DNA from: a virus
Lineage: Duplodnaviria > Heunggongvirae > Uroviricota > Caudoviricetes
IMG/VR virus record: IMGVR_UViG_2939147180_000006
Span: 1 to 54,932 of that record
Length of the DNA: 54,932 bases
Strand: one strand, 5' to 3'
The position numbers were made by a program, and so were the translations under genes. Shown here piece after piece: positions 1-54,932 of this stretch. The notes under the pieces are model-generated. The model made no database searches and was not told the origin of the DNA. It was given only the letters and a program-made list of their open reading frames with translations. Numbering within the stretch: position 1 is the stretch's first letter; each line of letters opens with the position of its first letter.

Positions 1-68
1 ATGGATAACTTAATAAAAAATTCATTTATATTCAATATGTTATGCTTTGTTTTTGTTTTTGATTTATC

Positions 69-92
69 AATTTGGTCACAATTTGGTACACA
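69..92. repeat. 24-bp direct repeat copy (aatttggtcacaatttggtacaca); partner at 54897..54920; candidate att core or integrase arm-type site
   Basis: Read directly: 23/24 identity with the copy at the other window end; each built from two 11-12 bp AATTTGGT(C/A)AC sub-repeats. Confidence 0.4.
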
Positions 93-119
93 AAAAGAAA
101 CGAGGCGTAAGCCTCGTTT
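90..119 (-). terminator. Rho-independent terminator downstream of tail fiber gene
   Basis: Hairpin aaacgaggc-gtaa-gcctcgttt followed on minus strand by TTTCTTTTT, 30 nt beyond the stop at 150. Confidence 0.6.
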
Positions 120-149
120 CGCGCGGCGATGTTCTTCGCACATCACCTC

Positions 150-3100
150 TTATTCTTCGCTTCCGGTCAACTGACTGATAAGCGCTTCAAGTTTTGCTAT
201 CCGCTCATCCATTGCTGCAATGTTAGCTTTCAGGCTTGCGTTCTCCTCTTCCAGTTCGGTGACGCGGTTATCAGTTTCGCGTGCCACCTGGACAAGTAAA
301 CCAGTCACCGCCGCATAGTCAACATTAAGGTAACGTGTTTCTTCTCGTAGCTCGTTGCCGTCAACGGTCGGACCCTGCAATTCTTCACCGTAACGCGTAA
401 ACGATCCTACGGCTTCCGGTAGCGCCTCCATTACTTCCTGTGCAATAACGCCAGCATAAGGAAGGCCGTTTTCCTTGAGCGTGTAGGTGTACCCGTTCAT
501 TTTACGGATTGCTTTCGTCGCGTCTCTGATAACGAGAATATCGTCTTTAAGGTCGCGGTCTGATGACTGATTCAGCGTTGTGCAATTAATAGCGCCATTT
601 ACATCAAACAACTGGCCTGCTGACGTTTTTTGCGCATAAAACAGATACGCAGAAGACGTTCCAACCTCAAAAACGTTTTGTCGATCACTTGATCCCCAGA
701 CCCTGATGCTAACTGGTAGTTCTGCATTACCTGAATTAAGTAAAGCAAAACGATTGCCAGTCCCTGCTTGTTTTCTAATTACTAAATCGGCAGTTGAGTT
801 AACCTCATCTTTGTTGATGGTTAGCGCCTGCGCTGTAGCACCGTTAACAGTGCCACTTAGTAGTTGAACCGCTCCATCATCGCCATTTAACAGCACTTGA
901 GCGCTGCTTCTGTGGTTTTTCAGGAACAACATTTTGCCTGTGCTTTCTGATGTACCTACCGACCATGCCGAATTGGTTCCAGTGCTATCAACACCACGCA
1001 CAGTGCAATTCATGCTGCCATAATCTGACGTACTTCCAAGCACATCAATACGCCCGCCACCTAATTTTGATGGAGTCGTCGAGGTTAACGACCTGACGGT
1101 TACATCCTGATTTCTTCCTGAAACAACAATCTGACTCCATGCAGACCAGTTACCATTTTCACAATAGCGAACGTATATTTGTTTTGTGTCTGTGGCAACA
1201 AGGGTTTGCAAGTTTGTATAATCTGAATCCCTAACCTTACGAATTGACTCTACGCGAAGCAAAAAGTTACCGCCTACGCCGTCAGGCTTATTGGTAATGG
1301 CGTTACCACCAGCGGCATTTGTGCATTGATAATATTTAACTGAACCTTTATCCGCGAACTTAATGACAAGGTCGTTAAGATCTATAGCCTTGCCGTCAAT
1401 GGTTTCTGGATTGATAGATCCCGCCATACCTGCGTTAAATGTGGCAAGGCCAGAAAATGTTGTTTGACCGCCTACCGTTACCCCGCTATCTAGTATTGCT
1501 TGTGTAATTACTCTACTGTTTAGTTTCTGATCAGCGCTACCACCAAAAGCCAGATATCCACTATCGTCAATTCCAAGATATTTTTGTTCAATGTCGCTAA
1601 CCTTGAACCCAATGGATAAATTTTTAAATGCGTCAGTGCGCGTTAAAACCAATGGCGTGTGCTGTGCTCCGCTGATTTTTAACGTAGTATTAGTCGCGTC
1701 AGTTGATGTGTTTGCAAGCTCTGCGGTGGCTCCGCTGATTTTATACGTTACTTTCAAATCGCGGGCTTCTACCCTACCGTCGTGGCGAACAACAAAATCA
1801 CCACTTGATTCACCTTTTGCGTTTTTAGCCCTGATGCGAACTTCGCCAAGCGTATCAGTGTTTTGACCAGCATAGATTATGCCGCGCTCCTGGTTTTGGT
1901 CAGTGTAAAACCGCACAGCGGTAGCACCAGTTCCACCTGTTGCCCGTAGGTAGATCGAAGGAGTTTCTTTACTGATTGTTAAGTCTCCTGACATAACATC
2001 GCCGGATTTTTTCACCTGCGCATCGTTAGTTACGTTGCCAAGTCCAACGTCCGATTTCGACGGCTTATTTTGGGTTCCGTATAGCTCATTTACGGCATAA
2101 GTTGCAGTTTCAAGTTTGTTATCATTGCCAGCGAAAATCTTAACTCTGGCATTTTCGTATTCTATGTTGATCGCCGACCATGTATCACCGCACCGAGAGA
2201 ATATACCAGAACCGTGGGCGTAATGTGTCGCTGTGCTTCCGTTAGGCTTATCAGCACGCCAGAAATGACTACCTTTTGCACGCAGTGCTTTTAATAGCTC
2301 TGTATTGCTCATCATGCCGTTTGATGCCGGACCGCTGCCGCCAAGACCAAAAGCGCCTATAAGCATAGCATTAGAAAGGCCTAAGTCTGCCTTGCTGGGT
2401 TTGTTTACCTGGTCGTAAATCCTTGCTGCCGGGCTTTCAATAAATCCAGAAGGTGCGTCGGTTTGGGTAACATATCCTTCAGGAATGTATAATTCCGTGT
2501 TGCCAGTCTGCGCCAGCACCGCGACTTTTGTTTCTTTAATAAAAGCTCGCTGGTAGCACCAGACCTCGATATAGCCGTCACCTTTAACCAGGCCGTAACG
2601 CATTTGATTATCATTGGGAAGGTTTGGTGAACCGAGTCGGCGAACACTTAAAAATTTAGATATATTTTCACTGGTTACTTCGCCTGTATCGTTAAGACCT
2701 CGAGCGGAGATCTCTATAAAGTCAATATTCCCGTAACTTGAACCGTAGTTACCGCCATTTGTAACCATTAGCGTTAAGTGGCAGCTTACTGACTTTGGAT
2801 CGCTAAGTTTAGCGATCTTAACGTAAGCGCCATTATTGCTAGTTTCAACAGGCCAAGCACATTGGACCATTGGGCTGGTAAGCCTTCCCATTTGATTAAG
2901 ATATTCTTGCGCCCTGTTCTCTGATGTTTTGGCGTTGGTTTCGCTTGTCTTCGCGTTGGTTTCGCTTGTCTTCGCGTTGGTTTCTGATGTTTTCGCTGCT
3001 GTGGCAGATTTTGCAGCCGCTGTTTTTGACGCTTCTGCTGCGTTTTTGTCAGATTCTGTTTTTTGAGCGTTGGCGGTTGATTTGGCTGTTTCTGCGCGAA

Positions 3101-3476
3101 TGTTGGCAAGAAGCTGATCCATCTGACCATCACCGCCGAAATCTTCCCACCACTCTACAGCGGCGGCGATTTCTGTTTCCCTGCCCTGGTAGTAACGCAG
3201 GGTTTCAGCTACGTCCTGAGCAAGCCCATCAACTGAGATCGAGTCAGATAGTAGAATACTGAATTTTGTCCCAGCAGGGATGGCTGGGTTAGCCGCTGGT
3301 GTTACTGACAGTTCAGTGCCGCTCTTGATTTCCGTAATGGTAAAGATCTGTACAGGATTGCCAACAGCAATGAGCGTGCAACCTACACGAATGAGAGAAA
3401 GTGGCGCGGAAAAGTTTGTGCCCGTGCCTGTAACAGTATTGCCACTAATGGCAATTGTTCCAGTTGTGTAAATCAT
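150..3476 (-). CDS. Distal tail fiber protein with C-terminal peptidase-S74-type intramolecular chaperone domain
   Basis: 1108-aa ORF after J; C-terminal segment ...NQSSDRDLKDDILVIRDA... plus coiled coil typical of self-cleaving chaperone domains; AKTSETN tandem repeats near N-terminus; GGAGT RBS. Confidence 0.7.
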   Translation of the reverse strand: MIYTTGTIAISGNTVTGTGTNFSAPLSLIRVGCTLIAVGNPVQIFTITEIKSGTELSVTPAANPAIPAGTKFSILLSDSISVDGLAQDVAETLRYYQGRETEIAAAVEWWEDFGGDGQMDQLLANIRAETAKSTANAQKTESDKNAAEASKTAAAKSATAAKTSETNAKTSETNAKTSETNAKTSENRAQEYLNQMGRLTSPMVQCAWPVETSNNGAYVKIAKLSDPKSVSCHLTLMVTNGGNYGSSYGNIDFIEISARGLNDTGEVTSENISKFLSVRRLGSPNLPNDNQMRYGLVKGDGYIEVWCYQRAFIKETKVAVLAQTGNTELYIPEGYVTQTDAPSGFIESPAARIYDQVNKPSKADLGLSNAMLIGAFGLGGSGPASNGMMSNTELLKALRAKGSHFWRADKPNGSTATHYAHGSGIFSRCGDTWSAINIEYENARVKIFAGNDNKLETATYAVNELYGTQNKPSKSDVGLGNVTNDAQVKKSGDVMSGDLTISKETPSIYLRATGGTGATAVRFYTDQNQERGIIYAGQNTDTLGEVRIRAKNAKGESSGDFVVRHDGRVEARDLKVTYKISGATAELANTSTDATNTTLKISGAQHTPLVLTRTDAFKNLSIGFKVSDIEQKYLGIDDSGYLAFGGSADQKLNSRVITQAILDSGVTVGGQTTFSGLATFNAGMAGSINPETIDGKAIDLNDLVIKFADKGSVKYYQCTNAAGGNAITNKPDGVGGNFLLRVESIRKVRDSDYTNLQTLVATDTKQIYVRYCENGNWSAWSQIVVSGRNQDVTVRSLTSTTPSKLGGGRIDVLGSTSDYGSMNCTVRGVDSTGTNSAWSVGTSESTGKMLFLKNHRSSAQVLLNGDDGAVQLLSGTVNGATAQALTINKDEVNSTADLVIRKQAGTGNRFALLNSGNAELPVSIRVWGSSDRQNVFEVGTSSAYLFYAQKTSAGQLFDVNGAINCTTLNQSSDRDLKDDILVIRDATKAIRKMNGYTYTLKENGLPYAGVIAQEVMEALPEAVGSFTRYGEELQGPTVDGNELREETRYLNVDYAAVTGLLVQVARETDNRVTELEEENASLKANIAAMDERIAKLEALISQLTGSEE
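2919..3000. repeat. About 3.5 copies of a 21-bp tandem repeat inside the tail fiber gene (encodes AKTSETN repeats)
   Basis: Read directly: gcgttggtttcgcttgtcttc repeated head-to-tail. Confidence 0.7.
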
Positions 3477-3560
3477 CGCAATGACTCCATTTTGTTAATT
3501 AACGATATTATTTTAACGCTTTGTCATTGCATGTTCTATTTTTGTGTATACATTATGTAT

Positions 3561-3582
3561 AAAAAACCCCGCGACTGCGGGG
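3561..3582 (-). terminator. Rho-independent terminator immediately after J
   Basis: Minus strand GC hairpin ccccgc-agtc-gcgggg followed by TTTTTT, 7 nt after J stop. Confidence 0.6.
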
Positions 3583-3588
3583 TTGGTG

Positions 3589-6500
3589 TTAGTCGTGTGA
3601 TTCTTCCCATTTATCCCACGTACCGTTACAACGTCCAATTAATATAGTGGGGCAACATAACTGTATTTGTGTTATATCAACCGTGGTTGGCGGCGTATAT
3701 ATCTCGATGACAACATCAACAATCTGATCTGTTACACTGTCTCTACCACAAACAAACATACCGTTGGATTGTTCATTGCCAAATTTTTTCGCATCAAGCA
3801 CTTTCACTCCGTTGATAAATGCGTTTATGTACGAACTGGATAGTAACCCTGTTAATCTTGCCTGGAATAATACGTTTTTATAGGTTCCTTCTGTTGTAGA
3901 GTCAATAAAGCGATAACAAAATCTTGCTACCCTGTAAGTAGTATTAGGTACTTTGCTACTATCAGGGAAAACGTGCATTGCTACAATGTCACCAATGAAT
4001 CTGTTGGCGCGTACAGTTCCTGTAAATGTACCGCTGTCCGCATGTATTTCACCCCTTACAACAACGTTGTTAAATTCTGATGCGCCGCTTTGTGTTATCC
4101 TCCAACCACTGGAACCAGGGACGAAGTTTGCTGATTTAATTTCATTAACAATTTTAGCCATAGTAATGGAGGCATCTGCAATTTTAGCCGTCCCTATTGA
4201 CGCATCCTTAATAAACGCCTCTTTCACATACATTGCGCCGTTAGTGACATAGAATGGCGATGTATATGAACCGTTTGCTGCGGTCATTAACACGAAACGG
4301 TCAACAAGGAAAATACACTGCGACTGAAAGTTAGTGCCGTCACCAGTAAGGCCAAGCGACATACCTGCTGCGTATTTTACGCCATTGCTATCTGTGGCGA
4401 GCTTGATTGAATATGTCGCATCAACATTACCCTTAAAGTCGGTTAATGCTTTCGATGTCGTCTCTATTGCCGTCTTATTCCCGTTAACGGTCACTGTTAA
4501 CTGATCAATTTTCGTTGACAACGCCTCGTCTGCCGTAGCCATTGTCTGCGACCATTCTGTAATACTTGCGTTTACTGATTCGAAAGACGCTGAGATCTGG
4601 CTAAATTTTTCTGCGCTTGATGTTTCATGCGTAGAGAGCGCCGTTGACACTTCAGATACTTTTGAGTTGATTGTGCTGGTAAGCGATGCGCTAAGGCCGC
4701 TTATTGCGTCTGCGCGTGCTTTTGTTTCATCGGCGATGGCTTTGTCCATCCTGGTGACGTTGCTTGTCACTTTATTATCAAGCGTGCTGACACTTGCGCT
4801 AACTTCGCTGATAGCTTGTCCTCTGGCGCTTGTTTCGTCAGCAATTGCCTGATCAAGGCGGTTAACGCTTGCTTCGGTTTTCTTATCAAGGTCGGTGATC
4901 GATGCGCTTACCCCGCTAATGGCTTCCGCTGTCGCTTTTTTCTCTTCAGCAATAACGTTGTCAATACGGTCAATTTGCGCGTTTGTTTCTCTGCGGCCTT
5001 TCTTGTATTGGGCCGTAAGAGTAACTCGCGTGTTGGTTTGAGCGATTGAGTTATTGATAAGTGCAATAGATGCGTTTTGCAGGCTTGCTTTTGCCTGATT
5101 TATTTCGTCGCTGTTTTTGCCAACATTATTTTCAACAGCGCCAAGATTTGCGCTGAGGCCTGATATTGCTTGTGCACGGGCGCTTGATTCATCGGCAATT
5201 GCCTGATCAAGACGTTTAACGCTGGCGTTTGTGTTGTTCTCAAGCGTTGTTAAGTCTGCTTTAACCTCTGTTATTGCGTCGCTTCTTGCCTTCGTTTCGT
5301 CTGATATTGCTTTATCAAGGCGGGAAACGCTGGCGTCAGTTTTCTTGTCAAGGGTGTCTATCGACGCCTTCACGCCGCTGATGGCCTGTGCGCGTGCGCT
5401 GGCCTCGTCAGCGATGGCCTGGTCGAGTCTGTTCACCTCTGATTCAGTGTTGCTTTCAAGCGTGCTGATGCTTGCATTAACGCTGCTGATAGCGTCAGTG
5501 CGCGCCTTAGTTTCGTCTGCAATCGCTTTATCAAGGCGGCTAACGTTACTTGTAACCTTGCCGTCGAGTGCGGAAATTGACGCATTCACACCGTTGATGG
5601 CTTCGGTTCTCGCGCTTGTTTCATCCGCAATGGCTTTATCAAGGCGGCTTATGCTTGAATCGGTTTTCTTGTCGAGCGCTGATACTGAGGCATTTACCCC
5701 GCTAATAGCTTCGCTGCGTGCGCTTGTTTCGTCAGCAATAGCTTTATCCAGGCGTTTAACGCTGGCGTCAGTTCTCTTATCAAGTACCGAGATACTTGCG
5801 TTAACGTCACTGACCGCCTGTGTGCGGGCGTTCGTTTCATCTGCAATAGCCTGATCAAGCCTATTGACGCTGGCATCCGTTTTCTTGTCGAGATTGCTTA
5901 TTGAGGCGTTCACACCGTTAATAGCTTCAGCGCGGGCACTAGCCTCGTCAGCCACTGCGCGTTCCACACTGGAGATCTGACCTTTAAGGTTGGAATCCAT
6001 CGCGTTCATTTCTGCCGTGATGGTTTTCAGTGATTCAGCCGTTGCTTTTTTCTCTTCAGCGATAACGTTGTCAATACGGTCAATTTCCGCTTTCGTTTCC
6101 GTTCTGCCTTTTTTGTACTGGGCGGTAAGGGTAACGCGCGTGTTTGTCTGTGCAAGCGAGTTGTTGATAAGCGCCAATGACGCGTTTTGCAGGCTTGCTT
6201 TTGCTTGCTCCAGTTCACTGCCAACTTTTTCGCTGGACACTTCTAATAGGTCAATCCTGGACTCATGCTGACCAATATCATCGGCGTTTTCCTTAACTTT
6301 TTTGTAAAGATCTTCCGTTTCTTTTTTAAGTGTATCGGTGTCAGCTTTTATTGTTCCTGTTTCTGTGATCAGGTTGTCAGTGTCAGTTCTTAAATCTTCG
6401 GTTATGTTGGTCAGGTTGTCGGTTTCAGTTCTTAAATCGTCAGTTATGTTGGTCAGGTTATCAGTTGCAGTTTTGAGGTTGTCGGTCGCTGTTTTTAGTT

Positions 6501-9030
6501 CATTTGTAGCATTTTCAATAACATCCGTGCGATCGCCAAGATCTTTGATGTCACCAATCATTTCCTTGAACTGTTCTGAGTTCATCACGTCTTTGGTGAC
6601 GTAATCGCTGATTTCATCAAAATTCTCTGTCGGCTTACCTGATGCCTCCACAAAGTCAGACACGCCAAAAGCATTGCGTGTGCGCACATAAACGTAATAG
6701 GTGTGGCCCGTGTTCATGCCGCCAAACGTCCACTGATGACCACGCCCAGTATATTGTGCCTTAGTGGTTACTGATGCCGGATCGGTGATCTGCGTTTCAC
6801 CTGAGTAATAAAACTCGTAACTTGTATCAGTGGTAAGCGTTGTTCTGCTGATTGGGTAAACTGTAGCCTGAAATACACCGGGAACCCAATTAACTCCTAC
6901 CGGGGCCGCTGGTGCGCCAATAACCAGATCCACAATGCTTTCCGCGCCCTTCATGCCTGTGTCATTTCTGCCACGAATGCCTAATGAGTAATTGCCAGCA
7001 TCAATACCATAAAAATCATAACTGTAATTCGTAGTCTCGTAGCTTTTAACTACGGCCCCATCTGAATTATATACGCGGATTTCAAAGGTCAGGCGATGAG
7101 TTGTCGTCAGTGTTTCCCATGTTGCGCGGCATTGAACTGTTTCAGATCCAATGTTTAACACCTTCAGGTTTTCAATGTTCGGCACGCGGAAGTGATTAAG
7201 TGTGTCGTTGTTGACCTCAAAGATTGCGCCAGTATCTACTACAGCCTGTTTGTGAGGGTCATGCTGTGATGCCTCTATAGTGTACACGCTGTTATTTTCT
7301 GTTTCTGCTACACTGGTGATTCTACACAATACTGGTTTTGCTGCGCTAGTTGACACCGCAAATACAGTACCGTTACGAATCCATGCCGGGGCTGATGCAA
7401 GGGTAATTTTATTTCCGCTAACTCCGGTGATCTGGTGTTTTTTAAATTTGCCATCACTATCAAGCAAGCTAATGGTGTCGCCAGGGGCGATATATTCAGA
7501 ATCAACCTTATCGACAGTGATAACCCTGCCATTGTTTGCCACGATACGACCGCCTAGACGAGCGCCAGAGCGGTTATTGTCGAGTATCTCGATAATATCA
7601 CCGGGGGTGAAGTGAATTGCGTCACGGGCCATTTTAAACGTGAATTTAGACGGCTCGCGTTTTGCTGTTTCTATCAGCCATTTGCCAGCGCGGTACGCTT
7701 GCCCGCGTGACGTGCATCCGAACGCCTCCAACGTGGTTTCGTTATAACCATCGCGGGCGATTAGTTCATCATCCGCCACGTATTCTTTTGATTGCTCCCA
7801 GCCGTTTTCCGGGTCAGTCCATGATACGATCACGGCGTTGTAACACTCTGCAAGCGGAAGACTTGAGCGAGTAAACGCGCCATCAACGACGTTTGCGTTT
7901 GTGATGGTGGCAATTGGATCCTGTGGCGCATCAATCATCACGGTAAGGCGTTGCCCGTCCCATAACGCGATACCACGGAACATACCTGCGATGTTATCCA
8001 GTAGGTCGCGGGCGCTCATTTGCTCCGTAATGTAAGCGTTGAGAGTCATGCGAGGTTCAAGGCCACCATAGCCATCATCAACCAACTGATCGCAGTATTG
8101 AGAAAGCACATACAAAGCGCCATCATCAACATCAATGTAACCAGCATGTCGAGCAAGCCCGAAGCGCTCGTTTTTAACCAGATACCGGAAAATCCACGCA
8201 GGGTTATTGGTGTACGCTTTTTTGAATCCACCAAGCCATAAACCCGAATATGTGCGCGTTTCTGTGTTGTAGTTATCAGGAACATCAACAATCAGGCCGC
8301 GAAGGTGATAGGTACGGGTGGGTGTATCAGTATACTGATCATGGTCAATTACAGCGCCAGCTACAGCGGTATGAGGATAAGACAGATTATCATCTATTAT
8401 TTCGCTGTAACTACTCCACCGCGTATCATTTCGCAATAGATCGCTGTTGCTGTCTGCTGTTATGCGACGCACGCGAATATCAAACGGTTTTTCATTGGGC
8501 GCGTCTATGACATGAGCTTCCAGATACTCACCACTCTGTTTGCCTGGCCCAATAGTAATAATTTTAATTTGCGACCACGTAGAAGATGATGACGGTTTAA
8601 CATCAACCATCAACATAACGGACGTATTGTATTGATTGCCCTTATCATCTGACTGAACGAGAGCATCAACACCAAGATTCAACCTGACGCGGGTAACGTT
8701 TGGATCTGAAACAGTCCTGATTATTGGTGTGTCGTGAGTTACCTTTGCGTTGACAATAACGGTTGATTCGATGGCATTAAAACCATTAATCGGCGATTGG
8801 TCAGCCGTGCCGTTGCGCCAGGCTATACTAATCCCCGGGATTGATGTATTCCCGTTTGCGTCAGTAACAGGCGTGCCATTAAGCATCACATCATTTAGTG
8901 GCGCTTTCTGGTTTACAGGACCGTATATTGGCCCTTCGCTGAGAATATCTAAAACACGATAAAACTGTTTATGATACAGGTTATCGTTTAATAATACTGG
9001 TGTTTTGGCTTTGCCGCCGCCGCTACTCAT
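3589..9030 (-). CDS. J: Tail tip / host specificity protein J homolog with expanded central coiled-coil repeat region
   Basis: 1813 aa; N-terminal and core segments (WSSYSEIID, YHLRGLIVDVPDNY..YSGLW, NPAWIFRYL) resemble lambda J; position after I/K/L. Confidence 0.85.
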   Translation of the reverse strand: MSSGGGKAKTPVLLNDNLYHKQFYRVLDILSEGPIYGPVNQKAPLNDVMLNGTPVTDANGNTSIPGISIAWRNGTADQSPINGFNAIESTVIVNAKVTHDTPIIRTVSDPNVTRVRLNLGVDALVQSDDKGNQYNTSVMLMVDVKPSSSSTWSQIKIITIGPGKQSGEYLEAHVIDAPNEKPFDIRVRRITADSNSDLLRNDTRWSSYSEIIDDNLSYPHTAVAGAVIDHDQYTDTPTRTYHLRGLIVDVPDNYNTETRTYSGLWLGGFKKAYTNNPAWIFRYLVKNERFGLARHAGYIDVDDGALYVLSQYCDQLVDDGYGGLEPRMTLNAYITEQMSARDLLDNIAGMFRGIALWDGQRLTVMIDAPQDPIATITNANVVDGAFTRSSLPLAECYNAVIVSWTDPENGWEQSKEYVADDELIARDGYNETTLEAFGCTSRGQAYRAGKWLIETAKREPSKFTFKMARDAIHFTPGDIIEILDNNRSGARLGGRIVANNGRVITVDKVDSEYIAPGDTISLLDSDGKFKKHQITGVSGNKITLASAPAWIRNGTVFAVSTSAAKPVLCRITSVAETENNSVYTIEASQHDPHKQAVVDTGAIFEVNNDTLNHFRVPNIENLKVLNIGSETVQCRATWETLTTTHRLTFEIRVYNSDGAVVKSYETTNYSYDFYGIDAGNYSLGIRGRNDTGMKGAESIVDLVIGAPAAPVGVNWVPGVFQATVYPISRTTLTTDTSYEFYYSGETQITDPASVTTKAQYTGRGHQWTFGGMNTGHTYYVYVRTRNAFGVSDFVEASGKPTENFDEISDYVTKDVMNSEQFKEMIGDIKDLGDRTDVIENATNELKTATDNLKTATDNLTNITDDLRTETDNLTNITEDLRTDTDNLITETGTIKADTDTLKKETEDLYKKVKENADDIGQHESRIDLLEVSSEKVGSELEQAKASLQNASLALINNSLAQTNTRVTLTAQYKKGRTETKAEIDRIDNVIAEEKKATAESLKTITAEMNAMDSNLKGQISSVERAVADEASARAEAINGVNASISNLDKKTDASVNRLDQAIADETNARTQAVSDVNASISVLDKRTDASVKRLDKAIADETSARSEAISGVNASVSALDKKTDSSISRLDKAIADETSARTEAINGVNASISALDGKVTSNVSRLDKAIADETKARTDAISSVNASISTLESNTESEVNRLDQAIADEASARAQAISGVKASIDTLDKKTDASVSRLDKAISDETKARSDAITEVKADLTTLENNTNASVKRLDQAIADESSARAQAISGLSANLGAVENNVGKNSDEINQAKASLQNASIALINNSIAQTNTRVTLTAQYKKGRRETNAQIDRIDNVIAEEKKATAEAISGVSASITDLDKKTEASVNRLDQAIADETSARGQAISEVSASVSTLDNKVTSNVTRMDKAIADETKARADAISGLSASLTSTINSKVSEVSTALSTHETSSAEKFSQISASFESVNASITEWSQTMATADEALSTKIDQLTVTVNGNKTAIETTSKALTDFKGNVDATYSIKLATDSNGVKYAAGMSLGLTGDGTNFQSQCIFLVDRFVLMTAANGSYTSPFYVTNGAMYVKEAFIKDASIGTAKIADASITMAKIVNEIKSANFVPGSSGWRITQSGASEFNNVVVRGEIHADSGTFTGTVRANRFIGDIVAMHVFPDSSKVPNTTYRVARFCYRFIDSTTEGTYKNVLFQARLTGLLSSSYINAFINGVKVLDAKKFGNEQSNGMFVCGRDSVTDQIVDVVIEIYTPPTTVDITQIQLCCPTILIGRCNGTWDKWEESHD
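4690..5960. repeat. About 10 copies of a ~108-bp (36-aa) coding repeat inside J, plus a ~180-bp duplication (approx 4890-5070 vs 6040-6220)
   Basis: Protein repeat AIADETSARxxAIxGVNASISxLDKKTDASVxRLDK iterated; DNA lines visibly periodic; boundaries approximate. Confidence 0.7.
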
Positions 9031-9043
9031 GGCTTTTCTCCTG

Positions 9044-9574
9044 TTAACTTACAACGTCTAGGGCGTCTTTGTTGTTACTTGTGTCTATGCCTAACGATCC
9101 GACGTTTGAACCTATTTTCATTTCACCAAACAGGATTGGCACTGGCCTGCCCTGTCCAACCTTGTTTTCAATACTGGTGTAGGTGTTGTTCGTTATGGTG
9201 TTATCTTGTGCGCTTTCTGCTGATGTTTTTATCTTCATGTTGCGTGACATAAAGATCGAGAATGCAACGCTAACCACTGAAACACCAATCAGGATCCAGC
9301 CTACAACACCAATCCCAGCAATACCGCCTTCAACTACAGGCGCAATAATGACGGTAGTTCCGTCAGGGTATTTACTGTTAACCGCTGCCGGGGCCGTCTT
9401 TTCGTTATAATCTTTCCCGGCAATCCGTAACCGCAAAGGTGTATTTAAAAAAGCCTTCTTGAACTCCTGATTCTGCGCGGTCAATAGGCTAAGTCCCTGC
9501 GATGGCGTATCAACGTTTAAACACACCTTGCCGTAATATCTTCGAAGATTGCCCGTAAATCTAAATTTGAGCAT
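9044..9574 (-). CDS. I: Tail assembly protein I homolog
   Basis: 176 aa; LRIAGKDY and GEMKIGSNVG segments resemble lambda I; hydrophobic central stretch; overlaps K 3' end. Confidence 0.7.
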   Translation of the reverse strand: MLKFRFTGNLRRYYGKVCLNVDTPSQGLSLLTAQNQEFKKAFLNTPLRLRIAGKDYNEKTAPAAVNSKYPDGTTVIIAPVVEGGIAGIGVVGWILIGVSVVSVAFSIFMSRNMKIKTSAESAQDNTITNNTYTSIENKVGQGRPVPILFGEMKIGSNVGSLGIDTSNNKDALDVVS

Positions 9575-10254
9575 TTGTCAGATCTCCATATTGAATTGGT
9601 CTGTCGAACATACGCGGGCCGCATTTGCTCGCGGCGGCTTAACAGTCCGGCATTGTCATGATGTAAAACAGTGTTATCGCCCAGGTAAATCATCGCGTGG
9701 CATGGATCTGCACCCTTAAACGGCTGGCGAACAATCACATCACCAGGCTGAATACTTTGCGCGTCAACCATGAAAAACCCGTTCAATGGCAGGTTTTTTA
9801 TGTACAGGTTTTCTCCACGCAGCCACCACCCATCGTGGCGCTCAAAGTCCGGTAGATCCACGCCGCAAAGGTGATAGGCGTCACGAAAAAGCGAGTAGCA
9901 ATCTGTTTTCCCGTGTTCAAATTTACGGCCTAACAGGTGCGCTACCGGGCGGAATTTTCTTACCCTGCCACCGGAACATAAAAACCACGGTAGGCCGGAA
10001 ATAACCTGCTGTTGTCGATCCCGTGCTGACAATACCAATGAATCGTTAGTATGTGAGTGAAAAACGGCTGTTATAACGCCTAATTCGTCAGCTTTGATAT
10101 AATCGTCAGGCGAGATTTTAAAGCTGTTGTGCGGCGTTTCAGACACGTTTAAACACGGGTAAAAATAATCGTTATCTATCACCAGCCCGCATACTTCCTC
10201 GTCAGGGTGGGCCGCTGCATAGCGAATCATTTTATCTTCAATCGCCATAATCAA
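9517..10254 (-). CDS. K: Tail assembly protein K homolog (JAB/MPN plus NlpC/P60-like)
   Basis: 245 aa; EEVCGLV...HSHTNDS JAMM-like motif; position between L and I. Confidence 0.8.
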   Translation of the reverse strand: MIMAIEDKMIRYAAAHPDEEVCGLVIDNDYFYPCLNVSETPHNSFKISPDDYIKADELGVITAVFHSHTNDSLVLSARDRQQQVISGLPWFLCSGGRVRKFRPVAHLLGRKFEHGKTDCYSLFRDAYHLCGVDLPDFERHDGWWLRGENLYIKNLPLNGFFMVDAQSIQPGDVIVRQPFKGADPCHAMIYLGDNTVLHHDNAGLLSRREQMRPAYVRQTNSIWRSDKCSNLDLRAIFEDITARCV

Positions 10255-10955
10255 CCCACCTTGCTGGATCCTGGGAAACAGGAAATTGGTAACGGATTAG
10301 GACGCGGAAAACGCAAACGGCAACCGCTTAGGCGGTGGCTGCATTTATCCAGCTTCGGATCACTGGTTGGATCGTCTTTGTCAGTAGCTACGGGGCCGCC
10401 ACTGTATCTGCAACCGTCGCCGCGATATTGCCACTGGCAAACGTCAGCGAGAATTGTGCGCCCAGGGATAACCGCTTTATCTGCATCAATTGGCGTTGAC
10501 AGTTCATATTGCACCTGGTCCGCTGTTTCTTCGCTCATCGCTTCAACGACGTAAAAAGATACAGCCTCAATAGATGGATCCGCATCTGGATTGCCGTTAG
10601 GGAAATTAACAGCATCCAGGTATTTTACTTCCACCTGGCGGCGCGTAACTTTCATTCCTCGCAGGTCGTTGAAATCGTTATTCATCCCCGTAATGAGTCC
10701 GCCAATGTTGGCAACAACCATCTGCGGGCGAGAATAAACCCCCTCGTTTTTCATTTCGAAGCCAGTTGCCTCAATCGGGTAGCTGTTGTAGGTAACACCC
10801 TTCCAGATAACCGGGCCGTAATAGCCATTCGCGCCGGAATGGAAGCGGATAACCTCGCCACCAAGGGGCGTGAGGTCTAATTCAAACAAGTCAATTACCG
10901 CGCCGACTCCGGCATCGACGGAATCAATAATCATTTCTGTAGGTATGCTGCGCAT
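10251..10955 (-). CDS. L: Minor tail protein L homolog
   Basis: 234 aa; segments TGFEMKNEGVYSRPQMVVANIGG and VTRRQVEVKYLDAVNFPNGN resemble lambda L; C-terminal Cys cluster. Confidence 0.8.
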   Translation of the reverse strand: MRSIPTEMIIDSVDAGVGAVIDLFELDLTPLGGEVIRFHSGANGYYGPVIWKGVTYNSYPIEATGFEMKNEGVYSRPQMVVANIGGLITGMNNDFNDLRGMKVTRRQVEVKYLDAVNFPNGNPDADPSIEAVSFYVVEAMSEETADQVQYELSTPIDADKAVIPGRTILADVCQWQYRGDGCRYSGGPVATDKDDPTSDPKLDKCSHRLSGCRLRFPRPNPLPISCFPGSSKVG

Positions 10956-11083
10956 TTTTTCACCTTGTCATTTTGTGATCGCCGTCACGATAAATCATAC
11001 CAAAACGGTTGATCGCGATTTTTACAATATGTATATTGTACTCAAAAGGAAGCATGGTTAACAAAATGGCGCGGAGGTGTGAA

Positions 11084-11239
11084 ATGGATGATAAGGTGTG
11101 GATGTTGAAGGTGTTCCTTACGGATGGCAGGGAAATGACTGTGGCCCAGTATAAAGATGAAGGCGAGGCACTTGCCGACGCGCTATTGCTCGCTGAAGAC
11201 GAACGCGTTTTGGGGTACAGGATCGAACCTGTCAAATGA
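11084..11239 (+). CDS. Hypothetical small acidic protein (51 aa), first gene of opposite-strand moron operon
   Basis: GGAGG RBS 6 nt upstream of ATG at 11084; table ORF 11009..11239 trimmed to RBS-supported start. Confidence 0.45.
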   Translation: MDDKVWMLKVFLTDGREMTVAQYKDEGEALADALLLAEDERVLGYRIEPVK

Positions 11240-11251
11240 GAGGTTAACGAA

Positions 11252-11602
11252 ATGCAAAAATATAGTTTAGAGGTATGGACTGATAAATGTGAATGGGAAC
11301 GCATGGGCCTGTTTGACACATATGATGCTGCGCGTGACGAAGGTCGTGAATTACTTCGCTGTTGGTCTAACGCTCGTGATTTTGTTATTACTCCTGTACC
11401 AGTGCCGGATAAGGTGGAAGACATGAACCCGAAAGATATTAACTTTAACGTCAATGTTGATTTTGCTGATTCTATGGATCAGTCTTGCCCTGGTGAAATA
11501 CACGCAAAAGGTTTCCCGGCTGACGATCCAGAAGCAAAACGCGAATACGTAAAAGCGGCGAAAGATTTCTGCATAGATAACCTGGGCGCATTCGATAAAT
11601 AA
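11252..11602 (+). CDS. Hypothetical acidic protein (116 aa), moron operon
   Basis: ORF with GAGAGG RBS; 12-nt spacing from upstream gene; no recognisable motif. Confidence 0.5.
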   Translation: MQKYSLEVWTDKCEWERMGLFDTYDAARDEGRELLRCWSNARDFVITPVPVPDKVEDMNPKDINFNVNVDFADSMDQSCPGEIHAKGFPADDPEAKREYVKAAKDFCIDNLGAFDK

Positions 11603-11611
11603 GGCGGCAAC

Positions 11612-11875
11612 ATGGGGAGGAGCAATCACGGCGATTATGTGTACACGTTGAAACAGGCCGCCCGCCTCGTCGGTTATCATGAACACGAATTTATTGATTT
11701 GCTGATTGAGCGCGGGATACTGTACCAGGTCTGTTTAACACTGTACCCAAAAGCGAAATACCTACAGGAAAAGTTATTCATCATCATGACGGATGAAAAC
11801 CAGGTAAATCATTCATTCGTTACTGATAAAGGCGTCAATTATCTGCGTGATAACTTACAGGACTGTATATGTTAA
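11612..11875 (+). CDS. Hypothetical protein (87 aa) with possible HTH segment
   Basis: ORF 9 nt after previous stop; segment YTLKQAARLVGYHEHEFIDLLIERGIL looks helix-turn-helix-like (inference). Confidence 0.45.
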   Translation: MGRSNHGDYVYTLKQAARLVGYHEHEFIDLLIERGILYQVCLTLYPKAKYLQEKLFIIMTDENQVNHSFVTDKGVNYLRDNLQDCIC

Positions 11876-12072
11876 AGTACGACGGTCAAAAAATGGTTAG
11901 GTTTACAGGTTTTGCTAAAGGTAACAATAGAGAATTAACAGAATATTACAGTTTAAATATTGGTGACGTTTACCGCGTGGAAATATGTCTGCCTTCAATT
12001 AATTCTTTAATAATTATAAATAAAGAAAATCAAGGCGTGCTTGTTACATTTAACGAAGTGGAGTTACCTTAA
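11869..12072 (+). CDS. Hypothetical protein (67 aa), moron operon
   Basis: ORF overlapping previous stop by 7 nt (coupled). Confidence 0.4.
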   Translation: MLKYDGQKMVRFTGFAKGNNRELTEYYSLNIGDVYRVEICLPSINSLIIINKENQGVLVTFNEVELP

Positions 12073-12162
12073 TCAATAAAGCGACGAAGTGATTGAAAAT
12101 GTTTTGGTAGTGGCTGGCGCGATTGCCATCGTTTATGCCTTTACGAGTTAATGGGGTGAATC

Positions 12163-12300
12163 ATGAAAGTCGAAGTTTTAGCACTAATTGCAATGGGCTT
12201 GATCGTCTTCGGTGTTCACGCTGCTGGTTGGGACTGGGCGGCAATAGCAAACAACATGGCGCACGCTCACCCAATGAGTTTGCTGTATATTCACTACTAA
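12163..12300 (+). CDS. Small hydrophobic membrane peptide (45 aa)
   Basis: Manually translated: MKVEVLALIAMGLIVFGVHAAGWDWAAIANNMAHAHPMSLLYIHY; below the track size cutoff; followed directly by terminator. Confidence 0.4.
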   Translation: MKVEVLALIAMGLIVFGVHAAGWDWAAIANNMAHAHPMSLLYIHY

Positions 12301-12304
12301 CAAG

Positions 12305-12334
12305 AAAAACCCCGCGCGAAGCGGGGTTGTTTTT
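12305..12334 (+). terminator. Rho-independent terminator (bidirectional) ending the L-M moron operon
   Basis: ccccgc-gcgaa-gcgggg hairpin followed by TTGTTTTT; A-run on the other side. Confidence 0.65.
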
Positions 12335-12530
12335 ATGCGCCATCAATCAGAAATAAAACTTCCTTCCCTTCCCTGGATCTGCACCCAACGTACCCATCGC
12401 CAACGTCGTGTAAATACCATATATCGCCGTTGTCAGCTTTTACAGTAAGGTCGTTGATCTCATAGTCGTCAAACAATGTAAAAGCGTCAGTTTTGTCAAC
12501 TACACAAGTCCCGTACATATCAACCCCCAT
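12333..12530 (-). CDS. Hypothetical protein (65 aa) immediately downstream of M
   Basis: ORF start overlaps M stop; no counterpart in lambda at this position. Confidence 0.35.
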   Translation of the reverse strand: MGVDMYGTCVVDKTDAFTLFDDYEINDLTVKADNGDIWYLHDVGDGYVGCRSREGKEVLFLIDGA

Positions 12531-12883
12531 TAGCCGACAACTTGCTCAAATGTTGCGTTTAGCGTGTATACAGGCCCATCTTTGGTCATGCTCCAGCTAC
12601 GGCAAACAAAAAGCCTTTGCACGTTATCCATTGATGGCGACCAGTAAAAAGCCTCGACAGCGCCGCGCGCCCTCAAGAATGCTTCTGCCTGGATCGCCAC
12701 GTTCCCTCCATCACCACATCCCGCGCTACTGCCTTTAAAAACCAGGGTGTAGCTATCAAGTAATGTGTTGATACCTTTTGCCTGCCTTTGCTCATAACCA
12801 TCACCAAGTTTAACGACTGACACATTTGGTTCCCTGGTCACGCTGTAGCTTCTTTGCGGCGTCCATCTGAAAACTTCCGGCAT
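12530..12883 (-). CDS. M: Minor tail protein M homolog
   Basis: 117 aa; FRW...LGDGYEQRQ...FEQVV resemble lambda M. Confidence 0.7.
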   Translation of the reverse strand: MPEVFRWTPQRSYSVTREPNVSVVKLGDGYEQRQAKGINTLLDSYTLVFKGSSAGCGDGGNVAIQAEAFLRARGAVEAFYWSPSMDNVQRLFVCRSWSMTKDGPVYTLNATFEQVVG

Positions 12884-13053
12884 GATTCCCCCTATAAGTT
12901 ACATATTGCATACATCTTTACGCGCTTCTACGCGAAAAATGAGAACTTTGTCACAAGAATTATACCCAGTTTACGAAATGGCTTCACACATGACGTGCCA
13001 AGTTGTATATAGAAATCAAGAAGAGAGAGCAGTACAAGCAAAGGAGGTCAAAT

Positions 13054-13209
13054 ATGGAACGCTATGTGGTTGTAATGCTGAACAAAGCATTCGAACAGGT
13101 GGAAGTTGCGATTGTGAAGGGATTTGATGATGCATTCAAATACGGTCAATTCATGATGAATGCAAAAGAAGATGAATACCGTGATTTCTTCCTGAAAGTG
13201 GTCAACTGA
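13054..13209 (+). CDS. Hypothetical protein (51 aa), second moron operon
   Basis: AAGGAGG RBS upstream of ATG at 13054 (table ORF 13003..13209 trimmed). Confidence 0.45.
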   Translation: MERYVVVMLNKAFEQVEVAIVKGFDDAFKYGQFMMNAKEDEYRDFFLKVVN

Positions 13210-13229
13210 TTGATTGCGTGGGGTGAGTT

Positions 13230-13484
13230 ATGAAATTGGTGGCGATTGGCAAAAACCTGAAAGCACAGAAAAACGCCCAGGACCGGATAATCAAAAAGGG
13301 CAAGTCTTTATTAAATGCTTTCCTGAAAAAAGAGGCCAACCCCAAAAAATTACGCGATGGCTACGGTTATAAATTTGACATCAACCCCGATTGGCGGTTA
13401 TTCAGCGAAGATTTAAAGATGTGGTTAATTATTGACCATCTGGAATACAACCGCCACTGTGGAGTAAAAGGGGCACATAAATGA
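13230..13484 (+). CDS. Hypothetical basic protein (84 aa)
   Basis: ORF with GGGGTGAG RBS; lysine-rich. Confidence 0.45.
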   Translation: MKLVAIGKNLKAQKNAQDRIIKKGKSLLNAFLKKEANPKKLRDGYGYKFDINPDWRLFSEDLKMWLIIDHLEYNRHCGVKGAHK

Positions 13485-13603
13485 GGTGAAATATGGATGA
13501 CGATAAATTCACCTGGAGGGATATCTGGAACATCTGGCAGGTGATGTTTGCTCGCAGCTATATAGCAAGAAACGGAAGATTGTGATTTGCGGAGGAAAAT
13601 AAA

Positions 13604-13780
13604 ATGAAAAACCCGGCAAATAAAAGCAATGTAAAACGTATGGCATGGATCGTAAAATGGATGGATAGCAAAGGCGAGACATACAAAGAACCGTTTTTCA
13701 GATACACAGATGCCGTATTCGCAAGAAGTGTAAGAGGAGGGAAAATTGAAAGAGGATATACAAGTTTTGAGAATAACTAA
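13604..13780 (+). CDS. Hypothetical protein (58 aa)
   Basis: Manually translated MKNPANKSNVKRMAWIVKWMDSKGETYKEPFF...; GGAGG RBS 8 nt upstream; followed by terminator. Confidence 0.4.
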   Translation: MKNPANKSNVKRMAWIVKWMDSKGETYKEPFFRYTDAVFARSVRGGKIERGYTSFENN

Positions 13781-13785
13781 AAGAT

Positions 13786-13810
13786 AACCCCGGCATTGTA
13801 CCGGGGTTTT
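13786..13810 (+). terminator. Rho-independent terminator (bidirectional) between moron 2 and tape measure gene end
   Basis: aaccccgg-cattgta-ccggggtttt hairpin with T-run. Confidence 0.6.
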
Positions 13811-13812
13811 GT

Positions 13813-16161
13813 TTATTTGCGGCGCGGTTGCAACATTCCTCCCGGTCGTTGCGATTCCCTTGCCATCATTTTCATTGCTACGCGTTCCATCGTCTGTTCA
13901 AGTCTGCGACTGTCTTCGTCACTAAATCCGTTTGTGGTCTGTACGGTGATGTTAACAGGCATATTGATGCCGCCACCATTGAAGAGATCACGGCCAGGAA
14001 TTACTCTACCATTCTCGCCGGGAATCATATACTGACGCCCGTTGCTCGTCTGGAATAGTTCCGGGATCCCGTGCTCACCTACGCGATACAGACTTCCACC
14101 ATTCACAGAACCACCATTATAACGCCCGCCGCCAAAAATTGATGTTGCCAGCGACATGATCGCAGAAAGTGCCGCAGCACCAGCCGCAGCCCAGCTACCA
14201 CCAGTTGACGCAGCCGTTGCAGCCGCAGCCGGGGCCGCCGCAGCCGCAATCTGGCCTTGCGCCGCCACAGCGCCAGCAGTTGTACTTGCCTGGGTAGCCT
14301 TGCTTTGCGTTTCCATCATCAATTGATCTGCTATCCAGTTAGCGGCAATCTCTGATAGTTTGTTACCAACGGTATTGAGGATACTGCTTCCCAGGTTGGC
14401 GAAAACCTCGCTTAATGATTGAGTACCGTTTAACAGGCCGGTGAGCGCATTACCCATGCCACCTTTTAGGCCACTAACACAAGCACCAATCAGGCCGTTT
14501 GTGTCGCTTTGTGCCTGCCATTGTTCCCATTTCAGATCTCGGATCTGTTGTTCGTATTCCAATTGCGCCTGTCTCTGTTGCGCCTCTGTAGCGCCCAGGT
14601 CCAATAGCATTTGTTTTCTTACAGCCCATTCATTTTGCGCCTGCTTGATTGGGTCAATTTCGCCCTTAAGCTGGTCCATCGGGCTAACTATGTGGTCCCA
14701 TTTGTCGCGTAGCTCATCAACGGGGATTTGCGCCAATTCGTCCTTCAGTTCCTTTCCTATCCCTTTCTGCGCGGCCTTGTACTCAAGGAGGGTTATTTTG
14801 CCCTGGGCGAATGCAGCATCAATGGCCTTGCCGTTCTCTAATGCTTTGCGCATAGCGGCGGCGTCCTTGTTGTATTGGTCAGATACGTTTATGCCTTCAT
14901 CGCCAAGCCGATCAGCTTCAGATTTCTTGTCTTTTTTGCCATTTTTCCCTTTTTTGGGCTTACCAACTGGCTGATCGAATCCTGTAATCTTGCCGTCGTC
15001 AGCCTCACCCTGTTTCTGCATGAACTCGTCATAGGCTGCTGTGGCTTTTTCTATGTCATTCTTGAATGTCATAAATTTGCCAATGGTGGGGCCGAATTTC
15101 TTTTCGTTGTTGCTGTTTAGCTCTTCCTTGCGCTTGTCAATGATCTCCTTCATCCATTTGTAGCCATCCATTAGCGCTTTGATTGGCGTCACCATTCTGA
15201 TGATTTCTTCCGCCACCTCACCCGCCTTAATAGCAACATCGTCAAACATGTCGATGAACTCACTACCAGCGGTTTTCAGTGTATTGAAACAGGTTGCGGC
15301 GAATTTTGCGCCTTTACCTAACCCCTCAACGCCACCAGTGATTAAGTCTATTGCTGACACAACGCCGTCAGATATGCCGAAAAGATCATCAAGCTGCTCG
15401 ACAAGTCCCATCACCTCCACTTTAAGCTCGTTAAAGGCCATGCCGGATGTGCGCGGCAACTGTGCGAACTTCTCGTTTGTTTCCTGCGTGGCGGCCTGGA
15501 TCGCGTTGAGCATCCTTTCAGCCGTGATCTTGCCGTCCAGCATTTCGGCGCGGAACTGGCCCATTGACAGCCCCATTTGGCGGGCCATTTCCTGTATGAT
15601 TGTTGGGGTATTGTCACGTATTGAGTTAAATTCTTCAGCCTGCAACACGCCAGCATCAATAGCCTGGCGGAACTGGCGCATGGAGTTTGATAGTTGTTCC
15701 GCAGACACGCCGCCCAGGTTGCCAAGTTTTTGCAGCGTGCTGACCAGGTTGAGTACCTGGCCTTCTGTGGCGGATGTGTTTTTTAGCGATATGGCAAGAC
15801 CTTGCCACAGGTCGCCAGTATCCTTAAGGCTTTGCCCTGTTTCTTTTGATATATCTTTCAGTCTGTTGAAAACACGTTCCGTGGCCTCCGCTTCACCTGT
15901 AAGCAGTTTGATTTTTACGCGAAGCATTTTAGCTTGTTCCGCCATGTCAATAAACTGGCGTACAGCCTCCGCAGCAAGTAGCAAATGGATAACCCTGGAC
16001 AGTGCTTTGATTGAAGTCTTAAGCGTGTTCACCTGGCGGTCAGCGCGTTTTGCGCCACGCTCGATGCTGTCAAAAGCCTGGTCTGCCTGTCGTTGAGCAA
16101 CGAGAAGTTGACCAGTTTTTGCATCAACTTCGTAATAAATTGTGCCTAAACTAGTTGCCAT
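13813..16161 (-). CDS. H: Tail tape measure protein (lambda H-like)
   Basis: 782 aa, coiled-coil-rich, Gly/Ala-rich segment and C-terminal GGGR...NGG region as in lambda H; position between chaperone and M. Confidence 0.8.
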   Translation of the reverse strand: MATSLGTIYYEVDAKTGQLLVAQRQADQAFDSIERGAKRADRQVNTLKTSIKALSRVIHLLLAAEAVRQFIDMAEQAKMLRVKIKLLTGEAEATERVFNRLKDISKETGQSLKDTGDLWQGLAISLKNTSATEGQVLNLVSTLQKLGNLGGVSAEQLSNSMRQFRQAIDAGVLQAEEFNSIRDNTPTIIQEMARQMGLSMGQFRAEMLDGKITAERMLNAIQAATQETNEKFAQLPRTSGMAFNELKVEVMGLVEQLDDLFGISDGVVSAIDLITGGVEGLGKGAKFAATCFNTLKTAGSEFIDMFDDVAIKAGEVAEEIIRMVTPIKALMDGYKWMKEIIDKRKEELNSNNEKKFGPTIGKFMTFKNDIEKATAAYDEFMQKQGEADDGKITGFDQPVGKPKKGKNGKKDKKSEADRLGDEGINVSDQYNKDAAAMRKALENGKAIDAAFAQGKITLLEYKAAQKGIGKELKDELAQIPVDELRDKWDHIVSPMDQLKGEIDPIKQAQNEWAVRKQMLLDLGATEAQQRQAQLEYEQQIRDLKWEQWQAQSDTNGLIGACVSGLKGGMGNALTGLLNGTQSLSEVFANLGSSILNTVGNKLSEIAANWIADQLMMETQSKATQASTTAGAVAAQGQIAAAAAPAAAATAASTGGSWAAAGAAALSAIMSLATSIFGGGRYNGGSVNGGSLYRVGEHGIPELFQTSNGRQYMIPGENGRVIPGRDLFNGGGINMPVNITVQTTNGFSDEDSRRLEQTMERVAMKMMARESQRPGGMLQPRRK

Positions 16162-16200
16162 GATTTAACCTCATACGAAATGTGATCCATGTCTCTATTT

Positions 16201-16241
16201 TATACAAAATGGCTTCATTTCAACGAGTACATTTTGTATAA
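16201..16241. promoter_or_regulatory. Inverted-repeat motif TATACAAAATGG-N17-CATTTTGTATAA (candidate operator/promoter element)
   Basis: Read directly; the same half-site recurs in several other intergenic regions. Confidence 0.4.
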
Positions 16242-16318
16242 AGAAGATAAAGGAAAGGGATAGAGCGAAAGGATTTAAAAGGCCGGATTAACCGGAGGAA
16301 GCAAAAGAGGATAAGAAA

Positions 16319-16405
16319 ATGAAAAACTACTACCGACCCAACGAGCATGAGCGTTATACCGACTTCATCGAAGAAATGCTTAAAGCACTTAAAAATAAAA
16401 ACTAA
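16319..16405 (+). CDS. Possible small ORF (28 aa) at head of third moron operon
   Basis: AAGAGG RBS then ATG; MKNYYRPNEHERYTDFIEEMLKALKNKN; very short, uncertain. Confidence 0.25.
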   Translation: MKNYYRPNEHERYTDFIEEMLKALKNKN

Positions 16406-16417
16406 GCGGGGTGAGTT

Positions 16418-16768
16418 ATGAAACGGTTAATCAAAGCGGCGATGATGGCGGTAATGGTATGTTTAGCATTCAACGCCAACGCAGATAACAAGATTGATAA
16501 AGCGGAGCATGAATGCGCATTTGCCGCAGAAATATACGACTTAAAATACGGTGACGGTATGGGATACCTTGAGATTGTATATGACGCAGCTTGCAGGTAT
16601 AGGGCGGTAGTCCCGTTCCTTGGTGATGAAATTGCCGAAAAATTTAAACTGCACGAAAAATACAAAGATTTGGTAGACGGCATAAATGAACCTGAGCTAC
16701 TCAAAGCGGTTCGTGACGGCGAAGTTAAAGGATTCGCAATCCACCACAGAGTAAAGGCAGGCGTGTAA
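16418..16768 (+). CDS. Hypothetical secreted/periplasmic protein (116 aa) with N-terminal signal peptide
   Basis: N-terminus MKRLIKAAMMAVMVCLAFNANA has n/h/c-region signal-peptide character; RBS GGGGTGAG. Confidence 0.5.
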   Translation: MKRLIKAAMMAVMVCLAFNANADNKIDKAEHECAFAAEIYDLKYGDGMGYLEIVYDAACRYRAVVPFLGDEIAEKFKLHEKYKDLVDGINEPELLKAVRDGEVKGFAIHHRVKAGV

Positions 16769-16876
16769 ATGGAAACAATCAAAACTGTTATAGATGTATA
16801 TATTACAGCATGGTTAGCATTTAATATAATGGCTGTGCTAGTGCTGGCAATGACAACAGAAGATAAACGTAATTAA
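16769..16876 (+). CDS. Small membrane peptide (35 aa)
   Basis: TAAATG stop-start overlap with the previous gene; hydrophobic core ITAWLAFNIMAVLVLAM. Confidence 0.35.
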   Translation: METIKTVIDVYITAWLAFNIMAVLVLAMTTEDKRN

Positions 16877-16886
16877 GGAGTTCATC

Positions 16887-17189
16887 ATGGAAATGGTAAT
16901 TTTCTTTTGCGGATTCGTGGGAACTATGATTGTTGCCCAGAAAAGACATCTTAATATGCTCATGGCATTCATTGGCGCACTGATTTTTTGGCCTGCCGTA
17001 TTGATTTACGCACTGTGCGTTAACAAAAGGATGTTTAAACACTACGTCGATGCGGTGACTTTCGTAAGCATGGAGTTCCCTAACGCAACTGACGTACAGA
17101 AAGCACAGGTTGCAACTTACCTTTACGATAACGTGTACGATATTCATGACCTGGATGAGGCAAGATGCAGATTTGCAGCATACAAATAA
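16887..17189 (+). CDS. Hypothetical membrane protein (100 aa, two predicted TM segments)
   Basis: AGGAG RBS; hydrophobic segments VIFFCGFVGTMIV and LMAFIGALIFWPAVLIYAL. Confidence 0.5.
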   Translation: MEMVIFFCGFVGTMIVAQKRHLNMLMAFIGALIFWPAVLIYALCVNKRMFKHYVDAVTFVSMEFPNATDVQKAQVATYLYDNVYDIHDLDEARCRFAAYK

Positions 17190-17197
17190 AGATAAAG

Positions 17198-17222
17198 GCC
17201 CGGTTAATTCCGGGCTTTTTCT
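17198..17222 (+). terminator. Rho-independent terminator ending third moron operon
   Basis: gcccgg-ttaatt-ccgggc hairpin followed by TTTTTCTT. Confidence 0.65.
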
Positions 17223-17923
17223 TGCTCGCGTTTTTTCATCAATTCCAGCACCCTTTTAGCTGCCTCCATTTGCTCCTCATAATCACGTTTATTTATGTGA
17301 ACGCTTGGCTTACTTACCTCGTTTCTTTCGTCTGGTGGCGTTTTAGCGCGTACAGCTGCCCTGTATCCGGTCATTGTCATGCCCCACGCTTCTGACTCAG
17401 ATAACCCCAGGTGAGCAACGGCAGAATAAACAAACTCGAGGATATCAAATGTCGGCTTGTACTCGCCTTTCTGTGTTGCGCCCGTGTCCTCCTCTGGACC
17501 GTCACCAATTAAACCGTGATACATGCAGTGTTGCGCCAGTGTGATAACGTCACTGGTAGGCATCAATCCGGGTTTTAGTCTCAACTTACCCGAAGGAGTA
17601 AACCTGCATTCGCCCAATAACGGGCCTATTTCTTCCTCTGAGCAACATCTCAGTATGTGGATGGATGTTTGCACTAACTCACCATAACAACGCGCCATAA
17701 TGCGATTACGGAGGTCTGGATCCGTTGGCAAACGCTGTGGATATTTACCACCGTGCACAGTTGCGAAATATTCAACCAGTTCCCTGTCACTGCCGATTTT
17801 AGCCATTGCAGCAAAGCAGGGATTGAATACATACCGCCTGCCATTGACTACAGCCGCAAATTGTCCGGCTCGAACATGGATCATAGATGTCACCTTAAAA
17901 ATAAAGGGGCCAAACGGCCCCAA
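17204..17923 (-). CDS. Putative tail assembly chaperone (G/GT position)
   Basis: 239-aa ORF between major tail and tape measure genes; assignment by position only; true start may be internal. Confidence 0.4.
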   Translation of the reverse strand: MGPFGPFIFKVTSMIHVRAGQFAAVVNGRRYVFNPCFAAMAKIGSDRELVEYFATVHGGKYPQRLPTDPDLRNRIMARCYGELVQTSIHILRCCSEEEIGPLLGECRFTPSGKLRLKPGLMPTSDVITLAQHCMYHGLIGDGPEEDTGATQKGEYKPTFDILEFVYSAVAHLGLSESEAWGMTMTGYRAAVRAKTPPDERNEVSKPSVHINKRDYEEQMEAAKRVLELMKKREQEKARN

Positions 17924-17938
17924 TGTTAATATTTATTG

Positions 17939-18415
17939 TTACATCGACGGAACGTCGCTAACTGTGACCTTGCCAGCGCTTTCGCACTCAATGGACCAGG
18001 TAGACACATCGTCATGCGGATCTTCTTCTTTAAAGGAAGTGCAAAGAAACGGGCCTTCAGTCACATCAAGCGGAGAAACAATTTTTAACCACACGATCGG
18101 CTGAGAACCAGTTACCTCACCAGGGTTAATAACGTGGCGTTTCAACTCTTTCTGATTGTGAAGCGCTTCTGTGCGGGATACTCCGTCACCTGAGAAAGAA
18201 ACGGATTTGTAAGTAACCAATGATTCTTTGGTGTAGTCTGCTGATTTATCAGCGGTGGCGTCTGCGGTTTCCCATTCCACGGAAAGGGATTTGCCACGCA
18301 TCATTCCTAACGCTTTATATGCGTCGGTTTCAGGTTTCGCATTAGGGCAAGCGATAGCGTAGAATACAGCAACGTCGCGGCCTAAAAACGAACCCTTTTC
18401 GCAAGTCTGAGACAT
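17939..18415 (-). CDS. Major tail (tube) protein
   Basis: 158 aa at the canonical position upstream of chaperone and tape measure; no C-terminal Ig-like extension. Confidence 0.55.
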   Translation of the reverse strand: MSQTCEKGSFLGRDVAVFYAIACPNAKPETDAYKALGMMRGKSLSVEWETADATADKSADYTKESLVTYKSVSFSGDGVSRTEALHNQKELKRHVINPGEVTGSQPIVWLKIVSPLDVTEGPFLCTSFKEEDPHDDVSTWSIECESAGKVTVSDVPSM

Positions 18416-18428
18416 GTTTAGTTACCTC

Positions 18429-18815
18429 TTATCTAGATATGATGGTTTGGAAAGCTACGGTAAAAATAAAGCGCCCTTCTCTTGTCTGCATTGCAGGAAT
18501 AGCGCCAACTGGCTTCATGTGTGTAATTTTATCAGTTTTGTATTCGGTTATCATACTTTGACGTATTGCATCGGCGAGATCTTCCACCTCACTGATATTT
18601 GCGTCATTACGCGCTGAAATAACCAGGATGCGGAAATAATCACGGGTTATTGCTTCTTCACCAGCCGCCCCGCCGTTTTGCTGTATGACAATGTATCTGC
18701 TGTTATTCGAATTGGATCGCTCATTCCAGAAACGGGCCTGCAAAATATAGCCTTCATCGTACCCGTGGGATTTAATCCAATCCCTTATTTCGTCGTATAC
18801 TTCGCTGCGTTTCAT
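18429..18815 (-). CDS. Tail terminator / tail completion-type protein (U position)
   Basis: 128 aa, position between head-tail joining genes and major tail gene. Confidence 0.4.
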   Translation of the reverse strand: MKRSEVYDEIRDWIKSHGYDEGYILQARFWNERSNSNNSRYIVIQQNGGAAGEEAITRDYFRILVISARNDANISEVEDLADAIRQSMITEYKTDKITHMKPVGAIPAMQTREGRFIFTVAFQTIISR

Positions 18816-19252
18816 GTTTTGTAACCTTCTACAATCTCTTTATAAATATCGTCGGCGTTGTTTGGATCTTCGAACGCCTTGCGCAAAAATTCAGGTTCAG
18901 CGTTCGGATCCCAGTAATTACCCTTACCAGTACCGCCGCCAAACTCGACGCCTTCTCTGGTTTTGCCGAAATGTTCGCGCGGCTGGCCTTTTAATGTGCC
19001 TGGCATATTGTGTACCCATTCAGCGTAACGGGCCGTATATCCCAGCCGTAACTGCATACCCTCAGCCGTGTTCCCTATGTACTGGAATTGACTGTTAATT
19101 AAAAAACCAGTATCGATCGGTGTCATATTCGCAGCAAAGCCACCAGCCAGCATCCCTACTCGCCATAACACCTCATGAGTTTTCTTGTCTGTGATTTCCT
19201 TTAGTTCCTGCTTCAATCGCTCCCTGACGCGTTTAACACCCTTAATAGGCAT
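18812..19252 (-). CDS. Head-tail joining protein, HK97 gp10-like
   Basis: 146 aa; position and motif GFAANMTPIDTGFLINS reminiscent of gp10-family proteins (from memory). Confidence 0.45.
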   Translation of the reverse strand: MPIKGVKRVRERLKQELKEITDKKTHEVLWRVGMLAGGFAANMTPIDTGFLINSQFQYIGNTAEGMQLRLGYTARYAEWVHNMPGTLKGQPREHFGKTREGVEFGGGTGKGNYWDPNAEPEFLRKAFEDPNNADDIYKEIVEGYKT

Positions 19253-19263
19253 AGAAAACCCCT

Positions 19264-19656
19264 TTAATATTTACTGTGCACGCTGTTACCTGTAATGATT
19301 TTATAATCCGGCGTGTCGTTAAACATGCTCATATCCCATTCAACCACGCCGGAGATCTCATTCGCGCCAGCTTCAAGCGGATCAGAAAAAGCCGTGGTGT
19401 CACCTAGTGCAATCATCCACCCTTTCCGGGGGCGCTCCACTGGTTGCAGGTTGTAAAGCAGTTCGGTAAATATGACGTAACTAACATCGGTTTCACTCCC
19501 GCGCTCGTCTTCGTCTTTACCTTCCGTAGACGTCCAGGTGCAATCAATCAGGTAAGGTTGCCCGTATACCTTCGAATTATTCCAGTCGTCACGCGTTACG
19601 GGGTAAATGGTGGCTATTGCCTTGTAGCTGAATCTCGCGATCTTACTCATAGCCAT
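19264..19656 (-). CDS. Head-tail adaptor / head closure protein (hypothetical)
   Basis: 130-aa ORF in head-tail joining block. Confidence 0.4.
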   Translation of the reverse strand: MAMSKIARFSYKAIATIYPVTRDDWNNSKVYGQPYLIDCTWTSTEGKDEDERGSETDVSYVIFTELLYNLQPVERPRKGWMIALGDTTAFSDPLEAGANEISGVVEWDMSMFNDTPDYKIITGNSVHSKY

Positions 19657-19828
19657 AGCTCCATTTAACGATTTTCGGATGGGTTTTCGCTACGCGCGGG
19701 CAAAGAATTACCCATTCACCAGCATCATTGAGGTAGGCCGCCACCTGTCGCCCGGTGTCAGTTTTCACCCACACGCGGGTAAACAGTTTCGGCAATAGCG
19801 GATCCGGTAATGTCAGGTCGTTCCACAT
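19643..19828 (-). CDS. Hypothetical protein (61 aa) in head-tail joining block
   Basis: ORF overlapping neighbours in operon. Confidence 0.35.
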   Translation of the reverse strand: MWNDLTLPDPLLPKLFTRVWVKTDTGRQVAAYLNDAGEWVILCPRVAKTHPKIVKWSYGYE

Positions 19829-19830
19829 TG

Positions 19831-20217
19831 TTACATCCTCCCGCTTTTACCTATCCAAAGCCCAGCGTGTGCGGTGTTTTCTGGATCTGGTGGAATCAGT
19901 TCTGCTGTACAGTGATGTTTATCAAGGGAGTAAAGCAACGAGCAGGATGCCTTCCATTTTTTATTGAAATCGACATAGCGGTATGACTGGCCTGCACCGT
20001 TCGGACCAGTTTGCGAGGAAACGTACTTGTTAGCCTGGGTGAGTCCTAACAGGCCGATCAGATAAAGTTGGATCAATGTTGCAGTGGAGGCCGGATAGTT
20101 GGCATCAAGGCATTCATTAACGCTGTTTGCCTGCTCCACCAGCAAGGATAAGATAATGTCTGGCAGGTCAATACCCTGGCTTTCAAGATATTCCCGCGCC
20201 TGTTCTGTAGTGACCAT
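19831..20217 (-). CDS. Head-tail connector / gp6-like protein
   Basis: Start trimmed to MVTTEQAREYLESQGIDL (GGAGCA RBS); the table's longer start lies inside the upstream terminator hairpin. Confidence 0.45.
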   Translation of the reverse strand: MVTTEQAREYLESQGIDLPDIILSLLVEQANSVNECLDANYPASTATLIQLYLIGLLGLTQANKYVSSQTGPNGAGQSYRYVDFNKKWKASCSLLYSLDKHHCTAELIPPDPENTAHAGLWIGKSGRM

Positions 20218-20235
20218 TTTGTTTGCTCCACATAC

Positions 20236-20264
20236 AAAAAAAATCCCCGGCATCGCGCCGGGGA
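20236..20264 (-). terminator. Rho-independent terminator just downstream of major capsid gene
   Basis: Perfect 8-bp stem tccccggc/gccgggga followed on minus strand by TTTTTTTT. Confidence 0.7.
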
Positions 20265-20283
20265 GTTACAGGAAATAAGGAAA

Positions 20284-21336
20284 TTATTTGTGACCGTAAA
20301 CAACACCGGAACGGCCCAGCATGTCGCAGGTGATTTGTAAGCCTTCGGCAGACATGATTTTGAAGTTGTAGTTATCAGTAGGCATAAAGCGCGGCATTGG
20401 GACAACACCAGTAGTCATACCAACCAGCGGGGTAATGACGTTGCGACGGCGTTGGTAAGCAATGAACTCGTTGCCTTTCAGTGCAAAGGTCTGACGGATT
20501 TCTTTAACCGGAATGAACGGTTTAACGATATTCAGTACAGTACCAACAACAGTACCGTTAGCAATGTGCGGCGCTGCCAGGTTAGCCATGATTTCAGGTG
20601 ACACCCACATGATGTCATACTGGTCAACGCGGTTGTTACGGGCCATGACACCGAATGCACCAGTGGTGAAGAATTTGATGATGTCGTCGAATCCGTCAGT
20701 GGTGAGGTCGTCAGTGGTCATTTTCAGTTGCTGGGTATTACGGTGATTTTTAATACCCTGGCCAGGTTTACCGTTGACGTTGATTTTTTCGTTACCGTTA
20801 AGGTAATACTCAACGCGGGCTTTGTTGAATTTTTGCAGTTTCAGACGCTGGCTGTCCAGGGCGAGGTCAATACCCACAGTTTTCAGACCTTCGGAATGAC
20901 GCCAGTTGACACCGTAACCCGCTGTGAACATCGGGATCGGGTCGCCATCGCTACCGTATTCGGTGTGATCAAAGCCATGTGGCGCTTGACCATCGATACT
21001 AACGACAACTTCATCGTTAATATCACCGGATACGCTGTACATTTTCTCGGTTTTACCGATTGGTAATACGGTTTGAACAGCCATCAGGTCGTTTACAATT
21101 TCGATGCCAGTCTCTTCGGTGCTCATTTCGATAATCTGGTTATCGATAGCTTTCCAGAATTCCTGATCGAAGCCGCCAACGGCATTACATGCCAGGATGT
21201 CAGCGGTCATGTTTGCCATATTTGCGGCAATAAGAGCGCCGTCACGATCATTGAACATGTTGCGCTGCGCCCAGAGGTGATCCCACTGAGCACGAATGCG
21301 GCTGTTGGTAGCAAGGTTGTGTTTATTAAACAACAT
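20284..21336 (-). CDS. Major capsid protein
   Basis: 350 aa, position after scaffold and decoration-like genes and before the terminator; family not verified. Confidence 0.6.
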   Translation of the reverse strand: MLFNKHNLATNSRIRAQWDHLWAQRNMFNDRDGALIAANMANMTADILACNAVGGFDQEFWKAIDNQIIEMSTEETGIEIVNDLMAVQTVLPIGKTEKMYSVSGDINDEVVVSIDGQAPHGFDHTEYGSDGDPIPMFTAGYGVNWRHSEGLKTVGIDLALDSQRLKLQKFNKARVEYYLNGNEKINVNGKPGQGIKNHRNTQQLKMTTDDLTTDGFDDIIKFFTTGAFGVMARNNRVDQYDIMWVSPEIMANLAAPHIANGTVVGTVLNIVKPFIPVKEIRQTFALKGNEFIAYQRRRNVITPLVGMTTGVVPMPRFMPTDNYNFKIMSAEGLQITCDMLGRSGVVYGHK

Positions 21337-21355
21337 AGTTTTTCACCTCTTATTA

Positions 21356-21757
21356 TTATGCAACGCGGACACGTACAAAATCAGCCGCTTCAAGGTTTAC
21401 AGTTTCCTGGCAGAAAGCGAAAACCGGTTCATCAGATGCTACCAATTTGAACCCACCTTCACCGATGGTGATGGCAGCGTCTTTGGTGTAAGTACCTTCA
21501 GGAAGCAGAATTGCAAATTCGCGTCCTTCTTCTGCGTAGTCAGCAACCACGGAATGACCAACCGGGATCGCGTCTTCAATGCCTAAACCTTCATGGTATG
21601 CCGGATTAACAACATAAATACGTCCTGTGGTATCAGTTGCGGCAGCGAATTTACCAGACGCCATTTTTACCGGGGTGCCAGGCTTAAGTGCTGCGGCAGA
21701 TACTGCGGTTTCAGTAACGGATTTACCGTCAATATTTACACGACGAAAACGGGCCAT
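21356..21757 (-). CDS. Head decoration / capsid accessory protein (DUF2190-like position)
   Basis: 133-aa ORF immediately upstream of capsid gene. Confidence 0.4.
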   Translation of the reverse strand: MARFRRVNIDGKSVTETAVSAAALKPGTPVKMASGKFAAATDTTGRIYVVNPAYHEGLGIEDAIPVGHSVVADYAEEGREFAILLPEGTYTKDAAITIGEGGFKLVASDEPVFAFCQETVNLEAADFVRVRVA

Positions 21758-21768
21758 AATTTCACCTC

Positions 21769-23055
21769 TTATGCGAAATAGTTGTTAATGTCAGGGGTGG
21801 CAGGTTTATTTCCACCAGCGGCTGAGTTTGCTGCCATTGGTGCTGCTTTACCCAGGGATTTAAACATTGCTTCTAACGCTTCACCACTTAATGCGTTAGC
21901 AACAATTTCGCCGTGTACTTTTGCTACTGCGGCGCGTTTTTCTGCTTCTTCTTTATTTGCGTTTGCTGCAATTTCTTCTTTAATTGCTTTCTGGTTGGTC
22001 TGTAATTCTTCAACGCTTGCCTGTACTGGTTTAAGTGCTTCAGCTACTGCATTGGCGATGTTAGCGGATAAACCTTCGTTAATTTCTTTTACCAGTTCGG
22101 CGCGTTCTTCTTTGGTCAAAGGCATGGGATCGTCCTCCGATTTATTGGCCTTAATTTTTTCATTCAGGGAGAAAAGATTAGACAGGTGTTCAGCGAACTG
22201 AGCGAACCATGATTTACTTTCCTCATTGGTTGCAAGCTCGCCATTATTGAGAATAATTTTATCAGCCTGTTTTTGGTAGTTGTATTTTTCCGCGTAATTT
22301 TTATTAGTGGCAATTGTCACTTCTTTGTCAGTGAAGTCCACGACATAGACATAATCGGCATCAGGAAGTAATTCACGCGCCGCTTCTGTCAGTTGTCTTT
22401 CAAGCGTGCGATAGCTGTTTTCTTTCATTGCCACCGCCATTAAAGGCTTCGCCTGGTCAGTGTTAACCATCAGGCCAACGCCCTGCTCTGGTGATGCGGC
22501 TGGCGGCTCATGTAGTAAGATGGCGTCATGGTCAATCGACATGATTTTAACCACGCTGTCAGCACCCTGGGCCTTCATCTCTTCAGTAGCTGGCATACGC
22601 TGACGATATACGGCAACAGATGACCAAATCGGATCTTTGCTTTCGCCTTTTTCCAGTGCTTCCAGTCGGCTTAATAATTCGCGTCCTTGTTCTGAATGGC
22701 TGGCAGTTTCAACATCCACCCATTTTTCCACATAAACACGGTTGCCGCGTAATTCCACATTTCTGTTCCACGCTCCACAAAAGCCAATATTCAGTCCTTC
22801 AGGGCTAAATGCGGAAACAAATTCACCATCAACCGTAGGATGGCCCAACGGTGCGAGCGTTCCTTCCAGTGACTGATAATTAGCGATAATTTCAGCTTCA
22901 GGATAATATTCACGATTCATAACGATGTTGAAGGGCAACGTATAAGACGGGACTACAATATGCTCGCGCCCGTTATATGTTTCCCGACGAATGGTATTAG
23001 CGGTTAATTTGGTATTAACCTGAATCAGTTCTTTACTCACGGTTTTTACTCCCAA
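21769..23055 (-). CDS. Putative head scaffolding protein
   Basis: 428 aa; C-terminal half strongly coiled-coil, Ala/Glu/Lys-rich; position between MuF-like and capsid genes. Confidence 0.45.
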   Translation of the reverse strand: MGVKTVSKELIQVNTKLTANTIRRETYNGREHIVVPSYTLPFNIVMNREYYPEAEIIANYQSLEGTLAPLGHPTVDGEFVSAFSPEGLNIGFCGAWNRNVELRGNRVYVEKWVDVETASHSEQGRELLSRLEALEKGESKDPIWSSVAVYRQRMPATEEMKAQGADSVVKIMSIDHDAILLHEPPAASPEQGVGLMVNTDQAKPLMAVAMKENSYRTLERQLTEAARELLPDADYVYVVDFTDKEVTIATNKNYAEKYNYQKQADKIILNNGELATNEESKSWFAQFAEHLSNLFSLNEKIKANKSEDDPMPLTKEERAELVKEINEGLSANIANAVAEALKPVQASVEELQTNQKAIKEEIAANANKEEAEKRAAVAKVHGEIVANALSGEALEAMFKSLGKAAPMAANSAAGGNKPATPDINNYFA

Positions 23056-24011
23056 TCTTCGCCATATTTAGCGTGCGCAACCTTGTAATTCTCCTGCGCC
23101 CGCTCAAGGATTCGTTTGTTTAATATATTACCGTCTTCGTCAACTAATACGGTAATAGTGCTGCATTTGCAGTTAATTGAATTAGGGGATCTACTCCACC
23201 ATTCGCGCTGCTCTTCTATGGTGTACGTTTTCCCGTGCCGCTGTGCATGTGACAGCCTGGTAGTCGGTGACAATGCCGAAATGTGCATTTGCATAGTGCG
23301 CAAATTAAGCTCTTCTGTCGCCGCTTCTGCCTCATCCATACGCGCTGTGCGCAACGCTGTACATATTTCAGTACGGGCAATACGTTTGCACCTGTATAGC
23401 GGTAATTGCGTTTCCTGCTGCAATGTACGCGCTATTTCAAGTGGGTTTAAGCCGCGAGCCATGCCTTCAGTTAATCGGCGGGCCATATCCTTCTTGATCT
23501 GTGCGGTAAGCCCACGCATCTCTTCAAATACACGGGTACGAACCAGGGCAAGACGCGTGCGATAGGTCTGACTGGTTAATACCGCCGACACTTCGGGGTA
23601 AGCCCTGGAATATGTGACTGACTGGTTAGCTAGGTTGGCATATTCCTGTGAAGTGCCTCGCTGATACGCCACCTTCACGTATTCCTGCCAGAACCAGAAG
23701 TCTTCCGGGTCTGTTAACTCGAATATCTCATCAATCATGTCGCTGGCGTCTTCCAGCAAATCATGTAATTCGTCGATGTAGATCTGGAAAGTGTATTTCT
23801 TATTAACAGCCAGGCTATATTGTATTCTGTCCAGTATGGCGATATACGGATCCGCAACTTTCTTCAGGCAGGCTTTAAAACGCTTGATAGCACCGGACCT
23901 TAACTTCCCTGTCATGGTCGGGTCTTCGGTGTTAGATGGCATTATCGCGGCTGGAGGTATTCGCCTGATTATCTTCTTCACCTTCATCATCGTCTTCCTC
24001 TTCCGTTTCAA
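23046..24011 (-). CDS. Head morphogenesis protein, Mu F-like / SPP1 gp7-like
   Basis: 321 aa downstream of portal; segment IARTEICTALRTARMDE resembles the MuF-family core; start uncertain (may be at 23915). Confidence 0.6.
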   Translation of the reverse strand: MKRKRKTMMKVKKIIRRIPPAAIMPSNTEDPTMTGKLRSGAIKRFKACLKKVADPYIAILDRIQYSLAVNKKYTFQIYIDELHDLLEDASDMIDEIFELTDPEDFWFWQEYVKVAYQRGTSQEYANLANQSVTYSRAYPEVSAVLTSQTYRTRLALVRTRVFEEMRGLTAQIKKDMARRLTEGMARGLNPLEIARTLQQETQLPLYRCKRIARTEICTALRTARMDEAEAATEELNLRTMQMHISALSPTTRLSHAQRHGKTYTIEEQREWWSRSPNSINCKCSTITVLVDEDGNILNKRILERAQENYKVAHAKYGEDWE

Positions 24012-25323
24012 CTACACTGGCAGGGCCATCGTATCCGGCAGCCTCGCGGATCTCGTCACCGCTAAATATTTCTTCACCAGTAGCCAAACAAGCCTGATTG
24101 ATTTGTGCCATTTTGTATGCCGCCTCCAGTAGTTCAGCTTTGGTCATGGCGTTCAGGTCGTCCCATATAACTGATACGTCAATTGGCATACTGATAAGGC
24201 GGAGATCTGCCATCTTGCGGAATAGATCCTCAAGCTCACCGCCGATTTCCTCCCTGCGGGTCATACAGCGGCTGTTGAAGTAGCGGAGGTCTTCGGTTGA
24301 TGCGCGTTCGCCCTGCTGGTTCCCAACCAGGATGCGGGTCGGAATATCAATACCAGCGGCGGCGGTTTGCAGGTTGACGTCATAGGTTGCTGACGGGTCA
24401 GATACGGCAGTCACCAGTGGGCTTACTGTTGCCCCCTGTAATGCCATCATCACGTCGTTACCCTTATTCATTTCAGCCGCTGCCTCATTGAATCTTTCGC
24501 GTAACTCTGTAACGTCGCAATCGTATGTTGCAGCAAGGGAACGGAAGTCAATCTCTTTATCGAACGAGATAGCAAGCTGGCGGGCGGCGTTTTTCAGGAA
24601 TGATTCACCGCTACCCCCCTCCACCTTCTCAAGTGACACAAAGGCGTTATAGGACGGTTCAAGGAAAGCGATGGCATCATCAGAATAGTCGCCAAAGATA
24701 AATATGCGGTCAGGGTGGATCTTTCTGGCAATGGTTTTACTGTTTATGCGCTCTTTGTATTCCCACCATGTAGGCAGGCCATAGTTTTCACTGTTCGGGT
24801 CTTCTTCAAATTCCTTCGGTGTAAGAGCGCCAGCCCATACCGGGGTAAATTTGGCAACACCTACGCCTTTCGTCACTGGCTGATCCCACGGCTGGTTATC
24901 TCTGACATGAATCAACAGGCCAGCATAACGACCAATGAGGCGGCGGCGGTCACATTCGGCAATGATGCGCCAAAATCTGTTATCAAACTGTTTCTTGATT
25001 TCTCTTTCCCAGGATGTTTCTGTTTCCGCTTTCTCGTCTTCTGTTCCTTCAATCATCGTTGGCCTGGTGCGCCAGCACGTCGTGATGATTTTCTCAATAG
25101 CACCGTGAGCAATACCGCCGCGACGATACAGTTTGTACAGGTCGTCATACGTGATCTCTTCTTTGAATCCGTATTCGCTCCACGCAGCATCACGTTTGGC
25201 ATCTATCCCCATAGTGAACGGGTGCGCTGCGGCATAGCGGGCATATGCCGCCTGGCGTTGTGACAAGGCAGCATTAACCGCCAATTCTAAATTGGATGGC
25301 ATAATGTTTACTCCTGAATACAT
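23932..25323 (-). CDS. Portal protein
   Basis: 463 aa between terminase large subunit and MuF-like gene; acidic C-terminal tail. Confidence 0.6.
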   Translation of the reverse strand: MYSGVNIMPSNLELAVNAALSQRQAAYARYAAAHPFTMGIDAKRDAAWSEYGFKEEITYDDLYKLYRRGGIAHGAIEKIITTCWRTRPTMIEGTEDEKAETETSWEREIKKQFDNRFWRIIAECDRRRLIGRYAGLLIHVRDNQPWDQPVTKGVGVAKFTPVWAGALTPKEFEEDPNSENYGLPTWWEYKERINSKTIARKIHPDRIFIFGDYSDDAIAFLEPSYNAFVSLEKVEGGSGESFLKNAARQLAISFDKEIDFRSLAATYDCDVTELRERFNEAAAEMNKGNDVMMALQGATVSPLVTAVSDPSATYDVNLQTAAAGIDIPTRILVGNQQGERASTEDLRYFNSRCMTRREEIGGELEDLFRKMADLRLISMPIDVSVIWDDLNAMTKAELLEAAYKMAQINQACLATGEEIFSGDEIREAAGYDGPASVVETEEEDDDEGEEDNQANTSSRDNAI

Positions 25324-25380
25324 GTTTACGCGTTGCTACGCGAAAAATAGAAAAACTTGTGGGTAGTTGTGAGTCAGATT

Positions 25381-26865
25381 TTAAAATCCGCGCAGGCGCT
25401 TCGGTAACATGAGGCCCATCGCCTGTGGCTGGCTTAGTTCGGTGATACCCCATACCATTGCATCCATACGGTCAGGGGATTTTTTAGCGGTAGCTGGCAC
25501 GTATTCCATCATTTGATTTTCCAGCGTGTACAGGCTGCCAGTGTGGGCCACCCTTCCTTGTGCATACAGTGCTGATATTGGTTCAGCGCGGGCGAATTTA
25601 CCTTTACTTGCGTGCACCTTAACAATGCGGCCTTTGAATCCGGCATTACGCAAAGTGGCCTCTGCCATTTCGCCGCCCTGGTTGGTTTCGATAACTATCG
25701 CGTCAGCTTCATGGATGTTGTAGGCGTTCATTGATGCCTGCGCCCAGTCGTTAGGTGACATGCGTCCTGAGTAGTCACCGTCTACAGAATACTGAGCATT
25801 CTTGCCGCCACCATAGGCGGAACACGCTATGATCCCCGTTTCGTCCGACTCATCAGATGATGTTGTCGCAGGGTCAATAGCTATTACAGTGCGTATTTTC
25901 TCCTGCGTTATCTGCATCCGGTGCGCGGCTGTTATCATCGCCTCTGTCCACAACGCACCCTCTTCATCGAATTTGCGCGGGCGCTGCATGTACTGGGCCT
26001 CAAATGACCTTCTGTGTGCCTTCAATCCAGCTTCATGGGCGTCATTGTGCTTTTTAGGCCACAGCCAGCCGTCTGGCAGATTGTGAGGAATAGGGATAGC
26101 GAACTCGTTTTCAGGGTACAGATCCCAGTAGTCCAGACTGTTATCAATCTTCACTGGCAGGTTCAGGTGATGCCATTTCTCACCGCTCCCACCTCGTAGC
26201 AGGTAGCCGGACAAATCATCGTAGTGGATGCGCTGCATAATGACGATAACAGGCGTTGTTTGCACTGCCAGACGTGAAGCAAGCGTGTCGTTATAGTTAG
26301 TGTTAACCTGCTTTCTCACCACGTCAGAATAAGCGTCAGCGGGTTTTAATGGGTCGTCAATGATTAACGCGCCGTTAAATCCCGGTTCCATATACCCTGC
26401 ACGGAACCCAGTAACCTGACCAAGCGATGACGTTGCATACACGCCGCCACCGTATTCAGTCCACCACATTGATTTTGAGTTTGCATCGTTGCGGATCCTC
26501 ATGGGCCACATTGCCTGATATTCAGGCGTACAGATCATGTTTCTTACGGTCGAGGAATTGAGTAACGCCAGGTTGTTGGAATAGGAGACATGAAGGAATC
26601 GTGTGCGGGGATTTATTGCGAGTGACCGCGCCATCATGTTGATAGTTGCGATCATGGTTTTGCCGTACCCTGGAGGGATGTTAATGATGAGTCTGGTTAT
26701 CTCACCATTGACAACGCGTTGCAGTGCGTCGCGGATAGCTAAGTGATGGCCTGAGATTAACATCTTCGTTCCGTTCGCTTGCTTATAGAAGTAGCGATTG
26801 AAAAACAGGCCATCGTTTTCACATTTGGACTGAATAACTCGTTCTTTGATTGTCAGCATAATCAC
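25381..26865 (-). CDS. terL: Terminase large subunit
   Basis: 494 aa; Walker-A-like NIPPGYGKT; acidic nuclease-type C-terminal motifs; downstream of small subunit. Confidence 0.85.
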   Translation of the reverse strand: MIMLTIKERVIQSKCENDGLFFNRYFYKQANGTKMLISGHHLAIRDALQRVVNGEITRLIINIPPGYGKTMIATINMMARSLAINPRTRFLHVSYSNNLALLNSSTVRNMICTPEYQAMWPMRIRNDANSKSMWWTEYGGGVYATSSLGQVTGFRAGYMEPGFNGALIIDDPLKPADAYSDVVRKQVNTNYNDTLASRLAVQTTPVIVIMQRIHYDDLSGYLLRGGSGEKWHHLNLPVKIDNSLDYWDLYPENEFAIPIPHNLPDGWLWPKKHNDAHEAGLKAHRRSFEAQYMQRPRKFDEEGALWTEAMITAAHRMQITQEKIRTVIAIDPATTSSDESDETGIIACSAYGGGKNAQYSVDGDYSGRMSPNDWAQASMNAYNIHEADAIVIETNQGGEMAEATLRNAGFKGRIVKVHASKGKFARAEPISALYAQGRVAHTGSLYTLENQMMEYVPATAKKSPDRMDAMVWGITELSQPQAMGLMLPKRLRGF

Positions 26866-27347
26866 ACCTCATCTTCTACTTCCTGAACGATGCGGGCGAT
26901 CTCTTCTTTTGTGACTTCTACCTGTACTGGTGCTTCTTCCCTGTTGCCTACGATTTCCTGCGTAACGCGTTCGCCATACTTACGCGGTTGCAGTTTTGCC
27001 AATAGCCATTTACGGGTTTCAATCATCAAATGATGTCTGTTTAACTCTTCCTTTTTGATGTTTTCTGGCGCGTCAGCAAGGTCGATGATTTCATCAGCTA
27101 ACACCTCAAATCCGATCTCCTTCGCGCGCATATACATGTCCGAAAACTCTGGCACGTCACGGAACCATTTAAGGATTGTTGAACGCGCAGGCATACCAGG
27201 CATCTTCGAAATCTTGTTAATACTTTCGCCGTCCGACACCAGCTCGCAGATCTCCAATGCCTTTTCTTCTGAATAGCCATGTGGACGGCCCGTCTTTTTG
27301 GCTGCTGGCTTTTTGTCTTCAGCCTTTGCCTTTTTAGTGCGGGCCAT
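26862..27347 (-). CDS. terS: Terminase small subunit
   Basis: Start trimmed to MARTKKAKAED; HTH-like N-terminal domain; 4-nt overlap with terL. Confidence 0.75.
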   Translation of the reverse strand: MARTKKAKAEDKKPAAKKTGRPHGYSEEKALEICELVSDGESINKISKMPGMPARSTILKWFRDVPEFSDMYMRAKEIGFEVLADEIIDLADAPENIKKEELNRHHLMIETRKWLLAKLQPRKYGERVTQEIVGNREEAPVQVEVTKEEIARIVQEVEDEV

Positions 27348-27451
27348 AATCTCACCTCTTAATATTTGTTGATGATATATACGCAAGCCACAAAACTTGC
27401 GCAATATGTTAATACTTCCAACCAGTCGAATAATTCTTTCATCTTTTCACC

Positions 27452-27520
27452 TTACTGCGACAAGGCCGCCATAGTGAGAACAATCGCGACAATCAGGAAA
27501 AAGAAATCAAGCCATTTCAT
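27452..27520 (-). CDS. Tiny hydrophobic peptide (22 aa) MKWLDFFFLIVAIVLTMAALSQ
   Basis: Manually translated; AGGAG RBS; member of tandem array. Confidence 0.35.
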   Translation of the reverse strand: MKWLDFFFLIVAIVLTMAALSQ

Positions 27521-27537
27521 TTTTAAACTCCTGCGAT

Positions 27538-27609
27538 TCAGTTAACACTTAAAAGAACCGCAACGATGACGATCACTATAATCATGCAAAAGAAGTCTGC
27601 TTCTCTCAT
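27538..27609 (-). CDS. Tiny hydrophobic peptide (23 aa) MREADFFCMIIVIVIVAVLLSVN
   Basis: Manually translated; GAGGG RBS; ATGA overlap with upstream peptide. Confidence 0.35.
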   Translation of the reverse strand: MREADFFCMIIVIVIVAVLLSVN

Positions 27610-27686
27610 CTTTTTAACCCTCGATAAAAATCAACAGCAATGACTACAACTACAGCCACCAGCAATAGCATTTCGTATGCGTTCAT
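27606..27686 (-). CDS. Tiny hydrophobic peptide (26 aa) MNAYEMLLLVAVVVVIAVDFYRGLKR
   Basis: Manually translated; ATGA stop-start overlaps on both sides. Confidence 0.35.
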   Translation of the reverse strand: MNAYEMLLLVAVVVVIAVDFYRGLKR

Positions 27687-27781
27687 TTGATGCTACCCAT
27701 AATAAGGCCGATGATGATAATTATGGCGACAGTGCCTAACATCATTCCGCACATAATCGCCATCAGTTCGAATATATCCAT
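27683..27781 (-). CDS. Tiny hydrophobic peptide (32 aa) MDIFELMAIMCGMMLGTVAIIIIIGLIMGSIK
   Basis: C-terminal part of table ORF 27683..27886; AGGTGA RBS before the internal ATG. Confidence 0.4.
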   Translation of the reverse strand: MDIFELMAIMCGMMLGTVAIIIIIGLIMGSIK

Positions 27782-27789
27782 GCCGTCAC

Positions 27790-27864
27790 CTATACAACAT
27801 TCTTCAACCACAGATACATGATGACGGCGAACGTTGAGCACCATATGAGATCGTAAATATCCAT
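27790..27864 (-). CDS. Tiny hydrophobic peptide (24 aa) MDIYDLIWCSTFAVIMYLWLKNVV
   Basis: Manually translated; weakest member of the array. Confidence 0.25.
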   Translation of the reverse strand: MDIYDLIWCSTFAVIMYLWLKNVV

Positions 27865-27875
27865 TGTGAACACCT

Positions 27876-27950
27876 TCAGCTTTCAATGAATATCATGATC
27901 GCCAGCCATACAGCGACGCATAAGGAAAGGATAACGAGCGGGTCAATCAT
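27876..27950 (-). CDS. Tiny hydrophobic peptide (24 aa) MIDPLVILSLCVAVWLAIMIFIES
   Basis: Manually translated; overlaps upstream peptide stop by 8 nt. Confidence 0.35.
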   Translation of the reverse strand: MIDPLVILSLCVAVWLAIMIFIES

Positions 27951-28059
27951 GCTGCCCCTCCACCCAGTGCTTGATCTTTGCGTTTATTAGTGCAACTGCA
28001 ATAAAACCCACCAGGAATACAGAAACACCGATCAATCCGGCTATTACATAAGCGTCCAT
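27943..28059 (-). CDS. Small membrane peptide (38 aa) MDAYVIAGLIGVSVFLVGFIAVALINAKIKHWVEGQHD
   Basis: Manually translated; GGGGGTGA RBS; starts 2 nt after the HExxH-protein stop. Confidence 0.4.
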   Translation of the reverse strand: MDAYVIAGLIGVSVFLVGFIAVALINAKIKHWVEGQHD

Positions 28060-28061
28060 AA

Positions 28062-28646
28062 TCACCCCCGCTTAAAGCTCATAACACGCGGTACAAGCGC
28101 TTCTTTTGCTTTAGGCTTACGTTTGCCTTTCTTAGCTGGTTTTTTCTCTTCTTTCGGCTCCTCTGCCTGTTCAACTGCCTGTTCTGCTGATTTAGTAGCC
28201 TTTTCCGCCTGGTCTAATGCCTTCTCTACGACTTCAGCCGCCTGCATTGCTGCAACCTGTGCTTCGTTTGATTCAGCCAGGATTGGGAAGAATGCGTCAA
28301 AGATGCGGCCTACCATGTAAGCATATGTCTCGTTTGCCGGATGAGTTGGATCAGTGGTTGCCACGACACCTACATCGCTTAGAACGTGGAATGTAGTGTG
28401 GGCCGCTTCATGTACCAGTGTTCCTAACTCATTGTCGAATACTGCGATCACATAGAAATTACCGCCTTTCTCACCAGTACAAGTAAGCGTTAATCCTCCT
28501 GCCAGTTCGAAATCAGGTTCGATTGGAATCCCTGCCTTTTCGCAAAATTCATAGAACATGTCGCGGGTCGGGCAAAAGAAAACGGTTGTATGCTCAAAAA
28601 GCGGAATCTTGAATTGAGGCAACTTAATGCCTTTAGCCTTAGCCAT
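28062..28646 (-). CDS. Hypothetical protein with HExxH motif and Lys/Glu-rich C-terminal tail
   Basis: 194 aa; LVHEAAHTTFH (HExxH, zinc-metallopeptidase-like) then AEKATKSAEQAVEQAEEPKEEKKPAKKGKRKPKAK. Confidence 0.5.
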   Translation of the reverse strand: MAKAKGIKLPQFKIPLFEHTTVFFCPTRDMFYEFCEKAGIPIEPDFELAGGLTLTCTGEKGGNFYVIAVFDNELGTLVHEAAHTTFHVLSDVGVVATTDPTHPANETYAYMVGRIFDAFFPILAESNEAQVAAMQAAEVVEKALDQAEKATKSAEQAVEQAEEPKEEKKPAKKGKRKPKAKEALVPRVMSFKRG

Positions 28647-28924
28647 CAGAATATTCCTCTATCCTGAAAAATATAACCCCCGCAAAAATCGACACCGCAG
28701 GGAGTGAAAACAGCTATAAAACACTGAAAACGGCGCTTAATCAGTACCGTTTCCAGAATTTTATAAAATTGGATAATGGCGCTTTCTTCTACCCAGGTAG
28801 CGCCGGACCTGTTAATGGGACTGTTGATCCGGTATTACGTGTTTTTGAATTTCCGCCGTCGCTCGCGGGAAGGATTGGCCCGGTTATGGCTGGCTGGCGG
28901 AAACGGCGACACGTCCACGCGCTG

Positions 28925-29413
28925 TTATTCTTTGCGTAAGCACTGCGTTTTGATGTAGTCCTGTAACCCAGTGATCTGAGCGTCTTTCGTTTTTAGTTGT
29001 TCTCTGAGGGATAGATAAGCCGATTCAGCGTCGGGAGTGAGTCTACAGGTGGCTCCATCAATGGCGCTGGCGGATCCGGTGGGGTCGGACAATCGCACAG
29101 GTGTTGCGTTGACGCGCAACCGGATAGTACCGTTATCAATGCCAGTGCGCAGATCGGCAATGTCAGATCTGATAGCTTTAATCTCATCGTGATACCTCTT
29201 ATCAAGTTTTGACAGTTCGGCGTTTCGCTCCTTCATCTGCTGAATAGTGTTACTTGCTGTCTTTAGTGCGCCCTGAGTGGTCGTTAACTCTTCCTGTAAC
29301 CTTGTTGCCTCACTCTGGTAATGGCACGTTACGGCGGTAAGGCTGGCAATAATGCAAACAACAGCGGCGATAATTAACGCCTTCACCTTGTCCACGTTTC
29401 CCCCCATTCGCAA
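28925..29413 (-). CDS. Rz: i-spanin (Rz-like)
   Basis: N-terminal TM anchor [14 protein letters not shown], coiled-coil periplasmic domain; directly after endolysin; Rz1 embedded in +1 frame. Confidence 0.8.
28993..29187 (-). CDS. Rz1: o-spanin (Rz1-like lipoprotein) embedded within Rz
   Basis: [24 protein letters not shown] lipobox followed by Pro-rich [17 protein letters not shown]; start trimmed from table ORF. Confidence 0.75.
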   Translation of the reverse strand: MRLKLSDLTLPICALALITVLSGCASTQHLCDCPTPPDPPAPLMEPPVDSLPTLNRLIYPSENN

Positions 29414-29877
29414 ACGGCATATTCAACCTCGCGGCGGTTAACCAGACCATGCCACTTTTTGCCGCCAGCGTATACCCAGCGTTTAAGCTGTGCGCACGCT
29501 TCTGATTTCTTGCCGTCATTGAGTAGCTTTAATAAGGTTGATGTTTTGAAGTTGGTTGCGCCTACGTTATAGGCGAATGAATAAAGTGCTGCGCGGGTAA
29601 AATCTGATATTTCGACTTTAATATATGGGTCAATCGCTTTTGCGGTCTTGTGTAGATCTTTATTTAACAAAGCATCGCATTCTGATTGCGTGTAAGTCTT
29701 CCCAAGCATGATGTCTTTTCCGGTGTGACCGTAGCAAACAGTCCATACACCAACAACATCACGATATGGATCGTGTTCCACGCCCTCTAATGGCTTAATC
29801 ATCACAGCCGCTATAGCGATTGCCCCACCAGCCGCCGCCGCAACAATCTTGTTTTTCAGCGATTGGCTAATCATATT
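29383..29877 (-). CDS. R: SAR endolysin (T4-lysozyme fold, phage 21 R-like)
   Basis: Start trimmed to MISQSLK; Gly/Ala-rich SAR segment [17 protein letters not shown]; catalytic E-D-T pattern [23 protein letters not shown]; close resemblance to R21 from memory. Confidence 0.85.
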
Positions 29878-30076
29878 ACTTATTCCCCATTCGTGCGTCG
29901 TGTTCCTCTTGCGCCCGCTTGTTCTCCTGTGATTTGAAGTAATAATTAACGGCAAATGTGCCTATGGTTGATAAGATACCCACAAAGACGGCAATGTCAT
30001 TGATGGTTATCGCGCCGAAAAAAGCGGTTACGGCCCCGGTCACATACGCACACGCCTCCCGTATTCTGTCGAACAT
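29876..30076 (-). CDS. S: Class II holin (pinholin, S21-like)
   Basis: 66 aa, two TM segments, charged C-terminus; GGAGG RBS; ATGA overlap with endolysin; table start at 30109 lies in the terminator. Confidence 0.75.
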
Positions 30077-30092
30077 AGATTTACCTCCAACA

Positions 30093-30118
30093 AAGCAAAA
30101 ACCCGGCACGGGGCCGGG
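30093..30118 (-). terminator. tR'-like Rho-independent terminator immediately upstream of holin
   Basis: Minus strand cccggc-cccg-tgccggg hairpin followed by TTTTTGCTTTG, ending about 10 nt before the holin RBS. Confidence 0.6.
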
Positions 30119-30146
30119 TAGTTACAGTTTCGCATTGTTAGGTAAT

Positions 30147-30176
30147 ATTTTAATCTGTTTGTTTGCGCTCTACAAA
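30147..30176 (-). promoter_or_regulatory. Candidate sigma70 late promoter (pR'-like): TTGTAG-17bp-TAAAAT
   Basis: Read on minus strand; promoter, ~45-nt leader and terminator precede the holin as in the lambda pR'-tR' arrangement. Confidence 0.45.
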
Positions 30177-30183
30177 TACGGCT

Positions 30184-30360
30184 TTACTGCTTTCTGTATA
30201 TCAGGCCATTATTTAGTAATGTTTGCATATGCCACCGATCCATGTCGCTTAATTCCCAATACGGAACATCATCAGGTCTTATCATCACCGCTTCACCTCT
30301 AACCAAATACGCGATGTTAAATACCTTATGCAAATAGATACCATCTTCGATCTCATTCAT
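30184..30360 (-). CDS. Hypothetical protein (58 aa), paralog of adjacent ORF 30357..30542
   Basis: Manually translated MNEIEDGIYLHKVFNIAYLVRGE...; shares the IEDGIY N-terminus with its neighbour; ATGA overlap. Confidence 0.4.
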   Translation of the reverse strand: MNEIEDGIYLHKVFNIAYLVRGEAVMIRPDDVPYWELSDMDRWHMQTLLNNGLIYRKQ

Positions 30361-30542
30361 AGTTCACCAAGTTTAAACAGTTCGCCTTTATCAACGTATC
30401 GCTCAATATCTTCCCTTGTTGTTTTGATGAATGGCTCTGCATATTCCTCCCCACCATCTACACTAATTGTTACAGTATCGCCTTCAACCATGTAAAATAC
30501 GTTTTCCATCAGGTTTACACCATAGATACCGTCTTCAATCAT
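30357..30542 (-). CDS. Hypothetical protein (61 aa)
   Basis: Track ORF; MIEDGIYGVNLMENVFYMVEGD N-terminus similar to the downstream paralog. Confidence 0.4.
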   Translation of the reverse strand: MIEDGIYGVNLMENVFYMVEGDTVTISVDGGEEYAEPFIKTTREDIERYVDKGELFKLGEL

Positions 30543-30775
30543 TTCTTGCGCTCCTTAATAGCTCGCTTGATCTGCTCTACCGTAGCATCGAAGAAAGCGA
30601 GAAACATAACTACAGGCCATAAAGGAATCTCAAGGCCACCAGGTTTAGCACCGCTAAACTTAATAAAACATGACATCAGGATCGCGCCAGCGATATAAAG
30701 CAAAACAATCACAGCAATAAGGCATTCAATCATAATCATCCTCATCGTCTTCGTGTTCAGCCAGGAACTCATCAA
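30539..30775 (-). CDS. Hypothetical membrane protein (78 aa, two TM)
   Basis: Track ORF; hydrophobic segments; 4-nt overlap with neighbour. Confidence 0.4.
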   Translation of the reverse strand: MMSSWLNTKTMRMIMIECLIAVIVLLYIAGAILMSCFIKFSGAKPGGLEIPLWPVVMFLAFFDATVEQIKRAIKERKK

Positions 30776-30980
30776 CCACGCGGTAAGTTACTGGCGGGAT
30801 GTATTCGAAATCATCAGAATCAAGATCAAGCGTCCGGCTGTCGCCATCGTCATCAATCGTATTCATCCCTAACTCACCGAAAGGGCCGTACCCAATGTGG
30901 CCCAGGTATTCGCATCCAGTAGTAAAGCCAGGGTATTCGCCTTTACACCTGATCTTGTATAGCTTACTTGATACGCTCAA
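30726..30980 (-). CDS. Hypothetical acidic protein (84 aa)
   Basis: Track ORF in co-directional small-gene island. Confidence 0.35.
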   Translation of the reverse strand: MSVSSKLYKIRCKGEYPGFTTGCEYLGHIGYGPFGELGMNTIDDDGDSRTLDLDSDDFEYIPPVTYRVVDEFLAEHEDDEDDYD

Positions 30981-31287
30981 TTTTCGATCCCCCGTCTTCA
31001 GATTCTGTTATTTTGTATTCCGCGATCTTTTCCGCGCCAATTAATTCGACTTCGTTTTTAGGGAAAGGATTAAGCGCCACCGCAGCAAAAGTAAATCCCC
31101 TAACTTTATTCAGATCTTCAAGATGTTTTGCATCAAAAGGCGGTTCTGATACGTGGAAGCATTTAACGTGCGCGTCGTCTTCAGTGGCTACACGGAAACA
31201 TGCGCCAGGTTGTCCGGCGAATTGTCCATGTTTCTCATCTTCTGGAAAAGTGCCACGGAAAACCTTAACGCTGATAAATTTAGACAT
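30964..31287 (-). CDS. Hypothetical protein (107 aa)
   Basis: Track ORF in island. Confidence 0.4.
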   Translation of the reverse strand: MSKFISVKVFRGTFPEDEKHGQFAGQPGACFRVATEDDAHVKCFHVSEPPFDAKHLEDLNKVRGFTFAAVALNPFPKNEVELIGAEKIAEYKITESEDGGSKIERIK

Positions 31288-31290
31288 TTA

Positions 31291-31545
31291 TTATTCTCCT
31301 TCGTAAAGAATTGCCACCAGTTCTGCATCAATTAGCGTGTTATGATCTGCATAAAACCCGTGGCGCAGAATTGAGGCAAGACCAGCCACTTTACGCCACA
31401 TAGGGGTCGATTCGTTCAGGTATTCTTTCTCCCTTTTTTCGCTGTATGGCAATTCATAAAACCGACCACGATTAACATCTTCAATCACGCGGATATATTT
31501 ACCATCAAATCGGCTATTACCGCGCCATAGTCTGATCACAACCAT
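31291..31545 (-). CDS. Hypothetical protein (84 aa)
   Basis: Track ORF in island. Confidence 0.4.
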   Translation of the reverse strand: MVVIRLWRGNSRFDGKYIRVIEDVNRGRFYELPYSEKREKEYLNESTPMWRKVAGLASILRHGFYADHNTLIDAELVAILYEGE

Positions 31546-31547
31546 AA

Positions 31548-31859
31548 TTAAAACTCCGCACCAGGTAAGCTACGCGCTTTATTTACCGCATCTTGTTTTA
31601 ACAACAAACTGGCGTGATAACTCATGTTCAACATATTGACAGCGGGTATTCCATCATTTTCCGACTTTATTCTTAACAACTGGTTTTTAGTAAAGATCCT
31701 GTCACCATCAGTTATATATAACCAGTCTCCGCGCTTACCAACTACAACATGAGATCCACCCCAACTGTCTTTAAATTCGTAATTACAGAAAACATCACCT
31801 TCAGGCACTTCAACAAAACAGCACGCTATGAATTTATCGCTTTTCATGATTTTGCCCAT
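31548..31859 (-). CDS. Hypothetical protein (103 aa)
   Basis: Track ORF; preceded by intergenic region carrying regulatory motifs. Confidence 0.4.
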   Translation of the reverse strand: MGKIMKSDKFIACCFVEVPEGDVFCNYEFKDSWGGSHVVVGKRGDWLYITDGDRIFTKNQLLRIKSENDGIPAVNMLNMSYHASLLLKQDAVNKARSLPGAEF

Positions 31860-31876
31860 CAGTCTTTCGGTGGCTT

Positions 31877-31940
31877 ATATATAACAAAACGGCACTGCCG
31901 AAACAATGCCATTTTGTATACATTGTGATAAAGATCACAT
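31877..31940. promoter_or_regulatory. Regulatory region: inverted motif TATATAACAAAACGG-N16-CCATTTTGTATA plus CRP-consensus palindrome TGTGATAAAGATCACA
   Basis: Read directly; TGTGA-N6-TCACA at 31925..31940 matches the CRP core consensus. Confidence 0.45.
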
Positions 31941-31976
31941 TTTTATTTATTCATTAAAATCAACATTATAACGCAA

Positions 31977-32189
31977 TTAATAACGCTCGAAGCTGGCGGA
32001 AAAATCAATACTTGATATCTCACCGCCTCGATAAGTAGGCCAAAAACGCCAAATATCATCATGGTCATCAATCAAGACAACATCAGTACCTATTCTGTAA
32101 CCATCATTACCATAAATGACCTTAACATCATAAGTACGCCCAGGAGTAAAAATACTCTCATTGCTTGAGTATATGCATTTAACTTGCAT
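31977..32189 (-). CDS. Hypothetical protein (70 aa)
   Basis: Track ORF in island. Confidence 0.35.
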   Translation of the reverse strand: MQVKCIYSSNESIFTPGRTYDVKVIYGNDGYRIGTDVVLIDDHDDIWRFWPTYRGGEISSIDFSASFERY

Positions 32190-32466
32190 TGTCAGCCACC
32201 TTTAAATAATTTTTCGTGTCAATATCTGCCGGATACCTGGAAAATTGCGCAAGCCATTGTCCGGTAATGTTTTTCACCAGTGCATAATCAAGATCGCCGC
32301 AGTAGAATACCTGGTACATTGTCCCTTCGTTATCATCCATAACAAAGACCATTGGATCGGTAGTCGCATTGCGCAGCCTGTGAATCGTGTAAGCCTGGCC
32401 AGTAGTGAATTTGTACTCGTTACACGTTGTGCGGCAAAACATCCGGTCAAAATAGCTTTCCATCAA
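32179..32466 (-). CDS. Hypothetical protein (95 aa)
   Basis: Track ORF in island. Confidence 0.35.
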   Translation of the reverse strand: MMESYFDRMFCRTTCNEYKFTTGQAYTIHRLRNATTDPMVFVMDDNEGTMYQVFYCGDLDYALVKNITGQWLAQFSRYPADIDTKNYLKVADNAS

Positions 32467-32729
32467 AAAATCCCCTTATAATCGACCGTGTATTTTGCTA
32501 TTAGCTTCCATTCACAATAGCTTTCCATGTCTCGCGGTTGCCAGCCTTTCATGCCTACAGCACCACGCACGCCGTGGCGACGATAATTATCGTTATAGTC
32601 AGCTACACACCACGGCTGAAGCACAAACATGTAATTGGCCTCGTTAACCAGGATCGCCATCTGCTTTCCTGTTGCCTTATCTTTCGCCCGGAAATAACTT
32701 ACCCTGATTTTCATTTTTAATAACCTCAA
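32463..32729 (-). CDS. Hypothetical protein (88 aa)
   Basis: Track ORF in island. Confidence 0.35.
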   Translation of the reverse strand: MRLLKMKIRVSYFRAKDKATGKQMAILVNEANYMFVLQPWCVADYNDNYRRHGVRGAVGMKGWQPRDMESYCEWKLIAKYTVDYKGIF

Positions 32730-32925
32730 TCAACATTTCTTCTTCCAGGTTGGCAGGACGTTTACGGAATATGCCAGCAAAAACCAAATCGTCCAGGTGC
32801 CCCCTGGTGCAAAACAGCTTTTCTTCCCTAACCCCGTCAGAATCGCACCTGTAAGTCTTATCGTTGATCAGAAAGTAAAAGCTACAGAATGAAGGGGCCA
32901 GGTAAACATCTTCGTAAACGTCCAT
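32677..32925 (-). CDS. Hypothetical protein (82 aa)
   Basis: Track ORF in island. Confidence 0.35.
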   Translation of the reverse strand: MDVYEDVYLAPSFCSFYFLINDKTYRCDSDGVREEKLFCTRGHLDDLVFAGIFRKRPANLEEEMLIEVIKNENQGKLFPGER

Positions 32926-32929
32926 GATG

Positions 32930-33172
32930 TTAACCCTCGACTACTTCCAGACCGCGCCCCTTGTCGCCCACGAAGTCGGCAAGGCTGAACGTATACGACC
33001 ATGCCGGATTGATGTAATGGTCATCAGCGCCAGCGGCAATGAGGTCAGCACCGTTAATCATGCAAGTGACACCATCACTATGAACGACGTTAACCACCTT
33101 ACCAACAACCTGTTTTAATGATGGATAACCGTGATCGTGCAAGAATTTGACTTTCACTCTTCTGTCCCCCAA
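32930..33172 (-). CDS. Hypothetical protein (80 aa)
   Basis: Track ORF in island. Confidence 0.35.
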   Translation of the reverse strand: MGDRRVKVKFLHDHGYPSLKQVVGKVVNVVHSDGVTCMINGADLIAAGADDHYINPAWSYTFSLADFVGDKGRGLEVVEG

Positions 33173-33393
33173 CGCTCAATACTGATTAAGAAGTCCCGGA
33201 TAGCGTGTCGCTCGTCGCGCGTTGGTTTGCGCTTACGGTAGATCCTGAAATCGAACCATTCTTTTTCCTGCTCAAAATCCAGGTCGTAAGCAAGCGCCTC
33301 AATGTATCCGCATTCGTGATACCAGTACGCCACGCCAGCACGAACAAAAAAGCGGGTTTTATCCCGCTTGTGCTCATAGATACGCATATTCAC
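33154..33393 (-). CDS. Hypothetical protein (79 aa)
   Basis: Track ORF in island. Confidence 0.35.
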   Translation of the reverse strand: MNMRIYEHKRDKTRFFVRAGVAYWYHECGYIEALAYDLDFEQEKEWFDFRIYRKRKPTRDERHAIRDFLISIERWGTEE

Positions 33394-33399
33394 CCCCCG

Positions 33400-33630
33400 T
33401 TATGCAGTTGTGTAGCTGTCCACCAGCTTTTCATCTTTCATTCTGGCAAGCTGATCGGTGTTCATCGTGTAGCCACCATCAGAGAAAAGCAATTCAGCCG
33501 CAGCGCGACGAAAAGCAATATCATCATGGTTACGTGTCCATGTAGCGATCACAACGCGTTTCCCGTTAGTGGCGAACATAGACAATTCATTATCAACTAC
33601 GTCGATAGCCTGCCAGATTTTTAGCTCCAT
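33400..33630 (-). CDS. Hypothetical protein (76 aa)
   Basis: Track ORF in island. Confidence 0.35.
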   Translation of the reverse strand: MELKIWQAIDVVDNELSMFATNGKRVVIATWTRNHDDIAFRRAAAELLFSDGGYTMNTDQLARMKDEKLVDSYTTA

Positions 33631-33986
33631 GATTTATCTCCGTAGATCTTGAATAGTTCACACGCTTCCTGATTTTCAAATATATTCATATGCAGGTCAC
33701 GCAGGCGGCGCATTGTGCGGAATCGCGGCCTGAACTCCTGGCTACGTTTAATGTATTTGCCGCCAATTGAATAAATATGCCCGTATGCGTACCATCTGTT
33801 ACCTACCCATATGTCATATTCTTTTCCTTCGTAATTGAATTTTATCGTTAGCTCGCCGACTTCAACTATTAACCCTTTATCAATGATGTCATTAAGCATT
33901 TCATCCCATTCTTTGAGGAATGGTTGTTGATAAAAACCAAAAAGCGTATTCACAGCATGACAAAGATAATCAATGATTATTTGCAT
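33621..33986 (-). CDS. Hypothetical protein (121 aa)
   Basis: Track ORF in island. Confidence 0.4.
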   Translation of the reverse strand: MQIIIDYLCHAVNTLFGFYQQPFLKEWDEMLNDIIDKGLIVEVGELTIKFNYEGKEYDIWVGNRWYAYGHIYSIGGKYIKRSQEFRPRFRTMRRLRDLHMNIFENQEACELFKIYGDKSWS

Positions 33987-33990
33987 ATTA

Positions 33991-34203
33991 TCACCACATC
34001 ATATAATAAACGTTCTCGTCAGCTAACATGTCAGCTACATCCTGCGTCATGTGTCTGGCCTCAAGGAAATATTCCTCACTATGCCATTCCCTTACAAGCA
34101 TACGCGCCCATTTACGGCGCTGGCGCTTATTGCGTCGCAGATCATCAAAAGCCTTTAATGCTTTGTCATATGCCCTTACAAGGCGCTTGCGGTTACTTTT
34201 CAT
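33991..34203 (-). CDS. Hypothetical basic protein (70 aa)
   Basis: Track ORF; Arg/Lys-rich. Confidence 0.35.
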   Translation of the reverse strand: MKSNRKRLVRAYDKALKAFDDLRRNKRQRRKWARMLVREWHSEEYFLEARHMTQDVADMLADENVYYMMW

Positions 34204-34206
34204 ATC

Positions 34207-34542
34207 TTAAAACCTATATTGCCAATAAATATCGCAGTTAATAGCAAAAACCTTAACAGGATCGTCACCAAATAAAGGATGTTGAATCGTCTTGATTGTG
34301 TACCCCATATAAGGAAGAATCAGTATTCGTTCTCTATCGTCGTTTGCAGGGTATCCCCATTTAAGAATCAATCTTGTATATTCCCTCCCCTCCAGGCGTT
34401 TACGCCAATAGTCATTATAAAGCCTGTATTCCTCCACCTTCTTTCCCGCCCGTATAGCGTGGAAGTATTCTCCTTTTAAATTCAAATGTAAGTGCTTATT
34501 TGCCATCACTATGATCCTGTAAACAGTCGTTATAGCCTTCAA
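34207..34542 (-). CDS. Hypothetical protein (111 aa)
   Basis: Track ORF in island. Confidence 0.4.
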   Translation of the reverse strand: MKAITTVYRIIVMANKHLHLNLKGEYFHAIRAGKKVEEYRLYNDYWRKRLEGREYTRLILKWGYPANDDRERILILPYMGYTIKTIQHPLFGDDPVKVFAINCDIYWQYRF

Positions 34543-34801
34543 TGTATCCGGTTAATCCGGTGTTACTCACTGACCATTCAGCCGAACGGCGCTTGATGGC
34601 CTTGTCCATAGTCATTTCACCTTTGCGGTGACATCCTGCATCAATGTAACGGTTGACAACTGAAGACAACCGTCCGCGTAGCTGTTGTGTTCCAGCGTAA
34701 TGGTGTGCCGTTTCCGTTAATTCGTTAACCAGTTTTGCAAATAGATGTTCCTTTAATTTAGGCTTCATTGTCGTCAACCTCGAAATACTGCTTAATAGCA
34801 C
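34496..34801 (-). CDS. Hypothetical protein (101 aa; likely starts at MKPKLKEHLF)
   Basis: Track ORF; alternative internal start reduces overlap with the upstream gene. Confidence 0.4.
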   Translation of the reverse strand: MLLSSISRLTTMKPKLKEHLFAKLVNELTETAHHYAGTQQLRGRLSSVVNRYIDAGCHRKGEMTMDKAIKRRSAEWSVSNTGLTGYIEGYNDCLQDHSDGK

Positions 34802-35105
34802 GTTTGACGTTCATTTCACGCTGATAATTGTTATCGCTATAGATTGCGGCTGCCGATACGTGATCGATAATTTGCTGTAATAAATCAGGATGAATTTTTA
34901 TTTTTTCATCAAGGACAATGCGAGATGGCTTATGTGCTGTAGCAATATCATTAACGATTTCTATCTCACCACCGCCGCCGCAGCGAGGACAAACGAATTT
35001 ATCACCTTGATACAGCATGAAGCCGCAACCTTTTTCAGTTTTTACGACCATACCATCGTCGTCGCAGTTTTCGCAATACAGCCACCCAATATTAATTATT
35101 TTCAT
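34758..35105 (-). CDS. Hypothetical zinc-ribbon protein (CxxC...CxxC)
   Basis: Start trimmed to MKIINIGWLYCENC; Cys pairs CENC and CPRC. Confidence 0.4.
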   Translation of the reverse strand: MKIINIGWLYCENCDDDGMVVKTEKGCGFMLYQGDKFVCPRCGGGGEIEIVNDIATAHKPSRIVLDEKIKIHPDLLQQIIDHVSAAAIYSDNNYQREMNVKRAIKQYFEVDDNEA

Positions 35106-35298
35106 TATCTTTATTCCGTCCGTAAATATGTACTGGCTCAACTGGTACGGCTGGCAATTCACCATCATTTAACGCGCTTGCCATACCCAATATTAATCGT
35201 GCTTCCGCACCAGTGACTTTCTTACACCATGCACCGCCAGTTTTATCTTCGAACAAGATAACAGCAAACTGATCGTTTATTTCCAGCTTATCCATCAT
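35092..35298 (-). CDS. Hypothetical protein (68 aa)
   Basis: Track ORF; 4-nt overlap with the Q-like gene. Confidence 0.35.
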   Translation of the reverse strand: MMDKLEINDQFAVILFEDKTGGAWCKKVTGAEARLILGMASALNDGELPAVPVEPVHIYGRNKDNENN

Positions 35299-36017
35299 TC
35301 ACCCCGCGTCACTCTTTTAATTTCGTTATCTGCCAGCGCCTCTTCTTTGAACAATTCAGCAATGGCGTCTTCATAGAAAGCCCGGTACTTTTTCCACCAT
35401 GTTGATCGGCTTACCGGAAAAACAAGCTGATTAACCGCCTGCCGTACAAGATCTACAGGGAAACGCGAGTACCCGCGCCCGCCGCAATGCTGGCACGTTT
35501 TGAACACTGGCATTTCCGCCGCTTCACTGGCTGCTTTATCCGGTACTTCGCCACGGCCCTTGCATTGTTTACAATGATTGCGAACTGTCCCATGCCCCTT
35601 GCATTTCTTACAAAGGTGTTTTTCTCCGTAGTCGTCAAACGTAAATTTATATCCGCCGCACTCCATACAAGTTTTTTCCGTCGCGGCACTCTGGCAATAA
35701 TCCCGAAACGCGAAAACGGCAACAAGAATAATGAGATCATTGCGTTTGGCCTCGTCCAGTTCCATAACGTATTCATAATCTTTTGCCATAGCCCTTAAAC
35801 GCTCTGTAAGCAAAACTACGGCCTTATGTTTTTCGGCTTGTGATAGTTCCATCTTCCCTAAAAAAGCGCTGTAACCAAGCTCTACGCGCGATTGCGCCAT
35901 GCCTGCTGCAGTTAGTGCATCCGTAGTATTAAGAGCATCCGGGGACGTGCCCCGGCTTTCATCTGACAAACGAGGTGATTTTGGGAAGTGGAATTTCAGA
36001 ATTGATTCCAGATTCAT
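35295..36017 (-). CDS. Putative late antiterminator Q-family protein with DnaJ-like CxxCxGxG zinc-finger repeats
   Basis: 240 aa directly downstream of ninG and rusA (canonical Q position); repeats CMECGGY, CKKCKGHG, CKQCKGRG, CQHCGGRG; family assignment from memory, unverified. Confidence 0.45.
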   Translation of the reverse strand: MNLESILKFHFPKSPRLSDESRGTSPDALNTTDALTAAGMAQSRVELGYSAFLGKMELSQAEKHKAVVLLTERLRAMAKDYEYVMELDEAKRNDLIILVAVFAFRDYCQSAATEKTCMECGGYKFTFDDYGEKHLCKKCKGHGTVRNHCKQCKGRGEVPDKAASEAAEMPVFKTCQHCGGRGYSRFPVDLVRQAVNQLVFPVSRSTWWKKYRAFYEDAIAELFKEEALADNEIKRVTRGE

Positions 36018-36211
36018 TATTTACCCCCGTAACGCGCAACCAGTCTTTTGCGATCAGATATTGCCTGCACTAGCTTTCTTTCAAGCTCTTTAAGTGCAAG
36101 CAATTCTCGCATGTGAAAAGCCTGTATTTGTCGCACAGTCTCTAAATCATGCTCATCGTGCTGAATATCTATTTGCAGATCTTTAATTTCGTTTTTCATT
36201 TCTAACCCCAT
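36017..36211 (-). CDS. Hypothetical protein (64 aa)
   Basis: Track ORF between rusA and the Q-like gene. Confidence 0.35.
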   Translation of the reverse strand: MGLEMKNEIKDLQIDIQHDEHDLETVRQIQAFHMRELLALKELERKLVQAISDRKRLVARYGGK

Positions 36212-36603
36212 ATATTCGTTGCGTATTCGTCAATATCCGGTAGTAGGTCACCGCGCTCGCGTACCTTAATAAACAATCGACCGCCTTTTACCTTCCGGCA
36301 GCGAACAATTTTTATAGAATCGATCTGCCCGTCGTCGGTCCAGAATCCAGCGTAAGTAAGGCTGTCAAAAAGGCATTTGGGGATATTATCCAGATCTCTG
36401 ATCCGGTTATCCGGCGGCGCGGCATAAATGGCTATTGCCAGTCGGCAAGATAGGTTGATGTTTAAATTTAATAGCTCGATGATGTCTCTTACCTGTTCCC
36501 TGTATTCTTTACCAACCTTGCTGATATAGTGAAAACCGCGTGAATGACGGTAATATCGGTTATTAGATGGTGGGTAAGGTAGGCTAAATGTATATTCGTT
36601 CAT
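36202..36603 (-). CDS. rusA: RusA-family Holliday junction resolvase
   Basis: 133 aa; N-terminus LPYPPSNNRYYRHSRG, then RDLDNIPKCLFDSLTYAGFW and KGGRL closely match E. coli RusA from memory. Confidence 0.85.
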   Translation of the reverse strand: MNEYTFSLPYPPSNNRYYRHSRGFHYISKVGKEYREQVRDIIELLNLNINLSCRLAIAIYAAPPDNRIRDLDNIPKCLFDSLTYAGFWTDDGQIDSIKIVRCRKVKGGRLFIKVRERGDLLPDIDEYATNIWG

Positions 36604-37205
36604 GCTGCCTTTCTCCTTAAGGCGTCCAATTTAGCCTGATAAACTTTTATGATCTCCTTGCATTCTTCGATCGTCCATTTGTGCGTATCATTGTTGTTCT
36701 CCAGTGCTACCACCCTGGCCAGGCCAATTTTTCGAATCAGTGCCGGGCGATACCCTCCGATGTTGCCGTCTAATGTCTGGTTGCAGTGCCTGCATTGTTT
36801 GTGACAATTATCCTCATTGAAGCGAAGGTGTCCGGCGGCTGCTACCGTTCTATAGTGTCCGGCATCCCATGAACATTGCTCGCCGTAGTAAGTGCCGCAT
36901 GATATACACGGCAAACGAGCGTCACGCTCGCGGATATATGCATTAAATACCGCTTGCGCCTGCTTGATCCAGTAACTACGCGGATTTAACTGTTTCCGCT
37001 TCCGGTTGCGTTCTTCCCGCTGGCTGTCGCGGCGTTTCTTCCGTTCCATAGCCTTCATAGCCTTCTCACGGTCGCGGCATAACTGGTCAAACTTCAGTTC
37101 TTCCAGACATTCGTCACTGCACCACGTTTGATTGTGATATTTAGGCTCAAAAAAAACGCCGCAGCACTTGCAACGGCGTCTTATGGGTTTTTTAGGGTTC
37201 TGCAT
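36600..37205 (-). CDS. ninG: NinG / Rap-like recombination-associated protein
   Basis: Cys-rich protein (CKCCGVFF, CISCGTYYGEQCSWDAGHYR, CRHCNQ) directly upstream of rusA; start trimmed to MQNPKKPIRRR. Confidence 0.7.
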   Translation of the reverse strand: MQNPKKPIRRRCKCCGVFFEPKYHNQTWCSDECLEELKFDQLCRDREKAMKAMERKKRRDSQREERNRKRKQLNPRSYWIKQAQAVFNAYIRERDARLPCISCGTYYGEQCSWDAGHYRTVAAAGHLRFNEDNCHKQCRHCNQTLDGNIGGYRPALIRKIGLARVVALENNNDTHKWTIEECKEIIKVYQAKLDALRRKAA

Positions 37206-37243
37206 AAAAACCACCCCGATTATTTTTGATTCTCTGTTTCGTT

Positions 37244-37396
37244 CAGCCTTTCGGCGTGTCCGGCCCTTAGCCAATGTTCTAAACATTCGTTGCACTCGTT
37301 ACAGCCTCCTTTCTTAGTGCTGCATACATTACACATTGCACGCATGACGCTTTCTCGCTCATAGTCGTCATGCCATTGGTAATCATCAAAAGGCAT
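37244..37396 (-). CDS. Small zinc-ribbon protein (50 aa) upstream of ninG
   Basis: Manually translated MPFDDYQWHDDYERESVMRAMCNVCSTKKGGCNECNECLEHWLRADTPKG; AAGGAGAG RBS. Confidence 0.4.
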
Positions 37397-37473
37397 AATG
37401 CTCTCTCCTTTTCAGGTGATTTATACGCATTTCAGCGCTGCCGGATTTTTAAAGAGCATTTGTTTGCTTGAAG

Positions 37474-37552
37474 TATACAAAATGGATACGTCATAACAAG
37501 CTGAAAAGCGCCATTATGTGATCCGTATCACACAATGACGCCATTTTGTAAA
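37474..37552. promoter_or_regulatory. Regulatory region: TATACAAAATGG and CCATTTTGTAAA in inverted orientation flanking CRP-consensus palindrome TGTGATCCGTATCACA
   Basis: Read directly; TGTGA-N6-TCACA at 37517..37532; intergenic between C5-MTase-like gene and ninG block. Confidence 0.45.
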
Positions 37553-37554
37553 CT

Positions 37555-38337
37555 TCAGTCAGGCAAAACACGGTTAAGCGTAGTACGATTGATGGCCCTG
37601 TCGTTAGCCAGGAATACAGCACGGGCAAAGCCGCGCGGCGTTAGCGAGCGGATCATCTTTGTTCGTTTCGTCCGGCCTCCAGTTTTAGACCATCCCGGGT
37701 TATCACCAGAGTTAAGATCTACAGGTCTGAAAAGCGGTTGTTTAAATCCGTTACCGCACCAAATACAAGTTTTCTTTGTATACGCGTCGCGCGACGGGTA
37801 AACATCCTGGAAAGCAGGATGCTTGTCATCTTCCGGCAGGTAGCCACCGTAAGCGCAAGGATTAAAGATAAAATCCGGTTTACGCCATAACGTTGACAGT
37901 GCGCCCACCGGATTTTCCACCATCCACGGCACGTTATACATATTTGCCAGTTTTTCTACAATTTTTGCGTTATACGCCGCCTTTACCTGGAAGCCAGGAT
38001 CTTTTTTTCGCTTATCAGCGAACCAGCGAGCGCCAGACACAGCGAGATCGTCGCATGGAGGAAAGCCCAAGATAATGTCAGGCTCTGGATAAACAGACAA
38101 TTCAGGGGAGAACATTACCAGGAAATGGCTGTCAATCCATACGTTAACATATTCAATATTCGGATGAATGATTTTAACGCCTTCATAATCGCCGTGGTTT
38201 GCGCCGTCATAGTTGAAGCAATAGCACTTATATCCAGCATCCGCCCAGTCTTTAACGGCATATCCGCTGCCGTCGTACAGCGACCACACAACCCAGCTTC
38301 TAAGCCAATTATTTAACCAGTGTTTAGCCTTGCTCAT
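37555..38337 (-). CDS. Putative DNA cytosine-C5 methyltransferase (compact, divergent)
   Basis: 260 aa; motif-I-like SLYDGSGYA, motif-IV-like GFPPCDDLAVSG, motif-VI-like WMVENPVG; target-recognition region short. Confidence 0.5.
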   Translation of the reverse strand: MSKAKHWLNNWLRSWVVWSLYDGSGYAVKDWADAGYKCYCFNYDGANHGDYEGVKIIHPNIEYVNVWIDSHFLVMFSPELSVYPEPDIILGFPPCDDLAVSGARWFADKRKKDPGFQVKAAYNAKIVEKLANMYNVPWMVENPVGALSTLWRKPDFIFNPCAYGGYLPEDDKHPAFQDVYPSRDAYTKKTCIWCGNGFKQPLFRPVDLNSGDNPGWSKTGGRTKRTKMIRSLTPRGFARAVFLANDRAINRTTLNRVLPD

Positions 38338-38846
38338 TTTCTGCCCTCAAACGTGAGATAGCGGCGCATGATGATAGTGATCACCGTTACCGCTGCCATT
38401 TTTGAGATGAACTGCATAGCTGATATTTCAGGCATAAACGCCATAAACGATAGCGTGGGGAAAATCAACGCATCGCCAATGGCTGACGCTATATTTGCAG
38501 GCCAGCGTTTCGAATCGAAATCACCAGGCAAAACCCGGTAAACACCGCCAGATATAAGCGCACCAGAAACAACCGCGACGAATGACGCGATTGCCACCAT
38601 CCCTGCGTCATAATTTATCAGCACCGTGATTGCGCCAGCGGCGGCGCATGTTGTAGCCGACCATTTCAGGCCGCCGTCATATAACAGAAAGTCGCGGATC
38701 ATCATATTGACACACACTACTGCTACCGTGGTGATAGGAATTACCCACGGGCCGCAATGGTTAACAATTAGGTTGATGATCACGAAAACGGCGACATAAA
38801 CGCAGGCCAATAACCTGTCAATCGCCACCTTTTTCATTTGGGTCAT
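38334..38846 (-). CDS. Integral membrane protein (about 5 TM; possible Vut/YhhQ-like transporter fold)
   Basis: 170 aa, very hydrophobic; segment PANIASAIGDALIFPTLSFMAF loosely resembles a YhhQ motif; weak. Confidence 0.3.
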   Translation of the reverse strand: MTQMKKVAIDRLLACVYVAVFVIINLIVNHCGPWVIPITTVAVVCVNMMIRDFLLYDGGLKWSATTCAAAGAITVLINYDAGMVAIASFVAVVSGALISGGVYRVLPGDFDSKRWPANIASAIGDALIFPTLSFMAFMPEISAMQFISKMAAVTVITIIMRRYLTFEGRK

Positions 38847-39333
38847 ACCTCTTATCGCGAATAGCCTCAGATCTTTTAAAATTCAAGTCAAGTCGAGTTG
38901 AAAGACAACCGCATTGAGGGTTAATCTCCGAAGGCTCAAAGACATCACGGAATTTTATAACCCCATCCTTTACCATCCCTTCACTAATGTTGGCGGCAGT
39001 GAACTGGTTTTTATTTTGCTCCACCTCCCGATCATTCAGTATCTGCTCCGCTTTTAGTGCGCTGTAGCTGATTAGGTCAACCAAAGTGTCAGTAGGGTCA
39101 GAACCATTAACCAAAATGGCTTCTAAACGCGCCTCCTTGAGGCAAATCATAAGATCCCATACATCAAGTGGGGTTAAATTTGCGCCCTTCTTAGCGTTGT
39201 ATATAGTGGCTATTTTTGGCGCTGATTTTTCTTGTTTTCTGTCGTATCCGTTTTGTTTCCCTCTTTGCTCAATTGTTTCCGCTGCAAGTCGTAATAAATC
39301 TGCTACACTAGTCATTATCTGCACCTCTTGCAT
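38818..39333 (-). CDS. Hypothetical protein (171 aa)
   Basis: Track ORF between the two methyltransferase genes. Confidence 0.4.
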   Translation of the reverse strand: MQEVQIMTSVADLLRLAAETIEQRGKQNGYDRKQEKSAPKIATIYNAKKGANLTPLDVWDLMICLKEARLEAILVNGSDPTDTLVDLISYSALKAEQILNDREVEQNKNQFTAANISEGMVKDGVIKFRDVFEPSEINPQCGCLSTRLDLNFKRSEAIRDKRYDPNEKGGD

Positions 39334-39859
39334 ATAGATCTTTGCGCGTTACGTGTGTAAAAATACATTCATGTCTGCACCGTGGATGCCAGATCAAAAA
39401 CAAGCTGCCTTTATTGTTTCCGCTCACTGGCTTACCAGTCGCAGCATTTATAAAAGCCAGCCGCCCGCGCGTGATTAATCTGCATTCGTTTGCCGTCTCA
39501 ACGCCGTTCATAAACCAGCCAACAGAAATATCAGCGGGCAACAACATTACGCAACCTATATGATTTCGTTTATGTTCTATCGCCGCCTTATCAACGAATG
39601 GCCCCGGATTCGAGTATGGCGGATTCATCCAGACATACTCACCAGGCATTGCCACCGCTCCCCACGGATAATGCAACGTGTCCATTTCTTCTGTTATATA
39701 CCGAGGAACTAGCGCATTTTCCTCGCTTGCCGCCACATCTGCGACAAATTCGAACTCGCGATCCATTCCTCTAAAAACTGGTTTTGGCGTCTGCCACAGG
39801 TCTTTTATTTCCTTCGGCGTGTTGCTGCCTCCAAAATCATTTTTCATCATTACCCCCAC
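39308..39859 (-). CDS. dam: Phage-type DNA N6-adenine methyltransferase (Dam family)
   Basis: 183 aa; catalytic motif WMNPPYS (NPPY); size and context typical of lambdoid phage Dam proteins. Confidence 0.7.
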   Translation of the reverse strand: MGVMMKNDFGGSNTPKEIKDLWQTPKPVFRGMDREFEFVADVAASEENALVPRYITEEMDTLHYPWGAVAMPGEYVWMNPPYSNPGPFVDKAAIEHKRNHIGCVMLLPADISVGWFMNGVETANECRLITRGRLAFINAATGKPVSGNNKGSLFLIWHPRCRHECIFTHVTRKDLYARGADND

Positions 39860-40098
39860 TAAAAATAATCCTGGTCAGTCCCCCATCTATTATTGAGATA
39901 CCCCACCAACCACACAAAACGTTCAATACTGATTAGCGGGGCGACCTTGCGATAATGCTTTTCTAATATCAGCCGCGTAGCTTTATCGCTGTAGCCGTTT
40001 CTTTCTACCTCTGATTTGCAGGCAGAAAGCGCCGCACGCGCGGCAGTTTTTACGGCGTTGAATTGCGGCTCTGACAGGTTAAATAAAGCCATTTTCAT
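39859..40098 (-). CDS. Hypothetical protein (79 aa)
   Basis: Track ORF, co-directional early-left operon. Confidence 0.35.
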   Translation of the reverse strand: MKMALFNLSEPQFNAVKTAARAALSACKSEVERNGYSDKATRLILEKHYRKVAPLISIERFVWLVGYLNNRWGTDQDYF

Positions 40099-40337
40099 AA
40101 ATCATCAGTAGAATCAGCGAAAAAGAATCCTATAAATACACTTGCGGCAATAATTATCCTTAACCCATAAAGCGCATCTTCAGGTGATGGCATTTCTGGT
40201 AGTTCCCATGTAACAAAAGACACGCCGCACAAAATTCCAATAAAAACAGTGACAATGCATGAGAATACGAAAAAAGAACAAAATAACCAGCCAACGATGA
40301 AGTCAATAAGTGCACGCATCATTCTAAACATCCTCAA
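40095..40337 (-). CDS. Hypothetical membrane protein (80 aa)
   Basis: Track ORF; two hydrophobic segments. Confidence 0.35.
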   Translation of the reverse strand: MRMFRMMRALIDFIVGWLFCSFFVFSCIVTVFIGILCGVSFVTWELPEMPSPEDALYGLRIIIAASVFIGFFFADSTDDL

Positions 40338-40527
40338 TCACACCGCCTTGCACGCGTTCCTTAATATCCCACACATGAGGCTTGCATATTTCTTGATAAT
40401 AGTGATCCGGCCTGCTGCCGAAATACCATTTCCCTTCCATATAAAAATAAACGCCCGAAAAGTTTCCGGGCGCTGCCTTTGTTGCTGACTCTGGAATTTT
40501 CCATTCTCTGTAATGTTTAAACCGCAT
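40324..40527 (-). CDS. Hypothetical protein (67 aa)
   Basis: Track ORF. Confidence 0.35.
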   Translation of the reverse strand: MRFKHYREWKIPESATKAAPGNFSGVYFYMEGKWYFGSRPDHYYQEICKPHVWDIKERVQGGVIEDV

Positions 40528-40711
40528 GTAATGACACCTCCCGGATAAGTTTACTCAATTCAATGTCTGGTAGTCTGCGAAAATGCTGTACACCATCGAC
40601 AAAGCGCACGCAATAAATATCGCCTACATTGTTGTAGTAATAACAGCCGCTAAAACCAATTCCCGCCAATTTAGCGTTATCAGGCAACGTATAACCGCCA
40701 ACATTTTTCAT
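40517..40711 (-). CDS. Hypothetical protein (64 aa)
   Basis: Track ORF. Confidence 0.35.
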   Translation of the reverse strand: MKNVGGYTLPDNAKLAGIGFSGCYYYNNVGDIYCVRFVDGVQHFRRLPDIELSKLIREVSLHAV

Positions 40712-40809
40712 AAATCACCTCATATGGTATTCAATAAACCACCTGATAAACAGGCATAAGGCAATAAAACCCCAGCAAATGCACATAAATAGAAGTGGAT
40801 CGTCCATAG

Positions 40810-41028
40810 TTAAGCCTCAAATAATGCGTAGTCGAATTTGCCCAAATATCTTTCAAGGCTGACTATCTCAACGCCATCAACGCATCGCTTCCACACAGAC
40901 ACCTGGTTTTCATTTTCCCGGAAGTGCATATTAGAAAGCACTTCATCGGCTGGATAGCTTTTCCCGGCGACGTAGGCATCACTACCAACGCCACCTTCAA
41001 CACAATAAAGCATTAATTCGCGGGCCAT
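40810..41028 (-). CDS. Hypothetical protein (72 aa)
   Basis: Track ORF. Confidence 0.35.
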   Translation of the reverse strand: MARELMLYCVEGGVGSDAYVAGKSYPADEVLSNMHFRENENQVSVWKRCVDGVEIVSLERYLGKFDYALFEA

Positions 41029-41127
41029 CTTGTTTTCCTCCGTGCCGTAAACATTTTGATTTCAGTTTACAAAACGGATTCGCGATCGCAACACAAAACG
41101 TATATTTATGCGATCGCAACCACAATG

Positions 41128-41748
41128 TTAATGAAGTACGCGCTTTTCAGGTTCAGGCATTGGCTGCACGTTTTTCCGTACATCATTAAGCACAGCTATA
41201 GCCGCCTGTACACCTAAATCATTTGCACGCATATTATTCCCAACCATTTCGCCGTAAAACAATGGCATGATCGCCTTTACGTCTTCCTCTTTGTGCCCTT
41301 CATCAATACACTTCTGTAACGCTTTAGCCTCGAATATTTCTTTCATTACGCCGCGCATAGAATACAGCGCAACGCTACCCATATGATTTTCATCTAACGG
41401 GAAAATAACCGCACTTCCGAACGCCAGCGGGTCAATTTCTTCCGGCACTGGTACTCGTCCAAATTCTTCTTCCATTCGTTTTACGAAAGTAAGGCAGAAG
41501 ACATAACGAGCTACAGCCGTTTTTTCTTCAGCGCTTAAAGACACATAATCGCGGATCGACGCATCCATCACAATATCAACAATCTGTAACGCCAGATTCA
41601 AATCAGCGTCATACTTGCCAGCTTCCATATCTTTCAATACTTCGTGATAATCTTTAATTTCAACTTCATGAAAACTTGCGTCTTCAGTGTAGCGAGTGAT
41701 TAACATGCCTTCGCTGCCTAGTGAATAAGCTGTTTTGATGTCGTTCAT
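41128..41748 (-). CDS. Hypothetical protein (206 aa)
   Basis: Track ORF, largest unknown in early-left region. Confidence 0.45.
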   Translation of the reverse strand: MNDIKTAYSLGSEGMLITRYTEDASFHEVEIKDYHEVLKDMEAGKYDADLNLALQIVDIVMDASIRDYVSLSAEEKTAVARYVFCLTFVKRMEEEFGRVPVPEEIDPLAFGSAVIFPLDENHMGSVALYSMRGVMKEIFEAKALQKCIDEGHKEEDVKAIMPLFYGEMVGNNMRANDLGVQAAIAVLNDVRKNVQPMPEPEKRVLH

Positions 41749-41760
41749 GATATTTATCCT

Positions 41761-42093
41761 TTATAGTGGGTGATGCCATTTCATTTCGGTTTCTGGATTG
41801 AACGTGTTTCCTTCACTTGAAAGGAATAAATCACGCGCCCGTTTTAGTTCTTCCTGGATTATTTCAATTTCATCAATCTGACCGAACGATCCAGGCATCA
41901 TCCGTTTTAAATCAGATAGAGGGCGCATAAGTCCGCAGCCACGTAACAACATGTCTAACGCGAACTGCCGCCGCCCTGCCGCATCATTAAAGCGCCGAGA
42001 ATAAGGAACAACCACAATCCGGCGTTCGAACTCAATAAATAGCGATAGCTTGTTAGTTTCTGCGTCATATGCTTTATGGAATTTAATTTTCAT
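41761..42093 (-). CDS. Hypothetical protein (110 aa)
   Basis: Track ORF. Confidence 0.4.
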   Translation of the reverse strand: MKIKFHKAYDAETNKLSLFIEFERRIVVVPYSRRFNDAAGRRQFALDMLLRGCGLMRPLSDLKRMMPGSFGQIDEIEIIQEELKRARDLFLSSEGNTFNPETEMKWHHPL

Positions 42094-42274
42094 CTAACAC
42101 CTCGATATATTGTTCAAGATGCCATCTGCCGACTTCCTTCAGGTCTTCATCGTATATAACGACTTCCCCGCCCTGCATGATCATGAAGGCAGCTGCTGTA
42201 AATTCACGCCCCCACCACGCCTTTAATCGCTCACCGCCTTTCAGGTCTTTGACCTTTACTTCTTTTATAGCCAT
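42083..42274 (-). CDS. Hypothetical protein (63 aa)
   Basis: Track ORF. Confidence 0.35.
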   Translation of the reverse strand: MAIKEVKVKDLKGGERLKAWWGREFTAAAFMIMQGGEVVIYDEDLKEVGRWHLEQYIEVLDEN

Positions 42275-42537
42275 ACGCCGTACATCCCATTAAGTCCGGC
42301 GAATAATTTCCGCCAGTGGTCTTCAACATAAGCCCGGAACGGCTTAACGCGAACATTGCGTGCCTTCAGTTCAATCTTGTCAAAGAAACGCGGCTCTATA
42401 ATTGTTCCGTCCAGGTATTTAACCAGGATCGGGCGCTCAAGATCATTAAATGTCTTATTCAGCACGACCAGGCCAGGGTCACTACGATACTCAGGCAAAA
42501 CAACAAGATCGCCATCTTTTGCATTCCAAGTAATCAT
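42265..42537 (-). CDS. Hypothetical protein (90 aa)
   Basis: Track ORF; ATG at 42537 (table start at 42540 is a GTG codon). Confidence 0.4.
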   Translation of the reverse strand: MITWNAKDGDLVVLPEYRSDPGLVVLNKTFNDLERPILVKYLDGTIIEPRFFDKIELKARNVRVKPFRAYVEDHWRKLFAGLNGMYGVWL

Positions 42538-42653
42538 CACATCACCCCGCCGATATAGCTAATAATTGCCGCAGTAGCGCCAGCCATTACCACCATGAAG
42601 ACGAAAGCGACCACGCAGAAAACAGCCCTTACAGTATTTTTATCGACTCGCAT
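42537..42653 (-). CDS. Small hydrophobic peptide (38 aa) MRVDKNTVRAVFCVVAFVFMVVMAGATAAIISYIGGVM
   Basis: Manually translated; stop overlaps the next gene's start. Confidence 0.3.
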   Translation of the reverse strand: MRVDKNTVRAVFCVVAFVFMVVMAGATAAIISYIGGVM

Positions 42654-42660
42654 ATAAGCC

Positions 42661-42768
42661 TCACATGTCAGTAATCAGCTTAACAATCGCCACAGTGATA
42701 TAAAGTGACGCACTAAGGTAAACAGCCGCCACAGCAACAAATGCGGCTAACATTGCAATCTTTTTCAT
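42661..42768 (-). CDS. Small hydrophobic peptide (35 aa) MKKIAMLAAFVAVAAVYLSASLYITVAIVKLITDM
   Basis: Manually translated; ATGA overlap with the upstream gene stop. Confidence 0.3.
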   Translation of the reverse strand: MKKIAMLAAFVAVAAVYLSASLYITVAIVKLITDM

Positions 42769-42989
42769 TTGCCACCCTCCGCAATGAATTTATCAAGCCA
42801 TTTGTTATTCGCCAGGCGTTCGGCATCTTCGCCGAATGATTTACGGTCATTCAATTCCTTGCGAGTAGGCAGAGGCCATTTATCATGCCAACCAGCCGAC
42901 GTATCGAACTCATACAGGCCACCATCAAAAGTAACGTAGTCATCTGCTGTGTCAGGCATTTCCTTATCAACTTCTTTATCTTCGATCAT
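42765..42989 (-). CDS. Hypothetical acidic protein (74 aa)
   Basis: Track ORF. Confidence 0.35.
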   Translation of the reverse strand: MIEDKEVDKEMPDTADDYVTFDGGLYEFDTSAGWHDKWPLPTRKELNDRKSFGEDAERLANNKWLDKFIAEGGK

Positions 42990-43003
42990 GATTTAATACC
43001 TCA

Positions 43004-43282
43004 TTAATCGTTAATAACCTGACCCATACGCCCGCGATATTTGCGCATACGTGGATCGACATATTCAGGCCAATGCATATCCGGTTTTCTTTGCAGTGGG
43101 TAAAAACTTGCCTGCCAGTTGTCGAACCATATTTGTTTTGCGTACAGGTCACTAAATCTTTTTGCCATCCGTTCCGCTGCCGTTCCGCATAAAAAAAGCC
43201 CATGATCGATATGATCACGGGCTTCTTTTAGAACTTGCTCTTTTGTTCGCGGTGGCGGTGGCGGTTTTAAATAATCACCCAT
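43004..43282 (-). CDS. Hypothetical protein (92 aa)
   Basis: Track ORF. Confidence 0.35.
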   Translation of the reverse strand: MGDYLKPPPPPRTKEQVLKEARDHIDHGLFLCGTAAERMAKRFSDLYAKQIWFDNWQASFYPLQRKPDMHWPEYVDPRMRKYRGRMGQVIND

Positions 43283-43297
43283 CGCTAACCTATTGAA

Positions 43298-43714
43298 TCA
43301 GAACGGAATATCATCGTCGAAGTCCATCGGCGGAGGATTATTCACGTTATTATTTTGATGCGGTGGCGCTTTCTGCTGCTGGCCTTGCTGCTGGCCTTGT
43401 TGGTTAACGTTCATGAATTCAAATTCGTTAACCGCCACTTCTACCGCCGTCCCCTTCGTGCCGTCGTTCCGGTCATATTGCCGAACATCCAGGCGACCGC
43501 TTACCACTATTTTCCCACCCTTGCGGATATGTGGCGCTAATTTTTCCGCACGCTCGCCAAATACCAGGCAAGTGACCCACATTGTCCGCTTATTATCGCC
43601 GTAGCCATTCGTTACAGCTAACGGAAAACTACCAATCGCTTTTCCGTTTTGCGTGTAACGAACTTCCATATCATTCCCGATATTACCGCCAAGTGTGATT
43701 AAATTTAAGCTCAT
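43298..43714 (-). CDS. ssb: Single-stranded DNA-binding protein
   Basis: 138 aa; OB-fold-like N-terminus, Gln/Gly-rich linker, acidic C-terminal tip DFDDDIPF. Confidence 0.85.
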   Translation of the reverse strand: MSLNLITLGGNIGNDMEVRYTQNGKAIGSFPLAVTNGYGDNKRTMWVTCLVFGERAEKLAPHIRKGGKIVVSGRLDVRQYDRNDGTKGTAVEVAVNEFEFMNVNQQGQQQGQQQKAPPHQNNNVNNPPPMDFDDDIPF

Positions 43715-44355
43715 TAACTGATCTCCCCGTTAAGCTCTTTTAATCGAATGTCATAAACGTCTTTGGCTTTCTGTTGCTGCTCTGAATCTTTAGGCAGTAG
43801 CTTCCAGCACTTCCCGAAGATCTCGCGCAATTTGTTAGCGTCCTGCGCTTTCGCTGCCGCATCACAGAAACGCGCTAACACCTCATCAGGATTTGGAGGC
43901 GCTTTCTGCTGCTGTGGTTGTTGTTTTGGTGGGTTTTTCTGCTGGCGTGGCTGTTGATTTGTCTGTTTCGCGTAAGCATCAGTATCAGGATCTTTTGCGT
44001 CATCAATGCAGAACAACCCGTTCAAAGCGTATTTACGCGCGTAACTTGATGTCGCGCCAGTTAACTGGCTTGCGTCCATTCCCTTCTTGCTTTCTTCCTC
44101 CCTGGCGTAAGCCGTTACCGCTATTTCATCCTCACCGTCGCTTAGTGTCGCAGTGGCTTTCACATAATAGCGATTGCCGATCAGGACAATTTCATCGCTT
44201 ACAGTCAGAGTAATACTTTGAAGCAGTGGTTTGACCGCTTCTAAAATATCCTCCGCCGACCTGTAATTGTATCCACCGAAATTATTACGCTGATTTTTCG
44301 GTGCGTTCAGCGTTTGCTGAATCGTCCGCAGTTTTTTGTGTAACTCTGTTTTCAC
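43714..44355 (-). CDS. erf: ERF-family single-strand annealing recombinase (P22 Erf-like)
   Basis: 213 aa; N-terminal region incl. VLIGNRYYVKATAT and GATSSYARKYALNGLF closely resembles P22 Erf from memory. Confidence 0.85.
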   Translation of the reverse strand: MKTELHKKLRTIQQTLNAPKNQRNNFGGYNYRSAEDILEAVKPLLQSITLTVSDEIVLIGNRYYVKATATLSDGEDEIAVTAYAREEESKKGMDASQLTGATSSYARKYALNGLFCIDDAKDPDTDAYAKQTNQQPRQQKNPPKQQPQQQKAPPNPDEVLARFCDAAAKAQDANKLREIFGKCWKLLPKDSEQQQKAKDVYDIRLKELNGEIS

Positions 44356-44504
44356 TCTTTAATCTCCTTCGCTGTTAACACTATGTATAAGGCTTTATTC
44401 GCGGCGCTCCACATTTCGGCATCATGAAGCATTTCCGCTACCGCCAGTTTGAATTGAAGCGCCTGAATAACCATAACGTCACCTCCGGCTGTTTACATTT
44501 TGTA

Positions 44505-44795
44505 TTAATGGTAACGGACTTTATCAAGGGGTTTTTCCCCTAAATGGCGTGGTTGCGTTGCGTGGTAGTAGTTGCCGCTTTCATTTTCCGTATACCATTT
44601 TACTGCTCCTTTGCGACGTTCTTTAATGCTATTTGGTTTGCATCTTTCCTCGTTTGCAAAGCGAATAGCTTTATCCACATTGTCTGTTTTATTAATTGCA
44701 GGTGATGATTTTCTTTCGTTTTCTCTTTTTATTCTTCTGCGTTCCCTGGCATTCAGTTTACTGTCACATTTGCCATACATGATTGTAACTGTCAT
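44505..44795 (-). CDS. Putative N-type antiterminator (P22 gene 24-like) with arginine-rich motif
   Basis: 96 aa; N-terminus MTVTIMYGK...NARERRRIKRENERK (ARM-like); first gene downstream of the pL-type region. Confidence 0.5.
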   Translation of the reverse strand: MTVTIMYGKCDSKLNARERRRIKRENERKSSPAINKTDNVDKAIRFANEERCKPNSIKERRKGAVKWYTENESGNYYHATQPRHLGEKPLDKVRYH

Positions 44796-45267
44796 GATCT
44801 GATCTCCTTATATCCTTGATGATACTTAATAAAAAATCATCTTCGTTAATTGCCGCACTTCCAGCGGCTGACCAGATTGTTAAAGAATGGCTTAACATCT
44901 TTCAACTAATCCCGCAATCATCGCCGTTTCCGGTGTGACCCTGCTCACTCCAAGCAAGCTGACTTGTCGCCTTGCGTGCGGTTTCGTGGGGGATGTAACG
45001 CTTTAAACACCCCATGCGCCTTGTTATCAGTGCCGCTTTCGGTCCCCCATCGGGGAGTTACTCCACGGTTGACAAGGTGTTAAGCCTGATTTTTAAAGTG
45101 CCAGGAAGGTGCTTTTTTGTTTACTGCCTCCTTCCTTTGATTCGCAATATACGCCCTGTGATATGTCGAGTCAATCCATTTTGTATACTTTTTAAAAAAA
45201 TTTTATATCTTATTGATATTTAAATGATAAAACTGTTTTTTTGTTTACGTTTTGGCGTTTTTGGTGG

Positions 45268-45293
45268 CAAAGAAAAGCCGCCACCAGGCGGCT
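45268..45293 (-). terminator. Rho-independent terminator 5 nt downstream of repressor gene
   Basis: agccgcc-acca-ggcggct hairpin followed on minus strand by TTTTCTTT. Confidence 0.55.
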
Positions 45294-45298
45294 AGTGT

Positions 45299-45946
45299 TT
45301 ATGGCAGGTTTACGATCTTCGCATCCACTACCACGCCTATGATTTTAGATTCTGGATTCATAGGGATTGGCGGATACAGCGGATTGAGAGAACGTAAAAG
45401 CCTTTGACCTCCATCAATAACAAGCTGTTTAAACGTAGGAGTTTGCCCTTCCTCCAGTTGGGCTATAACCAGTTTTCCGTCAATAGCTGGCGCGTGCGGA
45501 TCGACAAGTATCATCGTCCCCGCTGGTATACTCAATCCTTGCGGCGCGTTCATTGATTCTCCTTTAGCCACCAGCCAATAACTATCATCTGAACAAATAA
45601 CGCTAGTTGTAACGTGTGGTAATGTTGATCGCCTTGCATCTTCCATATTGTTTACTGCATCCTTCCAGTCAACAACCGGGTAACTGCCTAAATCACGCGG
45701 TGGCGCTCCCGGTAACGTGTTAGAAACAGAATCATCTATGACCATCCCATCATGTGTGACAGTGAATTGCCGACGCCCAAGCGCCCGCATAATCCGCGCA
45801 ATATCTTCAAGATTTGGCTCACGGCGACCGTTCAGCCAGTGCGACAAGCCGCCTTTTGTTATCCCCATGAGATCAGCCAGTGAATCCTGACTCATGCCCT
45901 GCGCCCGCATGAGTTGTTTTGCCAAGTCATACCATTTTGTTTTCAT
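45299..45946 (-). CDS. cI: CI/C2-type prophage repressor (HTH_XRE plus S24 LexA-like peptidase)
   Basis: 215 aa; N-terminal HTH QDSLADLMGITKGGLSHWLNG; C-terminal GESM...FKQL Ser/Lys dyad; C-terminus KIIGVVVDAKIVNLP as in P22 C2. Confidence 0.85.
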   Translation of the reverse strand: MKTKWYDLAKQLMRAQGMSQDSLADLMGITKGGLSHWLNGRREPNLEDIARIMRALGRRQFTVTHDGMVIDDSVSNTLPGAPPRDLGSYPVVDWKDAVNNMEDARRSTLPHVTTSVICSDDSYWLVAKGESMNAPQGLSIPAGTMILVDPHAPAIDGKLVIAQLEEGQTPTFKQLVIDGGQRLLRSLNPLYPPIPMNPESKIIGVVVDAKIVNLP

Positions 45947-45949
45947 GTC

Positions 45950-46100
45950 GCTACCCTATAAGCTAAAAAAGTTTGATGCAAGTCACAAAATGTATTTTTC
46001 AATCCTTGACCTGTTAACGCCATTCTGTAAACTTGCAGACAAGGTAAGTCCATACTTGCAAGGATGCAAGAAAAAAGATAATGGAAAGCACAAAAGGAAC
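45950..46100. promoter_or_regulatory. Immunity-region operator/promoter region (OR/PR/PRM equivalent) with CTTGCA/TGCAAG palindromic half-sites
   Basis: Divergent intergenic region between repressor and rightward operon; repeated CTTGcagaCAAG, aCTTGCAAGg, gaTGCAAG; TTGACC -35-like hexamer. Confidence 0.4.
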
Positions 46101-46252
46101 ATACCTTAAAAGCTCTTTAAAAATCCGGTGTCGCTGCGAAGCGAAAAACAAATATCACGCAACGGCGGGATCTGTTGAGCGGTCAGTCACTGCTATCTAA
46201 TGCTAATTGGATGCCCGCCAGCGCGTTCACTCTAACCATAGGAGAAAACACG

Positions 46253-46507
46253 ATGAGCACGAACATGATTAACAAAGCATGGAACGTAAAACTTAACAGC
46301 CCGATTCAAAAACTAGTTTTAATCTCCCTTGCTGAGACGGCGGATAGCCAGGGGCGGACAAGCGTATCACGCGAAGAAGTAGCAAAAATGTGTGAACTTC
46401 CTGTTCATACGGTACATGATGCCTTCGCCGCATTAATTAGCAAAGGGTTTGTTTGCCGTATTGATGCGTTTAGTGGTGTCTATGTAGTTATGTTGCCGGA
46501 GGAATGA
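46253..46507 (+). CDS. Winged-helix DNA-binding protein, first gene of rightward early operon
   Basis: AGGAG RBS and ATG at 46253 (table ORF has an N-terminal extension); HTH-like segment TSVSREEVAKMCELPVHTVHDAFAALISKGFV; not lambda-Cro-like. Confidence 0.45.
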   Translation: MSTNMINKAWNVKLNSPIQKLVLISLAETADSQGRTSVSREEVAKMCELPVHTVHDAFAALISKGFVCRIDAFSGVYVVMLPEE

Positions 46508-47556
46508 TTATGAAGTGGTTTAAGCATGATAGCGATGCGAACCGCGATGAAAAACTTCAAAACGTTTTATTAGATTATGGCCTGGAAGGTTACGGGCTTT
46601 ATTGGTATTGCCTTGAACTGATAACTTATGACGTAGATCAGCACAATCTTACTTTTGACCTACGACATGACGCGAGAATCATTGCGCGAAACGTCGGATC
46701 TACTGAAAAACGTATAGAAGAAATGATGAAATACTTCATCGAAATTGGTTTGTTTGAATGTTCTCAAGGCCACATAACTTGCCTAAAGTTATTAAAAAGG
46801 CTAGACCAATCAATGACTTCTAAAAGCGCTTACAGGGCCGCCATAAACACAGCGAAGGAGCAATTAAAATTAGAAAAGTTAATCAATCCAACACAAAAAG
46901 GTCATGATAGGGTCATGACCGGGTCAGGAAAGGGTCATGAATTAGAATTAGAAGAAGAAATAGAAAAAGATATATACACTTCGTGTATTGTCGAAAATGA
47001 ACAAAAAATGGTCAATCAGGATGACGTAAACGAAGCGGCGTTGCGTTGCCTGGCCTTCTACAACGACAAGGCAGGATGCAAATGTCGTGATGCGAAGCCA
47101 TTCATCGAACTACTGACAGAAACAAAAACACGTAAAGCGTATACGGAGGATGAGATCACATTGGTGATTGAGTGGGCTTTAACGCAATGGCGTAGCCGTG
47201 GTGGAACACCTAAGCCTATCAATATTTGCCGGGTAACTAAATTTGATGGGTATCTGACTGATGCTGAACAATGGCGCAAACTGTCAGCCACTGCAAACGC
47301 TGCCGACGTGGTGGAAGCATTTAACAGCACGTTTGACGGCCTGTTACCACCTGTCGAACTGGATCGGGATCTTGAACGCAAGATCTATGCGTTCACTGAC
47401 TACCTGAAAGACAAAAGCATTAACGGCTTTGTCGCCTACTTCGAAACATTCAAAAACACGGCTTCAGATTTTTACTTCGGCAATGGCTTCACGGCGACAC
47501 TTGATTTTCTGCTTAAACCAAAAACGCTACGCGATACACGCGCAGGCGCTCTTTGA
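46504..47556 (+). CDS. Replication initiation / replisome organiser protein
   Basis: 350 aa; N-terminus KWFKHDSDANRDEKLQNVLLDYGLEGYGLYWYCLE resembles phage replisome-organiser N-domain proteins; followed by helicase. Confidence 0.6.
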   Translation: MIMKWFKHDSDANRDEKLQNVLLDYGLEGYGLYWYCLELITYDVDQHNLTFDLRHDARIIARNVGSTEKRIEEMMKYFIEIGLFECSQGHITCLKLLKRLDQSMTSKSAYRAAINTAKEQLKLEKLINPTQKGHDRVMTGSGKGHELELEEEIEKDIYTSCIVENEQKMVNQDDVNEAALRCLAFYNDKAGCKCRDAKPFIELLTETKTRKAYTEDEITLVIEWALTQWRSRGGTPKPINICRVTKFDGYLTDAEQWRKLSATANAADVVEAFNSTFDGLLPPVELDRDLERKIYAFTDYLKDKSINGFVAYFETFKNTASDFYFGNGFTATLDFLLKPKTLRDTRAGAL

Positions 47557-47690
47557 CCAACCACGATCCACAAAAACCCAAAATAACCCGCAAAACAAGC
47601 TCGCCAGCGAGATAAATCGCATGTGGTGCTATACTTGCTTACCTTTTTGCGATTAGCTCGTTATAGAGCGTTACAGAGAGGATTTCAAAA

Positions 47691-47792
47691 ATGGACGGTA
47701 AACACGTTTTCGCCCTGGCTTTTGCCATCGCCGCTGCAATAGCTGTTAACGTCGCTTTGTTCGGCGGTTTGTTCCTTCTAGTCAATCCATAA
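47691..47792 (+). CDS. Small hydrophobic peptide (33 aa) MDGKHVFALAFAIAAAIAVNVALFGGLFLLVNP
   Basis: Manually translated; GAGAGGA RBS; in the rep-ant intergenic region. Confidence 0.3.
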   Translation: MDGKHVFALAFAIAAAIAVNVALFGGLFLLVNP

Positions 47793-47923
47793 CATACCTA
47801 CCAGTCAGTAAATCAAAAATTAGCCACCTGGTAGCGCCTCTGACGCAATAAGACACTGCAACCCGTGCAAATGGGTTACGCGGTGGAATTTTGCGTTGTA
47901 GAGTGTTTTACGGGGAATATACA

Positions 47924-48661
47924 ATGTCTGATTTAATGGTTTTTAATTTTGATAATAATCAAATCACTGCTGTAATTTATGATGGTAAACCTGCTTTTGT
48001 TGCGGTTGAGGTAGCGAAAACGTTAGGTTATAACGATGAGCATCAAGCTCTTAATAAGCATTGTAAGTCATTGATTAGACTTGATTCCGTCGAAACGACG
48101 TCTTTGGGTTTTGGGTTCAGACCTAAAGGAATAATTCTAATCAGGGAGGCAGACGTATACCGTCTTGTCATGCGATCGAAGCTACCATCGGCTGAGCGCT
48201 TCCAGGATTGGGTGTGCGAGGATGTTCTCCCTGCTTTGCGTGAAAATGGACATTACGGCTTTAAACCAGCTTTGCCGGATTTCACTGATCCGGTTGCGGC
48301 AGCCCGCGCATGGGCGGATGAGGTTGAGCAAAAATTGTTAGTTAAGAAAGAAAATGAACGGCTTACGCTTGAAAACAAGGTGCTGGCTCCGAAAGCGGCT
48401 GTATGTGACGCGATAGTCAAAAACGATATGCACAGAACGGCTTCAGAGGTAGCTAAACCGCTGGGAATGTCAGCCGTAAAATTAAACAGAAAACTTTCGG
48501 CGGTTGGTGTTTACGATCTTCGCTGTCGCCGCCGTGTATTCAGTCAGTGGTTTATTGATGAGGGCTACGGTGAAATGAGGGTAACTCACGATGGATATGA
48601 GCAGGCTGTATTCACTGCTAAAGGACAAGTATGGATCACTGAGCTTTTAACTTGTAACTAA
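47924..48661 (+). CDS. ant: Antirepressor (Bro-N plus KilAC/ANT domains)
   Basis: Start trimmed to MSDLMVFNF; Bro-N-like N-terminus and ANT-like C-terminal half. Confidence 0.65.
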   Translation: MSDLMVFNFDNNQITAVIYDGKPAFVAVEVAKTLGYNDEHQALNKHCKSLIRLDSVETTSLGFGFRPKGIILIREADVYRLVMRSKLPSAERFQDWVCEDVLPALRENGHYGFKPALPDFTDPVAAARAWADEVEQKLLVKKENERLTLENKVLAPKAAVCDAIVKNDMHRTASEVAKPLGMSAVKLNRKLSAVGVYDLRCRRRVFSQWFIDEGYGEMRVTHDGYEQAVFTAKGQVWITELLTCN

Positions 48662-48695
48662 GTATACAATTTGTTATTCGTGAGGAAATGACACT

Positions 48696-49814
48696 ATGTC
48701 ACAAAGAAAGATAAGCGATGAGCAATTGATCGCTGAATATAACAACGGTTTAACGTACAAGCAGATCGCTGAAAAGTACGGCATGTCAAAACGCAACGTA
48801 GAGCGCCTGGGGGCAAAACTGGCGAAACGCGGTTTATTGTCAACACGCCGCGCGCCTGGTTTTGGCGTCAATGGCGAGTCGTTGCTAGTCGATAAGAACG
48901 GCAATGTGATCATGCGCTGGATTAAAACAGTCCGTGACCGCGATGAAATGGAACAGCTAATGGAATCGGCCCGCTACGCATTCACGGAAGAAATACCACG
49001 CGCGGAGGCAGTGCCAGTGCCGGAAATTGATTTCCAAAAAAGCCTGGCCCTTTATCCGGTATTTGATCTGCATATCGGCGCACTTGCTCACAAAGCAGAA
49101 TGCGGCGAGAGCTACGACACCGGGATCGCTGAGCGCGTGTTGAATGACTTCTTTGACTACGCGGTGGGCGCTGCGCCGATGTCTGAAAAAGCCGTTTTGC
49201 TTCTCGGTGGCGACCTGCTTCATTCTGATGGAATGGTCCCGGTTACACCAACAAGCGGGCACATTCTTGATCAAGATAGTCGTTATGCAAAACTTGTCTA
49301 TGTAGCGATCCGGTCTGTCCGGCGTGCTGTCGGGAAGATGTTGTTAAATCATAAGGATATTGAAATCCAGGTGTTATCAGGCAATCACGATCAGTCAGGG
49401 ATGATCTGGTTACGTGCGGCGCTGGCGGCTTTTTACGAAGATGAACCGCGTGTGACGGTTGATGTGTCACCTGCTATTGTTCACCACACGCAGTACGGTA
49501 AAACATTTCTCGCTTACCACCACGGGCACACTATCAAAAAGCCAGAGAATTTACTTTCTGCCTGCGTTTCTGACTGGCGGGAGGATTTCGGCAAGTCTTC
49601 GGCGGTTTACGCTCATTGTGGGCACTGGCATCATCAACGGCTGATTGAATCATCGCTAGGCGTTGTTGAGTATCACGGCACATTAGCGGGAAAAGACGCT
49701 TATTCGACTAATGGCGGCTGGCGGTCGCGGCGTCTGGCGGCGGTAATAATTTACAGTCCTGATCACGGGGAGATCGGGCGCTTTGTTTATTACCCTGAAT
49801 ATTCCATTTTGTAA
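48696..49814 (+). CDS. HTH-domain / calcineurin-like metallophosphoesterase fusion protein
   Basis: 372 aa; N-terminal HTH LTYKQIAEKYGMSKRNVERLGAKLAKRGLL; phosphoesterase motifs in order: FDLHIG, LGGDLLHSDG, LSGNHDQ, YHHGH, CGHWHH; GAGGA RBS. Confidence 0.55.
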   Translation: MSQRKISDEQLIAEYNNGLTYKQIAEKYGMSKRNVERLGAKLAKRGLLSTRRAPGFGVNGESLLVDKNGNVIMRWIKTVRDRDEMEQLMESARYAFTEEIPRAEAVPVPEIDFQKSLALYPVFDLHIGALAHKAECGESYDTGIAERVLNDFFDYAVGAAPMSEKAVLLLGGDLLHSDGMVPVTPTSGHILDQDSRYAKLVYVAIRSVRRAVGKMLLNHKDIEIQVLSGNHDQSGMIWLRAALAAFYEDEPRVTVDVSPAIVHHTQYGKTFLAYHHGHTIKKPENLLSACVSDWREDFGKSSAVYAHCGHWHHQRLIESSLGVVEYHGTLAGKDAYSTNGGWRSRRLAAVIIYSPDHGEIGRFVYYPEYSIL

Positions 49815-49832
49815 ACCGGAGGCAATAACATA

Positions 49833-51248
49833 ATGGTAACTGAGCAAATAAACTCACTACGGCAGGAACGTGAAGCATCAGTTATCGGCGGGCTGCTGTT
49901 AGGTGGCCTTACTCCTAACGCGCAAGATGTTCTAGCCACACTTGATCCTGAAGTGTTCACGATCCCGCTTTATAAACGTGCGTTTGAAGTTATCCGGGCG
50001 CAAGCCAGAAACAGAAATCTTATCGACGCGTTATTGGTTGGCGATGAGATTGGCAATGAAAACTTTGTACCGCTAATGCAAACGGCGCGATCGTGTCCTT
50101 CTGCTGCCAACCTGAAGGGATACGCACAGCTACTACGTGAAGAGCACCAGCGGCGGCAGATGTTGGAACTCATCGACGATATGCGCTACAAACTGGAAAC
50201 TGGGACACTTGATGTCGTCAAAGAGACGATGAAAGATTTTGATTCCCGGTATTCAAAATTAAAAGTAACGAAAGACAAGATCATTCCGGTGTTGTTGCGC
50301 GATGCGGTACAGGAATACACGGAGGTTTTAAGCAAACGCATGGAATGCGGTGTCAATTCTGACAACATCAAAACAGGGGTAGAACCACTCGACGAAATGT
50401 TAGGCGGCATTAACGCTACTGATTTGGTGCTTCTCGCCGGACGTCCTGGGTCTGGTAAATCTGCGTTGGCGCTGACAATTGCCCGCGCTGCCGCTGAACG
50501 CCCTTACCCTGGCAGTAAAGATCAGCGGGTTGGCGTTTTGTTCTTCACGCTTGAAATGTCACTCGATCAGATGACTGAACGCGCCATCGCTGGCGCTGGT
50601 AATTTATCAACCGACTGCCTGCGCAATCCGGTAAAACTTGATGATGAGGGGTGGGCGCATGTCGGCCAGGGCATGAGCGCACTTGCTAACCTTGATGTGT
50701 GGATCGTTGACGCGTCGCAGTTAACGGTTGAGGAAATACGCGCAACAACGGAACGCATGAAACAGGATCACCCAAATTTGGGCATGTTAATGATTGACTA
50801 CATCGGGTTAATGAAGCTGGCTAAGGCCGAACGTCACGATCTCGCTGTAGGGCAATTGTCGTGGTCGTTGAAGATGATGGCGAAAGAATTGCGCGTACCA
50901 GTGTTGGCGCTGGCGCAGTTGTCCCGCCGCGTTGAGGAACGACCGAATAAGCGTCCTAACAATTCAGATCTTCGCGATTCCGGGAACCTTGAGCAAGACG
51001 CTGACAGGATCATCATGGTGTACCGCGATGGATATTACGATGAGCAGTCTGTAGCACGTGAATACATGGAAATAATTGTATCTAAAAACCGTCACGGGAA
51101 AACTGGTACTGTTTACCAGCGGTTTGATGACAACGGCAATATATTACCATGCGACCAGGGTAAGGCCGCCGCCGCGTGCATTCAGTCCATGAATCATCGT
51201 ACAAGCAGATTTAATCAACGAAACAATCAGAATAGCGCATCTTTTTAA
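49833..51248 (+). CDS. dnaB: Replicative DNA helicase (DnaB family)
   Basis: 471 aa; Walker A GRPGSGKSA, Walker B LMIDYIG, DnaB-type N-terminal domain. Confidence 0.85.
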   Translation: MVTEQINSLRQEREASVIGGLLLGGLTPNAQDVLATLDPEVFTIPLYKRAFEVIRAQARNRNLIDALLVGDEIGNENFVPLMQTARSCPSAANLKGYAQLLREEHQRRQMLELIDDMRYKLETGTLDVVKETMKDFDSRYSKLKVTKDKIIPVLLRDAVQEYTEVLSKRMECGVNSDNIKTGVEPLDEMLGGINATDLVLLAGRPGSGKSALALTIARAAAERPYPGSKDQRVGVLFFTLEMSLDQMTERAIAGAGNLSTDCLRNPVKLDDEGWAHVGQGMSALANLDVWIVDASQLTVEEIRATTERMKQDHPNLGMLMIDYIGLMKLAKAERHDLAVGQLSWSLKMMAKELRVPVLALAQLSRRVEERPNKRPNNSDLRDSGNLEQDADRIIMVYRDGYYDEQSVAREYMEIIVSKNRHGKTGTVYQRFDDNGNILPCDQGKAAAACIQSMNHRTSRFNQRNNQNSASF

Positions 51249-51324
51249 TTAATATGAGCAAACGGCTTACCGGAAAGTTTACCGCTTTCTGGTGGCCGTT
51301 ATCGCGTTTAAAGCGAGGCTGAAA

Positions 51325-51852
51325 ATGAAAACTTCATACCAACAACAAATAATTGATTTTTTAAATGACGCTGTTATTTCAGGTGAGGGAACGATAGTTA
51401 AATCTATTCCTGGACCTGAAGGTGAAATAATTTGCGCTTTGGATGCTTTGGTTTCTGATGGTGTTATTATAAAAGTAGATCTAAATAGTAAAAGATTATC
51501 ATATTGCTTGAAGTCAGTAAGAGAAATGGCGATAAGGGATATAATCCCTTTGTTTTCAAATAGTAGCGGGTATTTTTCAGCGGAAGATGTTAAAAATGAA
51601 TTGAATATTAATATAAACAAAGGAAAGGTCGGAAGAATATTGCGGATGTTAGGAAGTGAGAACCTATTAACTGTTAATAAGTTTGACGGTAAATATTTTT
51701 TCAGAAACGCGCGTTTTTATGGCTATTCAAATGTTATCGCATTTAATTTTAGTAACTTATTAAACGAATACCGTAAAAATAATGGGCTGCTTCCTGATAA
51801 ACCAGTATTTGAGATCGAAAAACTTAACGGCAAAAAGGGGTTGGAATTATGA
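51325..51852 (+). CDS. Hypothetical protein (176 aa) in locally AT-rich segment
   Basis: GAGGCT RBS and ATG at 51325; marked local drop in GC suggests separate acquisition. Confidence 0.45.
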   Translation: MKTSYQQQIIDFLNDAVISGEGTIVKSIPGPEGEIICALDALVSDGVIIKVDLNSKRLSYCLKSVREMAIRDIIPLFSNSSGYFSAEDVKNELNININKGKVGRILRMLGSENLLTVNKFDGKYFFRNARFYGYSNVIAFNFSNLLNEYRKNNGLLPDKPVFEIEKLNGKKGLEL

Positions 51853-52055
51853 GACGTGTAATTTTTTATTCAGTTGAAACGTTTATTGACGAATCTCACT
51901 TTAAATTCCCACGCAATCCTTGCTGCGCGATGGTTTATACACCTCCACTAATGCGCAAGTATAGGCACGTAAAATTTAACCGGGCTTTTGTGCCGATTCG
52001 TTACGCTTTGCAGGCGTTGCGCGGTGAATTACGAAACACAATGCGTATTGTGTAA
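51849..52055 (+). CDS. Hypothetical protein (68 aa)
   Basis: Track ORF; 4-nt overlap with the previous gene. Confidence 0.35.
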   Translation: MRRVIFYSVETFIDESHFKFPRNPCCAMVYTPPLMRKYRHVKFNRAFVPIRYALQALRGELRNTMRIV

Positions 52056-52064
52056 GGGGCGATC

Positions 52065-52262
52065 ATGAATAAGGAATTGGATTTAACCGTTGAAGACTTG
52101 AGCACGATTGCTGAATACATGCGAGGAGACGATCCTGATAAACCTGTCGTGGTTGACATGAAAGAGTTAAAAGAAAAATACATGACAAGCTCGCGTCTAA
52201 TTTCTTTGCAGGCGATCATGTATGCGCGGGCACAGTGGAAAAATAGTAACGGTGTATCATGA
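52065..52262 (+). CDS. Hypothetical protein (65 aa)
   Basis: Track ORF; overlaps ninB start. Confidence 0.35.
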   Translation: MNKELDLTVEDLSTIAEYMRGDDPDKPVVVDMKELKEKYMTSSRLISLQAIMYARAQWKNSNGVS

Positions 52263-52690
52263 GGCAAATAAGATTTGAGATAGTAAATGACGCCGTAAAA
52301 GAAAACGCTATCAGACAGATAAGGGATATTCAGCCTGATAGCAAAAGCCCGCTGATAATTACCATTCGGGAGAAAACCCGCTCGCTAAGTCAGAATGCGT
52401 TGCTTTGGGCGCTACTGACAGACGTTAGCGATCAGGTTAATTGGTACGGCAAGAAGCTGTCACCTGAAGACTGGAAGGCGGTATTCACTGCCGGGCTTAA
52501 GAAATATGGCGTTGTCCCTAACCTGGACAAATCAGGCTTTGTTGTTCTGGGAACATCAACCAGCCGGATGAGTAAAGCAGAATTTAGCGAATTAATCGAA
52601 CTGATCTACTCGTTCGGCGCGGAACACGGTGTTCAGTGGTCTGGCGATACGAAGTTAAACGAGGAATTTATAAAACGCTGGGGGCAATAA
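52259..52690 (+). CDS. ninB: NinB (Orf-family recombination mediator)
   Basis: 143 aa; extensive resemblance to lambda NinB incl. RSLSQNALLWA, WKAVFTAGLKK, GVVPNLDKSGFVVLGTSTSRMS. Confidence 0.85.
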   Translation: MRQIRFEIVNDAVKENAIRQIRDIQPDSKSPLIITIREKTRSLSQNALLWALLTDVSDQVNWYGKKLSPEDWKAVFTAGLKKYGVVPNLDKSGFVVLGTSTSRMSKAEFSELIELIYSFGAEHGVQWSGDTKLNEEFIKRWGQ

Positions 52691-52866
52691 TGGTTAGTTA
52701 TTACAGGGCTAAACCTACAGGCATTTTGTATAAGATTGATGGCGAATATGTTTATTACTTTCACAACCAGGCGCGTGATTGGCGATTGTGTCACGCGCAC
52801 TTTAAGCACGAAATAGAAAATAACCCTGAATACTTTATCAAAGTTGACAATGTAACGGTGGCGTAA
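52690..52866 (+). CDS. Hypothetical nin-region protein (58 aa)
   Basis: TAATG overlap with ninB stop; table ORF 52636..52866 trimmed. Confidence 0.4.
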   Translation: MVSYYRAKPTGILYKIDGEYVYYFHNQARDWRLCHAHFKHEIENNPEYFIKVDNVTVA

Positions 52867-52867
52867 T

Positions 52868-53521
52868 ATGGCAAATAAAACACCTCGCGCAATAGGAAGA
52901 ATATTTCATCGTTTCAACGTTGATATTCCAAGTTTTGAAGTAACAACGTTTTTAAGCTATTACGATTTTGGTACTAAGTATTACGCAGGATCTAAGGTTG
53001 GCGGCGAGAGTTATACGCTGATGGCTAATACGTGGAGTTTTGTGCGCTACTCTGAAAAGGATGCTGACGGTATGAATAAAGAAAGCGAAATCATTGATGA
53101 ATTGATCGAAGATGAACGACGTGAATGCGAAACACAACCAGAAAAAACGGAATGGGCCGCAGGTGATAAACCTCCTGTTAATGTGTGGCTTGATTGTATG
53201 GGTGTAACCAGTGGAACGGTTCTTGATGTCGTCAAGTTTTTATATCTCGGTGATAATTGGGCTATCGCTCACAGTAAATTAGTATCAGATATTGAAACAG
53301 CTATCGCATGGAAACAATACTCTTACCGCATTCACATTGACCCGAAAGAAAAGGCGCTTGCTGAAATCGCGTTCGCACTTGCTATCAATGTCATGGGTGA
53401 AGATGCGGCAAAAGAGATTGACTTTAACCACGACAATGATTTTTCGTGCGATTATCGCAATATGGCGCAAGCTATTATTGACGGATGTATCGGACACGTT
53501 GAATACACGGGGAAAAGATAA
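52868..53521 (+). CDS. Hypothetical protein (217 aa)
   Basis: Track ORF; 1-nt spacing from neighbours. Confidence 0.45.
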   Translation: MANKTPRAIGRIFHRFNVDIPSFEVTTFLSYYDFGTKYYAGSKVGGESYTLMANTWSFVRYSEKDADGMNKESEIIDELIEDERRECETQPEKTEWAAGDKPPVNVWLDCMGVTSGTVLDVVKFLYLGDNWAIAHSKLVSDIETAIAWKQYSYRIHIDPKEKALAEIAFALAINVMGEDAAKEIDFNHDNDFSCDYRNMAQAIIDGCIGHVEYTGKR

Positions 53522-53739
53522 TGGATAAGGTCGGGACAATTCTTATTAATCGTGAGCAAGTGCAAAAAATGTTGGGCGGGCTTAGTAAGTCCGCCTTTTT
53601 TAAGCTCGTTAAGAAATGGAAAGATGCCGGAACTCCTTTCCCTGAACCAGTTAAGGGGATGCCAGCGTTAAAGCGCGGCGGATCTCTTTACCGTTATCAG
53701 GATGTCATTTCATTTTGTAAATCAATGGGCTTCATGTAG
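53521..53739 (+). CDS. xis: AlpA-family excisionase / transcriptional regulator
   Basis: 72 aa; HTH LINREQVQKMLGGLSKSAFFKLVKK followed by FPEPVK...RYQDV, AlpA-like; convergent with and overlapping the integrase 3' end. Confidence 0.5.
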   Translation: MDKVGTILINREQVQKMLGGLSKSAFFKLVKKWKDAGTPFPEPVKGMPALKRGGSLYRYQDVISFCKSMGFM

Positions 53740-54896
53740 TAATCAGCCAGTTTATTCATCGCCTCGATTTGCTCCCTCACATAATCATACTGATCATATA
53801 TAGCCATCATTCCCGCCAGTTTATGACCTAAGACCTTTTCGGCTACGTGCGGCGCAATGCCAAGCGCTGAAAGGTTTGTCCTTACAGTGCGGCGTAGATC
53901 GTGACACGACCACGGCTCGCCGCCCATCCTTAGCATCAAATCCCTTGCGGCTGTTTTCGGTACGCTCCTGTCCACCGCTTCATCCCTTCCAGAAAGCACT
54001 GGAACGAAGATAAAATTAAAGCCGTGCAAATCCATAGCTTCACGCAATAAATCAACGCTAACGGCGGATAAACCGCGTTTAAACTCATTTCTGTTCTTAC
54101 TCAATGCGCCAGGCACGGTCCACACGCAGTTATCAAGATCGAAATGTTCGCGCCTTGAGTTTGTCAGTTCGCTTGTTCTGCATCCGGTGAATATAATCAG
54201 CTTCATCAATATCTGGTTCAGTCGCGCCATTTTTGAACTGTCTATAAGGCTGATTAGATGGTGAATCTCTTGTATTGACAAAACGCGTTTCCTTTGCGCA
54301 GGGTTTTTGCCTACGTCTTTCACGCGTAGCAATGATATGTCGTCACGCTCCACGCGGCGGCGTCGCATGGCATATTTTATCACCGCCTTCATCCTGTTTA
54401 AGACTATCCCTGCCTGAACGGGCGCGCCACCATTAGCTACCTTTCTAAAAATCCCCTCCCACATTATGGAGTCCATATCATCGACGATATAGCTACCGCA
54501 TGGTCTGACAATATGCTTACTTAGCATCGCCTCGACTTGCTTATAGTTGACCATGTTTCTTGCCTGCGGTGATTCCATATACTCCCTTACAATATCCTCA
54601 ACCGTTGCCCGTGTCGTAACGCGGGAAATGTGCATTCTTTTTGCTACCGATGGATCTCGACCTGAGTTTAGCACTTCCTTATGCTCCGCCACCGCCGCCC
54701 GCGCTTCTTTGAGTGTTATTTCTCCGTATGTGCCGATCTTCATCCGTCGAGGCTTGCCGTTGAATCGGTAGCGATACTGGAAAGATATAACTCCGCGCGG
54801 GCTTATCCTGGCAGACAATCCGCCCGCGTCCGGTACTTCTTCCGGGCCGTCGTATGGCTTGCCGTGGATGTTTCTTAATTTGGTATCTGTAAGCAT
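53697..54896 (-). CDS. int: Tyrosine integrase (P4-like, DUF4102-type arm-binding N-terminus)
   Basis: Typical start MLTDTKLRN at 54896 (ORF is open to 54932); catalytic-domain segments incl. HDLRRT and LGH...Y; N-terminal arm-binding domain. Confidence 0.85.
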   Translation of the reverse strand: MLTDTKLRNIHGKPYDGPEEVPDAGGLSARISPRGVISFQYRYRFNGKPRRMKIGTYGEITLKEARAAVAEHKEVLNSGRDPSVAKRMHISRVTTRATVEDIVREYMESPQARNMVNYKQVEAMLSKHIVRPCGSYIVDDMDSIMWEGIFRKVANGGAPVQAGIVLNRMKAVIKYAMRRRRVERDDISLLRVKDVGKNPAQRKRVLSIQEIHHLISLIDSSKMARLNQILMKLIIFTGCRTSELTNSRREHFDLDNCVWTVPGALSKNRNEFKRGLSAVSVDLLREAMDLHGFNFIFVPVLSGRDEAVDRSVPKTAARDLMLRMGGEPWSCHDLRRTVRTNLSALGIAPHVAEKVLGHKLAGMMAIYDQYDYVREQIEAMNKLADYYMKPIDLQNEMTS

Positions 54897-54920
54897 AATT
54901 TGGTCACTATTTGGTACACA
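54897..54920. repeat. 24-bp direct repeat copy (aatttggtcactatttggtacaca), partner of 69..92; a third partial copy sits at 54878..54888
   Basis: Read directly; immediately upstream of the probable integrase start. Confidence 0.4.
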
Positions 54921-54932
54921 CATTCTACGCAT

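Follow-up and report, generated by a model that had tools for sequence, protein, structure and literature searches.

Near-identical 24-bp direct repeats lie towards the two ends of a 54,932-nucleotide stretch of viral DNA (the window, meaning the whole stretch that was analysed), the right one beside the integrase gene (int). The question raised by this locus is whether the repeats are the duplicated att core of a prophage, that is attL and attR, or sites that are bound by the integrase (Int) on the arms of attP. The second answer is favoured with a probability of roughly 80%: the 24-mers are predicted to be the arm-type sites to which the heterobivalent tyrosine integrase of the phage binds, and they flank the true crossover site. 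This assignment draws on the repeat itself, on the finding that both arms of free phage DNA carry it, on the true host/phage junctions, on the domains of Int and on the co-conservation of the repeat with the Int N-domain. Arm-type sites are here an ordinary feature of a known phage group.

Table 1. Coordinates of the features discussed (window positions)
Feature	Position	Strand	Remarks
57-aa ORF	1..171	+	Matches no family; probably spurious as a gene call, with the left window edge set by it
GGATAAC, candidate C' core-type half-site	3..9	+	Candidate from the closed attP sequence
P'-arm tandem (left 24-mer), ATTTGGTCACA + ATTTGGTACACA	69..92	+	Proposed Int arm-type sites; goes to attL
Intrinsic terminator, tail-fibre/late operon	87..120	-	Stem 120-97, T-tail 96-87
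72-aa DNA-binding (HTH) protein	53521..53739	+	Candidate excisionase/RDF; convergent with int
Tyrosine integrase, 399 aa	53697..54896	-	Pfam PF13356, PF22022, PF00589; PGAP start in strain 190
Partial third copy, AATTTGGTATCT	54877..54888	+	Inside int codons 2-6; AATTTGGTA at 54877-54885
P-arm tandem (right 24-mer), ATTTGGTCACT + ATTTGGTACACA	54897..54920	+	Proposed Int arm-type sites; goes to attR
-10-like hexamer TAGAAT	54922..54927	-	Candidate int promoter element

Repeats, window limits and the true attachment site

The left copy, AATTTGGTCACAATTTGGTACACA, and the right copy, AATTTGGTCACTATTTGGTACACA, both on the plus strand, are identical at 23 of 24 positions and differ by A/T at position 12, as described in an earlier note on this DNA. 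When up to three mismatches were allowed, exactly two matches were found in the window (0.00 expected from 100 dinucleotide-preserving shuffles), and the spaced pattern ATTTGGT-N4-ATTTGGT occurs in the window at the two 24-mers only. Comparison of the first with the last 600 bases revealed no direct repeat longer than 9 bp besides pieces of the 24-mer and a partial copy of it; one further 12-bp match, at window position 453, is inverted. Each 24-mer consists of two 11-bp direct units, TTTGGTCACnA followed by TTTGGTACACA (TTTGGT-CACnA and TTTGGT-ACACA), and the first unit of each tandem (GGTCAC) deviates from the GTACAC consensus.

The window is an excerpt, cut at gene boundaries, of an E. coli prophage of the mEpimmI group (mEp010-like, with a type II integrase). 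Its int end (2.4 kb) has 88-91% nucleotide identity over 91-92% to mEp010, mEp013 and mEp044, and identity to type II lysogens including 190, MLI107, UMNK88 and RM9245 is 90-96% in the integrase region (lysogen list from PMC11893012). That study (Front Microbiol 2025) places att motif II, used by mEpimmI phages with a type II integrase, at abgT; it covers insertion motifs, integrase types and a conserved N-terminal DNA-binding region, and its text contains 'arm-type' and 'attP' 0 times each. The window, with its approximately 90% nucleotide identity at the int end, is inserted at the abgT 3' end exactly as published there. The suggestion of the earlier note that this is an integrated prophage with gene-defined edges was borne out by a lysogen contig match, the abgT junctions and the gene-call ends. 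Both window edges fall on ATG codons, as had been pointed out: the longest integrase ORF begins at position 54932, and position 1 is the first base past the TGA of the truncated abgT in lysogens. The same '...gcat' boundary ends three IMG/VR proviruses, and the window limits are therefore gene-call boundaries and not biological ends.

The host/phage junctions of lysogens lie outside the window. The crossover block CTTATCTTTT, common to the 3' end of abgT, sits within 127 bp that are absent from the window. It stops 2 bp before window position 1 at attL and starts 115 bp past position 54932 at attR, which gives the corrected prophage ends. At the left junction CCCTATCC-GCTTATCTTTT-GA directly precedes window position 1 (attL reads ...CCCTATCCGCTTATCTTTTGA up to this position, and a near-identical attL adjoins the truncated abgT), and the right junction, TTATCCGCTTATCTTTT-TGG, is found 106 bp past window position 54932. 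In attR the window end is followed by 106 bp and then by TTATCCGCTTATCTTTTTGG, the 3' end of abgT and ogt; this junction was seen on a lysogen contig that is identical to the window across 4,236 bp. The abgT/ogt locus is the place of insertion in all five lysogens examined, in agreement with PMC11893012 for type II integrases, where the integration site at the abgT 3' end is already published. The empty K-12 attB in abgT contains a single copy of CCCTATCCACTTATCTTTTTGG, and neither a TTTGGT unit nor a 24-mer copy was found in it (abgT 3' end and abgT-ogt region).

Both copies of the 24-mer are present in unintegrated phage DNA, 231 bp apart when measured from start to start around the int/tail-fibre intergenic region, namely in MagusPhagus and at the circular junction of mEp010; seven IMG/VR contigs carry both copies at the same spacing. 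The closed circular contig ERR5917257_480 joins the window end to the window start through 127 bp, matches the window exactly on both sides of this junction and is identical to the window start over 371 bp. In lysogens, attL and attR hold one tandem each. These data decide whether the 24-mers could be an att core that was duplicated by integration and delimits a prophage from 69 to 54920, which was the primary reading of the earlier note. One copy in the same orientation does stand at each prophage end, adjoining the integrase, and the window truly comes from a lysogen. Nevertheless, free phage DNA has two copies instead of one, the empty attB has none, the breakpoints are displaced from the copies by 68 bp on the left and by about 118 bp on the right, both outwards, and the DNA outside the repeats (1-68 and 54921-54932) is phage DNA that is contiguous in the closed attP. 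The 24-mers are ruled out as attL and attR cores, the boundaries being at the CTTATCTTTT block just beyond the window, and the primary reading is refuted by the criterion that the note itself had set, because the true att core is elsewhere, in abgT. The flanking chromosome, whose inspection the note had proposed, does contain a disrupted gene (abgT), with the repeat not at the junction; the single repeat copy that it had proposed to look for at the empty site is absent from the K-12 abgT-ogt region.

Layout of attP and of the integrase gene

The first base of the P' tandem lies 70 bp right of the crossover block (in attL), and the P tandem lies 127 bp from the block, at positions -1 to -24 as counted from the start codon of int. 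A perfect inverted repeat, GTTATCC-N15-GGATAAC, brackets the block, with its left half and the block itself just outside the window. The arm units are unrelated in sequence to these two candidate core half-sites, which show no co-variation across phages. Among nine type II attP regions the P tandem is invariant (9/9) and the P' tandem is conserved (9/9) except for a single A/T position at the unit boundary; the spacer near the P' tandem (window 7-25) is hypervariable among type II phages. On the P arm only, there are separate 10-bp-phased ACGAT repeats (five to six copies), which become AACGGAT in type I phages. A consensus IHF site was not found in attP.

As its fallback, the earlier note had considered a cluster of five integrase arm-type sites at attP. 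The arm-type assignment is supported; four units and not five are well supported, and in place of a cluster they form two tandem pairs, one on each arm of the core, and the pairs are split into attL and attR. The partial third copy listed in that note is present. It spans int codons 2-6 (L-T-D-T-K-L), lacks the ACAC half (the GTACAC part of the unit) and is not kept as TTTGGT in mEp021 DNA (aatttcgta) or in distant loci; it is probably a coding by-product and not an integrase site.

The surroundings of both full copies agree with the earlier description. The left copy is found just past the tail-fibre terminator, whose T-tail overlaps the end of the repeat and which is annotated as Rho-independent in the mEp010 record. 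In the circular form this terminator separates late transcription from attP and int. The right copy directly precedes the integrase start, an ATG that is backed by homology and PGAP. Two IMG/VR contigs (L029 and L045) have just one copy, a hybrid, between int and the terminator, as though recombination between the repeats had removed the 231-bp segment. Such contigs are in line with a reading in which the repeats serve mainly as substrates of homologous or slipped recombination, or are a duplication that is neutral and binds no protein. This is very improbable, as the repeat is invariant while the adjacent spacer diverges, is kept on both arms where the core region was replaced and recurs upstream of related integrases in other genera (see below). 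The deletions seem to be either a by-product that arises now and then or a collapse during assembly.

The integrase is a type II mEpimmI integrase, composed of an Arm DNA-binding domain (aa 2-87), a central core-binding domain and a catalytic domain. PF13356 (Arm-DNA-bind_3) matches aa 2-87 with E = 6.6e-20 and 71.5 bits (cutoff 27), and the N-domain matches those of PDB 3JU0 and 3JTZ. The N-terminus MLTDTKLR is common to the Int of mEp021, whose start has an annotated RBS; the longest int ORF reaches 54932, and this extra stretch is unsupported as coding. The gene starts 139 bp from the core and is transcribed away from it. On the int strand, the -10-like hexamer TAGAAT (TAAAAT in relatives and mEp021) ends 1 nt upstream of the distal arm unit. 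A -10 hexamer with at least 5/6 matches in this position occurs in 6 of 29 loci (27 distant loci, the window and mEp021), compared with 3.9% in controls, and a sigma-70 scan upstream of int gave no full match. The gene of the 72-aa HTH protein, which overlaps the int 3' end by 43 bp, always adjoins int in mEpimmI phages. Its product has a weak match to phrog_4745 ('DNA binding protein'), is called 'helix-turn-helix transcriptional regulator' by PGAP, gave no match in a Pfam search and is 45% identical to mEp021_02.

Conservation of the tandems with the integrase N-domain

The type I phage mEp021 uses ydaM as attB and its inter-repeat sequence is unrelated, yet it carries a tandem on both arms, 241 bp apart, with TTTTGGTCACGATTTGGTACACA at the place of the P tandem. 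Between its Int and that of the window, identity is 66% for the arm domain, 34% for the core-binding domain and 52% for the catalytic domain. The 24-mer tandem persists in type I phages that have a different core. More distant integrases were surveyed at 29 non-redundant loci of other genera that encode related N-domains. Within 100 bp upstream of int, 61 GTACNC direct repeats were counted versus 1.84 expected, a 33-fold enrichment that is optimistic because the motif was chosen post hoc from these distant loci. At least two GTACNC copies are present in 24 of the 29 loci, for example TTTGGTACACGA three times or TTTGGTACACA twice. The distant loci concern the int-proximal arm only, and the two-arm placement is demonstrated only in mEpimmI types I and II. 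A tRNA-Arg gene adjoins some of the distant loci and not others.

The same data bear on the identity of the binding protein. The tandems might bind another factor (a small HTH or RDF-like protein, a host nucleoid protein or a transcription regulator) or be elements associated with a promoter or terminator. The overlap of the right copy with the int 5' region beside the -10-like hexamer, the overlap of the left copy with the terminator T-tail and the HTH gene that stays beside int in mEpimmI phages, whose co-inherited product could be the binder, are consistent with this explanation. It is nonetheless considered unlikely. RDF sites are normally limited to one arm, as for lambda Xis and KplE1 TorI, and the P arm already has an arm-specific family of its own, the phased ACGAT repeats (AACGGAT in type I). 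Furthermore, the tandem accompanies the Int N-domain into distant genera, and it is nearly unchanged between types I and II, where the HTH protein retains 45% identity compared with 66% for the arm domain.

Proposed mechanism and relation to known systems

If the tandems are the arm-type sites of Int, the protein would bind the 11-bp units with its N-terminal Arm DNA-binding domain and the core, at the inverted repeat GTTATCC...GGATAAC around CTTATCTTTT, with its central and catalytic domains. With arm and core bridged, attP would become a folded intasome that comprises about 255 bp. Strand exchange, with an exact overlap region that is predicted to fall within the shared block, would insert the phage into abgT and split the tandems, so that the terminator-proximal pair goes to attL and the int-proximal pair to attR. 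For excision, Int would bridge the two tandems again, probably aided by an RDF on its putative sites, the ACGAT repeats of the int-proximal arm. As this arm's tandem stands between the -10-like hexamer and the int start codon, Int bound there would probably repress its own gene.

In the attP of lambda, the arm-type sites P1, P2 and P'1-P'3 are bound by the N-terminal domain of Int, and the RDF sites of Xis are, as usual, limited to one arm. The present system resembles lambda in its heterobivalent tyrosine integrase and in having, on each arm, short direct repeats at a distance of roughly 70-150 bp from the core (here 127 bp from the P tandem to the block and 70 bp from the block to the P' tandem). 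Further likenesses are arm repeats that differ in sequence from the core sites, that attB lacks and that integration divides between attL and attR, an attP of about 250 bp and a second, arm-specific phased repeat family on the int-proximal arm, comparable to the Xis sites. It differs from lambda in the arm domain of Int (PF13356, not lambda's Pfam family), in 2 + 2 tandem pairs versus 2 + 3 sites, in that no consensus IHF site was found in attP, in the transcription of int away from the core with arm sites in the int 5' region, and in its target, the 3' end of the protein-coding gene abgT, which is left truncated by the phage. The integrases of lambda and HK022 have the same arm-type sites and different core specificity. 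Likewise, mEpimmI types I and II keep the arm domain and the tandems while the core-binding domain, core and attB are swapped, although the integrase family and the phages are others. Three or four mEpimmI attB loci (ydaM, abgT, mppA; PMC11893012) are separated by a few kb at most.

The arrangement around the int start has its closest parallels in KplE1 (IntS/TorI) and P4 (Int/Vis), where int also faces away from the core and its upstream region forms an att arm. In KplE1 (CPS-53) as in P4, the int promoter overlaps the att arm and int is negatively autoregulated, and the arm-type sites lie at or beside the -10/+1 region (PMC2951348). Similarly, TAGAAT here stands next to the distal unit, and the 24 nt before the ATG are taken up by the tandem. 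In contrast, IntS is 23% identical to the window Int, and its arm sites share the motif TAAA and not TTTGGT/GTACAC. By analogy, Int may autoregulate int through the P tandem; with no IHF consensus in attP and no full sigma-70 promoter found by scan, the accessory-factor and autoregulation parts of the model rest on this analogy with IntS (PMC2951348), and the autoregulation is putative.

The literature searched holds no report of a TTTGGT/GTACAC-type motif as a recombinase site, and the arm sites, candidate core half-sites and candidate RDF repeats add an unreported layer to the published integration of mEpimmI phages. The attP of about 255 bp that is now defined could serve integration vectors aimed at abgT. 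The repeats at the ends of gene-trimmed provirus excerpts can be arm sites and not att cores, which is a trap for automated att-site callers. A more speculative possibility, to which little confidence is given, is a common arm-site 'code' for an entire clade of PF13356-type integrases, found in Enterobacterales, Alteromonadales and beyond and marked by the N-terminus M-L/A-T/S-D-T-K-L-R...GKPY.GP. The code would consist of direct repeats with GTACAC as their end, situated between the int start codon and a -10-like element, which would double as intasome scaffolds and as an Int-operated off-switch of int. If this were true, an exchange of the central and catalytic domains alone would direct the integrase to a new core (abgT, ydaM, mppA, tRNA-Arg and others), and the 23-bp identity of the arms would make attP self-deleting and generate integration-defective variants such as L029 and L045. 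If confirmed biochemically, the recurrence of GTACAC-type repeats would provide a usable arm-site consensus for a widespread integrase subfamily.

The attachment site in abgT

The ends of the window are approximately 88-91% identical to the coliphages mEp010, mEp013, mEp044 and MagusPhagus, which make up the published 'mEpimmI' group (PMC11893012). In the virion-derived MagusPhagus genome, whose record is not broken here, the integrase gene lies next to the tail-fibre gene, two copies of ATTTGGTCACTATTTGGTACACA lie about 215 bp apart, and 127 bp that are absent from the window separate the homologues of its last and first bases. An exact-protein look-up placed the 411-aa integrase ORF of the window on two assembly contigs. 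In ERR5917257_480 the window end is followed by 127 bp and then by the window start, with 371 bp past the gap identical to the window start; this contig is the closed attP of the phage. The other contig, ERR1148556_33, is attR: it shares the final 4,236 bp of the window with full identity, and beyond them come 106 bp of the gap sequence, TTATCCGCTTATCTTTTTGG, the abgT 3' end, ogt, fnr and uspE. The attL of a near-identical lysogen (GCA_001615955.1), which was reached via the neighbouring 176-aa protein, reads ...gtcttgCCCTATCCGCTTATCTTTTGA, directly followed by ATGGATAACTTAATAAAAAATTC, the window from position 1 onward. In E. coli strain 190 a prophage of about 55 kb sits between truncated abgT and ogt with these same two junctions, and the integrase-side junctions of MLI107, UMNK88 and N1286 likewise adjoin ogt. 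The empty K-12 site carries one CCCTATCCACTTATCTTTTTGG within the abgT 3' end. Comparison of the closed circle, attL, attR and the empty K-12 site therefore identified CTTATCTTTT as the block that attP and attB share, its left flank being partly identical as well. At the left junction the block stops 2 bp short of window position 1, and at the right it starts again 115 bp past 54932. This fits the abgT 3' end, the published target of type II mEpimmI integrases (PMC11893012). A tRNA attachment site was rejected, as the window contains no tRNA or tmRNA gene; the target is abgT. Exact matches to the first 45 bases of the window were not found among genome contigs or viral contigs, and exact-protein look-ups of the tail-fibre protein and of a 57-aa ORF at 1-171 returned no record.

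The proposal of the earlier note that the window boundaries are ORF-defined was borne out. The truncated abgT has its stop codon immediately before position 1, the longest integrase ORF starts at position 54932, and three IMG/VR proviruses share this terminal base; the window edges are gene-call edges. Integration shortens AbgT from 508 to 481 residues (compared sequences L004, 2555-3997, and L095, 19941 onward; K-12, L006, 3248-3345). A phage-supplied ...PYPLIF-stop replaces the last 27 residues, so the 3' end of the target gene is not restored; PGAP annotates the truncated abgT as a pseudogene, and in the lysogen ogt is parted from the abg operon by 55 kb. The tail-fibre gene is a mosaic (window 236-2500). 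Its 3' two-thirds are approximately 84% identical to lambdoid side tail fibres (Ayreon, mEp460), a 118-bp patch (1953-2070) is 87% identical to the T5 L-shaped tail fibre, and the match to mEpimmI relatives is limited to the last ~600 bp. Two small plus-strand ORFs embedded opposite the minus-strand tail genes look like moron-type insertions.

Features of the window (positions in nucleotides; candidate elements are marked as such)
Feature	Position	Strand	Remarks
Candidate right core-type half-site (GGATAAC)	3-9		
Phased T-tract run (CTTTGTTTTTGTTTTTGATTTATC)	45-68		between core and terminator-proximal tandem
Left 24-mer (terminator-proximal tandem)	69-92		
Intrinsic terminator after tail fibre	stem 120-97		T-tail extends into left repeat
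Tail fibre (first gene)	150-3476	-	Peptidase_S74 chaperone domain
KilAC/ANT antirepressor-domain protein ORF	11612-11875	+	PF03374, E = 5e-7
ParE-like toxin domain protein ORF	13230-13484	+	PF24732, E = 7e-12
72-aa DNA-binding HTH protein	53521-53739	+	convergent with int, 43-bp 3'-end overlap (53697-53739)
Terminator-like hairpin inside HTH gene	53574-53596	+	
Tyrosine integrase (last gene)	53697-54896	-	PF13356 Arm DNA-binding (aa 2-87), PF22022 central, PF00589 catalytic
Partial third copy of repeat	54877-54888		within integrase codons 2-6
Right 24-mer (int-proximal tandem)	54897-54920		

Repeats at the window ends

The right end repeats the left-end 24-mer, AATTTGGTCACAATTTGGTACACA, except for a T in place of A at position 12. 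A search tolerating up to three mismatches gave exactly two hits in the window, against none in any of 100 dinucleotide-preserving shuffles, and the spaced pattern ATTTGGT-N4-ATTTGGT does not occur in the window outside these two copies. Each 24-mer is a tandem of two 11-bp units, ATTTGGTCACn and ATTTGGTACACA. No direct repeats longer than 9 bp were detected between the two window ends beyond pieces of the 24-mer and the partial third copy; one further 12-bp match, at window 453, is inverted. The near-identity with one difference, the existence of the partial copy, which proved to be coding sequence, and the positions of the right copy directly before the integrase start and of the left copy just past the tail-fibre terminator were all described correctly from the sequence alone. 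The element GTCACTAT of the right copy was likened to the lambda arm consensus. This resemblance was dropped because the position is not conserved (left copy GTCACAAT; mEp021 GTCACGAT and GTCTCTAT).

The repeats had been read as attL and attR of a prophage spanning about 69-54920, that is, as an att core duplicated by integration, which would leave a single copy at the empty site. Two copies are already present in free phage DNA, K-12 abgT contains no TTTGGT unit, and host DNA meets phage DNA 68 bp beyond the left copy and approximately 118 bp beyond the right one, with the true core, the CTTATCTTTT block, in the flanking abgT, an outcome that the earlier note had named as refuting this reading. 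The 24-mers are thus not integration duplications and this reading is excluded.

Tandems as putative integrase arm-type sites

Arm-type sites are well known from lambda-type integrases, and the fallback suggestion that the 24-mers are such sites accommodates the arrangement of the closed attP. There the core is flanked by the two tandems in the same orientation, with 127 bp between the int-proximal tandem and the shared block and 70 bp between this block and the terminator-proximal tandem. The tandem starts lie 231 bp apart in the phage of the window, MagusPhagus, mEp010 and six IMG/VR contigs, and the attP including both tandems spans about 255 bp, which resembles a lambda-type attP in size and layout. 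Among nine type II attP sequences the int-proximal tandem and the shared block are invariant, and the terminator-proximal tandem varies only at the unit boundary, the same position at which the two window copies differ. The spacer to the right of the core (window 7-25) is hypervariable among these otherwise ~90%-identical phages. A neutral duplication is inconsistent with this pattern of conservation in the tandems. The phage mEp021 has a type I integrase and integrates at ydaM (PMC11893012). Its inter-repeat sequence is unrelated to that of the window's phage, and it keeps TTTTGGTCACGATTTGGTACACA beside int and ATTTGGTCTCTATTTGGTACACA beside the terminator, 241 bp apart. The integrases of the two phages share 66% identity over the arm domain, against 52% over the catalytic and 34% over the central core-binding domain. 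The conserved N-terminal integrase region was remarked upon previously, with no mention of arm sites (PMC11893012).

A scan with an alignment of the integrase N-domain, one genome per species, returned 39 loci from Atlantibacter, Citrobacter, Erwinia, Pantoea, Salmonella, Shewanella, Rheinheimera and others. Nearly all carry two or three direct repeats ending in a GTACAC-like sequence no more than ~70 bp upstream of the integrase start, for example TTTGGTACACGA three times, TTTGGTACACA twice, or repeats of GGGTACACA or TGTACNC. The motif GTACNC was counted 61 times in 2,900 nt of upstream sequence versus an expectation of 1.84 based on the remaining sequence of these loci, and at least two copies were present in 24 of the 29 non-redundant loci; the effect is large, with the P-value inflated by a post hoc choice of the motif on data already seen. 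Five distant loci abut tRNA-Arg(CCT) and the remainder do not, so it is the integrase rather than the target that the motif tracks. A perfect tandem, TTTGGTACACATTTGGTACACA, lies 10 nt upstream of an integrase starting MALSDTKLR on an unrelated 53.5-kb viral contig (L020, 274-295; int ORF 286-1533) and in Rheinheimera/Alishewanella chromosomes (L079, L080, L081), which suggests TTTGGTACACA as the consensus of the 11-bp unit. Binding of the tandems by a protein other than Int is disfavoured: the tandem is found on both arms and tracks the Int N-domain across genera, and a separate family of repeats is specific to the int-proximal (P) arm. Taken together, the sequence comparisons point to the 24-mer tandems being integrase arm-type sites.

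The start-to-start distances correspond to 22.0 turns of 10.5 bp in type II phages (231 bp) and to 22.95 turns in type I phages (241 bp; mEp021 and L050). Such near-integer spacing despite unrelated intervening sequences weakly hints, from two independent values, that arm-site pairs may need the same helical face. Two IMG/VR contigs (L029, IMGVR_UViG_3300045988_076816, position 10855; L045, IMGVR_UViG_3300045988_064823, position 1272, minus strand) have the integrase start, a single tandem TTTGGTCACTATTTGGTACACA and directly thereafter the tail-fibre terminator. Both lack the 231-bp inter-repeat segment and with it the att core; either recombination between the 23-bp repeats or an assembly collapse could account for the loss. 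Phages of this kind would be unable to integrate.

Candidate attP elements and possible regulation of int

The core half-sites and ACGAT repeats are putative attP elements mostly outside the window. The shared block of the window's phage lies inside a perfect 7-bp inverted repeat, GTTATCC-N15-GGATAAC (window 1-9 plus the preceding 20 bp; L013, the closed attP, and L095), whose two halves are proposed as core-type half-sites. The central 7 bp, ATCTTTT, lie within the invariant block, a position that would fit the overlap region. Co-variation of the half-sites was sought among type II attP sequences and not found (GTTACCT is mixed with GGATAAC), and for this reason they stay a proposal. Other type II phages carry variant half-sites in mixed pairs (GTTACCT, GGGTAG), which suggests half-core exchange among phages or with attB alleles. 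In the 127-bp gap (L013, 372-498) two clusters of ACGAT repeats phased at 10 bp, at 11, 21, 31 and at 74, 84, together with a degenerate sixth copy, are confined to the int-proximal arm. They are candidate excisionase (RDF) sites; in type I phages AACGGAT repeats take their place. The 72-aa HTH protein is 45% identical to its mEp021 counterpart. It could be the RDF, which remains a guess because the protein has no Pfam match and a weak match to a PHROG 'DNA binding protein'. The reconstructed attP was searched for the IHF consensus in strict and in relaxed form, with no match to either; the phased T-tracts may therefore supply the bending intrinsically instead of an IHF site.

The int-proximal tandem occupies the 24 nt before the int ATG, where type II int has no Shine-Dalgarno sequence (window 54897-54932, minus strand); type I int carries AGGTG between tandem and ATG (mEp021; L010, 147-185). 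Gene callers extend type II int by 12 codons to 54932, across the putative arm sites. A -10-like TAGAAT lies on the int strand 1 nt upstream of the distal unit (TAAAAT in relatives and mEp021). A hexamer matching the -10 consensus in at least five of six bases is found at that position in 6 of 29 loci versus 3.9% of control segments, and many other loci have TGnNATATT there. Tandem and -10-like hexamer are placed much as in KplE1, where arm-type sites overlap the -10 box of intS and IntS represses its own promoter (PMC2951348). IntS had also been considered as a sequence relative on account of the tRNA-Arg(CCT) loci. It is 23% identical to the window Int and its arm sites are of the TAAA type, and it thus serves as a mechanistic precedent and not as a relative. 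By analogy Int might repress its own gene via the tandem, which is offered as a hypothesis because the scan upstream of int detected no sigma-70 promoter at the threshold of the tool.

Earlier work already describes the phage group, the types of its integrases and the insertion site in abgT (PMC11893012). The tandems as arm sites, the attP layout and the GTACAC-type recurrence are not in that study or the searchable literature, and a full-text search for the motif gave only unrelated primer sequences. General interest is low and the practical value lies in prophage boundary definition: in gene-trimmed provirus excerpts, repeats at the ends may be arm sites instead of att cores.

Follow-up and report, generated by a model that had tools for sequence, protein, structure and literature searches.

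The last late gene of the phage genome analysed here raises three questions: what kind of tail protein it encodes, how that protein was assembled from parts, and whether the gene is transcribed as a unit of its own. We consider that it very probably encodes an ordinary side tail fibre, built from swappable modules (four of them exchangeable) with a self-cleaving chaperone last, and most likely expressed by a weak promoter of its own together with read-through. The repeats and flanking terminators of the locus are conserved features of the family and not special switches.

Identity and setting of the gene

Judged from its sequence, the window (the whole stretch of 54,932 nucleotides) is a complete genome of a temperate siphophage of the mEpimmI (mEp021-like) group. 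This group is described in PMC11893012, where its phages are reported to match lambdoid phages in frequency within a human-faeces collection. The structural region matches those of mEp021, 010, 013, 044, 515 and 554 with 86-90% nucleotide identity across 75-90%. Two genes define the locus:

150..3476, minus strand: side tail fibre gene, an ORF for 1108 amino acids with an ATG start and its stop codon at 150-152
3589..9030, minus strand: upstream neighbour, the tip attachment protein J, 1813 amino acids (Pfam Phage_Tail_Tip, FNIII-A_GpJ, Ig_J and Phage-tail_3)

A GGAG at 3485-3488 precedes the fibre gene, whose product is 88% identical over its full length to E. coli prophage proteins named 'pyocin knob domain-containing S74 family peptidase' in RefSeq. 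It matches 34 PHROG families, and of the 25 listed 23 belong to the tail category, most being tail fibre proteins; the annotation of its homologue in mEp021, gp82, is that of a virion structural protein detected by mass spectrometry (PMC11893012). No ORF lies downstream between the fibre gene and the window end, and the integrase gene comes next circularly, making this the final late gene before attP and int. The combination of a conserved anchor with a post-J position as last late gene before attP is that of the mEpimmI side tail fibre (gp82 locus). The ORF, the PHROG tail families and the prophage homologues thus agree with the tail fibre identity proposed in the preliminary description; its word 'distal' is imprecise, since the ORF is the entire fibre including the N-terminus that attaches to the tail.

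Modular construction of the fibre

The protein resolves into the following segments:

3129..3476, minus strand: N-terminal anchor (residues 1-116), a module specific to tails of the mEpimmI type
2913..2996, minus strand: four heptads of the AK-SE type, AKTSETN three times and then AKTSENR, residues 161-188, corresponding to a 21-bp repeat
1032..3047, minus strand: T5 pb1 (LtfA)-like shaft, residues 144-815, from BLASTP, phrog_24369 and a nucleotide match to T5 ltf
564..1031, minus strand: distal tip, residues 816-971, the presumed receptor-binding region
153..563, minus strand: Peptidase_S74 intramolecular chaperone, residues 972-1108, with a coiled coil at its C-terminus, from Pfam and residue alignments

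The anchor, which would dock the fibre onto the tail tip of the mEpimmI family, was compared with that of six mEpimmI phage fibres; identity was 85-89% in five and 63% in the sixth, mEp021, and the anchor is conserved even where the remaining fibre sequence differs; 263 relatives of it were found in IMG/VR. In the relatives that keep it, six or more kinds of distal part occur, the conserved segment of ~110 residues being joined to fibres of 449-1160 amino acids with different distal domains. The earlier proposal of a cassette-exchange locus is therefore upheld.

The shaft is 57% identical to residues 142-819 of T5 pb1 (BLASTP), phrog_24369 (profile length 1396) matches fibre residues 128-823 with E=1.5e-279, and T5 ltf is 84% identical at the nucleotide level across 1953-3029. 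BLASTP gave no alignment with pb1 past fibre residue 815, the tip being unrelated to that of pb1. It is instead 74% identical to Ayreon Stf, and from residue 834-923 onward it is partly common to other mEpimmI fibres. By its position and by analogy the tip is presumed to be the receptor-binding part; we infer that the T5 pb1-like shaft would carry this different tip to a surface receptor. Its AF2 model is of low confidence (pLDDT 61), and the fold search gave no significant match, the best non-significant ones, from this low-confidence model, being T4 gp34 fibre chains.

A match to Klebsiella capsule depolymerases in the N-terminal 230 residues (residues 3-234 with the N-termini of the phage enzymes 7LZJ and 7VYV, E~5e-36) could be taken to mean that the fibre is an enzymatic depolymerase, acting on capsule or LPS, and not a simple binding fibre. 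This match, however, spans the anchor and the heptad region only, and not the catalytic beta-helix; the body of the protein is homologous to the non-enzymatic pb1 shaft, and neither Pfam nor NCBIfam finds a lyase, hydrolase or catalytic beta-helix domain in the fibre. With the fold search likewise yielding no significant match, a depolymerase is highly improbable.

Tandem Repeats Finder recovers the 21-bp repeat encoding AKTSETN at 2924-2996 (period 21, 3.5 copies), as first described; it is in frame and amounts to four heptads, a fixed block in which a longer Ala/Lys/Ser/Thr heptad segment would end. The preliminary description named it a potential site of slipped-strand length variation. The second and third units are identical in DNA (42 bp together, in frame), which would favour reading the block as a contingency locus at which slipped-strand mispairing varies fibre length. 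Yet exactly four heptads occupy the same position in all nine aligned orthologous genes, among them T5 pb1 and Ayreon Stf (the other seven are prophage or IMG/VR homologues), so that no copy-number difference separates T5, the lambdoid phage and the mEpimmI prophages; nor is there one in the further homologues outside this alignment, which likewise have four. What varies in the block is confined to substitutions and one unit conversion. The identity of units 2 and 3 is peculiar to the window, E. coli str. 190 differing by 2 bases, and the sequence comparison indicates that the tandem look arose when unit 2 was overwritten by the neighbouring unit 3. As two 21-bp units are also a poor substrate for slippage, we give this mechanism very little credence, and the attractive idea of a slippage switch is removed as unsupported. 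The four-heptad block is common to T5 pb1 and lambda-type Stf proteins, and the homology with Ayreon and T5 starts at residues 144-146, shortly before it. Given this conservation and this starting point, the block probably has two roles, one as trimeric helical connector and the other in recombination, for which it would offer a patch of homology.

The S74 domain comprises the last 137 residues. PF13884 matches residues 972-1023 (E=2.8e-12, 47.2 bits against a cutoff of 22), and a catalytic dyad, Ser972 and Lys977, stands at the start of the domain with its members five residues apart (S972-DRDL-K977). These align with Ser1264 and Lys1269 of T5 (T1263/S1264...K1269; PMC4690869), while the SSDRDLK of the fibre aligns with SSDRRIK of phage S16 gp37 (6F45); both S972 and K977 are invariant across 46 homologues. 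The region has coiled-coil sequence matches and is modelled as a long helix (fragment residues 255-305, pLDDT mostly 59-84). The match and the invariant dyad confirm the chaperone domain of the self-cleaving S74 type recognized earlier. In T5, cleavage involving Ser1264/Lys1269 unmasks the receptor site (PMC4690869). By the same token, the domain would help the trimer to fold and then cut itself off before Ser972 by means of Ser972/Lys977, a predicted event that would leave a mature fibre of ~971 residues. The genome contains no separate tail fibre assembly gene, and none would be needed.

The outcome is a modular map of a host-range determinant, from anchor through fixed heptad connector, T5-like shaft and tip to self-cleaving chaperone. 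The comparisons show its mosaic boundaries, at residues ~110-116, ~145-200 and ~830-920; these are natural splice points for host-range engineering and explain how parts of T5-type fibres pass between virulent and temperate phages.

Flanking terminators and transcription of the fibre gene

The elements that bear on expression are:

88..120, minus strand: intrinsic terminator that follows the fibre gene, with its stem at 97-120 and its U-tract at 88-96
3559..3584, minus strand: intrinsic terminator after J, stem 3565-3584, T-run 3561-3566, 4 nt past the J stop codon
3547..3561, minus strand: 15-bp dyad TATACAtaaTGTATA, abutting the terminator T-run, a candidate regulator-binding site
3510..3515, minus strand: candidate -10 hexamer TAAAAT of a fibre promoter, without TG extension and with TAGAAC at the -35 position
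3494..3503, minus strand: perfect palindrome GTTAATTAAC at the predicted transcript start

Both flanks have a GC-rich hairpin with a U-tract just past a stop codon, so that the terminators predicted earlier are retained with their coordinates shifted by a few bases only. The one after J folds at -14.8 kcal/mol (z=-4.7) and has a T6 run; that after the fibre gene (stem 97-120 plus TTTCTTTTT) folds at -17 to -18 kcal/mol (z=-3.2) and is annotated at the same place in mEp010/013/044/554, between fibre and attP/int. Because a terminator consensus scan gave no overall excess over shuffles (10 vs 11.2), these two are backed by fold strength, position after the stop codon, and conservation or annotation. 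In type-C relatives a homologous CCCCGC...GCGGGG hairpin follows J, between convergent J and lpp. In most relatives the post-J hairpin stands between J and the superinfection-exclusion genes convergent to it (lpp, with or without DUF6453); the window, of a minority class, lacks these genes and the hairpin therefore abuts the fibre upstream region. The post-fibre terminator would shield attP/int or, in a prophage, host genes.

The gap between the stop codon of J and the ATG of the fibre gene measures 112 bp, and the 88 bp past the hairpin have 26% GC against 46% in the whole window, as expected from the AT-rich gap first noted. One or two opposite-strand genes lie between J and fibre in all seven phage relatives and all three E. 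coli prophages, and in about 30 of 35 IMG/VR relatives; the window has none. Four of the 35 have a gap of 108-113 bp like that of the window, and two of these four also share its J C-terminus. The palindrome GTTAATTAAC recurs in 35 of 36 fibre upstream regions, the exception (L044) having an unrelated one. All 36 genomes have a TA[G/A/T]AAT ahead of the ATG, at a distance of 39 nt except in one relative, where it is 36 nt; in 31 of them it takes the form of an extended -10, TGGTAGAAT, TGGTAAAAT or TGGTATAAT. In the window the candidate lacks the TG, its -35 matches 3 of 6 bases, and a promoter scan did not call the TAAAAT at 3510-3515.

Upstream of it lies the dyad. The preliminary description had spoken of a recurrent TATACA motif; taken alone, that hexamer shows no significant enrichment (38 vs 26.9+/-5.9, with 7 of 100 shuffles reaching 38), but the 15-bp dyad that contains it, TATACAwwwTGTATA, is enriched (10 matches at up to 3 mismatches against 1.7 expected, 0 of 100 shuffles), as is ATACAAAATGK (15 vs 3.6). 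The same dyad lies upstream of L, TMP, M and the early promoters, and mEp021 (TATACAtttTGTATA) and every lpp-less relative retain an equivalent of the fibre copy.

The terminators had been read as marking an insulated transcription unit. In its full form this would mean that the J terminator halts late transcription and that the fibre is made from the gap promoter only, its dosage uncoupled from J. The strength of that terminator, the -10 at fixed distance in every genome with its frequent TG, the opposite-strand genes between J and fibre in most IMG/VR relatives and in all ten annotated phage and prophage relatives, and a similar dyad and -10 before TMP, M and L, following other opposite-strand islands, all speak for it. 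Set against these are a Q antiterminator encoded by the phage (PF03589, E=1e-29), a TATAAT-leader-hairpin cassette upstream of the putative holin gene (a promoter-terminator late leader), and a window promoter without TG or usable -35. Under lambda-type Q antitermination RNA polymerase ignores intrinsic terminators. Moreover, in HK97-like lambdoid phages whose fibre has a homologous N-terminus, a terminator stands ~16 nt before the ATG and only an RBS follows it, leaving no room for a promoter, so that their fibres must rely on read-through. In view of these loci and of Q, bracketing terminators do not prove insulation; the idea based on hairpins alone is removed as unsupported, and complete insulation appears unlikely.

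At the other extreme, the gap may hold no functional promoter, the upstream block being a remnant of a divergent lpp promoter plus 5'UTR and RBS, with the terminator acting as an attenuator only, which would set the fibre:J stoichiometry. The precedent of the group-2 loci (terminator-RBS-ATG), the weak window promoter and the concentration of much of the conservation in the last 30 nt, containing the RBS region, agree with such pure read-through. Three observations do not: the lpp-less class retains dyad and TAAAAT at fixed spacing despite diverged intervening sequence; the relative with a non-homologous upstream region carries a perfect TGGTATAAT at the corresponding position; and in most relatives 0.4-1.3 kb of antisense genes would have to be crossed. 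We regard this alternative as possible but doubtful. Separately, the conservation of the block may in part stem from a divergent lpp promoter in the ancestors, yet the block persists in lpp-less genomes.

A fibre promoter in the gap is plausible from the conserved -10, and a restart promoter makes sense because in most relatives J and fibre are separated by opposite-strand genes. We infer that the two sources are most likely combined: Q-antiterminated late transcription would read through the J terminator, and the weak conserved promoter (TAAAAT) behind the dyad would add to it.

The placing of the dyad invites a broader suggestion. Its centre lies ~41 bp upstream of the start of the -10-like hexamer at the PR-like early, repressor-gene, L and TMP promoters, and at those of M and the fibre it lies farther upstream by one helical turn (about -51). 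In the searches run it was the only dyad common to both immunity-region promoters, the PL/PRM side having been inspected by eye, and its size and symmetry fit the lambda-CI-type repressor that the phage encodes. The tail module is interrupted by opposite-strand moron islands. Conceivably, though on balance we do not expect it, the dyad is an operator and the tail module a series of separately promoted segments, the fibre last, each under direct control of the immunity repressor or of a Cro-like partner, instead of one Q-dependent late operon. The late leader also has CRP-consensus sequence (TGTGA-N6-TCACA), as do the stretches that directly follow the -10 elements of L and M; if the suggestion is true, these boxes would add host cAMP input. 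The common dyad before tail-gene segments and early promoters poses a testable regulatory question for mEpimmI phages, and is a lead, not a result.

Comparison with known systems

The closest counterparts are the fibres of E. coli mEpimmI-type prophages (WP_130624228.1, WP_086611540.1), which like that of the window have 1108 amino acids, with ~88% identity end to end, and share its four heptads, its position as last gene before the prophage end and its downstream terminator. They differ in that their J and fibre genes are separated by lpp, or by lpp and DUF6453, in opposite orientation, and in having an extended -10 (TGGTAGAAT). The fibres of mEp021 (gp82), mEp010/013/044/515/554 and MagusPhagus share the locus, the anchor (63-89% identity), the Peptidase_S74 end, the upstream region and the downstream terminator; their central parts, in proteins of 449-1160 amino acids, are unrelated, the T5-like shaft occurring only in the fibre class of the window.

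T5 pb1/LtfA (PDB 4UW7, 4UW8; PMC4690869) resembles the fibre in a shaft 57% identical over ~670 residues, an identical four-heptad block before AKEYL/AQEYL, and a C-terminal S74 chaperone of ~135 residues with an equally spaced Ser/Lys dyad. Its N-terminus, by which T5 attaches to its collar, is different, and its polymannose-binding bullet domain (970-1263, O-antigen) is unrelated to the window tip after residue 815. PDB sequence searches with the fibre did not return 4UW7 or 4UW8; with the alignment also ending at residue 815, the fibre is T5-like in the shaft only and the T5 receptor is not assignable to it. The context differs too, the window being a temperate phage of ~55 kb. Residues 273-1252 of Ayreon Stf are 74% identical to fibre residues 146-1108, and its gene, also flanked by terminators, encodes AKTSETN-type heptads; the N-terminus of such lambda-type Stf proteins has a PF08400 domain in place of the mEpimmI anchor. 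Finally, the chaperone of the endosialidase/K1F tailspike, a founding member of Peptidase S74, belongs to the same family and has the same C-terminal position and Ser-x4-Lys dyad, but is borne on a sialidase tailspike, whereas that of the window is borne on a fibre.

Organization of the fibre locus

The window is the complete genome of a temperate coliphage of the mEpimmI (mEp021-like) group, which was described in 2025 (PMC11893012), and it runs in the opposite direction to the GenBank records. The structural region (3700-28000) is 87-90% identical over 75-90% of its length to mEp021, mEp010, mEp013, mEp044, mEp515, mEp554 and MagusPhagus. The genome also has genes for a lambda-CI-like repressor, at 45299-45946, for a Q antiterminator, at 35295-36017, and for an N-like protein and a tyrosine integrase. 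All the physical features that the preliminary description had listed for the side tail fibre locus are found in the window. The locus has these parts:

150-3476, minus strand: fibre ORF, 1108 aa
3565-3584, then T6: hairpin after J (the upstream tip attachment protein gene), 4 nt past the J stop codon, -14.8 kcal/mol, z=-4.7
97-120, then TTTCTTTTT: hairpin after the fibre gene, 29 nt past its stop codon, about -17 kcal/mol, z=-3.2
1-96 and 53697-54932: region past the fibre terminator and int side, 21% GC after the terminator

The J-fibre gap measures 112 bp, and the 88 bp past the hairpin have 26% GC versus 46% for the genome. The sole match in an Rfam scan of 1-4000 was a sub-threshold Trp_leader at the J terminator (24.6 versus 41 bits), rejected as a generic terminator resemblance. 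The fibre gene is the final gene ahead of attP and int, with no tail fibre assembly gene following it, and two direct repeats of ACCAAATTG occur at 68-93, downstream of its terminator. Because the start of the integrase gene coincides with the end of the window, the fibre gene, its terminator, attP and int share one direction on the circular genome. The E. coli prophages have their junctions at about position 48 (zntB/ydaN site) or ahead of position 1 (abgT site).

Modular structure and variation of the fibre

Comparisons with other fibres indicate that the protein is a mosaic: 1) Residues 1-116 are 85-89% identical across most of the compared mEpimmI fibres (63% in mEp021) regardless of what lies downstream, and also match the N-terminus of the Klebsiella phage depolymerases 7LZJ and 7VYV; this is the tail-attachment module. 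2) Residues 144-815 share 57% identity with residues 142-819 of T5 pb1, and the DNA at 1953-3029 is 84% identical to T5 ltf. Residues 146-1108 share 74% identity with the side tail fibre of Ayreon, a lambdoid phage. 3) The C-termini of otherwise unlike mEpimmI fibres match at 60-79% from residue 834-923 to the fibre end. Past residue 815 the fibre bears no resemblance to the T5 receptor-binding domain, and hence the polymannose specificity of T5 is not transferable to it. Searches of Pfam and NCBIfam found no enzymatic domain in the fibre, and NCBIfam assigned it to no family. A model of the tip and chaperone (residues 800-1108, 46-sequence alignment) reached a mean pLDDT of 60.9 and a pTM of 0.30, and a Foldseek search of the PDB with it gave no match at E<=0.001, the top structure being the T4 gp34 fibre. 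This result says nothing about the receptor-binding fold; the probable reason is that the protein is an obligate trimer.

The proposed peptidase-S74-type domain at the C-terminus was confirmed by Pfam (Peptidase_S74, residues 972-1023, E=2.8e-12) and occurs in all six mEpimmI fibres tested. In alignments its SSDRDLK motif (971-977) pairs with SSDRRIK of phage S16 gp37 and with T1263-S1264...K1269 of T5 pb1, where cleavage was shown to depend on Ser1264 and Lys1269 and receptor binding is masked until the chaperone is removed (PMC4690869). The equivalent Ser972 and Lys977 show no substitution in 46 homologues.

The preliminary description had also regarded the in-frame 21-bp repeat as a potential site of slipped-strand length variation, a reading that comparison refutes. 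Tandem Repeats Finder reports a period of 21 bp and 3.5 copies at 2924-2996, encoding three AKTSETN units and AKTSENR (residues 161-188). All nine orthologous genes compared at the DNA level (the window, three E. coli prophages, three IMG/VR phages, Ayreon and T5) have exactly four units immediately ahead of A(Q/K)EYL, with the common pattern AKTSETN-AKxSExA-AKTSET(N/K)-AKTSEN(R/K), and the final four-unit block recurs in homologues with lambda-type N-termini and in further IMG/VR relatives. As no length polymorphism is present in this sample, the idea of a contingency locus is not supported. In the window unit 2 copies unit 3 at every base, versus a two-base difference in E. coli strain 190; this unit conversion makes the array look more tandem here. 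Since the homology to Ayreon and T5 starts at residues 144-146, slightly upstream of the heptads, the shared block is likely to have served as a recombination linker.

The view of the locus as a site of cassette exchange affecting host range gains support, as one anchor is joined to many fibre lengths and distal domains. Anchor-bearing fibres of named phages and prophages measure 449, 655, 841, 849, 854, 1108, 1136 or 1160 aa, and in the protein database the anchor is joined to PF13884, PF03781, PF13385, PF07484, PF25670, or PF21882 with PF03406. Public assemblies gave no exact match to the fibre sequence, and the nearest E. coli genomes are about 89% identical. In some E. coli prophages the anchor is fused with PF03781, a SUMF1/FGE-sulfatase-type domain, or with PF13385, a Laminin_G_3 lectin domain, both uncommon as distal modules of tail fibres. 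The variable block extends beyond the fibre into the C-terminus of J: the last ~120 aa of J (3589-3950) are of a type absent from named mEpimmI phages and found, among the IMG/VR relatives compared, only in L025 and L030, and the top full-length phage matches of the J C-terminus are rV5-like tail proteins at ~35% identity. This difference from the named phages in the receptor-binding end suggests a different outer-membrane receptor. Separately, J (1813 aa) contains at 4600-6500 a long array of ~29-aa coiled-coil-like repeats (…AIADETSAR..AISGVNASIS.LDKKTDASV.RLD…) with many internal DNA repeats, which corresponds to the variable region 950-1475 of PMC11893012.

Recurrent palindromic elements

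A recurrent TATACA motif had been noted around the fibre gene. The bare hexamer is not significantly enriched, but the dyad TATACAwwwTGTATA is, with 10 matches against 1.7 expected; the commonest 9-mers in the genome are ACAAAATGG and CATTTTGTA, and ATACAAAATGK at <=1 mismatch occurs 15 times against 3.6 expected. A second palindrome, TGTGA-N6-TCACA, has 7 matches against 1.6 expected.

3547-3561: dyad
11021-11035: dyad, ahead of L, with TGGTATGAT
about 12995-13010: dyad
16226-16240 (and 16201-16215): dyad, ahead of the tape-measure gene
31909-31920: dyad
37474-37488: dyad
45173-45187: dyad at a strong TTGACT-17-TATATT promoter, downstream of the repressor gene
45985-45999: dyad, ahead of the repressor gene
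31924-31939 and 37517-37532: perfect TGTGA-N6-TCACA, in the late leader and near nutR2
10974-10989, 12940-12955 and 45972-45987: TGTGA-N6-TCACA with 1 mismatch

A dyad copy stands ahead of the early PR-like promoter and the repressor gene, as well as ahead of TMP, M, L and the fibre gene. The last four are exactly those genes with which the forward strand resumes after an opposite-strand island. The intergenic geometry at 45173, 45985, 11021 and 16226 is dyad, 18 nt, 3 nt and a -10-like hexamer; at M and the fibre gene the spacer is 27-28 nt, i.e. one extra helical turn. The sites are conserved in mEp021. Across 40 IMG/VR relatives the dyad that precedes L shows essentially no variation, and most of these relatives keep its TGGTATGAT. 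As a lead from these patterns, the dyad may serve as an operator, with the CI-like repressor as a candidate among the regulators that could bind it. The only paper that a literature search for promoters or operators of the mEp021 group returned was PMC11893012.

Two TGTGA-N6-TCACA copies directly follow the -10 elements of L and M; their arms are invariant and their spacer is variable. The late-leader copy, which is upstream of the putative holin gene, has TATAAT on one side and a tR'-like hairpin on the other. The resemblance to the CRP consensus makes these elements candidate CRP sites. We rejected a boxB-like nut hairpin, both because the spacer varies without consistent stem extension between invariant arms and because published nut boxB loops are A-rich (PMC11893012).

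The J-fibre junction and expression of the fibre

In all annotated relatives, J and the fibre gene are separated by one or two genes on the opposite strand, which encode an 82-aa lipoprotein (lpp) or the lipoprotein and a DUF6453 protein; superinfection exclusion by these lipoproteins, present in 40 of 48 genomes, was shown experimentally (PMC11893012). Neither gene is found in the window junction (3477-3588). The same gap, of 108-113 bp, occurs in four of 35 IMG/VR relatives (L021, L022, L025 and L030, the two that share the J end among them), in which the terminator leads directly into a TATAC...GTA.AC element; the window thus represents an already known minority arrangement and not a new one. 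The post-J hairpin is homologous to that parting convergent J and lpp in type-C relatives, and scanning by hand revealed no convincing site for a divergent lpp promoter in the relatives.

The preliminary description had treated the fibre gene as an insulated transcription unit. We count as evidence for its own promoter a conserved -10 at fixed spacing: TA(G/A/T)AAT stands 39 nt (36 nt in one) ahead of the fibre ATG in all 36 genomes, in the extended form TGGTAGAAT, TGGTAAAAT or TGGTATAAT in 31 of them, one with otherwise unrelated upstream sequence. In the class without lpp the spacing from dyad to TAAAAT is constant and the intervening sequence has diverged. Against insulation, the window version lacks the TG, has a poor -35 and was not called by a promoter scan. 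A perfect 10-bp palindrome, GTTAATTAAC (3494-3503), lies at the predicted transcript start. It occurs in 35 of the 36 related genomes, L044 being the one without it, and resembles an ArcA-type box.

Also against insulation, transcription from upstream would offer another route. The window encodes a Q homologue (PF03589, E=1e-29), and its TATAAT-leader-hairpin cassette upstream of the putative holin gene resembles lambda pR'-tR'. In the HK97-like lambdoid phages mEp390, HK75, HK446 and LAU1, whose fibre N-terminus is homologous to that of the window, a terminator lies ~16 nt ahead of the fibre ATG with the RBS alone in between, and in Ayreon terminators flank lom, ahead of stf. Hence a terminator before a side-fibre gene is a widespread feature, one that leaves room for read-through or antitermination as the means of expression. 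Insulation of the fibre unit is therefore unproven, and its own promoter and read-through or antitermination probably both contribute to fibre expression. The gene itself is a typical mosaic side tail fibre gene with an S74 chaperone, of a kind already known.

Follow-up and report, generated by a model that had tools for sequence, protein, structure and literature searches.

Six small plus-strand genes at the M/L junction of the tail gene cluster, with products of 2–13 kDa and none larger, probably form a conserved moron-type accessory operon of the mEpimmI (mEp021) group of temperate coliphages, lying antisense within the late tail operon. The window (the whole stretch of DNA that was analysed, 54,932 nucleotides) is a prophage of E. 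coli strain 127 and belongs to this group. In the identical sequence NZ_CP023377.1 (E. coli strain 127), RefSeq carries the same five cassette CDSs, and these five larger genes are also annotated in GenBank. All five open reading frames of the original prediction lie at the coordinates it gave and are among these annotations, and an unannotated 20-aa mini-ORF at 12090–12152 raises the count to six. Prophages of the mEpimmI type are reported to be as common as lambdoid phages in human gut E. coli (PMC11893012). The cassette genes were not analysed in the mEpimmI paper, and in the literature no paper was found that names the cassette's PHROG or protein accessions.

The cassette and its flanking tail genes

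The cassette is bracketed by minus-strand genes, with M and a 65-aa gene on one side and L-K-I-J on the other. The tail tip gene L (10251–10955, minus strand, 234 aa) is annotated as phage minor tail protein L and is 46% identical to lambda L, while the tail tip gene M (12530–12883, minus strand, 117 aa) is annotated as a phage tail protein, and its equivalent in related contigs matches PF05939 (Phage_min_tail). The predicted position of the cassette between these two late-strand genes is correct, but the cassette is not their sole separator, as a conserved 65-aa late-strand gene (12333–12530, minus strand; phrog_3249, 2e-22) comes next after M, outside the cassette and abutting its terminator. 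This gene is kept in all loci (pN/pS 0.23) and is annotated in mEp021 (gp70), but is absent from the RefSeq annotation of strain 127. Two further antisense cassettes are located in the tail region, making three in all.

Conservation and pN/pS were surveyed in 46 related loci from mEpimmI-type genomes. The core genes g1, g2, and g3 lie between L and M in all 46 loci, with the exception of L043, in which another gene replaces g1; the optional genes (g4, the mini-ORF, g5, and a few others) come and go. The pN/pS values are 0.34 for both g1 and g2, 0.13 for g3, 0.19 for g4, and 0.28 for g5, compared with 0.07–0.13 for the tail genes L, M, and K. All cassette genes are real, as they are under purifying selection and the five larger ones are annotated. 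A Shine-Dalgarno-like sequence precedes each of these five, as had been proposed (GGAGG, GAGAGG, AAGG, AGGA, and GGGGTGA, in order from g1 to g5), and g3 and g4 overlap by 7 nt. The presence of the operon between L and M in all 46 genomes implies a benefit for either the phage or the lysogen. On the opposite strand, the ORF at 10960–11454, which had been suspected of being spurious, is interrupted by several stop codons in most related loci and is therefore not a gene.

At the genomic level, the moron-type insert is confirmed. In Erwinia phage vB_EhrS_49, which has a related tail module (L 69% identical), M and L overlap and there is no insert, and in a lambda record the match to L overlaps the gene annotated as M. 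The Salmonella phage ES18 (L 72% identical) has opposite-strand genes at the M/L and tape-measure/M junctions, and its gp22 and gp25 are annotated as ‘possible moron’; gp22, gp24, and gp25 show no homology to the cassette genes. Morons were reportedly defined from HK97/HK022 by Juhala et al. (2000) and Hendrix et al. (2000). Like the morons of lambdoid phages and ES18, the cassette is an extra unit with its own promoter (here predicted) and terminator between late genes that are adjacent in relatives. It differs from the ES18 morons in having unrelated cargo and in being a six-gene operon rather than a single gene. In base composition, unlike in lambdoid and ES18 morons, only g4 is clearly foreign and stands out among the cassette genes, with a G+C content of 31% compared to 51% for g1, 43% for g2, 42% for g3, 47% for g5, 50–51% for the flanking genes L and M, and 46% over the entire window. 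The designation as a moron thus applies to an opposite-strand inserted unit with a promoter-like region and a terminator, but not to a sporadic, recent insertion, since the core and its promoter are fixed in the 46 mEpimmI-type genomes surveyed, in contrast to the sporadic lambdoid and ES18 morons.

The location inside the tail gene cluster would also suit tail-assembly or virion accessory proteins encoded on the other strand by chance, or functionless, decaying remnants. Such an origin is very improbable, because the genes run opposite to the tail genes, have a promoter-like region and a terminator of their own, and are missing from the related tail modules of both Erwinia phage 49 and ES18. 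Comparison of the cassette products with tail genes (Pfam and PHROGs) found no similarity, and decay is excluded by purifying selection together with reading frames that are intact across the 46 genomes.

Predicted promoter region and terminator

The spacer between L and g1 is nearly invariant, and its conservation exceeds that of the g1 coding sequence. A promoter scan identified a sigma-70-like promoter on the plus strand (11001–11037), composed of a CAAAACGG element, a -35 hexamer TTGATC (11009–11014), a 17-bp spacer, and a -10 hexamer TATATT (11032–11037). The match to consensus is modest (9 of 12 hexamer positions), and both hexamers are invariant in all related loci. The composite pattern CAAAAYGG-(6-8)-(16-18)-TATAWW has five exact instances in the window, including the g1 promoter, against 0.035 expected from shuffled sequences. 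In the g1 promoter, the CAAAAYGG element directly adjoins the -35 hexamer. This stricter pattern was relied on because start-codon contexts account for part of the enrichment of the GTWWACAAAATGGC motif. The g1 promoter belongs to a six-member promoter family of this phage, and the two other antisense cassettes of the tail region are preceded by the same promoter type.

A CRP-type site, TGTGATCGCCGTCACG (10974–10989), matches 9 of 10 core positions and is one of seven such sites in the window, where 1.57 are expected. Both half-sites, TGTGA and TCAC, are identical in all 37 distinct L-g1 spacers, whereas the six bases in the centre differ. The site is centred approximately at -62.5 relative to the start predicted from the hexamers, or at -63.5 in a haplotype with one extra base. 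CRP-type sites are found at about -60.5 to -62.5 in three promoters of the family, and at -60.5 and -70.5 in the sister promoters. The spread of the predicted position across promoters and haplotypes (-60.5 to -63.5), which is looser than the classical -61.5, arises from a 1-bp indel present in half of the loci. In class I CRP-dependent promoters, such as lac P1, the site is centred near -61.5 or whole helical turns further upstream. Similarly, the TGTGA-N6-TCAC(G) site here equals the lac site in its match to the consensus, lies approximately six helical turns upstream of the predicted start, and is accompanied by an A-rich element before the -35 hexamer. In contrast to lac P1, its centre is at -62.5 or -63.5, and both the start and the CRP site are predictions. 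Taken on these sequence features, the chances that the cassette promoter is CRP-dependent appear about even. The window encodes no CRP homologue.

The conserved TGTGA...TCACG sequence also falls in the leader of the late L mRNA and could therefore serve the L transcript instead. The TGTGA-N6-TCACA sequence was also considered as a phage repressor operator and rejected, as the immunity region has CTTGCA-N4-TGCAAG palindromes instead and no CRP-like protein is encoded in the window.

The -10 hexamer is overlapped by an inverted repeat, TACAATAT-GT-ATATTGTA (11023–11040), which is unique in the window, conserved in related loci, and perfect in about half of them. The promoter scan reads TTGTTA-18-TACAAT on the minus strand at this position, and the repeat may be an operator or, alternatively, may form the symmetric centre of a promoter that works in both directions. 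By inspection, its half-sites and spacing do not fit a LexA or TyrR box.

At the other end, the cassette closes with a bidirectional intrinsic terminator (12308–12328), a hairpin of eight pairs, of which six are G-C, that has a T-run on each strand. The free energy is -17.5 kcal/mol on the plus strand, in agreement with the strong terminator originally proposed, and -16 kcal/mol on the minus strand. The hairpin is kept in related loci, with a loop orientation that flips between loci, and is annotated as a terminator in mEp021 and mEp515. It also closes the late unit of M and the 65-aa gene. An Rfam scan of positions 10800–17400 found no known RNA. Judging from the promoter-like region and the terminator, the cassette is likely an independent transcription unit.

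Downstream of the predicted start, the g1 leader contains an invariant element, GTTAACAAAATGGC (11057–11070, plus strand), which is a copy of a window-enriched motif (20 matches against 2.5 expected). Its AACAAAATGG core is invariant in all loci, including L043, with a one-base change in L028. This element could be a repression site in lysogens, and it would then fit an alternative in which the cassette is an immediate-early infection operon. The promoter would fire on DNA entry, the acidic g1 and g2 products would counteract a host defence or commandeer a function of the host, and expression from the prophage would be incidental or repressed. Several aspects of the locus argue against this: the repressor gene promoter (46019, minus strand), necessarily active in lysogens, has the same upstream motif as the g1 promoter, the cassette faces into late transcription and is insulated from both neighbours by terminators, and the anti-defence genes of temperate phages are usually found in early operons.

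Products of the cassette genes

Searches of all products against Pfam, NCBIfam, PADLOC, and PHROGs gave named families only for g3 (KilAC) and for the ParE-like gene of a neighbouring cassette. No known defence or toxin family was found among the cassette products in Pfam, NCBIfam, and PADLOC 2.0, a version that predates Tai.

The first two genes encode small acidic proteins with pI values of 4.4 (g1) and 4.5 (g2), and these are the two acidic products foreseen in the original prediction. The g1 product (11084–11239, plus strand, 51 aa; phrog_29559, 7e-24) is a beta-beta-alpha-beta domain; RefSeq names it ‘transporter’, a name supported by no family model. The g2 product (11252–11602, plus strand, 116 aa; phrog_38567, 8e-44) consists of a variable N-terminal domain (residues 1–56) and a conserved C-terminal module (57–116), with pN/pS of 0.44 and 0.19 in the respective parts. 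In the AlphaFold model of g2, residues 1–50 have pLDDT >90 and the order strand-strand-helix-strand, while residues 57–116 are below 60. The low confidence of the C-terminal model may reflect disorder in isolation, and this part therefore most likely binds a partner protein. Alignment of g1 to the g2 N-terminal domain with hhalign gave an E-value of 7e-5 (probability 62%), and the two are paralogous 50-residue beta-beta-alpha-beta domains.

A profile search of 1.84 billion representative proteins found only 15 relatives of g2, all of which are close relatives, fragments, or low-complexity proteins, and none was detected when one genome per bacterial species was scanned. The C-terminal 60 residues match nothing known, and a sequence comparison of g2 and g3 with solved structures gave nothing significant. 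Stand-alone copies of the C-terminal module occur in other phages; one of these homologues is encoded in a small-gene block of a phage contig of at least 119 kb with tRNA genes. At the fold level, the N-terminal domain resembles DUF7336-like small phage proteins, with which it has in common a strand-strand-helix-strand fold of 50–60 residues (Foldseek against BFVD models, E-value 1.8e-3, target TM-scores 0.6–0.8), and such matches are generic. The likeness does not extend to sequence, as Pfam, including the DUF7336 model, gave no match for g1, g2, or 27 relatives of g1.

Variants of g1 and g2 recombine freely and show no strict co-variation, and a divergent lineage without a separate g1 carries a natural 172-aa g1-g2 fusion. 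In the mechanism we propose, g1 and the g2 N-terminal domain would act together. This pair diversifies fast, and the last 60 residues of g2, which are conserved, probably constitute the effector. Several of these traits are also compatible with the immediate-early alternative described above. Both proteins are small, acidic, and cytoplasmic, the g2 N-terminal fold is common to many small phage proteins, the fast diversification of g1 and the g2 N-terminal domain is as expected in an arms race, and the small-gene block with the C-terminal homologue is found on a large phage contig. No similarity to known anti-defence proteins was found, in a search that did not include a dedicated anti-defence library. 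Considering both the locus and the proteins, the immediate-early alternative is possible but rather unlikely.

The g1 and g2 genes may instead form a toxin-antitoxin or abortive-infection pair, in which g1 would keep g2 inactive by pairing with its homologous N-terminal domain, and an invading phage or the loss of g1 would free the C-terminal module to arrest the cell. The layout is typical of a type II system, in that 12 nt separate the 51-aa gene from the 116-aa gene and a palindrome overlaps the -10 hexamer. In g2, a putative sensor domain that varies is joined to a putative effector that is conserved. A neighbouring cassette begins alike: its first gene encodes 51 aa and the next a ParE-like toxin (PF24732, 7e-12). 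However, that pair is classical, with pI values of 4.9 and 9.9, whereas g1 and g2 are both acidic. Kinship of g1 or g2 with the 51-aa protein of the ParE cassette was also considered, and the compared proteins are unrelated. No toxin, antitoxin, or defence model was matched (Pfam, NCBIfam, and PADLOC), and the g1-g2 fusion in one lineage would bind the antitoxin permanently to the toxin. A toxin-antitoxin pair is thus an improbable explanation.

The third gene, g3 (11612–11875, plus strand, 87 aa), encodes a stand-alone ANT/KilAC domain. It matches Pfam PF03374 with 30.5 bits (cut-off 25.3, E-value 5e-7) over profile positions 23–106 of 108, which overturns the earlier view that none of the five products belongs to a recognised family. 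The model, of medium confidence and built on an 8-sequence alignment, has a MerR/Xis-like fold, and the pI of 6.0 is unusual for a DNA-binding protein. Like P1 Ant1 and Listeria AriS, g3 passes the Pfam threshold for KilAC, but known members are two-domain proteins with an N-terminal AntA/AntB, BRO-N, pRha, or KilA-N domain, whereas g3 (82–87 aa) lacks any of these, consists of KilAC alone, and is encoded in a tail-region moron instead of the early region. The KilAC domain of Listeria AriS, when expressed alone, inhibits the SOS response (PMC9043618). The role of g3 is probably regulatory; it may bind the palindrome over the -10 hexamer or act on the SOS machinery in the manner of the AriS KilAC domain.

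The remaining genes belong to the optional part of the cassette. The low-G+C gene g4 (11869–12072, plus strand, 67 aa) is present in 9 of 46 loci, and its sole family match is a weak one to phrog_14327. The hydrophobic mini-ORF product (12090–12152, plus strand; MIENVLVVAGAIAIVYAFTS) is kept in about 15 loci, with mostly synonymous changes (pN/pS 0.14, calculated from 8 distinct sequences). Its start codon is GTG here and an ATG further upstream in other loci. The g5 product (12163–12300, plus strand, 45 aa; GRAVY 0.93) is a single hydrophobic helix with a short tail, consistent with the single transmembrane peptide first proposed, and occurs in 32 of 46 loci in two forms of 45 and 38 aa. The mini-ORF and g5 may encode small membrane peptides, while g4 may be swappable cargo.

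Expression and possible roles of the cassette

The cassette may be transcribed by host RNA polymerase without any phage factor, so that it would be on in the lysogen and right after DNA entry. cAMP-CRP may boost its promoter, which would lead to stronger expression when carbon is limiting. In the lytic cycle, a Q-like antiterminator (annotated at 35295–36017) would modify late transcription, which would then pass the terminator and run antisense over the cassette, damping its expression. Because the bidirectional terminator lies in its path, late read-through would need this antiterminator. The proposed damping is modelled on the “noncontiguous operon” of phi80 taiEcA/atiEcA, in which a prophage-expressed gene of opposite direction interrupts the Q-dependent late operon, and TaiEcA is made in the lysogen at a level that drops upon Q expression (PMC11364771). 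As in phi80, the opposite-strand genes described here have co-oriented genes of a single operon on either side. However, TaiEcA is a single 26-kDa protein encoded upstream of the packaging genes, whereas the cassette encodes six small products between tail genes and has no known link to tail assembly. A counterpart of atiEcA can only be guessed at, with the 65-aa late-strand gene being in a comparable position.

As a best guess, the cassette may be a prophage-expressed module for phage conflict or host modulation, and a main role as prophage in phage-phage conflict or host modulation is put forward only tentatively. A more specific version, in which the cassette is a catabolite-gated prophage module, is speculative and quite improbable as a whole. 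In this version, g1 and g2 would make up a sensor-effector pair, with a beta-beta-alpha-beta heterodimer that diversifies fast and a conserved effector peptide of 60 residues that halts either an invading phage or a process of the host. Meanwhile, g3 would damp SOS/RecA and contribute to the known UV non-induction of mEpimmI prophages, and the three antisense cassettes would be one CRP-controlled regulon that is off under late transcription.

The cassette was already annotated, and current concepts are unchanged, since both morons at such tail-gene junctions and “noncontiguous” antisense arrangements have been described before. If the CRP dependence is true, the prophage would tie the expression of its accessory genes to the carbon status of the host, and the three antisense cassettes would offer a compact model in which to study the silencing of lysogen-expressed genes by late transcription. 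As small and tractable proteins, g1/g2 and g3 (KilAC only) are candidates for new factors in interactions between phage and host or between phages.

Gene content of the cassette and its insertion between L and M

The cassette between the tail genes L (10251-10955) and M (12530-12883) carries the five plus-strand genes of the original prediction at exactly the predicted positions, g1 (11084-11239), g2 (11252-11602), g3 (11612-11875), g4 (11869-12072), and g5 (12163-12300). The same five CDSs are annotated in RefSeq, and homologues are annotated by GenBank in the phages mEp021 and mEp515. Across 46 related loci (43 viral contigs retrieved with g2, plus mEp021, mEp515, and Escherichia coli strain 127), pN/pS is 0.34 for both g1 and g2, 0.13 for g3, the most conserved cassette gene, 0.19 for g4, and 0.28 for g5, compared with 0.07-0.13 for the tail genes L, M, and K, and thus all five are protein-coding. 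The count of five nevertheless falls one short, as a sixth, 20-aa hydrophobic mini-ORF (12090-12152) is found again in about 15 loci with mostly synonymous changes (pN/pS 0.14; eight distinct sequences analysed). The antisense ORF at 10960-11454, already suspected to be spurious, is broken by stop codons in most relatives. The strong terminator expected at the end of the cassette is a hairpin at 12308-12328 with T-runs on both strands (-17.5 and -16 kcal/mol), which is kept in related loci even when its loop sequence is inverted. Directly after M, the late strand has an acidic, conserved 65-aa gene (12333-12530, minus strand; phrog_3249; pN/pS 0.23), annotated in mEp021 as gp70 and missed in the RefSeq record of strain 127. 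Adjoining the antisense cassette, this gene recalls by position the counter-defence gene of phi80 tai/ati, a likeness that is pure speculation.

Over 10900-12600, the sequence shares 100% identity with the E. coli strain 127 chromosome (NZ_CP023377.1) and about 90% with phages mEp021, mEp515, mEp010, mEp013, mEp044, and mEp554, which form the mEpimmI group of temperate, non-lambdoid, Nus-factor-dependent coliphages (PMC11893012). The gene order on the minus strand is tip fibre gene J, I, K, L, M, and tape-measure gene, and L shares 46% identity with lambda L. Judged by comparison with related tail modules, the cassette is an insertion. The nearest modules outside the mEpimmI group, from Salmonella phage ES18 and Erwinia phage vB_EhrS_49, have an L that is 72% and 69% identical, respectively. 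M and L overlap in the Erwinia phage, with no gene between them, and ES18 has a different opposite-strand gene at each of two junctions, gp25 (M|L) and gp22 (tape-measure|M), both labelled "possible moron" by the ES18 authors; no relationship was found between these two and the cassette genes. Both junctions are therefore known cargo slots, and the window occupies both, plus a third between the tape-measure gene and a DUF6246 gene.

Within the mEpimmI group, the insert is not sporadic, as virtually all of the 46 loci have g1-g2-g3 together with the promoter region. The remaining genes are optional, including g4 (9 loci), g5 (32), a 77-81 aa gene between g2 and g3 (6), a 58-aa ORF 3' of g5 (2), and, in one contig (L024, 4357-4842), an HNH endonuclease between g2 and g3 that seems to be broken into two ORFs. 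Relatives have homing-type HNH endonuclease genes at scattered positions in the tail region, and the gene that mEp021 and mEp515 have between I and J (1066-1632 of locus L001) is absent from the window.

Control region and a predicted phage-wide promoter family

The 128-bp spacer between L and g1 is conserved beyond the g1 coding sequence and contains a predicted plus-strand promoter, of which the hexamers (-35 TTGATC and -10 TATATT, 17 bp apart) are invariant in related loci. Upstream of the hexamers is a CRP-like site, TGTGATCGCCGTCACG, with half-sites invariant in 37 distinct spacers and six variable central bases, a pattern that would be expected as the footprint of a dimeric DNA-binding protein. 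Like the lac CRP site, this one agrees with the consensus TGTGA-N6-TCACA in 9 of 10 positions, and its centre, counted from the hexamers, is at -62.5, or at -63.5 in the half of the loci with one extra base. The window contains seven CRP-type sites against 1.57 expected, two of them perfect, and no CRP-like protein was found among the window-encoded proteins. The element CAAAAYGG adjoins the -35, and an invariant GTTAACAAAATGGC is located in the g1 leader. An 8-2-8 palindrome overlapping the -10 may be an operator or, since the minus strand also scores as a promoter there, the symmetric core of a bidirectional promoter.

Two other antisense cassettes are located in the tail region. Cassette 2 (12940-13808) separates M from the tape-measure gene. 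It comprises a predicted promoter (12974-13011) of the type seen in the first cassette, genes for a 51-aa protein (13054-13209), a ParE-like toxin (13230-13484; PF24732, E 7e-12; pI 9.9), and a 58-aa protein (13604-13780), and a bidirectional terminator of its own (13786-13808), and resembles a toxin-antitoxin module whose antitoxin is uncharacterised. Cassette 3 (16181-17189), between the tape-measure and DUF6246 genes, has a degenerate CRP-type site (16181-16196, centre about -60.5), a predicted promoter of the same family (16205-16242), and, behind it, two plus-strand genes with no family matches (16418-16768 and 16887-17189). Further along, RefSeq applies the name 'anti-CBASS protein Acb1 family protein' to a 456-aa protein (23932-25302, minus strand) whose gene is at the portal position, flanked by those for the large terminase and the minor head protein; for a protein of this length and location the name looks doubtful.

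The window has five instances of the composite pattern CAAAAYGG, 6-8 bases, 16-18 bases, and TATAWW (0.035 expected from 200 shuffles), namely in cassettes 1 and 3, downstream of the repressor gene, before the small pre-holin genes, and at 41070. The cassette 2 promoter fits the pattern in most relatives. A CRP-type site is centred at -60.5 to -62.5 in three family promoters, and a weaker one at -70.5 in cassette 2. The upstream element CAAAAYGG is common to the putative phage-wide promoter family (31878-31939, 37473-37553, 41070-41106, 45146-45183, and 46019-46032), and the longer motif GTWWACAAAATGGC has 20 matches in the window against 2.5 expected. Both perfect CRP-type palindromes are intergenic: one (31924-31939) is about 61 bp upstream of the family promoter before the small pre-holin genes, and the other (37517-37532) lies in the gap separating NinG from the cytosine-methylase gene, with inverted copies of the motif, one on each side. 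In the DNA that separates the repressor gene from a divergent MarR-type gene (45946-46253) there are CTTGCA-N4-TGCAAG palindromes (e.g., 46053-46068), the best candidates for the repressor operators, which the mEpimmI paper leaves undefined.

Proteins encoded by the cassette

Family matches of g1 (51 aa, pI 4.4) and g2 (116 aa, pI 4.5) are restricted to PHROGs without assigned function. AlphaFold predicts g2 residues 1-50 as two strands, a helix, and a further strand (pLDDT >90), whereas residues 57-116 are poorly predicted, yet form the conserved part of the protein (pN/pS 0.19 versus 0.44 for the N-terminal domain, which has several very different allelic types). In this C-terminal module, D62, S74, D76, C79, G87, F88, P89, and F106 never vary, and H84 and C107 hardly ever do. 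Stand-alone homologues of the module exist elsewhere. One of 64 aa (6001-6195 of L047) lies beside tRNA genes, within an extended block of small genes that match no family; the phage contig, at least 119 kb long, comes from a metagenome that also gave many mEpimmI-type contigs.

Profile comparison identifies g1 as a paralogue of the g2 N-terminal domain (E 7e-5, probability 62%). A divergent lineage without a separate g1 encodes a 172-aa protein with two tandem domains of this kind followed by the C-terminal module, and this natural fusion speaks for g1 and g2 acting together. Their alleles occur in many combinations, and thus there is no strict co-variation. The alternative of a toxin-antitoxin-like pair is weakened because both proteins are acidic, the fusion exists, and neither matches any family beyond these PHROGs. 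Fold searches with the g2 N-terminal domain gave only generic matches and DUF7336-labelled small phage proteins of unknown function. A profile search with g2 gave 15 hits among 1.84 billion representative proteins, and a scan of one genome per bacterial species gave none. RefSeq names the small, acidic, soluble g1 a 'transporter', a name that has spread to many E. coli records and is supported by no Pfam or NCBIfam model match.

The original prediction regarded none of the five as a known family, but g3 exceeds the Pfam cut-off for ANT/KilAC and is made up entirely of this domain. The one activity tested for a KilAC domain on its own is SOS inhibition, in Listeria (PMC9043618), and mEpimmI prophages are reported to be non-inducible by UV, which the authors credit to a repressor without a cleavage site (PMC11893012). 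A contribution of g3 to this non-inducibility is speculation. The optional g4 has 31% G+C, and the mini-ORF peptide and g5 are both small and hydrophobic.

Proposed regulation and role

The type of element is already known, as ES18 morons are annotated at these junctions and phi80 has antisense genes interrupting its late operon, and the cassette genes have been deposited and placed in PHROGs. The cassette is real and tidy, but would not surprise a phage specialist. The sixth gene, the paralogy and fusion of g1 and g2, the split between core and optional genes, and the putative promoter family with CRP-type sites common to three antisense cassettes are new.

Host polymerase would transcribe the cassette without a phage factor, and the genes would therefore be on in the lysogen and upon DNA entry, with cAMP-CRP boosting transcription; a rival explanation is that the cassette is an immediate-early anti-defence operon. 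Late transcription, modified by the annotated Q-like antiterminator, would pass through the terminator and run antisense over the cassette, damping it. This arrangement was shown experimentally for phi80 taiEcA, the protein of which is made in the lysogen and falls in level upon Q expression (PMC11364771). The favoured explanation is that the cassette is a module, expressed from the prophage, that serves in conflict between phages or in modulating the host; g1 and g2 may act in it as a paired binder-effector and g3 as a regulator.

Follow-up and report, generated by a model that had tools for sequence, protein, structure and literature searches.

Organisation of the locus

The window, a stretch of 54,932 nucleotides, is essentially the whole genome of a temperate coliphage of the mEp021-like (mEpimmI) group. 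Its structural genes lie on the minus strand, and the tail genes follow each other in the order J (3589–9030), I, K, L (10251–10955), M and the tape measure gene; the identities of L, M and the tape measure protein were confirmed by Pfam. The group, its genome architecture and its terminators have already been published (PMC11893012; GenBank PP180001–5, MH706966), and the mEpimmI paper (PMC11893012) holds no discussion of the small-gene cassettes situated between the tape measure gene and M and between L and M. The first of these two junctions is considered here. The region 13054–13780 is filled by four plus-strand ORFs of 51, 84, 30 and 58 amino acids, denoted A, B, C and D, and the features of the locus are the following.

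12530–12883, minus strand: minor tail protein M, left flank, late operon (Pfam PF05939 Phage_min_tail, E = 1e-28)
12919–12934, plus strand: direct repeat TACGCG-N4-TACGCG between M and ORF-A, read from the sequence, nearly invariant in 11 aligned relatives
12983–13011, plus strand: putative sigma-70-type promoter, TTCACA (12983–12988), 17-nt spacer, TATATA (13006–13011), found by eye
13054–13209, plus strand: ORF-A, 51 aa, acidic, pI 4.85, Shine-Dalgarno sequence AAAGGAGG
13230–13484, plus strand: ORF-B, 84 aa, basic, pI 9.9, net charge about +10, Shine-Dalgarno sequence GGGGTGAG
13493–13585, plus strand: ORF-C, 30 aa, Trp-rich, Shine-Dalgarno sequence GAGGTGA
13604–13780, plus strand: ORF-D, 58 aa, basic, pI 10.0, Shine-Dalgarno sequence GGAGGA
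13786–13808, both strands: bidirectional intrinsic-terminator hairpin, called on both strands by the terminator scan
13813–16161, minus strand: tape measure protein, right flank, late operon (Pfam PF20155 TMP_3, E = 1.4e-49)

A Shine-Dalgarno sequence thus precedes each of the four ORFs, and the G+C content of the cassette is 40.4%, as against 50–51% in M, L and the tape measure gene. The first-pass annotation of this DNA had described small plus-strand ORFs at the junction of M and the tape measure gene, all with good Shine-Dalgarno sequences, and a hairpin terminator abutting the 3' end of the tape measure gene. Its coordinates and sizes hold, with four ORFs, and so does the hairpin, which is separated by 5 nt from the tape measure stop codon (13813–13815).

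The hairpin has the form AACCCCGG-N7-CCGGGGTT, followed by TTGTTTATTT, and its folding energy is -15.3 kcal/mol on the plus strand (z = -2.7) and -16.8 kcal/mol on the minus strand (z = -3.7). By its position it closes the cassette on the plus strand and stands 3' of the tape measure gene on the minus strand. In mEp010 and mEp554 the corresponding position carries a terminator annotation. An Rfam search of the interval 10900–14000 yielded no RNA family.

Upstream of ORF-A, the TTCAC and TGTATA of the putative promoter are kept in all eleven relatives and also in loci lacking ORF-A. Moreover, a leader with both TTCACA-17-TATATA and TACGCG-N4-TACGCG precedes the first cassette gene at all mEpimmI-type loci compared. 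The consensus promoter scan made no call at 12983–13011, because its -10 hexamer does not end in T. As a conserved near-consensus match, the leader is a putative promoter, and the direct repeat could be the binding site of a regulator.

Coding status of the four ORFs

The window was compared with ten related loci, from the GenBank phages mEp010, mEp013, mEp021, mEp515, mEp554 and MagusPhagus and from E. coli prophages. Wherever A, C or D is present its reading frame is unbroken, and ORF-B is intact in nine out of ten loci, being frameshifted in Ecol_244. Synonymous changes are many and non-synonymous ones few, the pooled pN/pS (7–11 related loci per ORF) being 0.07 for A, 0.22 for B, 0.10 for C (nine loci) and 0.19 for D.

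The lengths are tiny (30–84 aa), and three of the four products have no database function, as would be expected if the ORFs had arisen by chance and were unexpressed, the region being a non-coding spacer and terminator of the late operon. However, chance ORFs would not be expected to keep intact frames with few non-synonymous changes or to have a Shine-Dalgarno sequence in all four cases; B matches a curated Pfam family, and homologues of B, C and D with 49–58% identity exist in an unrelated phage. The non-coding reading is hardly credible and is effectively refuted by these comparative data. Hence, judged by the Shine-Dalgarno sequences, the intact frames, the pN/pS values of 0.07–0.22, the G+C contrast and the terminator, all four ORFs are real genes. 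The database records list them as hypothetical or under the name "ParE family toxin-like".

An insertion hotspot with variable cargo

The cassette DNA was matched in seven GenBank phages, all from the mEpimmI group, and in 33 of 5,426 complete E. coli genomes; when the query was extended over M and the terminal part of the tape measure gene, the same 33 genomes were retrieved. Further, 80 IMG/VR loci were gathered by anchoring on M, 30 of them with M at least 84% identical and 50 with M 66–70% identical. The gap between the tape measure gene and M is filled (684–1396 nt) in all 30 loci of the former set. In about 20 of the 50 more distant loci it is just 2–17 nt, that is, the site is empty, and many of the 50 have unrelated inserts of 300–500 nt on either strand; one has an insert of 3 kb. 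Since the gap is filled in the mEpimmI loci and is empty or occupied by unrelated DNA in distant tail modules, the junction is a recurrent insertion hotspot, at which the mEpimmI group, as far as the compared loci tell, has its own resident cassette. The proposal that the region is an opposite-strand accessory moron in the sense of HK97 and lambda is supported by this empty junction and by the self-terminated organisation of the cassette.

More than 20 architectures were counted among 45 mEpimmI-type loci. The most frequent is A-B (13 loci), followed by A-B-C-D (seven, the window included); B-C-D, with or without a 59-aa ORF, was seen in three loci, A-B-C in two, A with a broken B in two, and A alone in one. 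The extra cargo includes ORFs of 49, 59/60, 61 and 95 aa; in addition, mEp515 has an HNH endonuclease here, mEp013 a protein of 436 aa and mEp021 a zinc-ribbon protein. On this evidence the cassette is a variable-cargo hotspot of separable small genes and not a single fixed operon.

The first-pass annotation had suggested scoring presence and absence of the cassette in related prophages, and had named ORFs absent or disrupted in close relatives as the outcome that would speak against it. The comparison found the cassette in every relative, with variable cargo; A, B, C and D are each missing from some relative and thus dispensable there, but none has ever decayed randomly. The opinion that two morons at adjacent tail-gene junctions are unusual has to be abandoned, as both cassettes occur in 7/7 GenBank phages, 33/33 E. 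coli prophages and 30/30 IMG/VR relatives, and the unrelated tape measure–M inserts of more distant phages undercut it as well, as does a third plus-strand block. This block lies at 16319–17189, just past the tape measure gene. The L–M cassette, the tape measure–M cassette and the 16319–17189 block are standard equipment of the mEpimmI group.

ORF-B: family and fold

ORF-B matches Pfam PF24732 "ParE_like" with 45.6 bits (E = 7e-12, profile positions 2–67 of 67), the gathering threshold being 24.4 bits, and also matches phrog_1525. Its RefSeq name is "ParE family toxin-like protein". The PF24732 scores of distant members from phages and ICEs are 40–68 bits.

An AlphaFold2 model built from an alignment of 28 homologues is confident (pLDDT 88.9, pTM 0.78) and has the topology beta-beta-alpha-beta-beta-beta-alpha; a single-sequence model, which was all-helical, was discarded (pLDDT 60). 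The beta-alpha-beta3 core of the retained model, by which the RelE/ParE superfamily is recognised, can be superimposed on solved toxins, with scores of 5.2 for RelE3, 5.1 for YafQ, 5.1 for Thermus thermophilus RelE, 5.0 for a Helicobacter pylori toxin, 5.0 for YoeB, 4.4 for ParE2 and 4.0 for Mycobacterium tuberculosis ParE1. Foldseek returned the same toxin families, not significantly (E at least 0.29, TM 0.4–0.48). Among predicted structures of viral proteins, the model matches those labelled "ParE-like toxin domain" from Yersinia phage fHe-Yen9-04 and Klebsiella phage RaK2 (TM 0.70–0.78).

Sequence searches reached no further. PDB searches with ORF-B and two B-family profiles gave nothing meaningful and reached no solved structure, and when the B family was aligned by hhalign with YoeB and RelE of E. 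coli, the result was not significant (P about 0.2). The alignment with YoeB is topologically sensible and unusable for mapping residues. A full HMMER scan of ORF-B against 1.84 billion representatives gave five matches, one of them a spurious FG-GAP repeat protein, and a profile search of genome contigs with the close B alignment found nothing. No match to the cassette proteins was obtained in NCBIfam, nor to any of the four among the PADLOC defence-system HMMs, and the literature search retrieved no paper mentioning PF24732, "ParE family toxin-like protein" or any of the four proteins. It is reasonable to regard ORF-B as a PF24732 protein with a predicted RelE/ParE-superfamily fold, but as a distant member of the superfamily, no sequence search linking it to a solved structure.

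The residues invariant across the whole PF24732 family are P38, K40, L41, G46, R56, H70 and N74. The alignments assigned none of K40, R56, H70 and N74 to the catalytic positions (Lys/Arg/His/Tyr, or Glu/His) of RelE-type mRNA interferases. The Lys/Arg/His set is what an RNase would keep, and we therefore lean to an RNase-like role for B (as in RelE, YoeB, HigB and YafQ) rather than that of a gyrase poison (as in ParE). The 84-aa product had been called very basic and a possible nucleic-acid binder: the former is correct, and the latter is a reasonable guess given the modelled fold, since proteins of the RelE/ParE superfamily act on mRNA and ribosomes or on DNA gyrase.

Relatives of ORF-B, ORF-C and ORF-D in other mobile elements

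PF24732 members with 27–35% identity to B are found among small genes in virulent phages: Sortsnevirus, Kosakonia phage Kc237 and Klebsiella phage phiKp_21. Their neighbours in these three have no significant family match. Other virulent carriers are the Klebsiella jumbo phage RaK2 and Yersinia phage fHe-Yen9-04; phiKp_21 is likewise a jumbo phage. Closer homologues of B, with 49–55% identity, are present in contigs that belong to a large lytic phage, whose DNA is weakly similar to Phapecoctavirus/Justusliebigvirus; there, the homologues of B, C and D stand within a run of small same-strand genes. No ORF-A homologue was found in these contigs.

In Proteus mirabilis and Providencia stuartii, a PF24732 member belongs to the backbone of PFGI-1/SPI-7-type ICEs, in the order ParB(ICE_PFGI_1), a DUF7168-like gene (sub-threshold), DUF2857, PF24732 and a STY4528-family replication protein. 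Neither ORF-A nor a recognised antitoxin family was seen beside the PF24732 genes of the virulent phages and the ICE backbone examined. In every context, the PF24732 gene is preceded by a closely spaced or overlapping gene, whose family varies.

The ORF-C homologue in the lytic-phage contigs (L011 and L012) has 37 aa and 52% identity. It adjoins the ORF-D homologue, which has 75 aa and 58% identity over 43 aa. The family matches of ORF-D are sub-threshold only (Phage_ORF5, E = 0.04; phrog_1670, E = 0.03).

ORF-A

ORF-A has the lowest pN/pS of the cassette and is its nearly universal first gene. Its homologues form 60 clusters, nearly all of them full-length and 76–100% identical, with a few truncated or partial, and are confined to mEpimmI-type phages. 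ORF-A matches phrog_29810 and has no Pfam, NCBIfam, PADLOC or PDB match, and no Pfam domain was found in the 60 clusters. Since relatives have indels of 1 and 2 nt just upstream of the ATG, the 51-aa form is correct, and the annotations of 68 or 89 aa in some records are wrong. By these comparisons, ORF-A is an orphan protein and the most conserved gene of the cassette.

Such conservation raises the question whether A is the selected functional gene, for instance a superinfection-exclusion or regulatory peptide of the lysogen, with B, C and D hitch-hiking as selfish or neutral cargo. The pN/pS of 0.07 and the near-universal presence of A agree with this, as do the locus L021, where A alone forms a complete unit of promoter, gene and terminator, and the free turnover of the downstream cargo. 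However, purifying selection acts on B as well as on C and D (pN/pS 0.10–0.22), all three are kept in the distant lytic phage, and B-C-D persists without A. We thus regard it as quite improbable that A alone is under selection.

Are A and B a toxin-antitoxin pair?

The names given to B and the small acidic gene in front of it suggest a type II toxin-antitoxin module of the ParDE or RelBE type, in which labile acidic A would neutralise basic ParE-like B, the pair stabilising the prophage or aborting infection by other phages, and C and D being passengers. The score of B indeed exceeds the Pfam threshold for "ParE_like", and its predicted fold is of the RelE/ParE type. The small acidic gene lies 17–20 nt upstream of the small basic one, on one putative transcript, and this gap is seen in all loci with both genes. 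A and B are found together in about 40 out of 45 loci, A-B alone being the commonest cassette. Moreover, PF24732 genes elsewhere also stand behind closely coupled upstream genes of varying family, a pattern that matches the expectation for swapped antitoxins too.

The distribution of the two genes argues against such a pair. An intact toxin should never occur without its antitoxin, whereas in the prophage of E. coli UMNK88 and in the viral contigs L043 and L044 A is cleanly absent together with its Shine-Dalgarno sequence, and B is intact behind the same leader. In these three loci B keeps all the invariant residues, its Shine-Dalgarno sequence, AAAGGGGGA, is strong, and the surrounding tail genes are intact; the loci lacking A could all belong to one lineage. 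The possibility that another small ORF takes the place of A in front of B was considered and rejected, since L043 and L044 do not share the candidate ATG. So was the idea that ORF-C serves B as an antitoxin encoded downstream, about 20 of the 45 loci having an intact B and no ORF-C. The reverse arrangement is observed in L021, which has the leader, A and the terminator but no B.

The proteins themselves give a similar picture. A has no antitoxin-type DNA-binding domain and no Pfam or PDB match, there is no PADLOC match, and PF24732 genes occur in virulent phages and the ICE backbone with neither ORF-A nor a recognised antitoxin family. The identity of A remains at 86–100% where that of B sinks to 63%, and identical variants of A are paired with different allele types of B, that is, A and B do not co-vary.

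One observation has the direction of decay expected of a toxin-antitoxin pair: B is frameshifted and A intact in Ecol_244 and L050. An excess of frameshifted B over broken A was looked for, and truncated forms of both are rare. Further, the frameshifts fall after residues 23–48 of B, where the window sequence has poly-A runs, and could be assembly errors. All in all, a toxin-antitoxin function of A-B is unlikely.

Proposed model

As a whole, the data are best explained, with a probability of about 55%, by an autonomous accessory-gene (moron) cassette at a recombination hotspot, the tape measure/M junction of mEp021-like (mEpimmI) coliphages, composed of separable small genes of which B would be a solitary RelE/ParE-fold effector. 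The cassette reads against the late tail operon. Its transcription probably begins at a weak sigma-70-type promoter of its own, some 45 nt in front of ORF-A, and would stop at the bidirectional hairpin; the promoter and the timing of expression are predicted, as is every biochemical activity mentioned below. Late transcription on the minus strand would have to pass through the same hairpin. Since the hairpin lies inside the late tail operon on that strand, late transcription would need to resist termination there, in keeping with the Nus-dependent antitermination described for the group (PMC11893012).

As to the cargo, A is the nearly universal first gene, B is nearly universal, and C, D and others come and go. 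B would be a solitary PF24732 RelE/ParE-fold protein working without a dedicated antitoxin. Our best guess for its target is the nucleic-acid machinery of the host or of a rival phage; mRNA or the ribosome, as for RelE, YoeB and T4 RegB, is favoured, and the alternative is DNA gyrase, as for ParE. C and D may be further small proteins directed at the host or at competitors. Since B, C and D occur in phages without a lysogenic state, a role in infection (takeover of the host, counter-defence or phage competition) is at least as likely as lysogenic conversion. The tiny sizes of the genes would fit anti-defence or host-modulating proteins better than defence systems.

A broader description can be offered tentatively, as a possibility that we would not yet count as probable. 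The PF24732 proteins, including B, would be widespread antitoxin-free RelE/ParE-fold effectors by which virulent phages, temperate phages and ICEs manipulate translation, mRNA or DNA topology of the host, and the cassette would be an anti-defence or host-takeover island, with the conserved leader gene A followed by swappable effectors, B, C, D and others, in a logic similar to that of anti-CRISPR loci.

Seen as a genome feature, a moron hotspot of this kind is ordinary, and the phage group has been described before. Mild surprise attaches to one point only: a protein with a toxin fold behaves as a lone gene in virulent phages, in temperate phages and in ICEs. The main value of the analysis is a caution for annotation: the RefSeq name "ParE family toxin-like protein" together with a small acidic upstream gene invites a toxin-antitoxin call, and the comparative data argue against it. 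In addition, the PF24732 family could reveal stand-alone use of the RelE/ParE fold by mobile elements, and for screens of phage–host conflict the cassette provides a natural, compact collection of small interchangeable phage proteins (30–95 aa).

Comparison with known systems

The concept of morons reportedly comes from Juhala and Hendrix. Morons are known from lambdoid and HK97-like phages, e.g. HK97 gp15, situated between tail genes, and lom and bor of lambda. As in these, the cassette consists of extra genes between conserved late genes, with its own terminator (a hairpin and a T-run at 13786–13808), a putative promoter and a G+C content lower than and distinct from that of the flanks. Extra DNA of 684–1396 nt stands where related genomes have adjacent genes 2–17 nt apart, that is, the insert is missing at the same junction in related tail modules, and the cargo varies. 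Unlike the HK97 and lambda morons, the cassette is opposite in strand to the late operon, comprises as many as four tiny genes or more where they have one, and has a 5' gene fixed across the whole phage group.

RelE/ParE toxin-antitoxin modules (ParDE, RelBE, YefM-YoeB, PaaA2-ParE2) share with A-B the order and spacing of a small acidic gene followed by a small basic one. They differ in that B occurs without A and A without B, in that A has no recognisable antitoxin domain, and in that PF24732 members in other elements have no recognised antitoxin family at their side.

The endoribonuclease RegB of T4 has a RelE/YoeB-like fold and is encoded by a virulent phage without an antitoxin. It provides a precedent for the use of such a fold by a phage as a stand-alone mRNA effector, although it has no detectable sequence relation to ORF-B and is about twice as long. 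The closest parallel by family is given by the PF24732/phrog_1525 proteins of virulent phages and ICEs, which belong together with ORF-B by HMM and by predicted fold. Like ORF-B, they are small, solitary and carried by mobile elements; the setting differs, ORF-B being part of a tail-region moron of a temperate phage, whereas the other members belong to arrays of small same-strand genes or to the replication and partition module of ICEs.

Opposite-strand inserts at neighbouring junctions

A third plus-strand block, at 16319-17189, is flanked by the tape measure gene and the DUF6246 gene, and thus the opposite-strand inserts occupy three consecutive tail-gene junctions. Its 116-, 35- and 100-aa ORFs have no Pfam matches. 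At the adjoining L-M junction (10956-12529), the plus-strand cassette is kept in all relatives, and an 87-aa ORF in it contains a KilAC/ANT antirepressor domain (Pfam ANT, E 5e-7).

Features at the L-M junction and around the third block (window coordinates)
11009-11239, plus strand: ORF of the L-M cassette
11252-11602, plus strand: ORF of the L-M cassette
11612-11875, plus strand: ORF of the L-M cassette
11869-12072, plus strand: ORF of the L-M cassette
12308-12328: bidirectional hairpin at the end of the L-M cassette
12333-12530, minus strand: 65-aa ORF abutting M
16418-16768, plus strand: 116-aa protein, N-terminus resembling a signal peptide
within 16319-17189, plus strand: 35-aa hydrophobic ORF
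within 16319-17189, plus strand: 100-aa ORF with hydrophobic segments
17204-17923, minus strand: DUF6246 gene

Variation of the tape measure-M cassette

The region between M and ORF-A contains a direct repeat, TACGCG-N4-TACGCG (12919-12934), nearly invariant in all relatives. A regulator of the cassette or of M might use this repeat as its operator.

The ORF-A gene calls in GenBank and in metagenomes begin at an upstream TTG or at other codons, yielding 68- or 89-aa products (L001 4056-4325, L005 3056-3325; protein variants P0042-P0053). Since these upstream extensions are not conserved, being broken by indels in relatives, the 51-aa ORF preceded by a Shine-Dalgarno sequence is the likely product. 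In one sublineage, formed by E. coli UMNK88 (L017 3844-4265) and two viral contigs (L043, L044), ORF-A is precisely absent together with its own Shine-Dalgarno sequence. There the ribosome-binding site of ORF-B is fused directly to the ORF-A leader (...caaagggggatgttATG), making ORF-B the first gene of the cassette.

ORF-B itself has about ten distinct frameshifted alleles, with breaks after residues 23-48 (P0035-P0041, P0108-P0110). The corresponding stretch of the window, at about 13330-13350, features two A6 runs (gaaaaaag and ccaaaaaatt). The frameshifts may mark true hotspots of inactivation, or they may be errors made in assembling homopolymers.

In more distant phages, represented by IMG/VR loci with M 66-70% identical (L052-L101), the tape measure-M junction is in some cases empty (2-17 nt). 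The non-empty junctions contain unrelated small ORFs on either strand, of 70 aa on the same strand and of 79 and 132 aa on the opposite one; in L055 the insert measures 3 kb and carries several larger ORFs.

Relatives in other mobile elements

Homologues of ORF-B (49-55%), ORF-C (52%) and ORF-D (58%) lie within about 2.5 kb in contigs of a large lytic phage (L011 2436-5267; L012 175-3104), whose DNA is weakly similar to Phapecoctavirus/Justusliebigvirus. The ORF-C and ORF-D homologues are side by side, ordered as they are in the window, and ORF-A is missing. This suggests exchange of the same small genes between a temperate siphovirus and a virulent myovirus. A 94-aa member of PF24732, the ORF-B family, is found in Proteus mirabilis ATCC 29906 (L103 2435-2719) and likewise in Providencia stuartii (L104). 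In both, the gene overlaps the end of a DUF2857 gene and lies between an ICE_PFGI_1 ParB gene and a STY4528-family replication gene; given this position, it appears to belong to the backbone of a PFGI-1/SPI-7-type integrative element.
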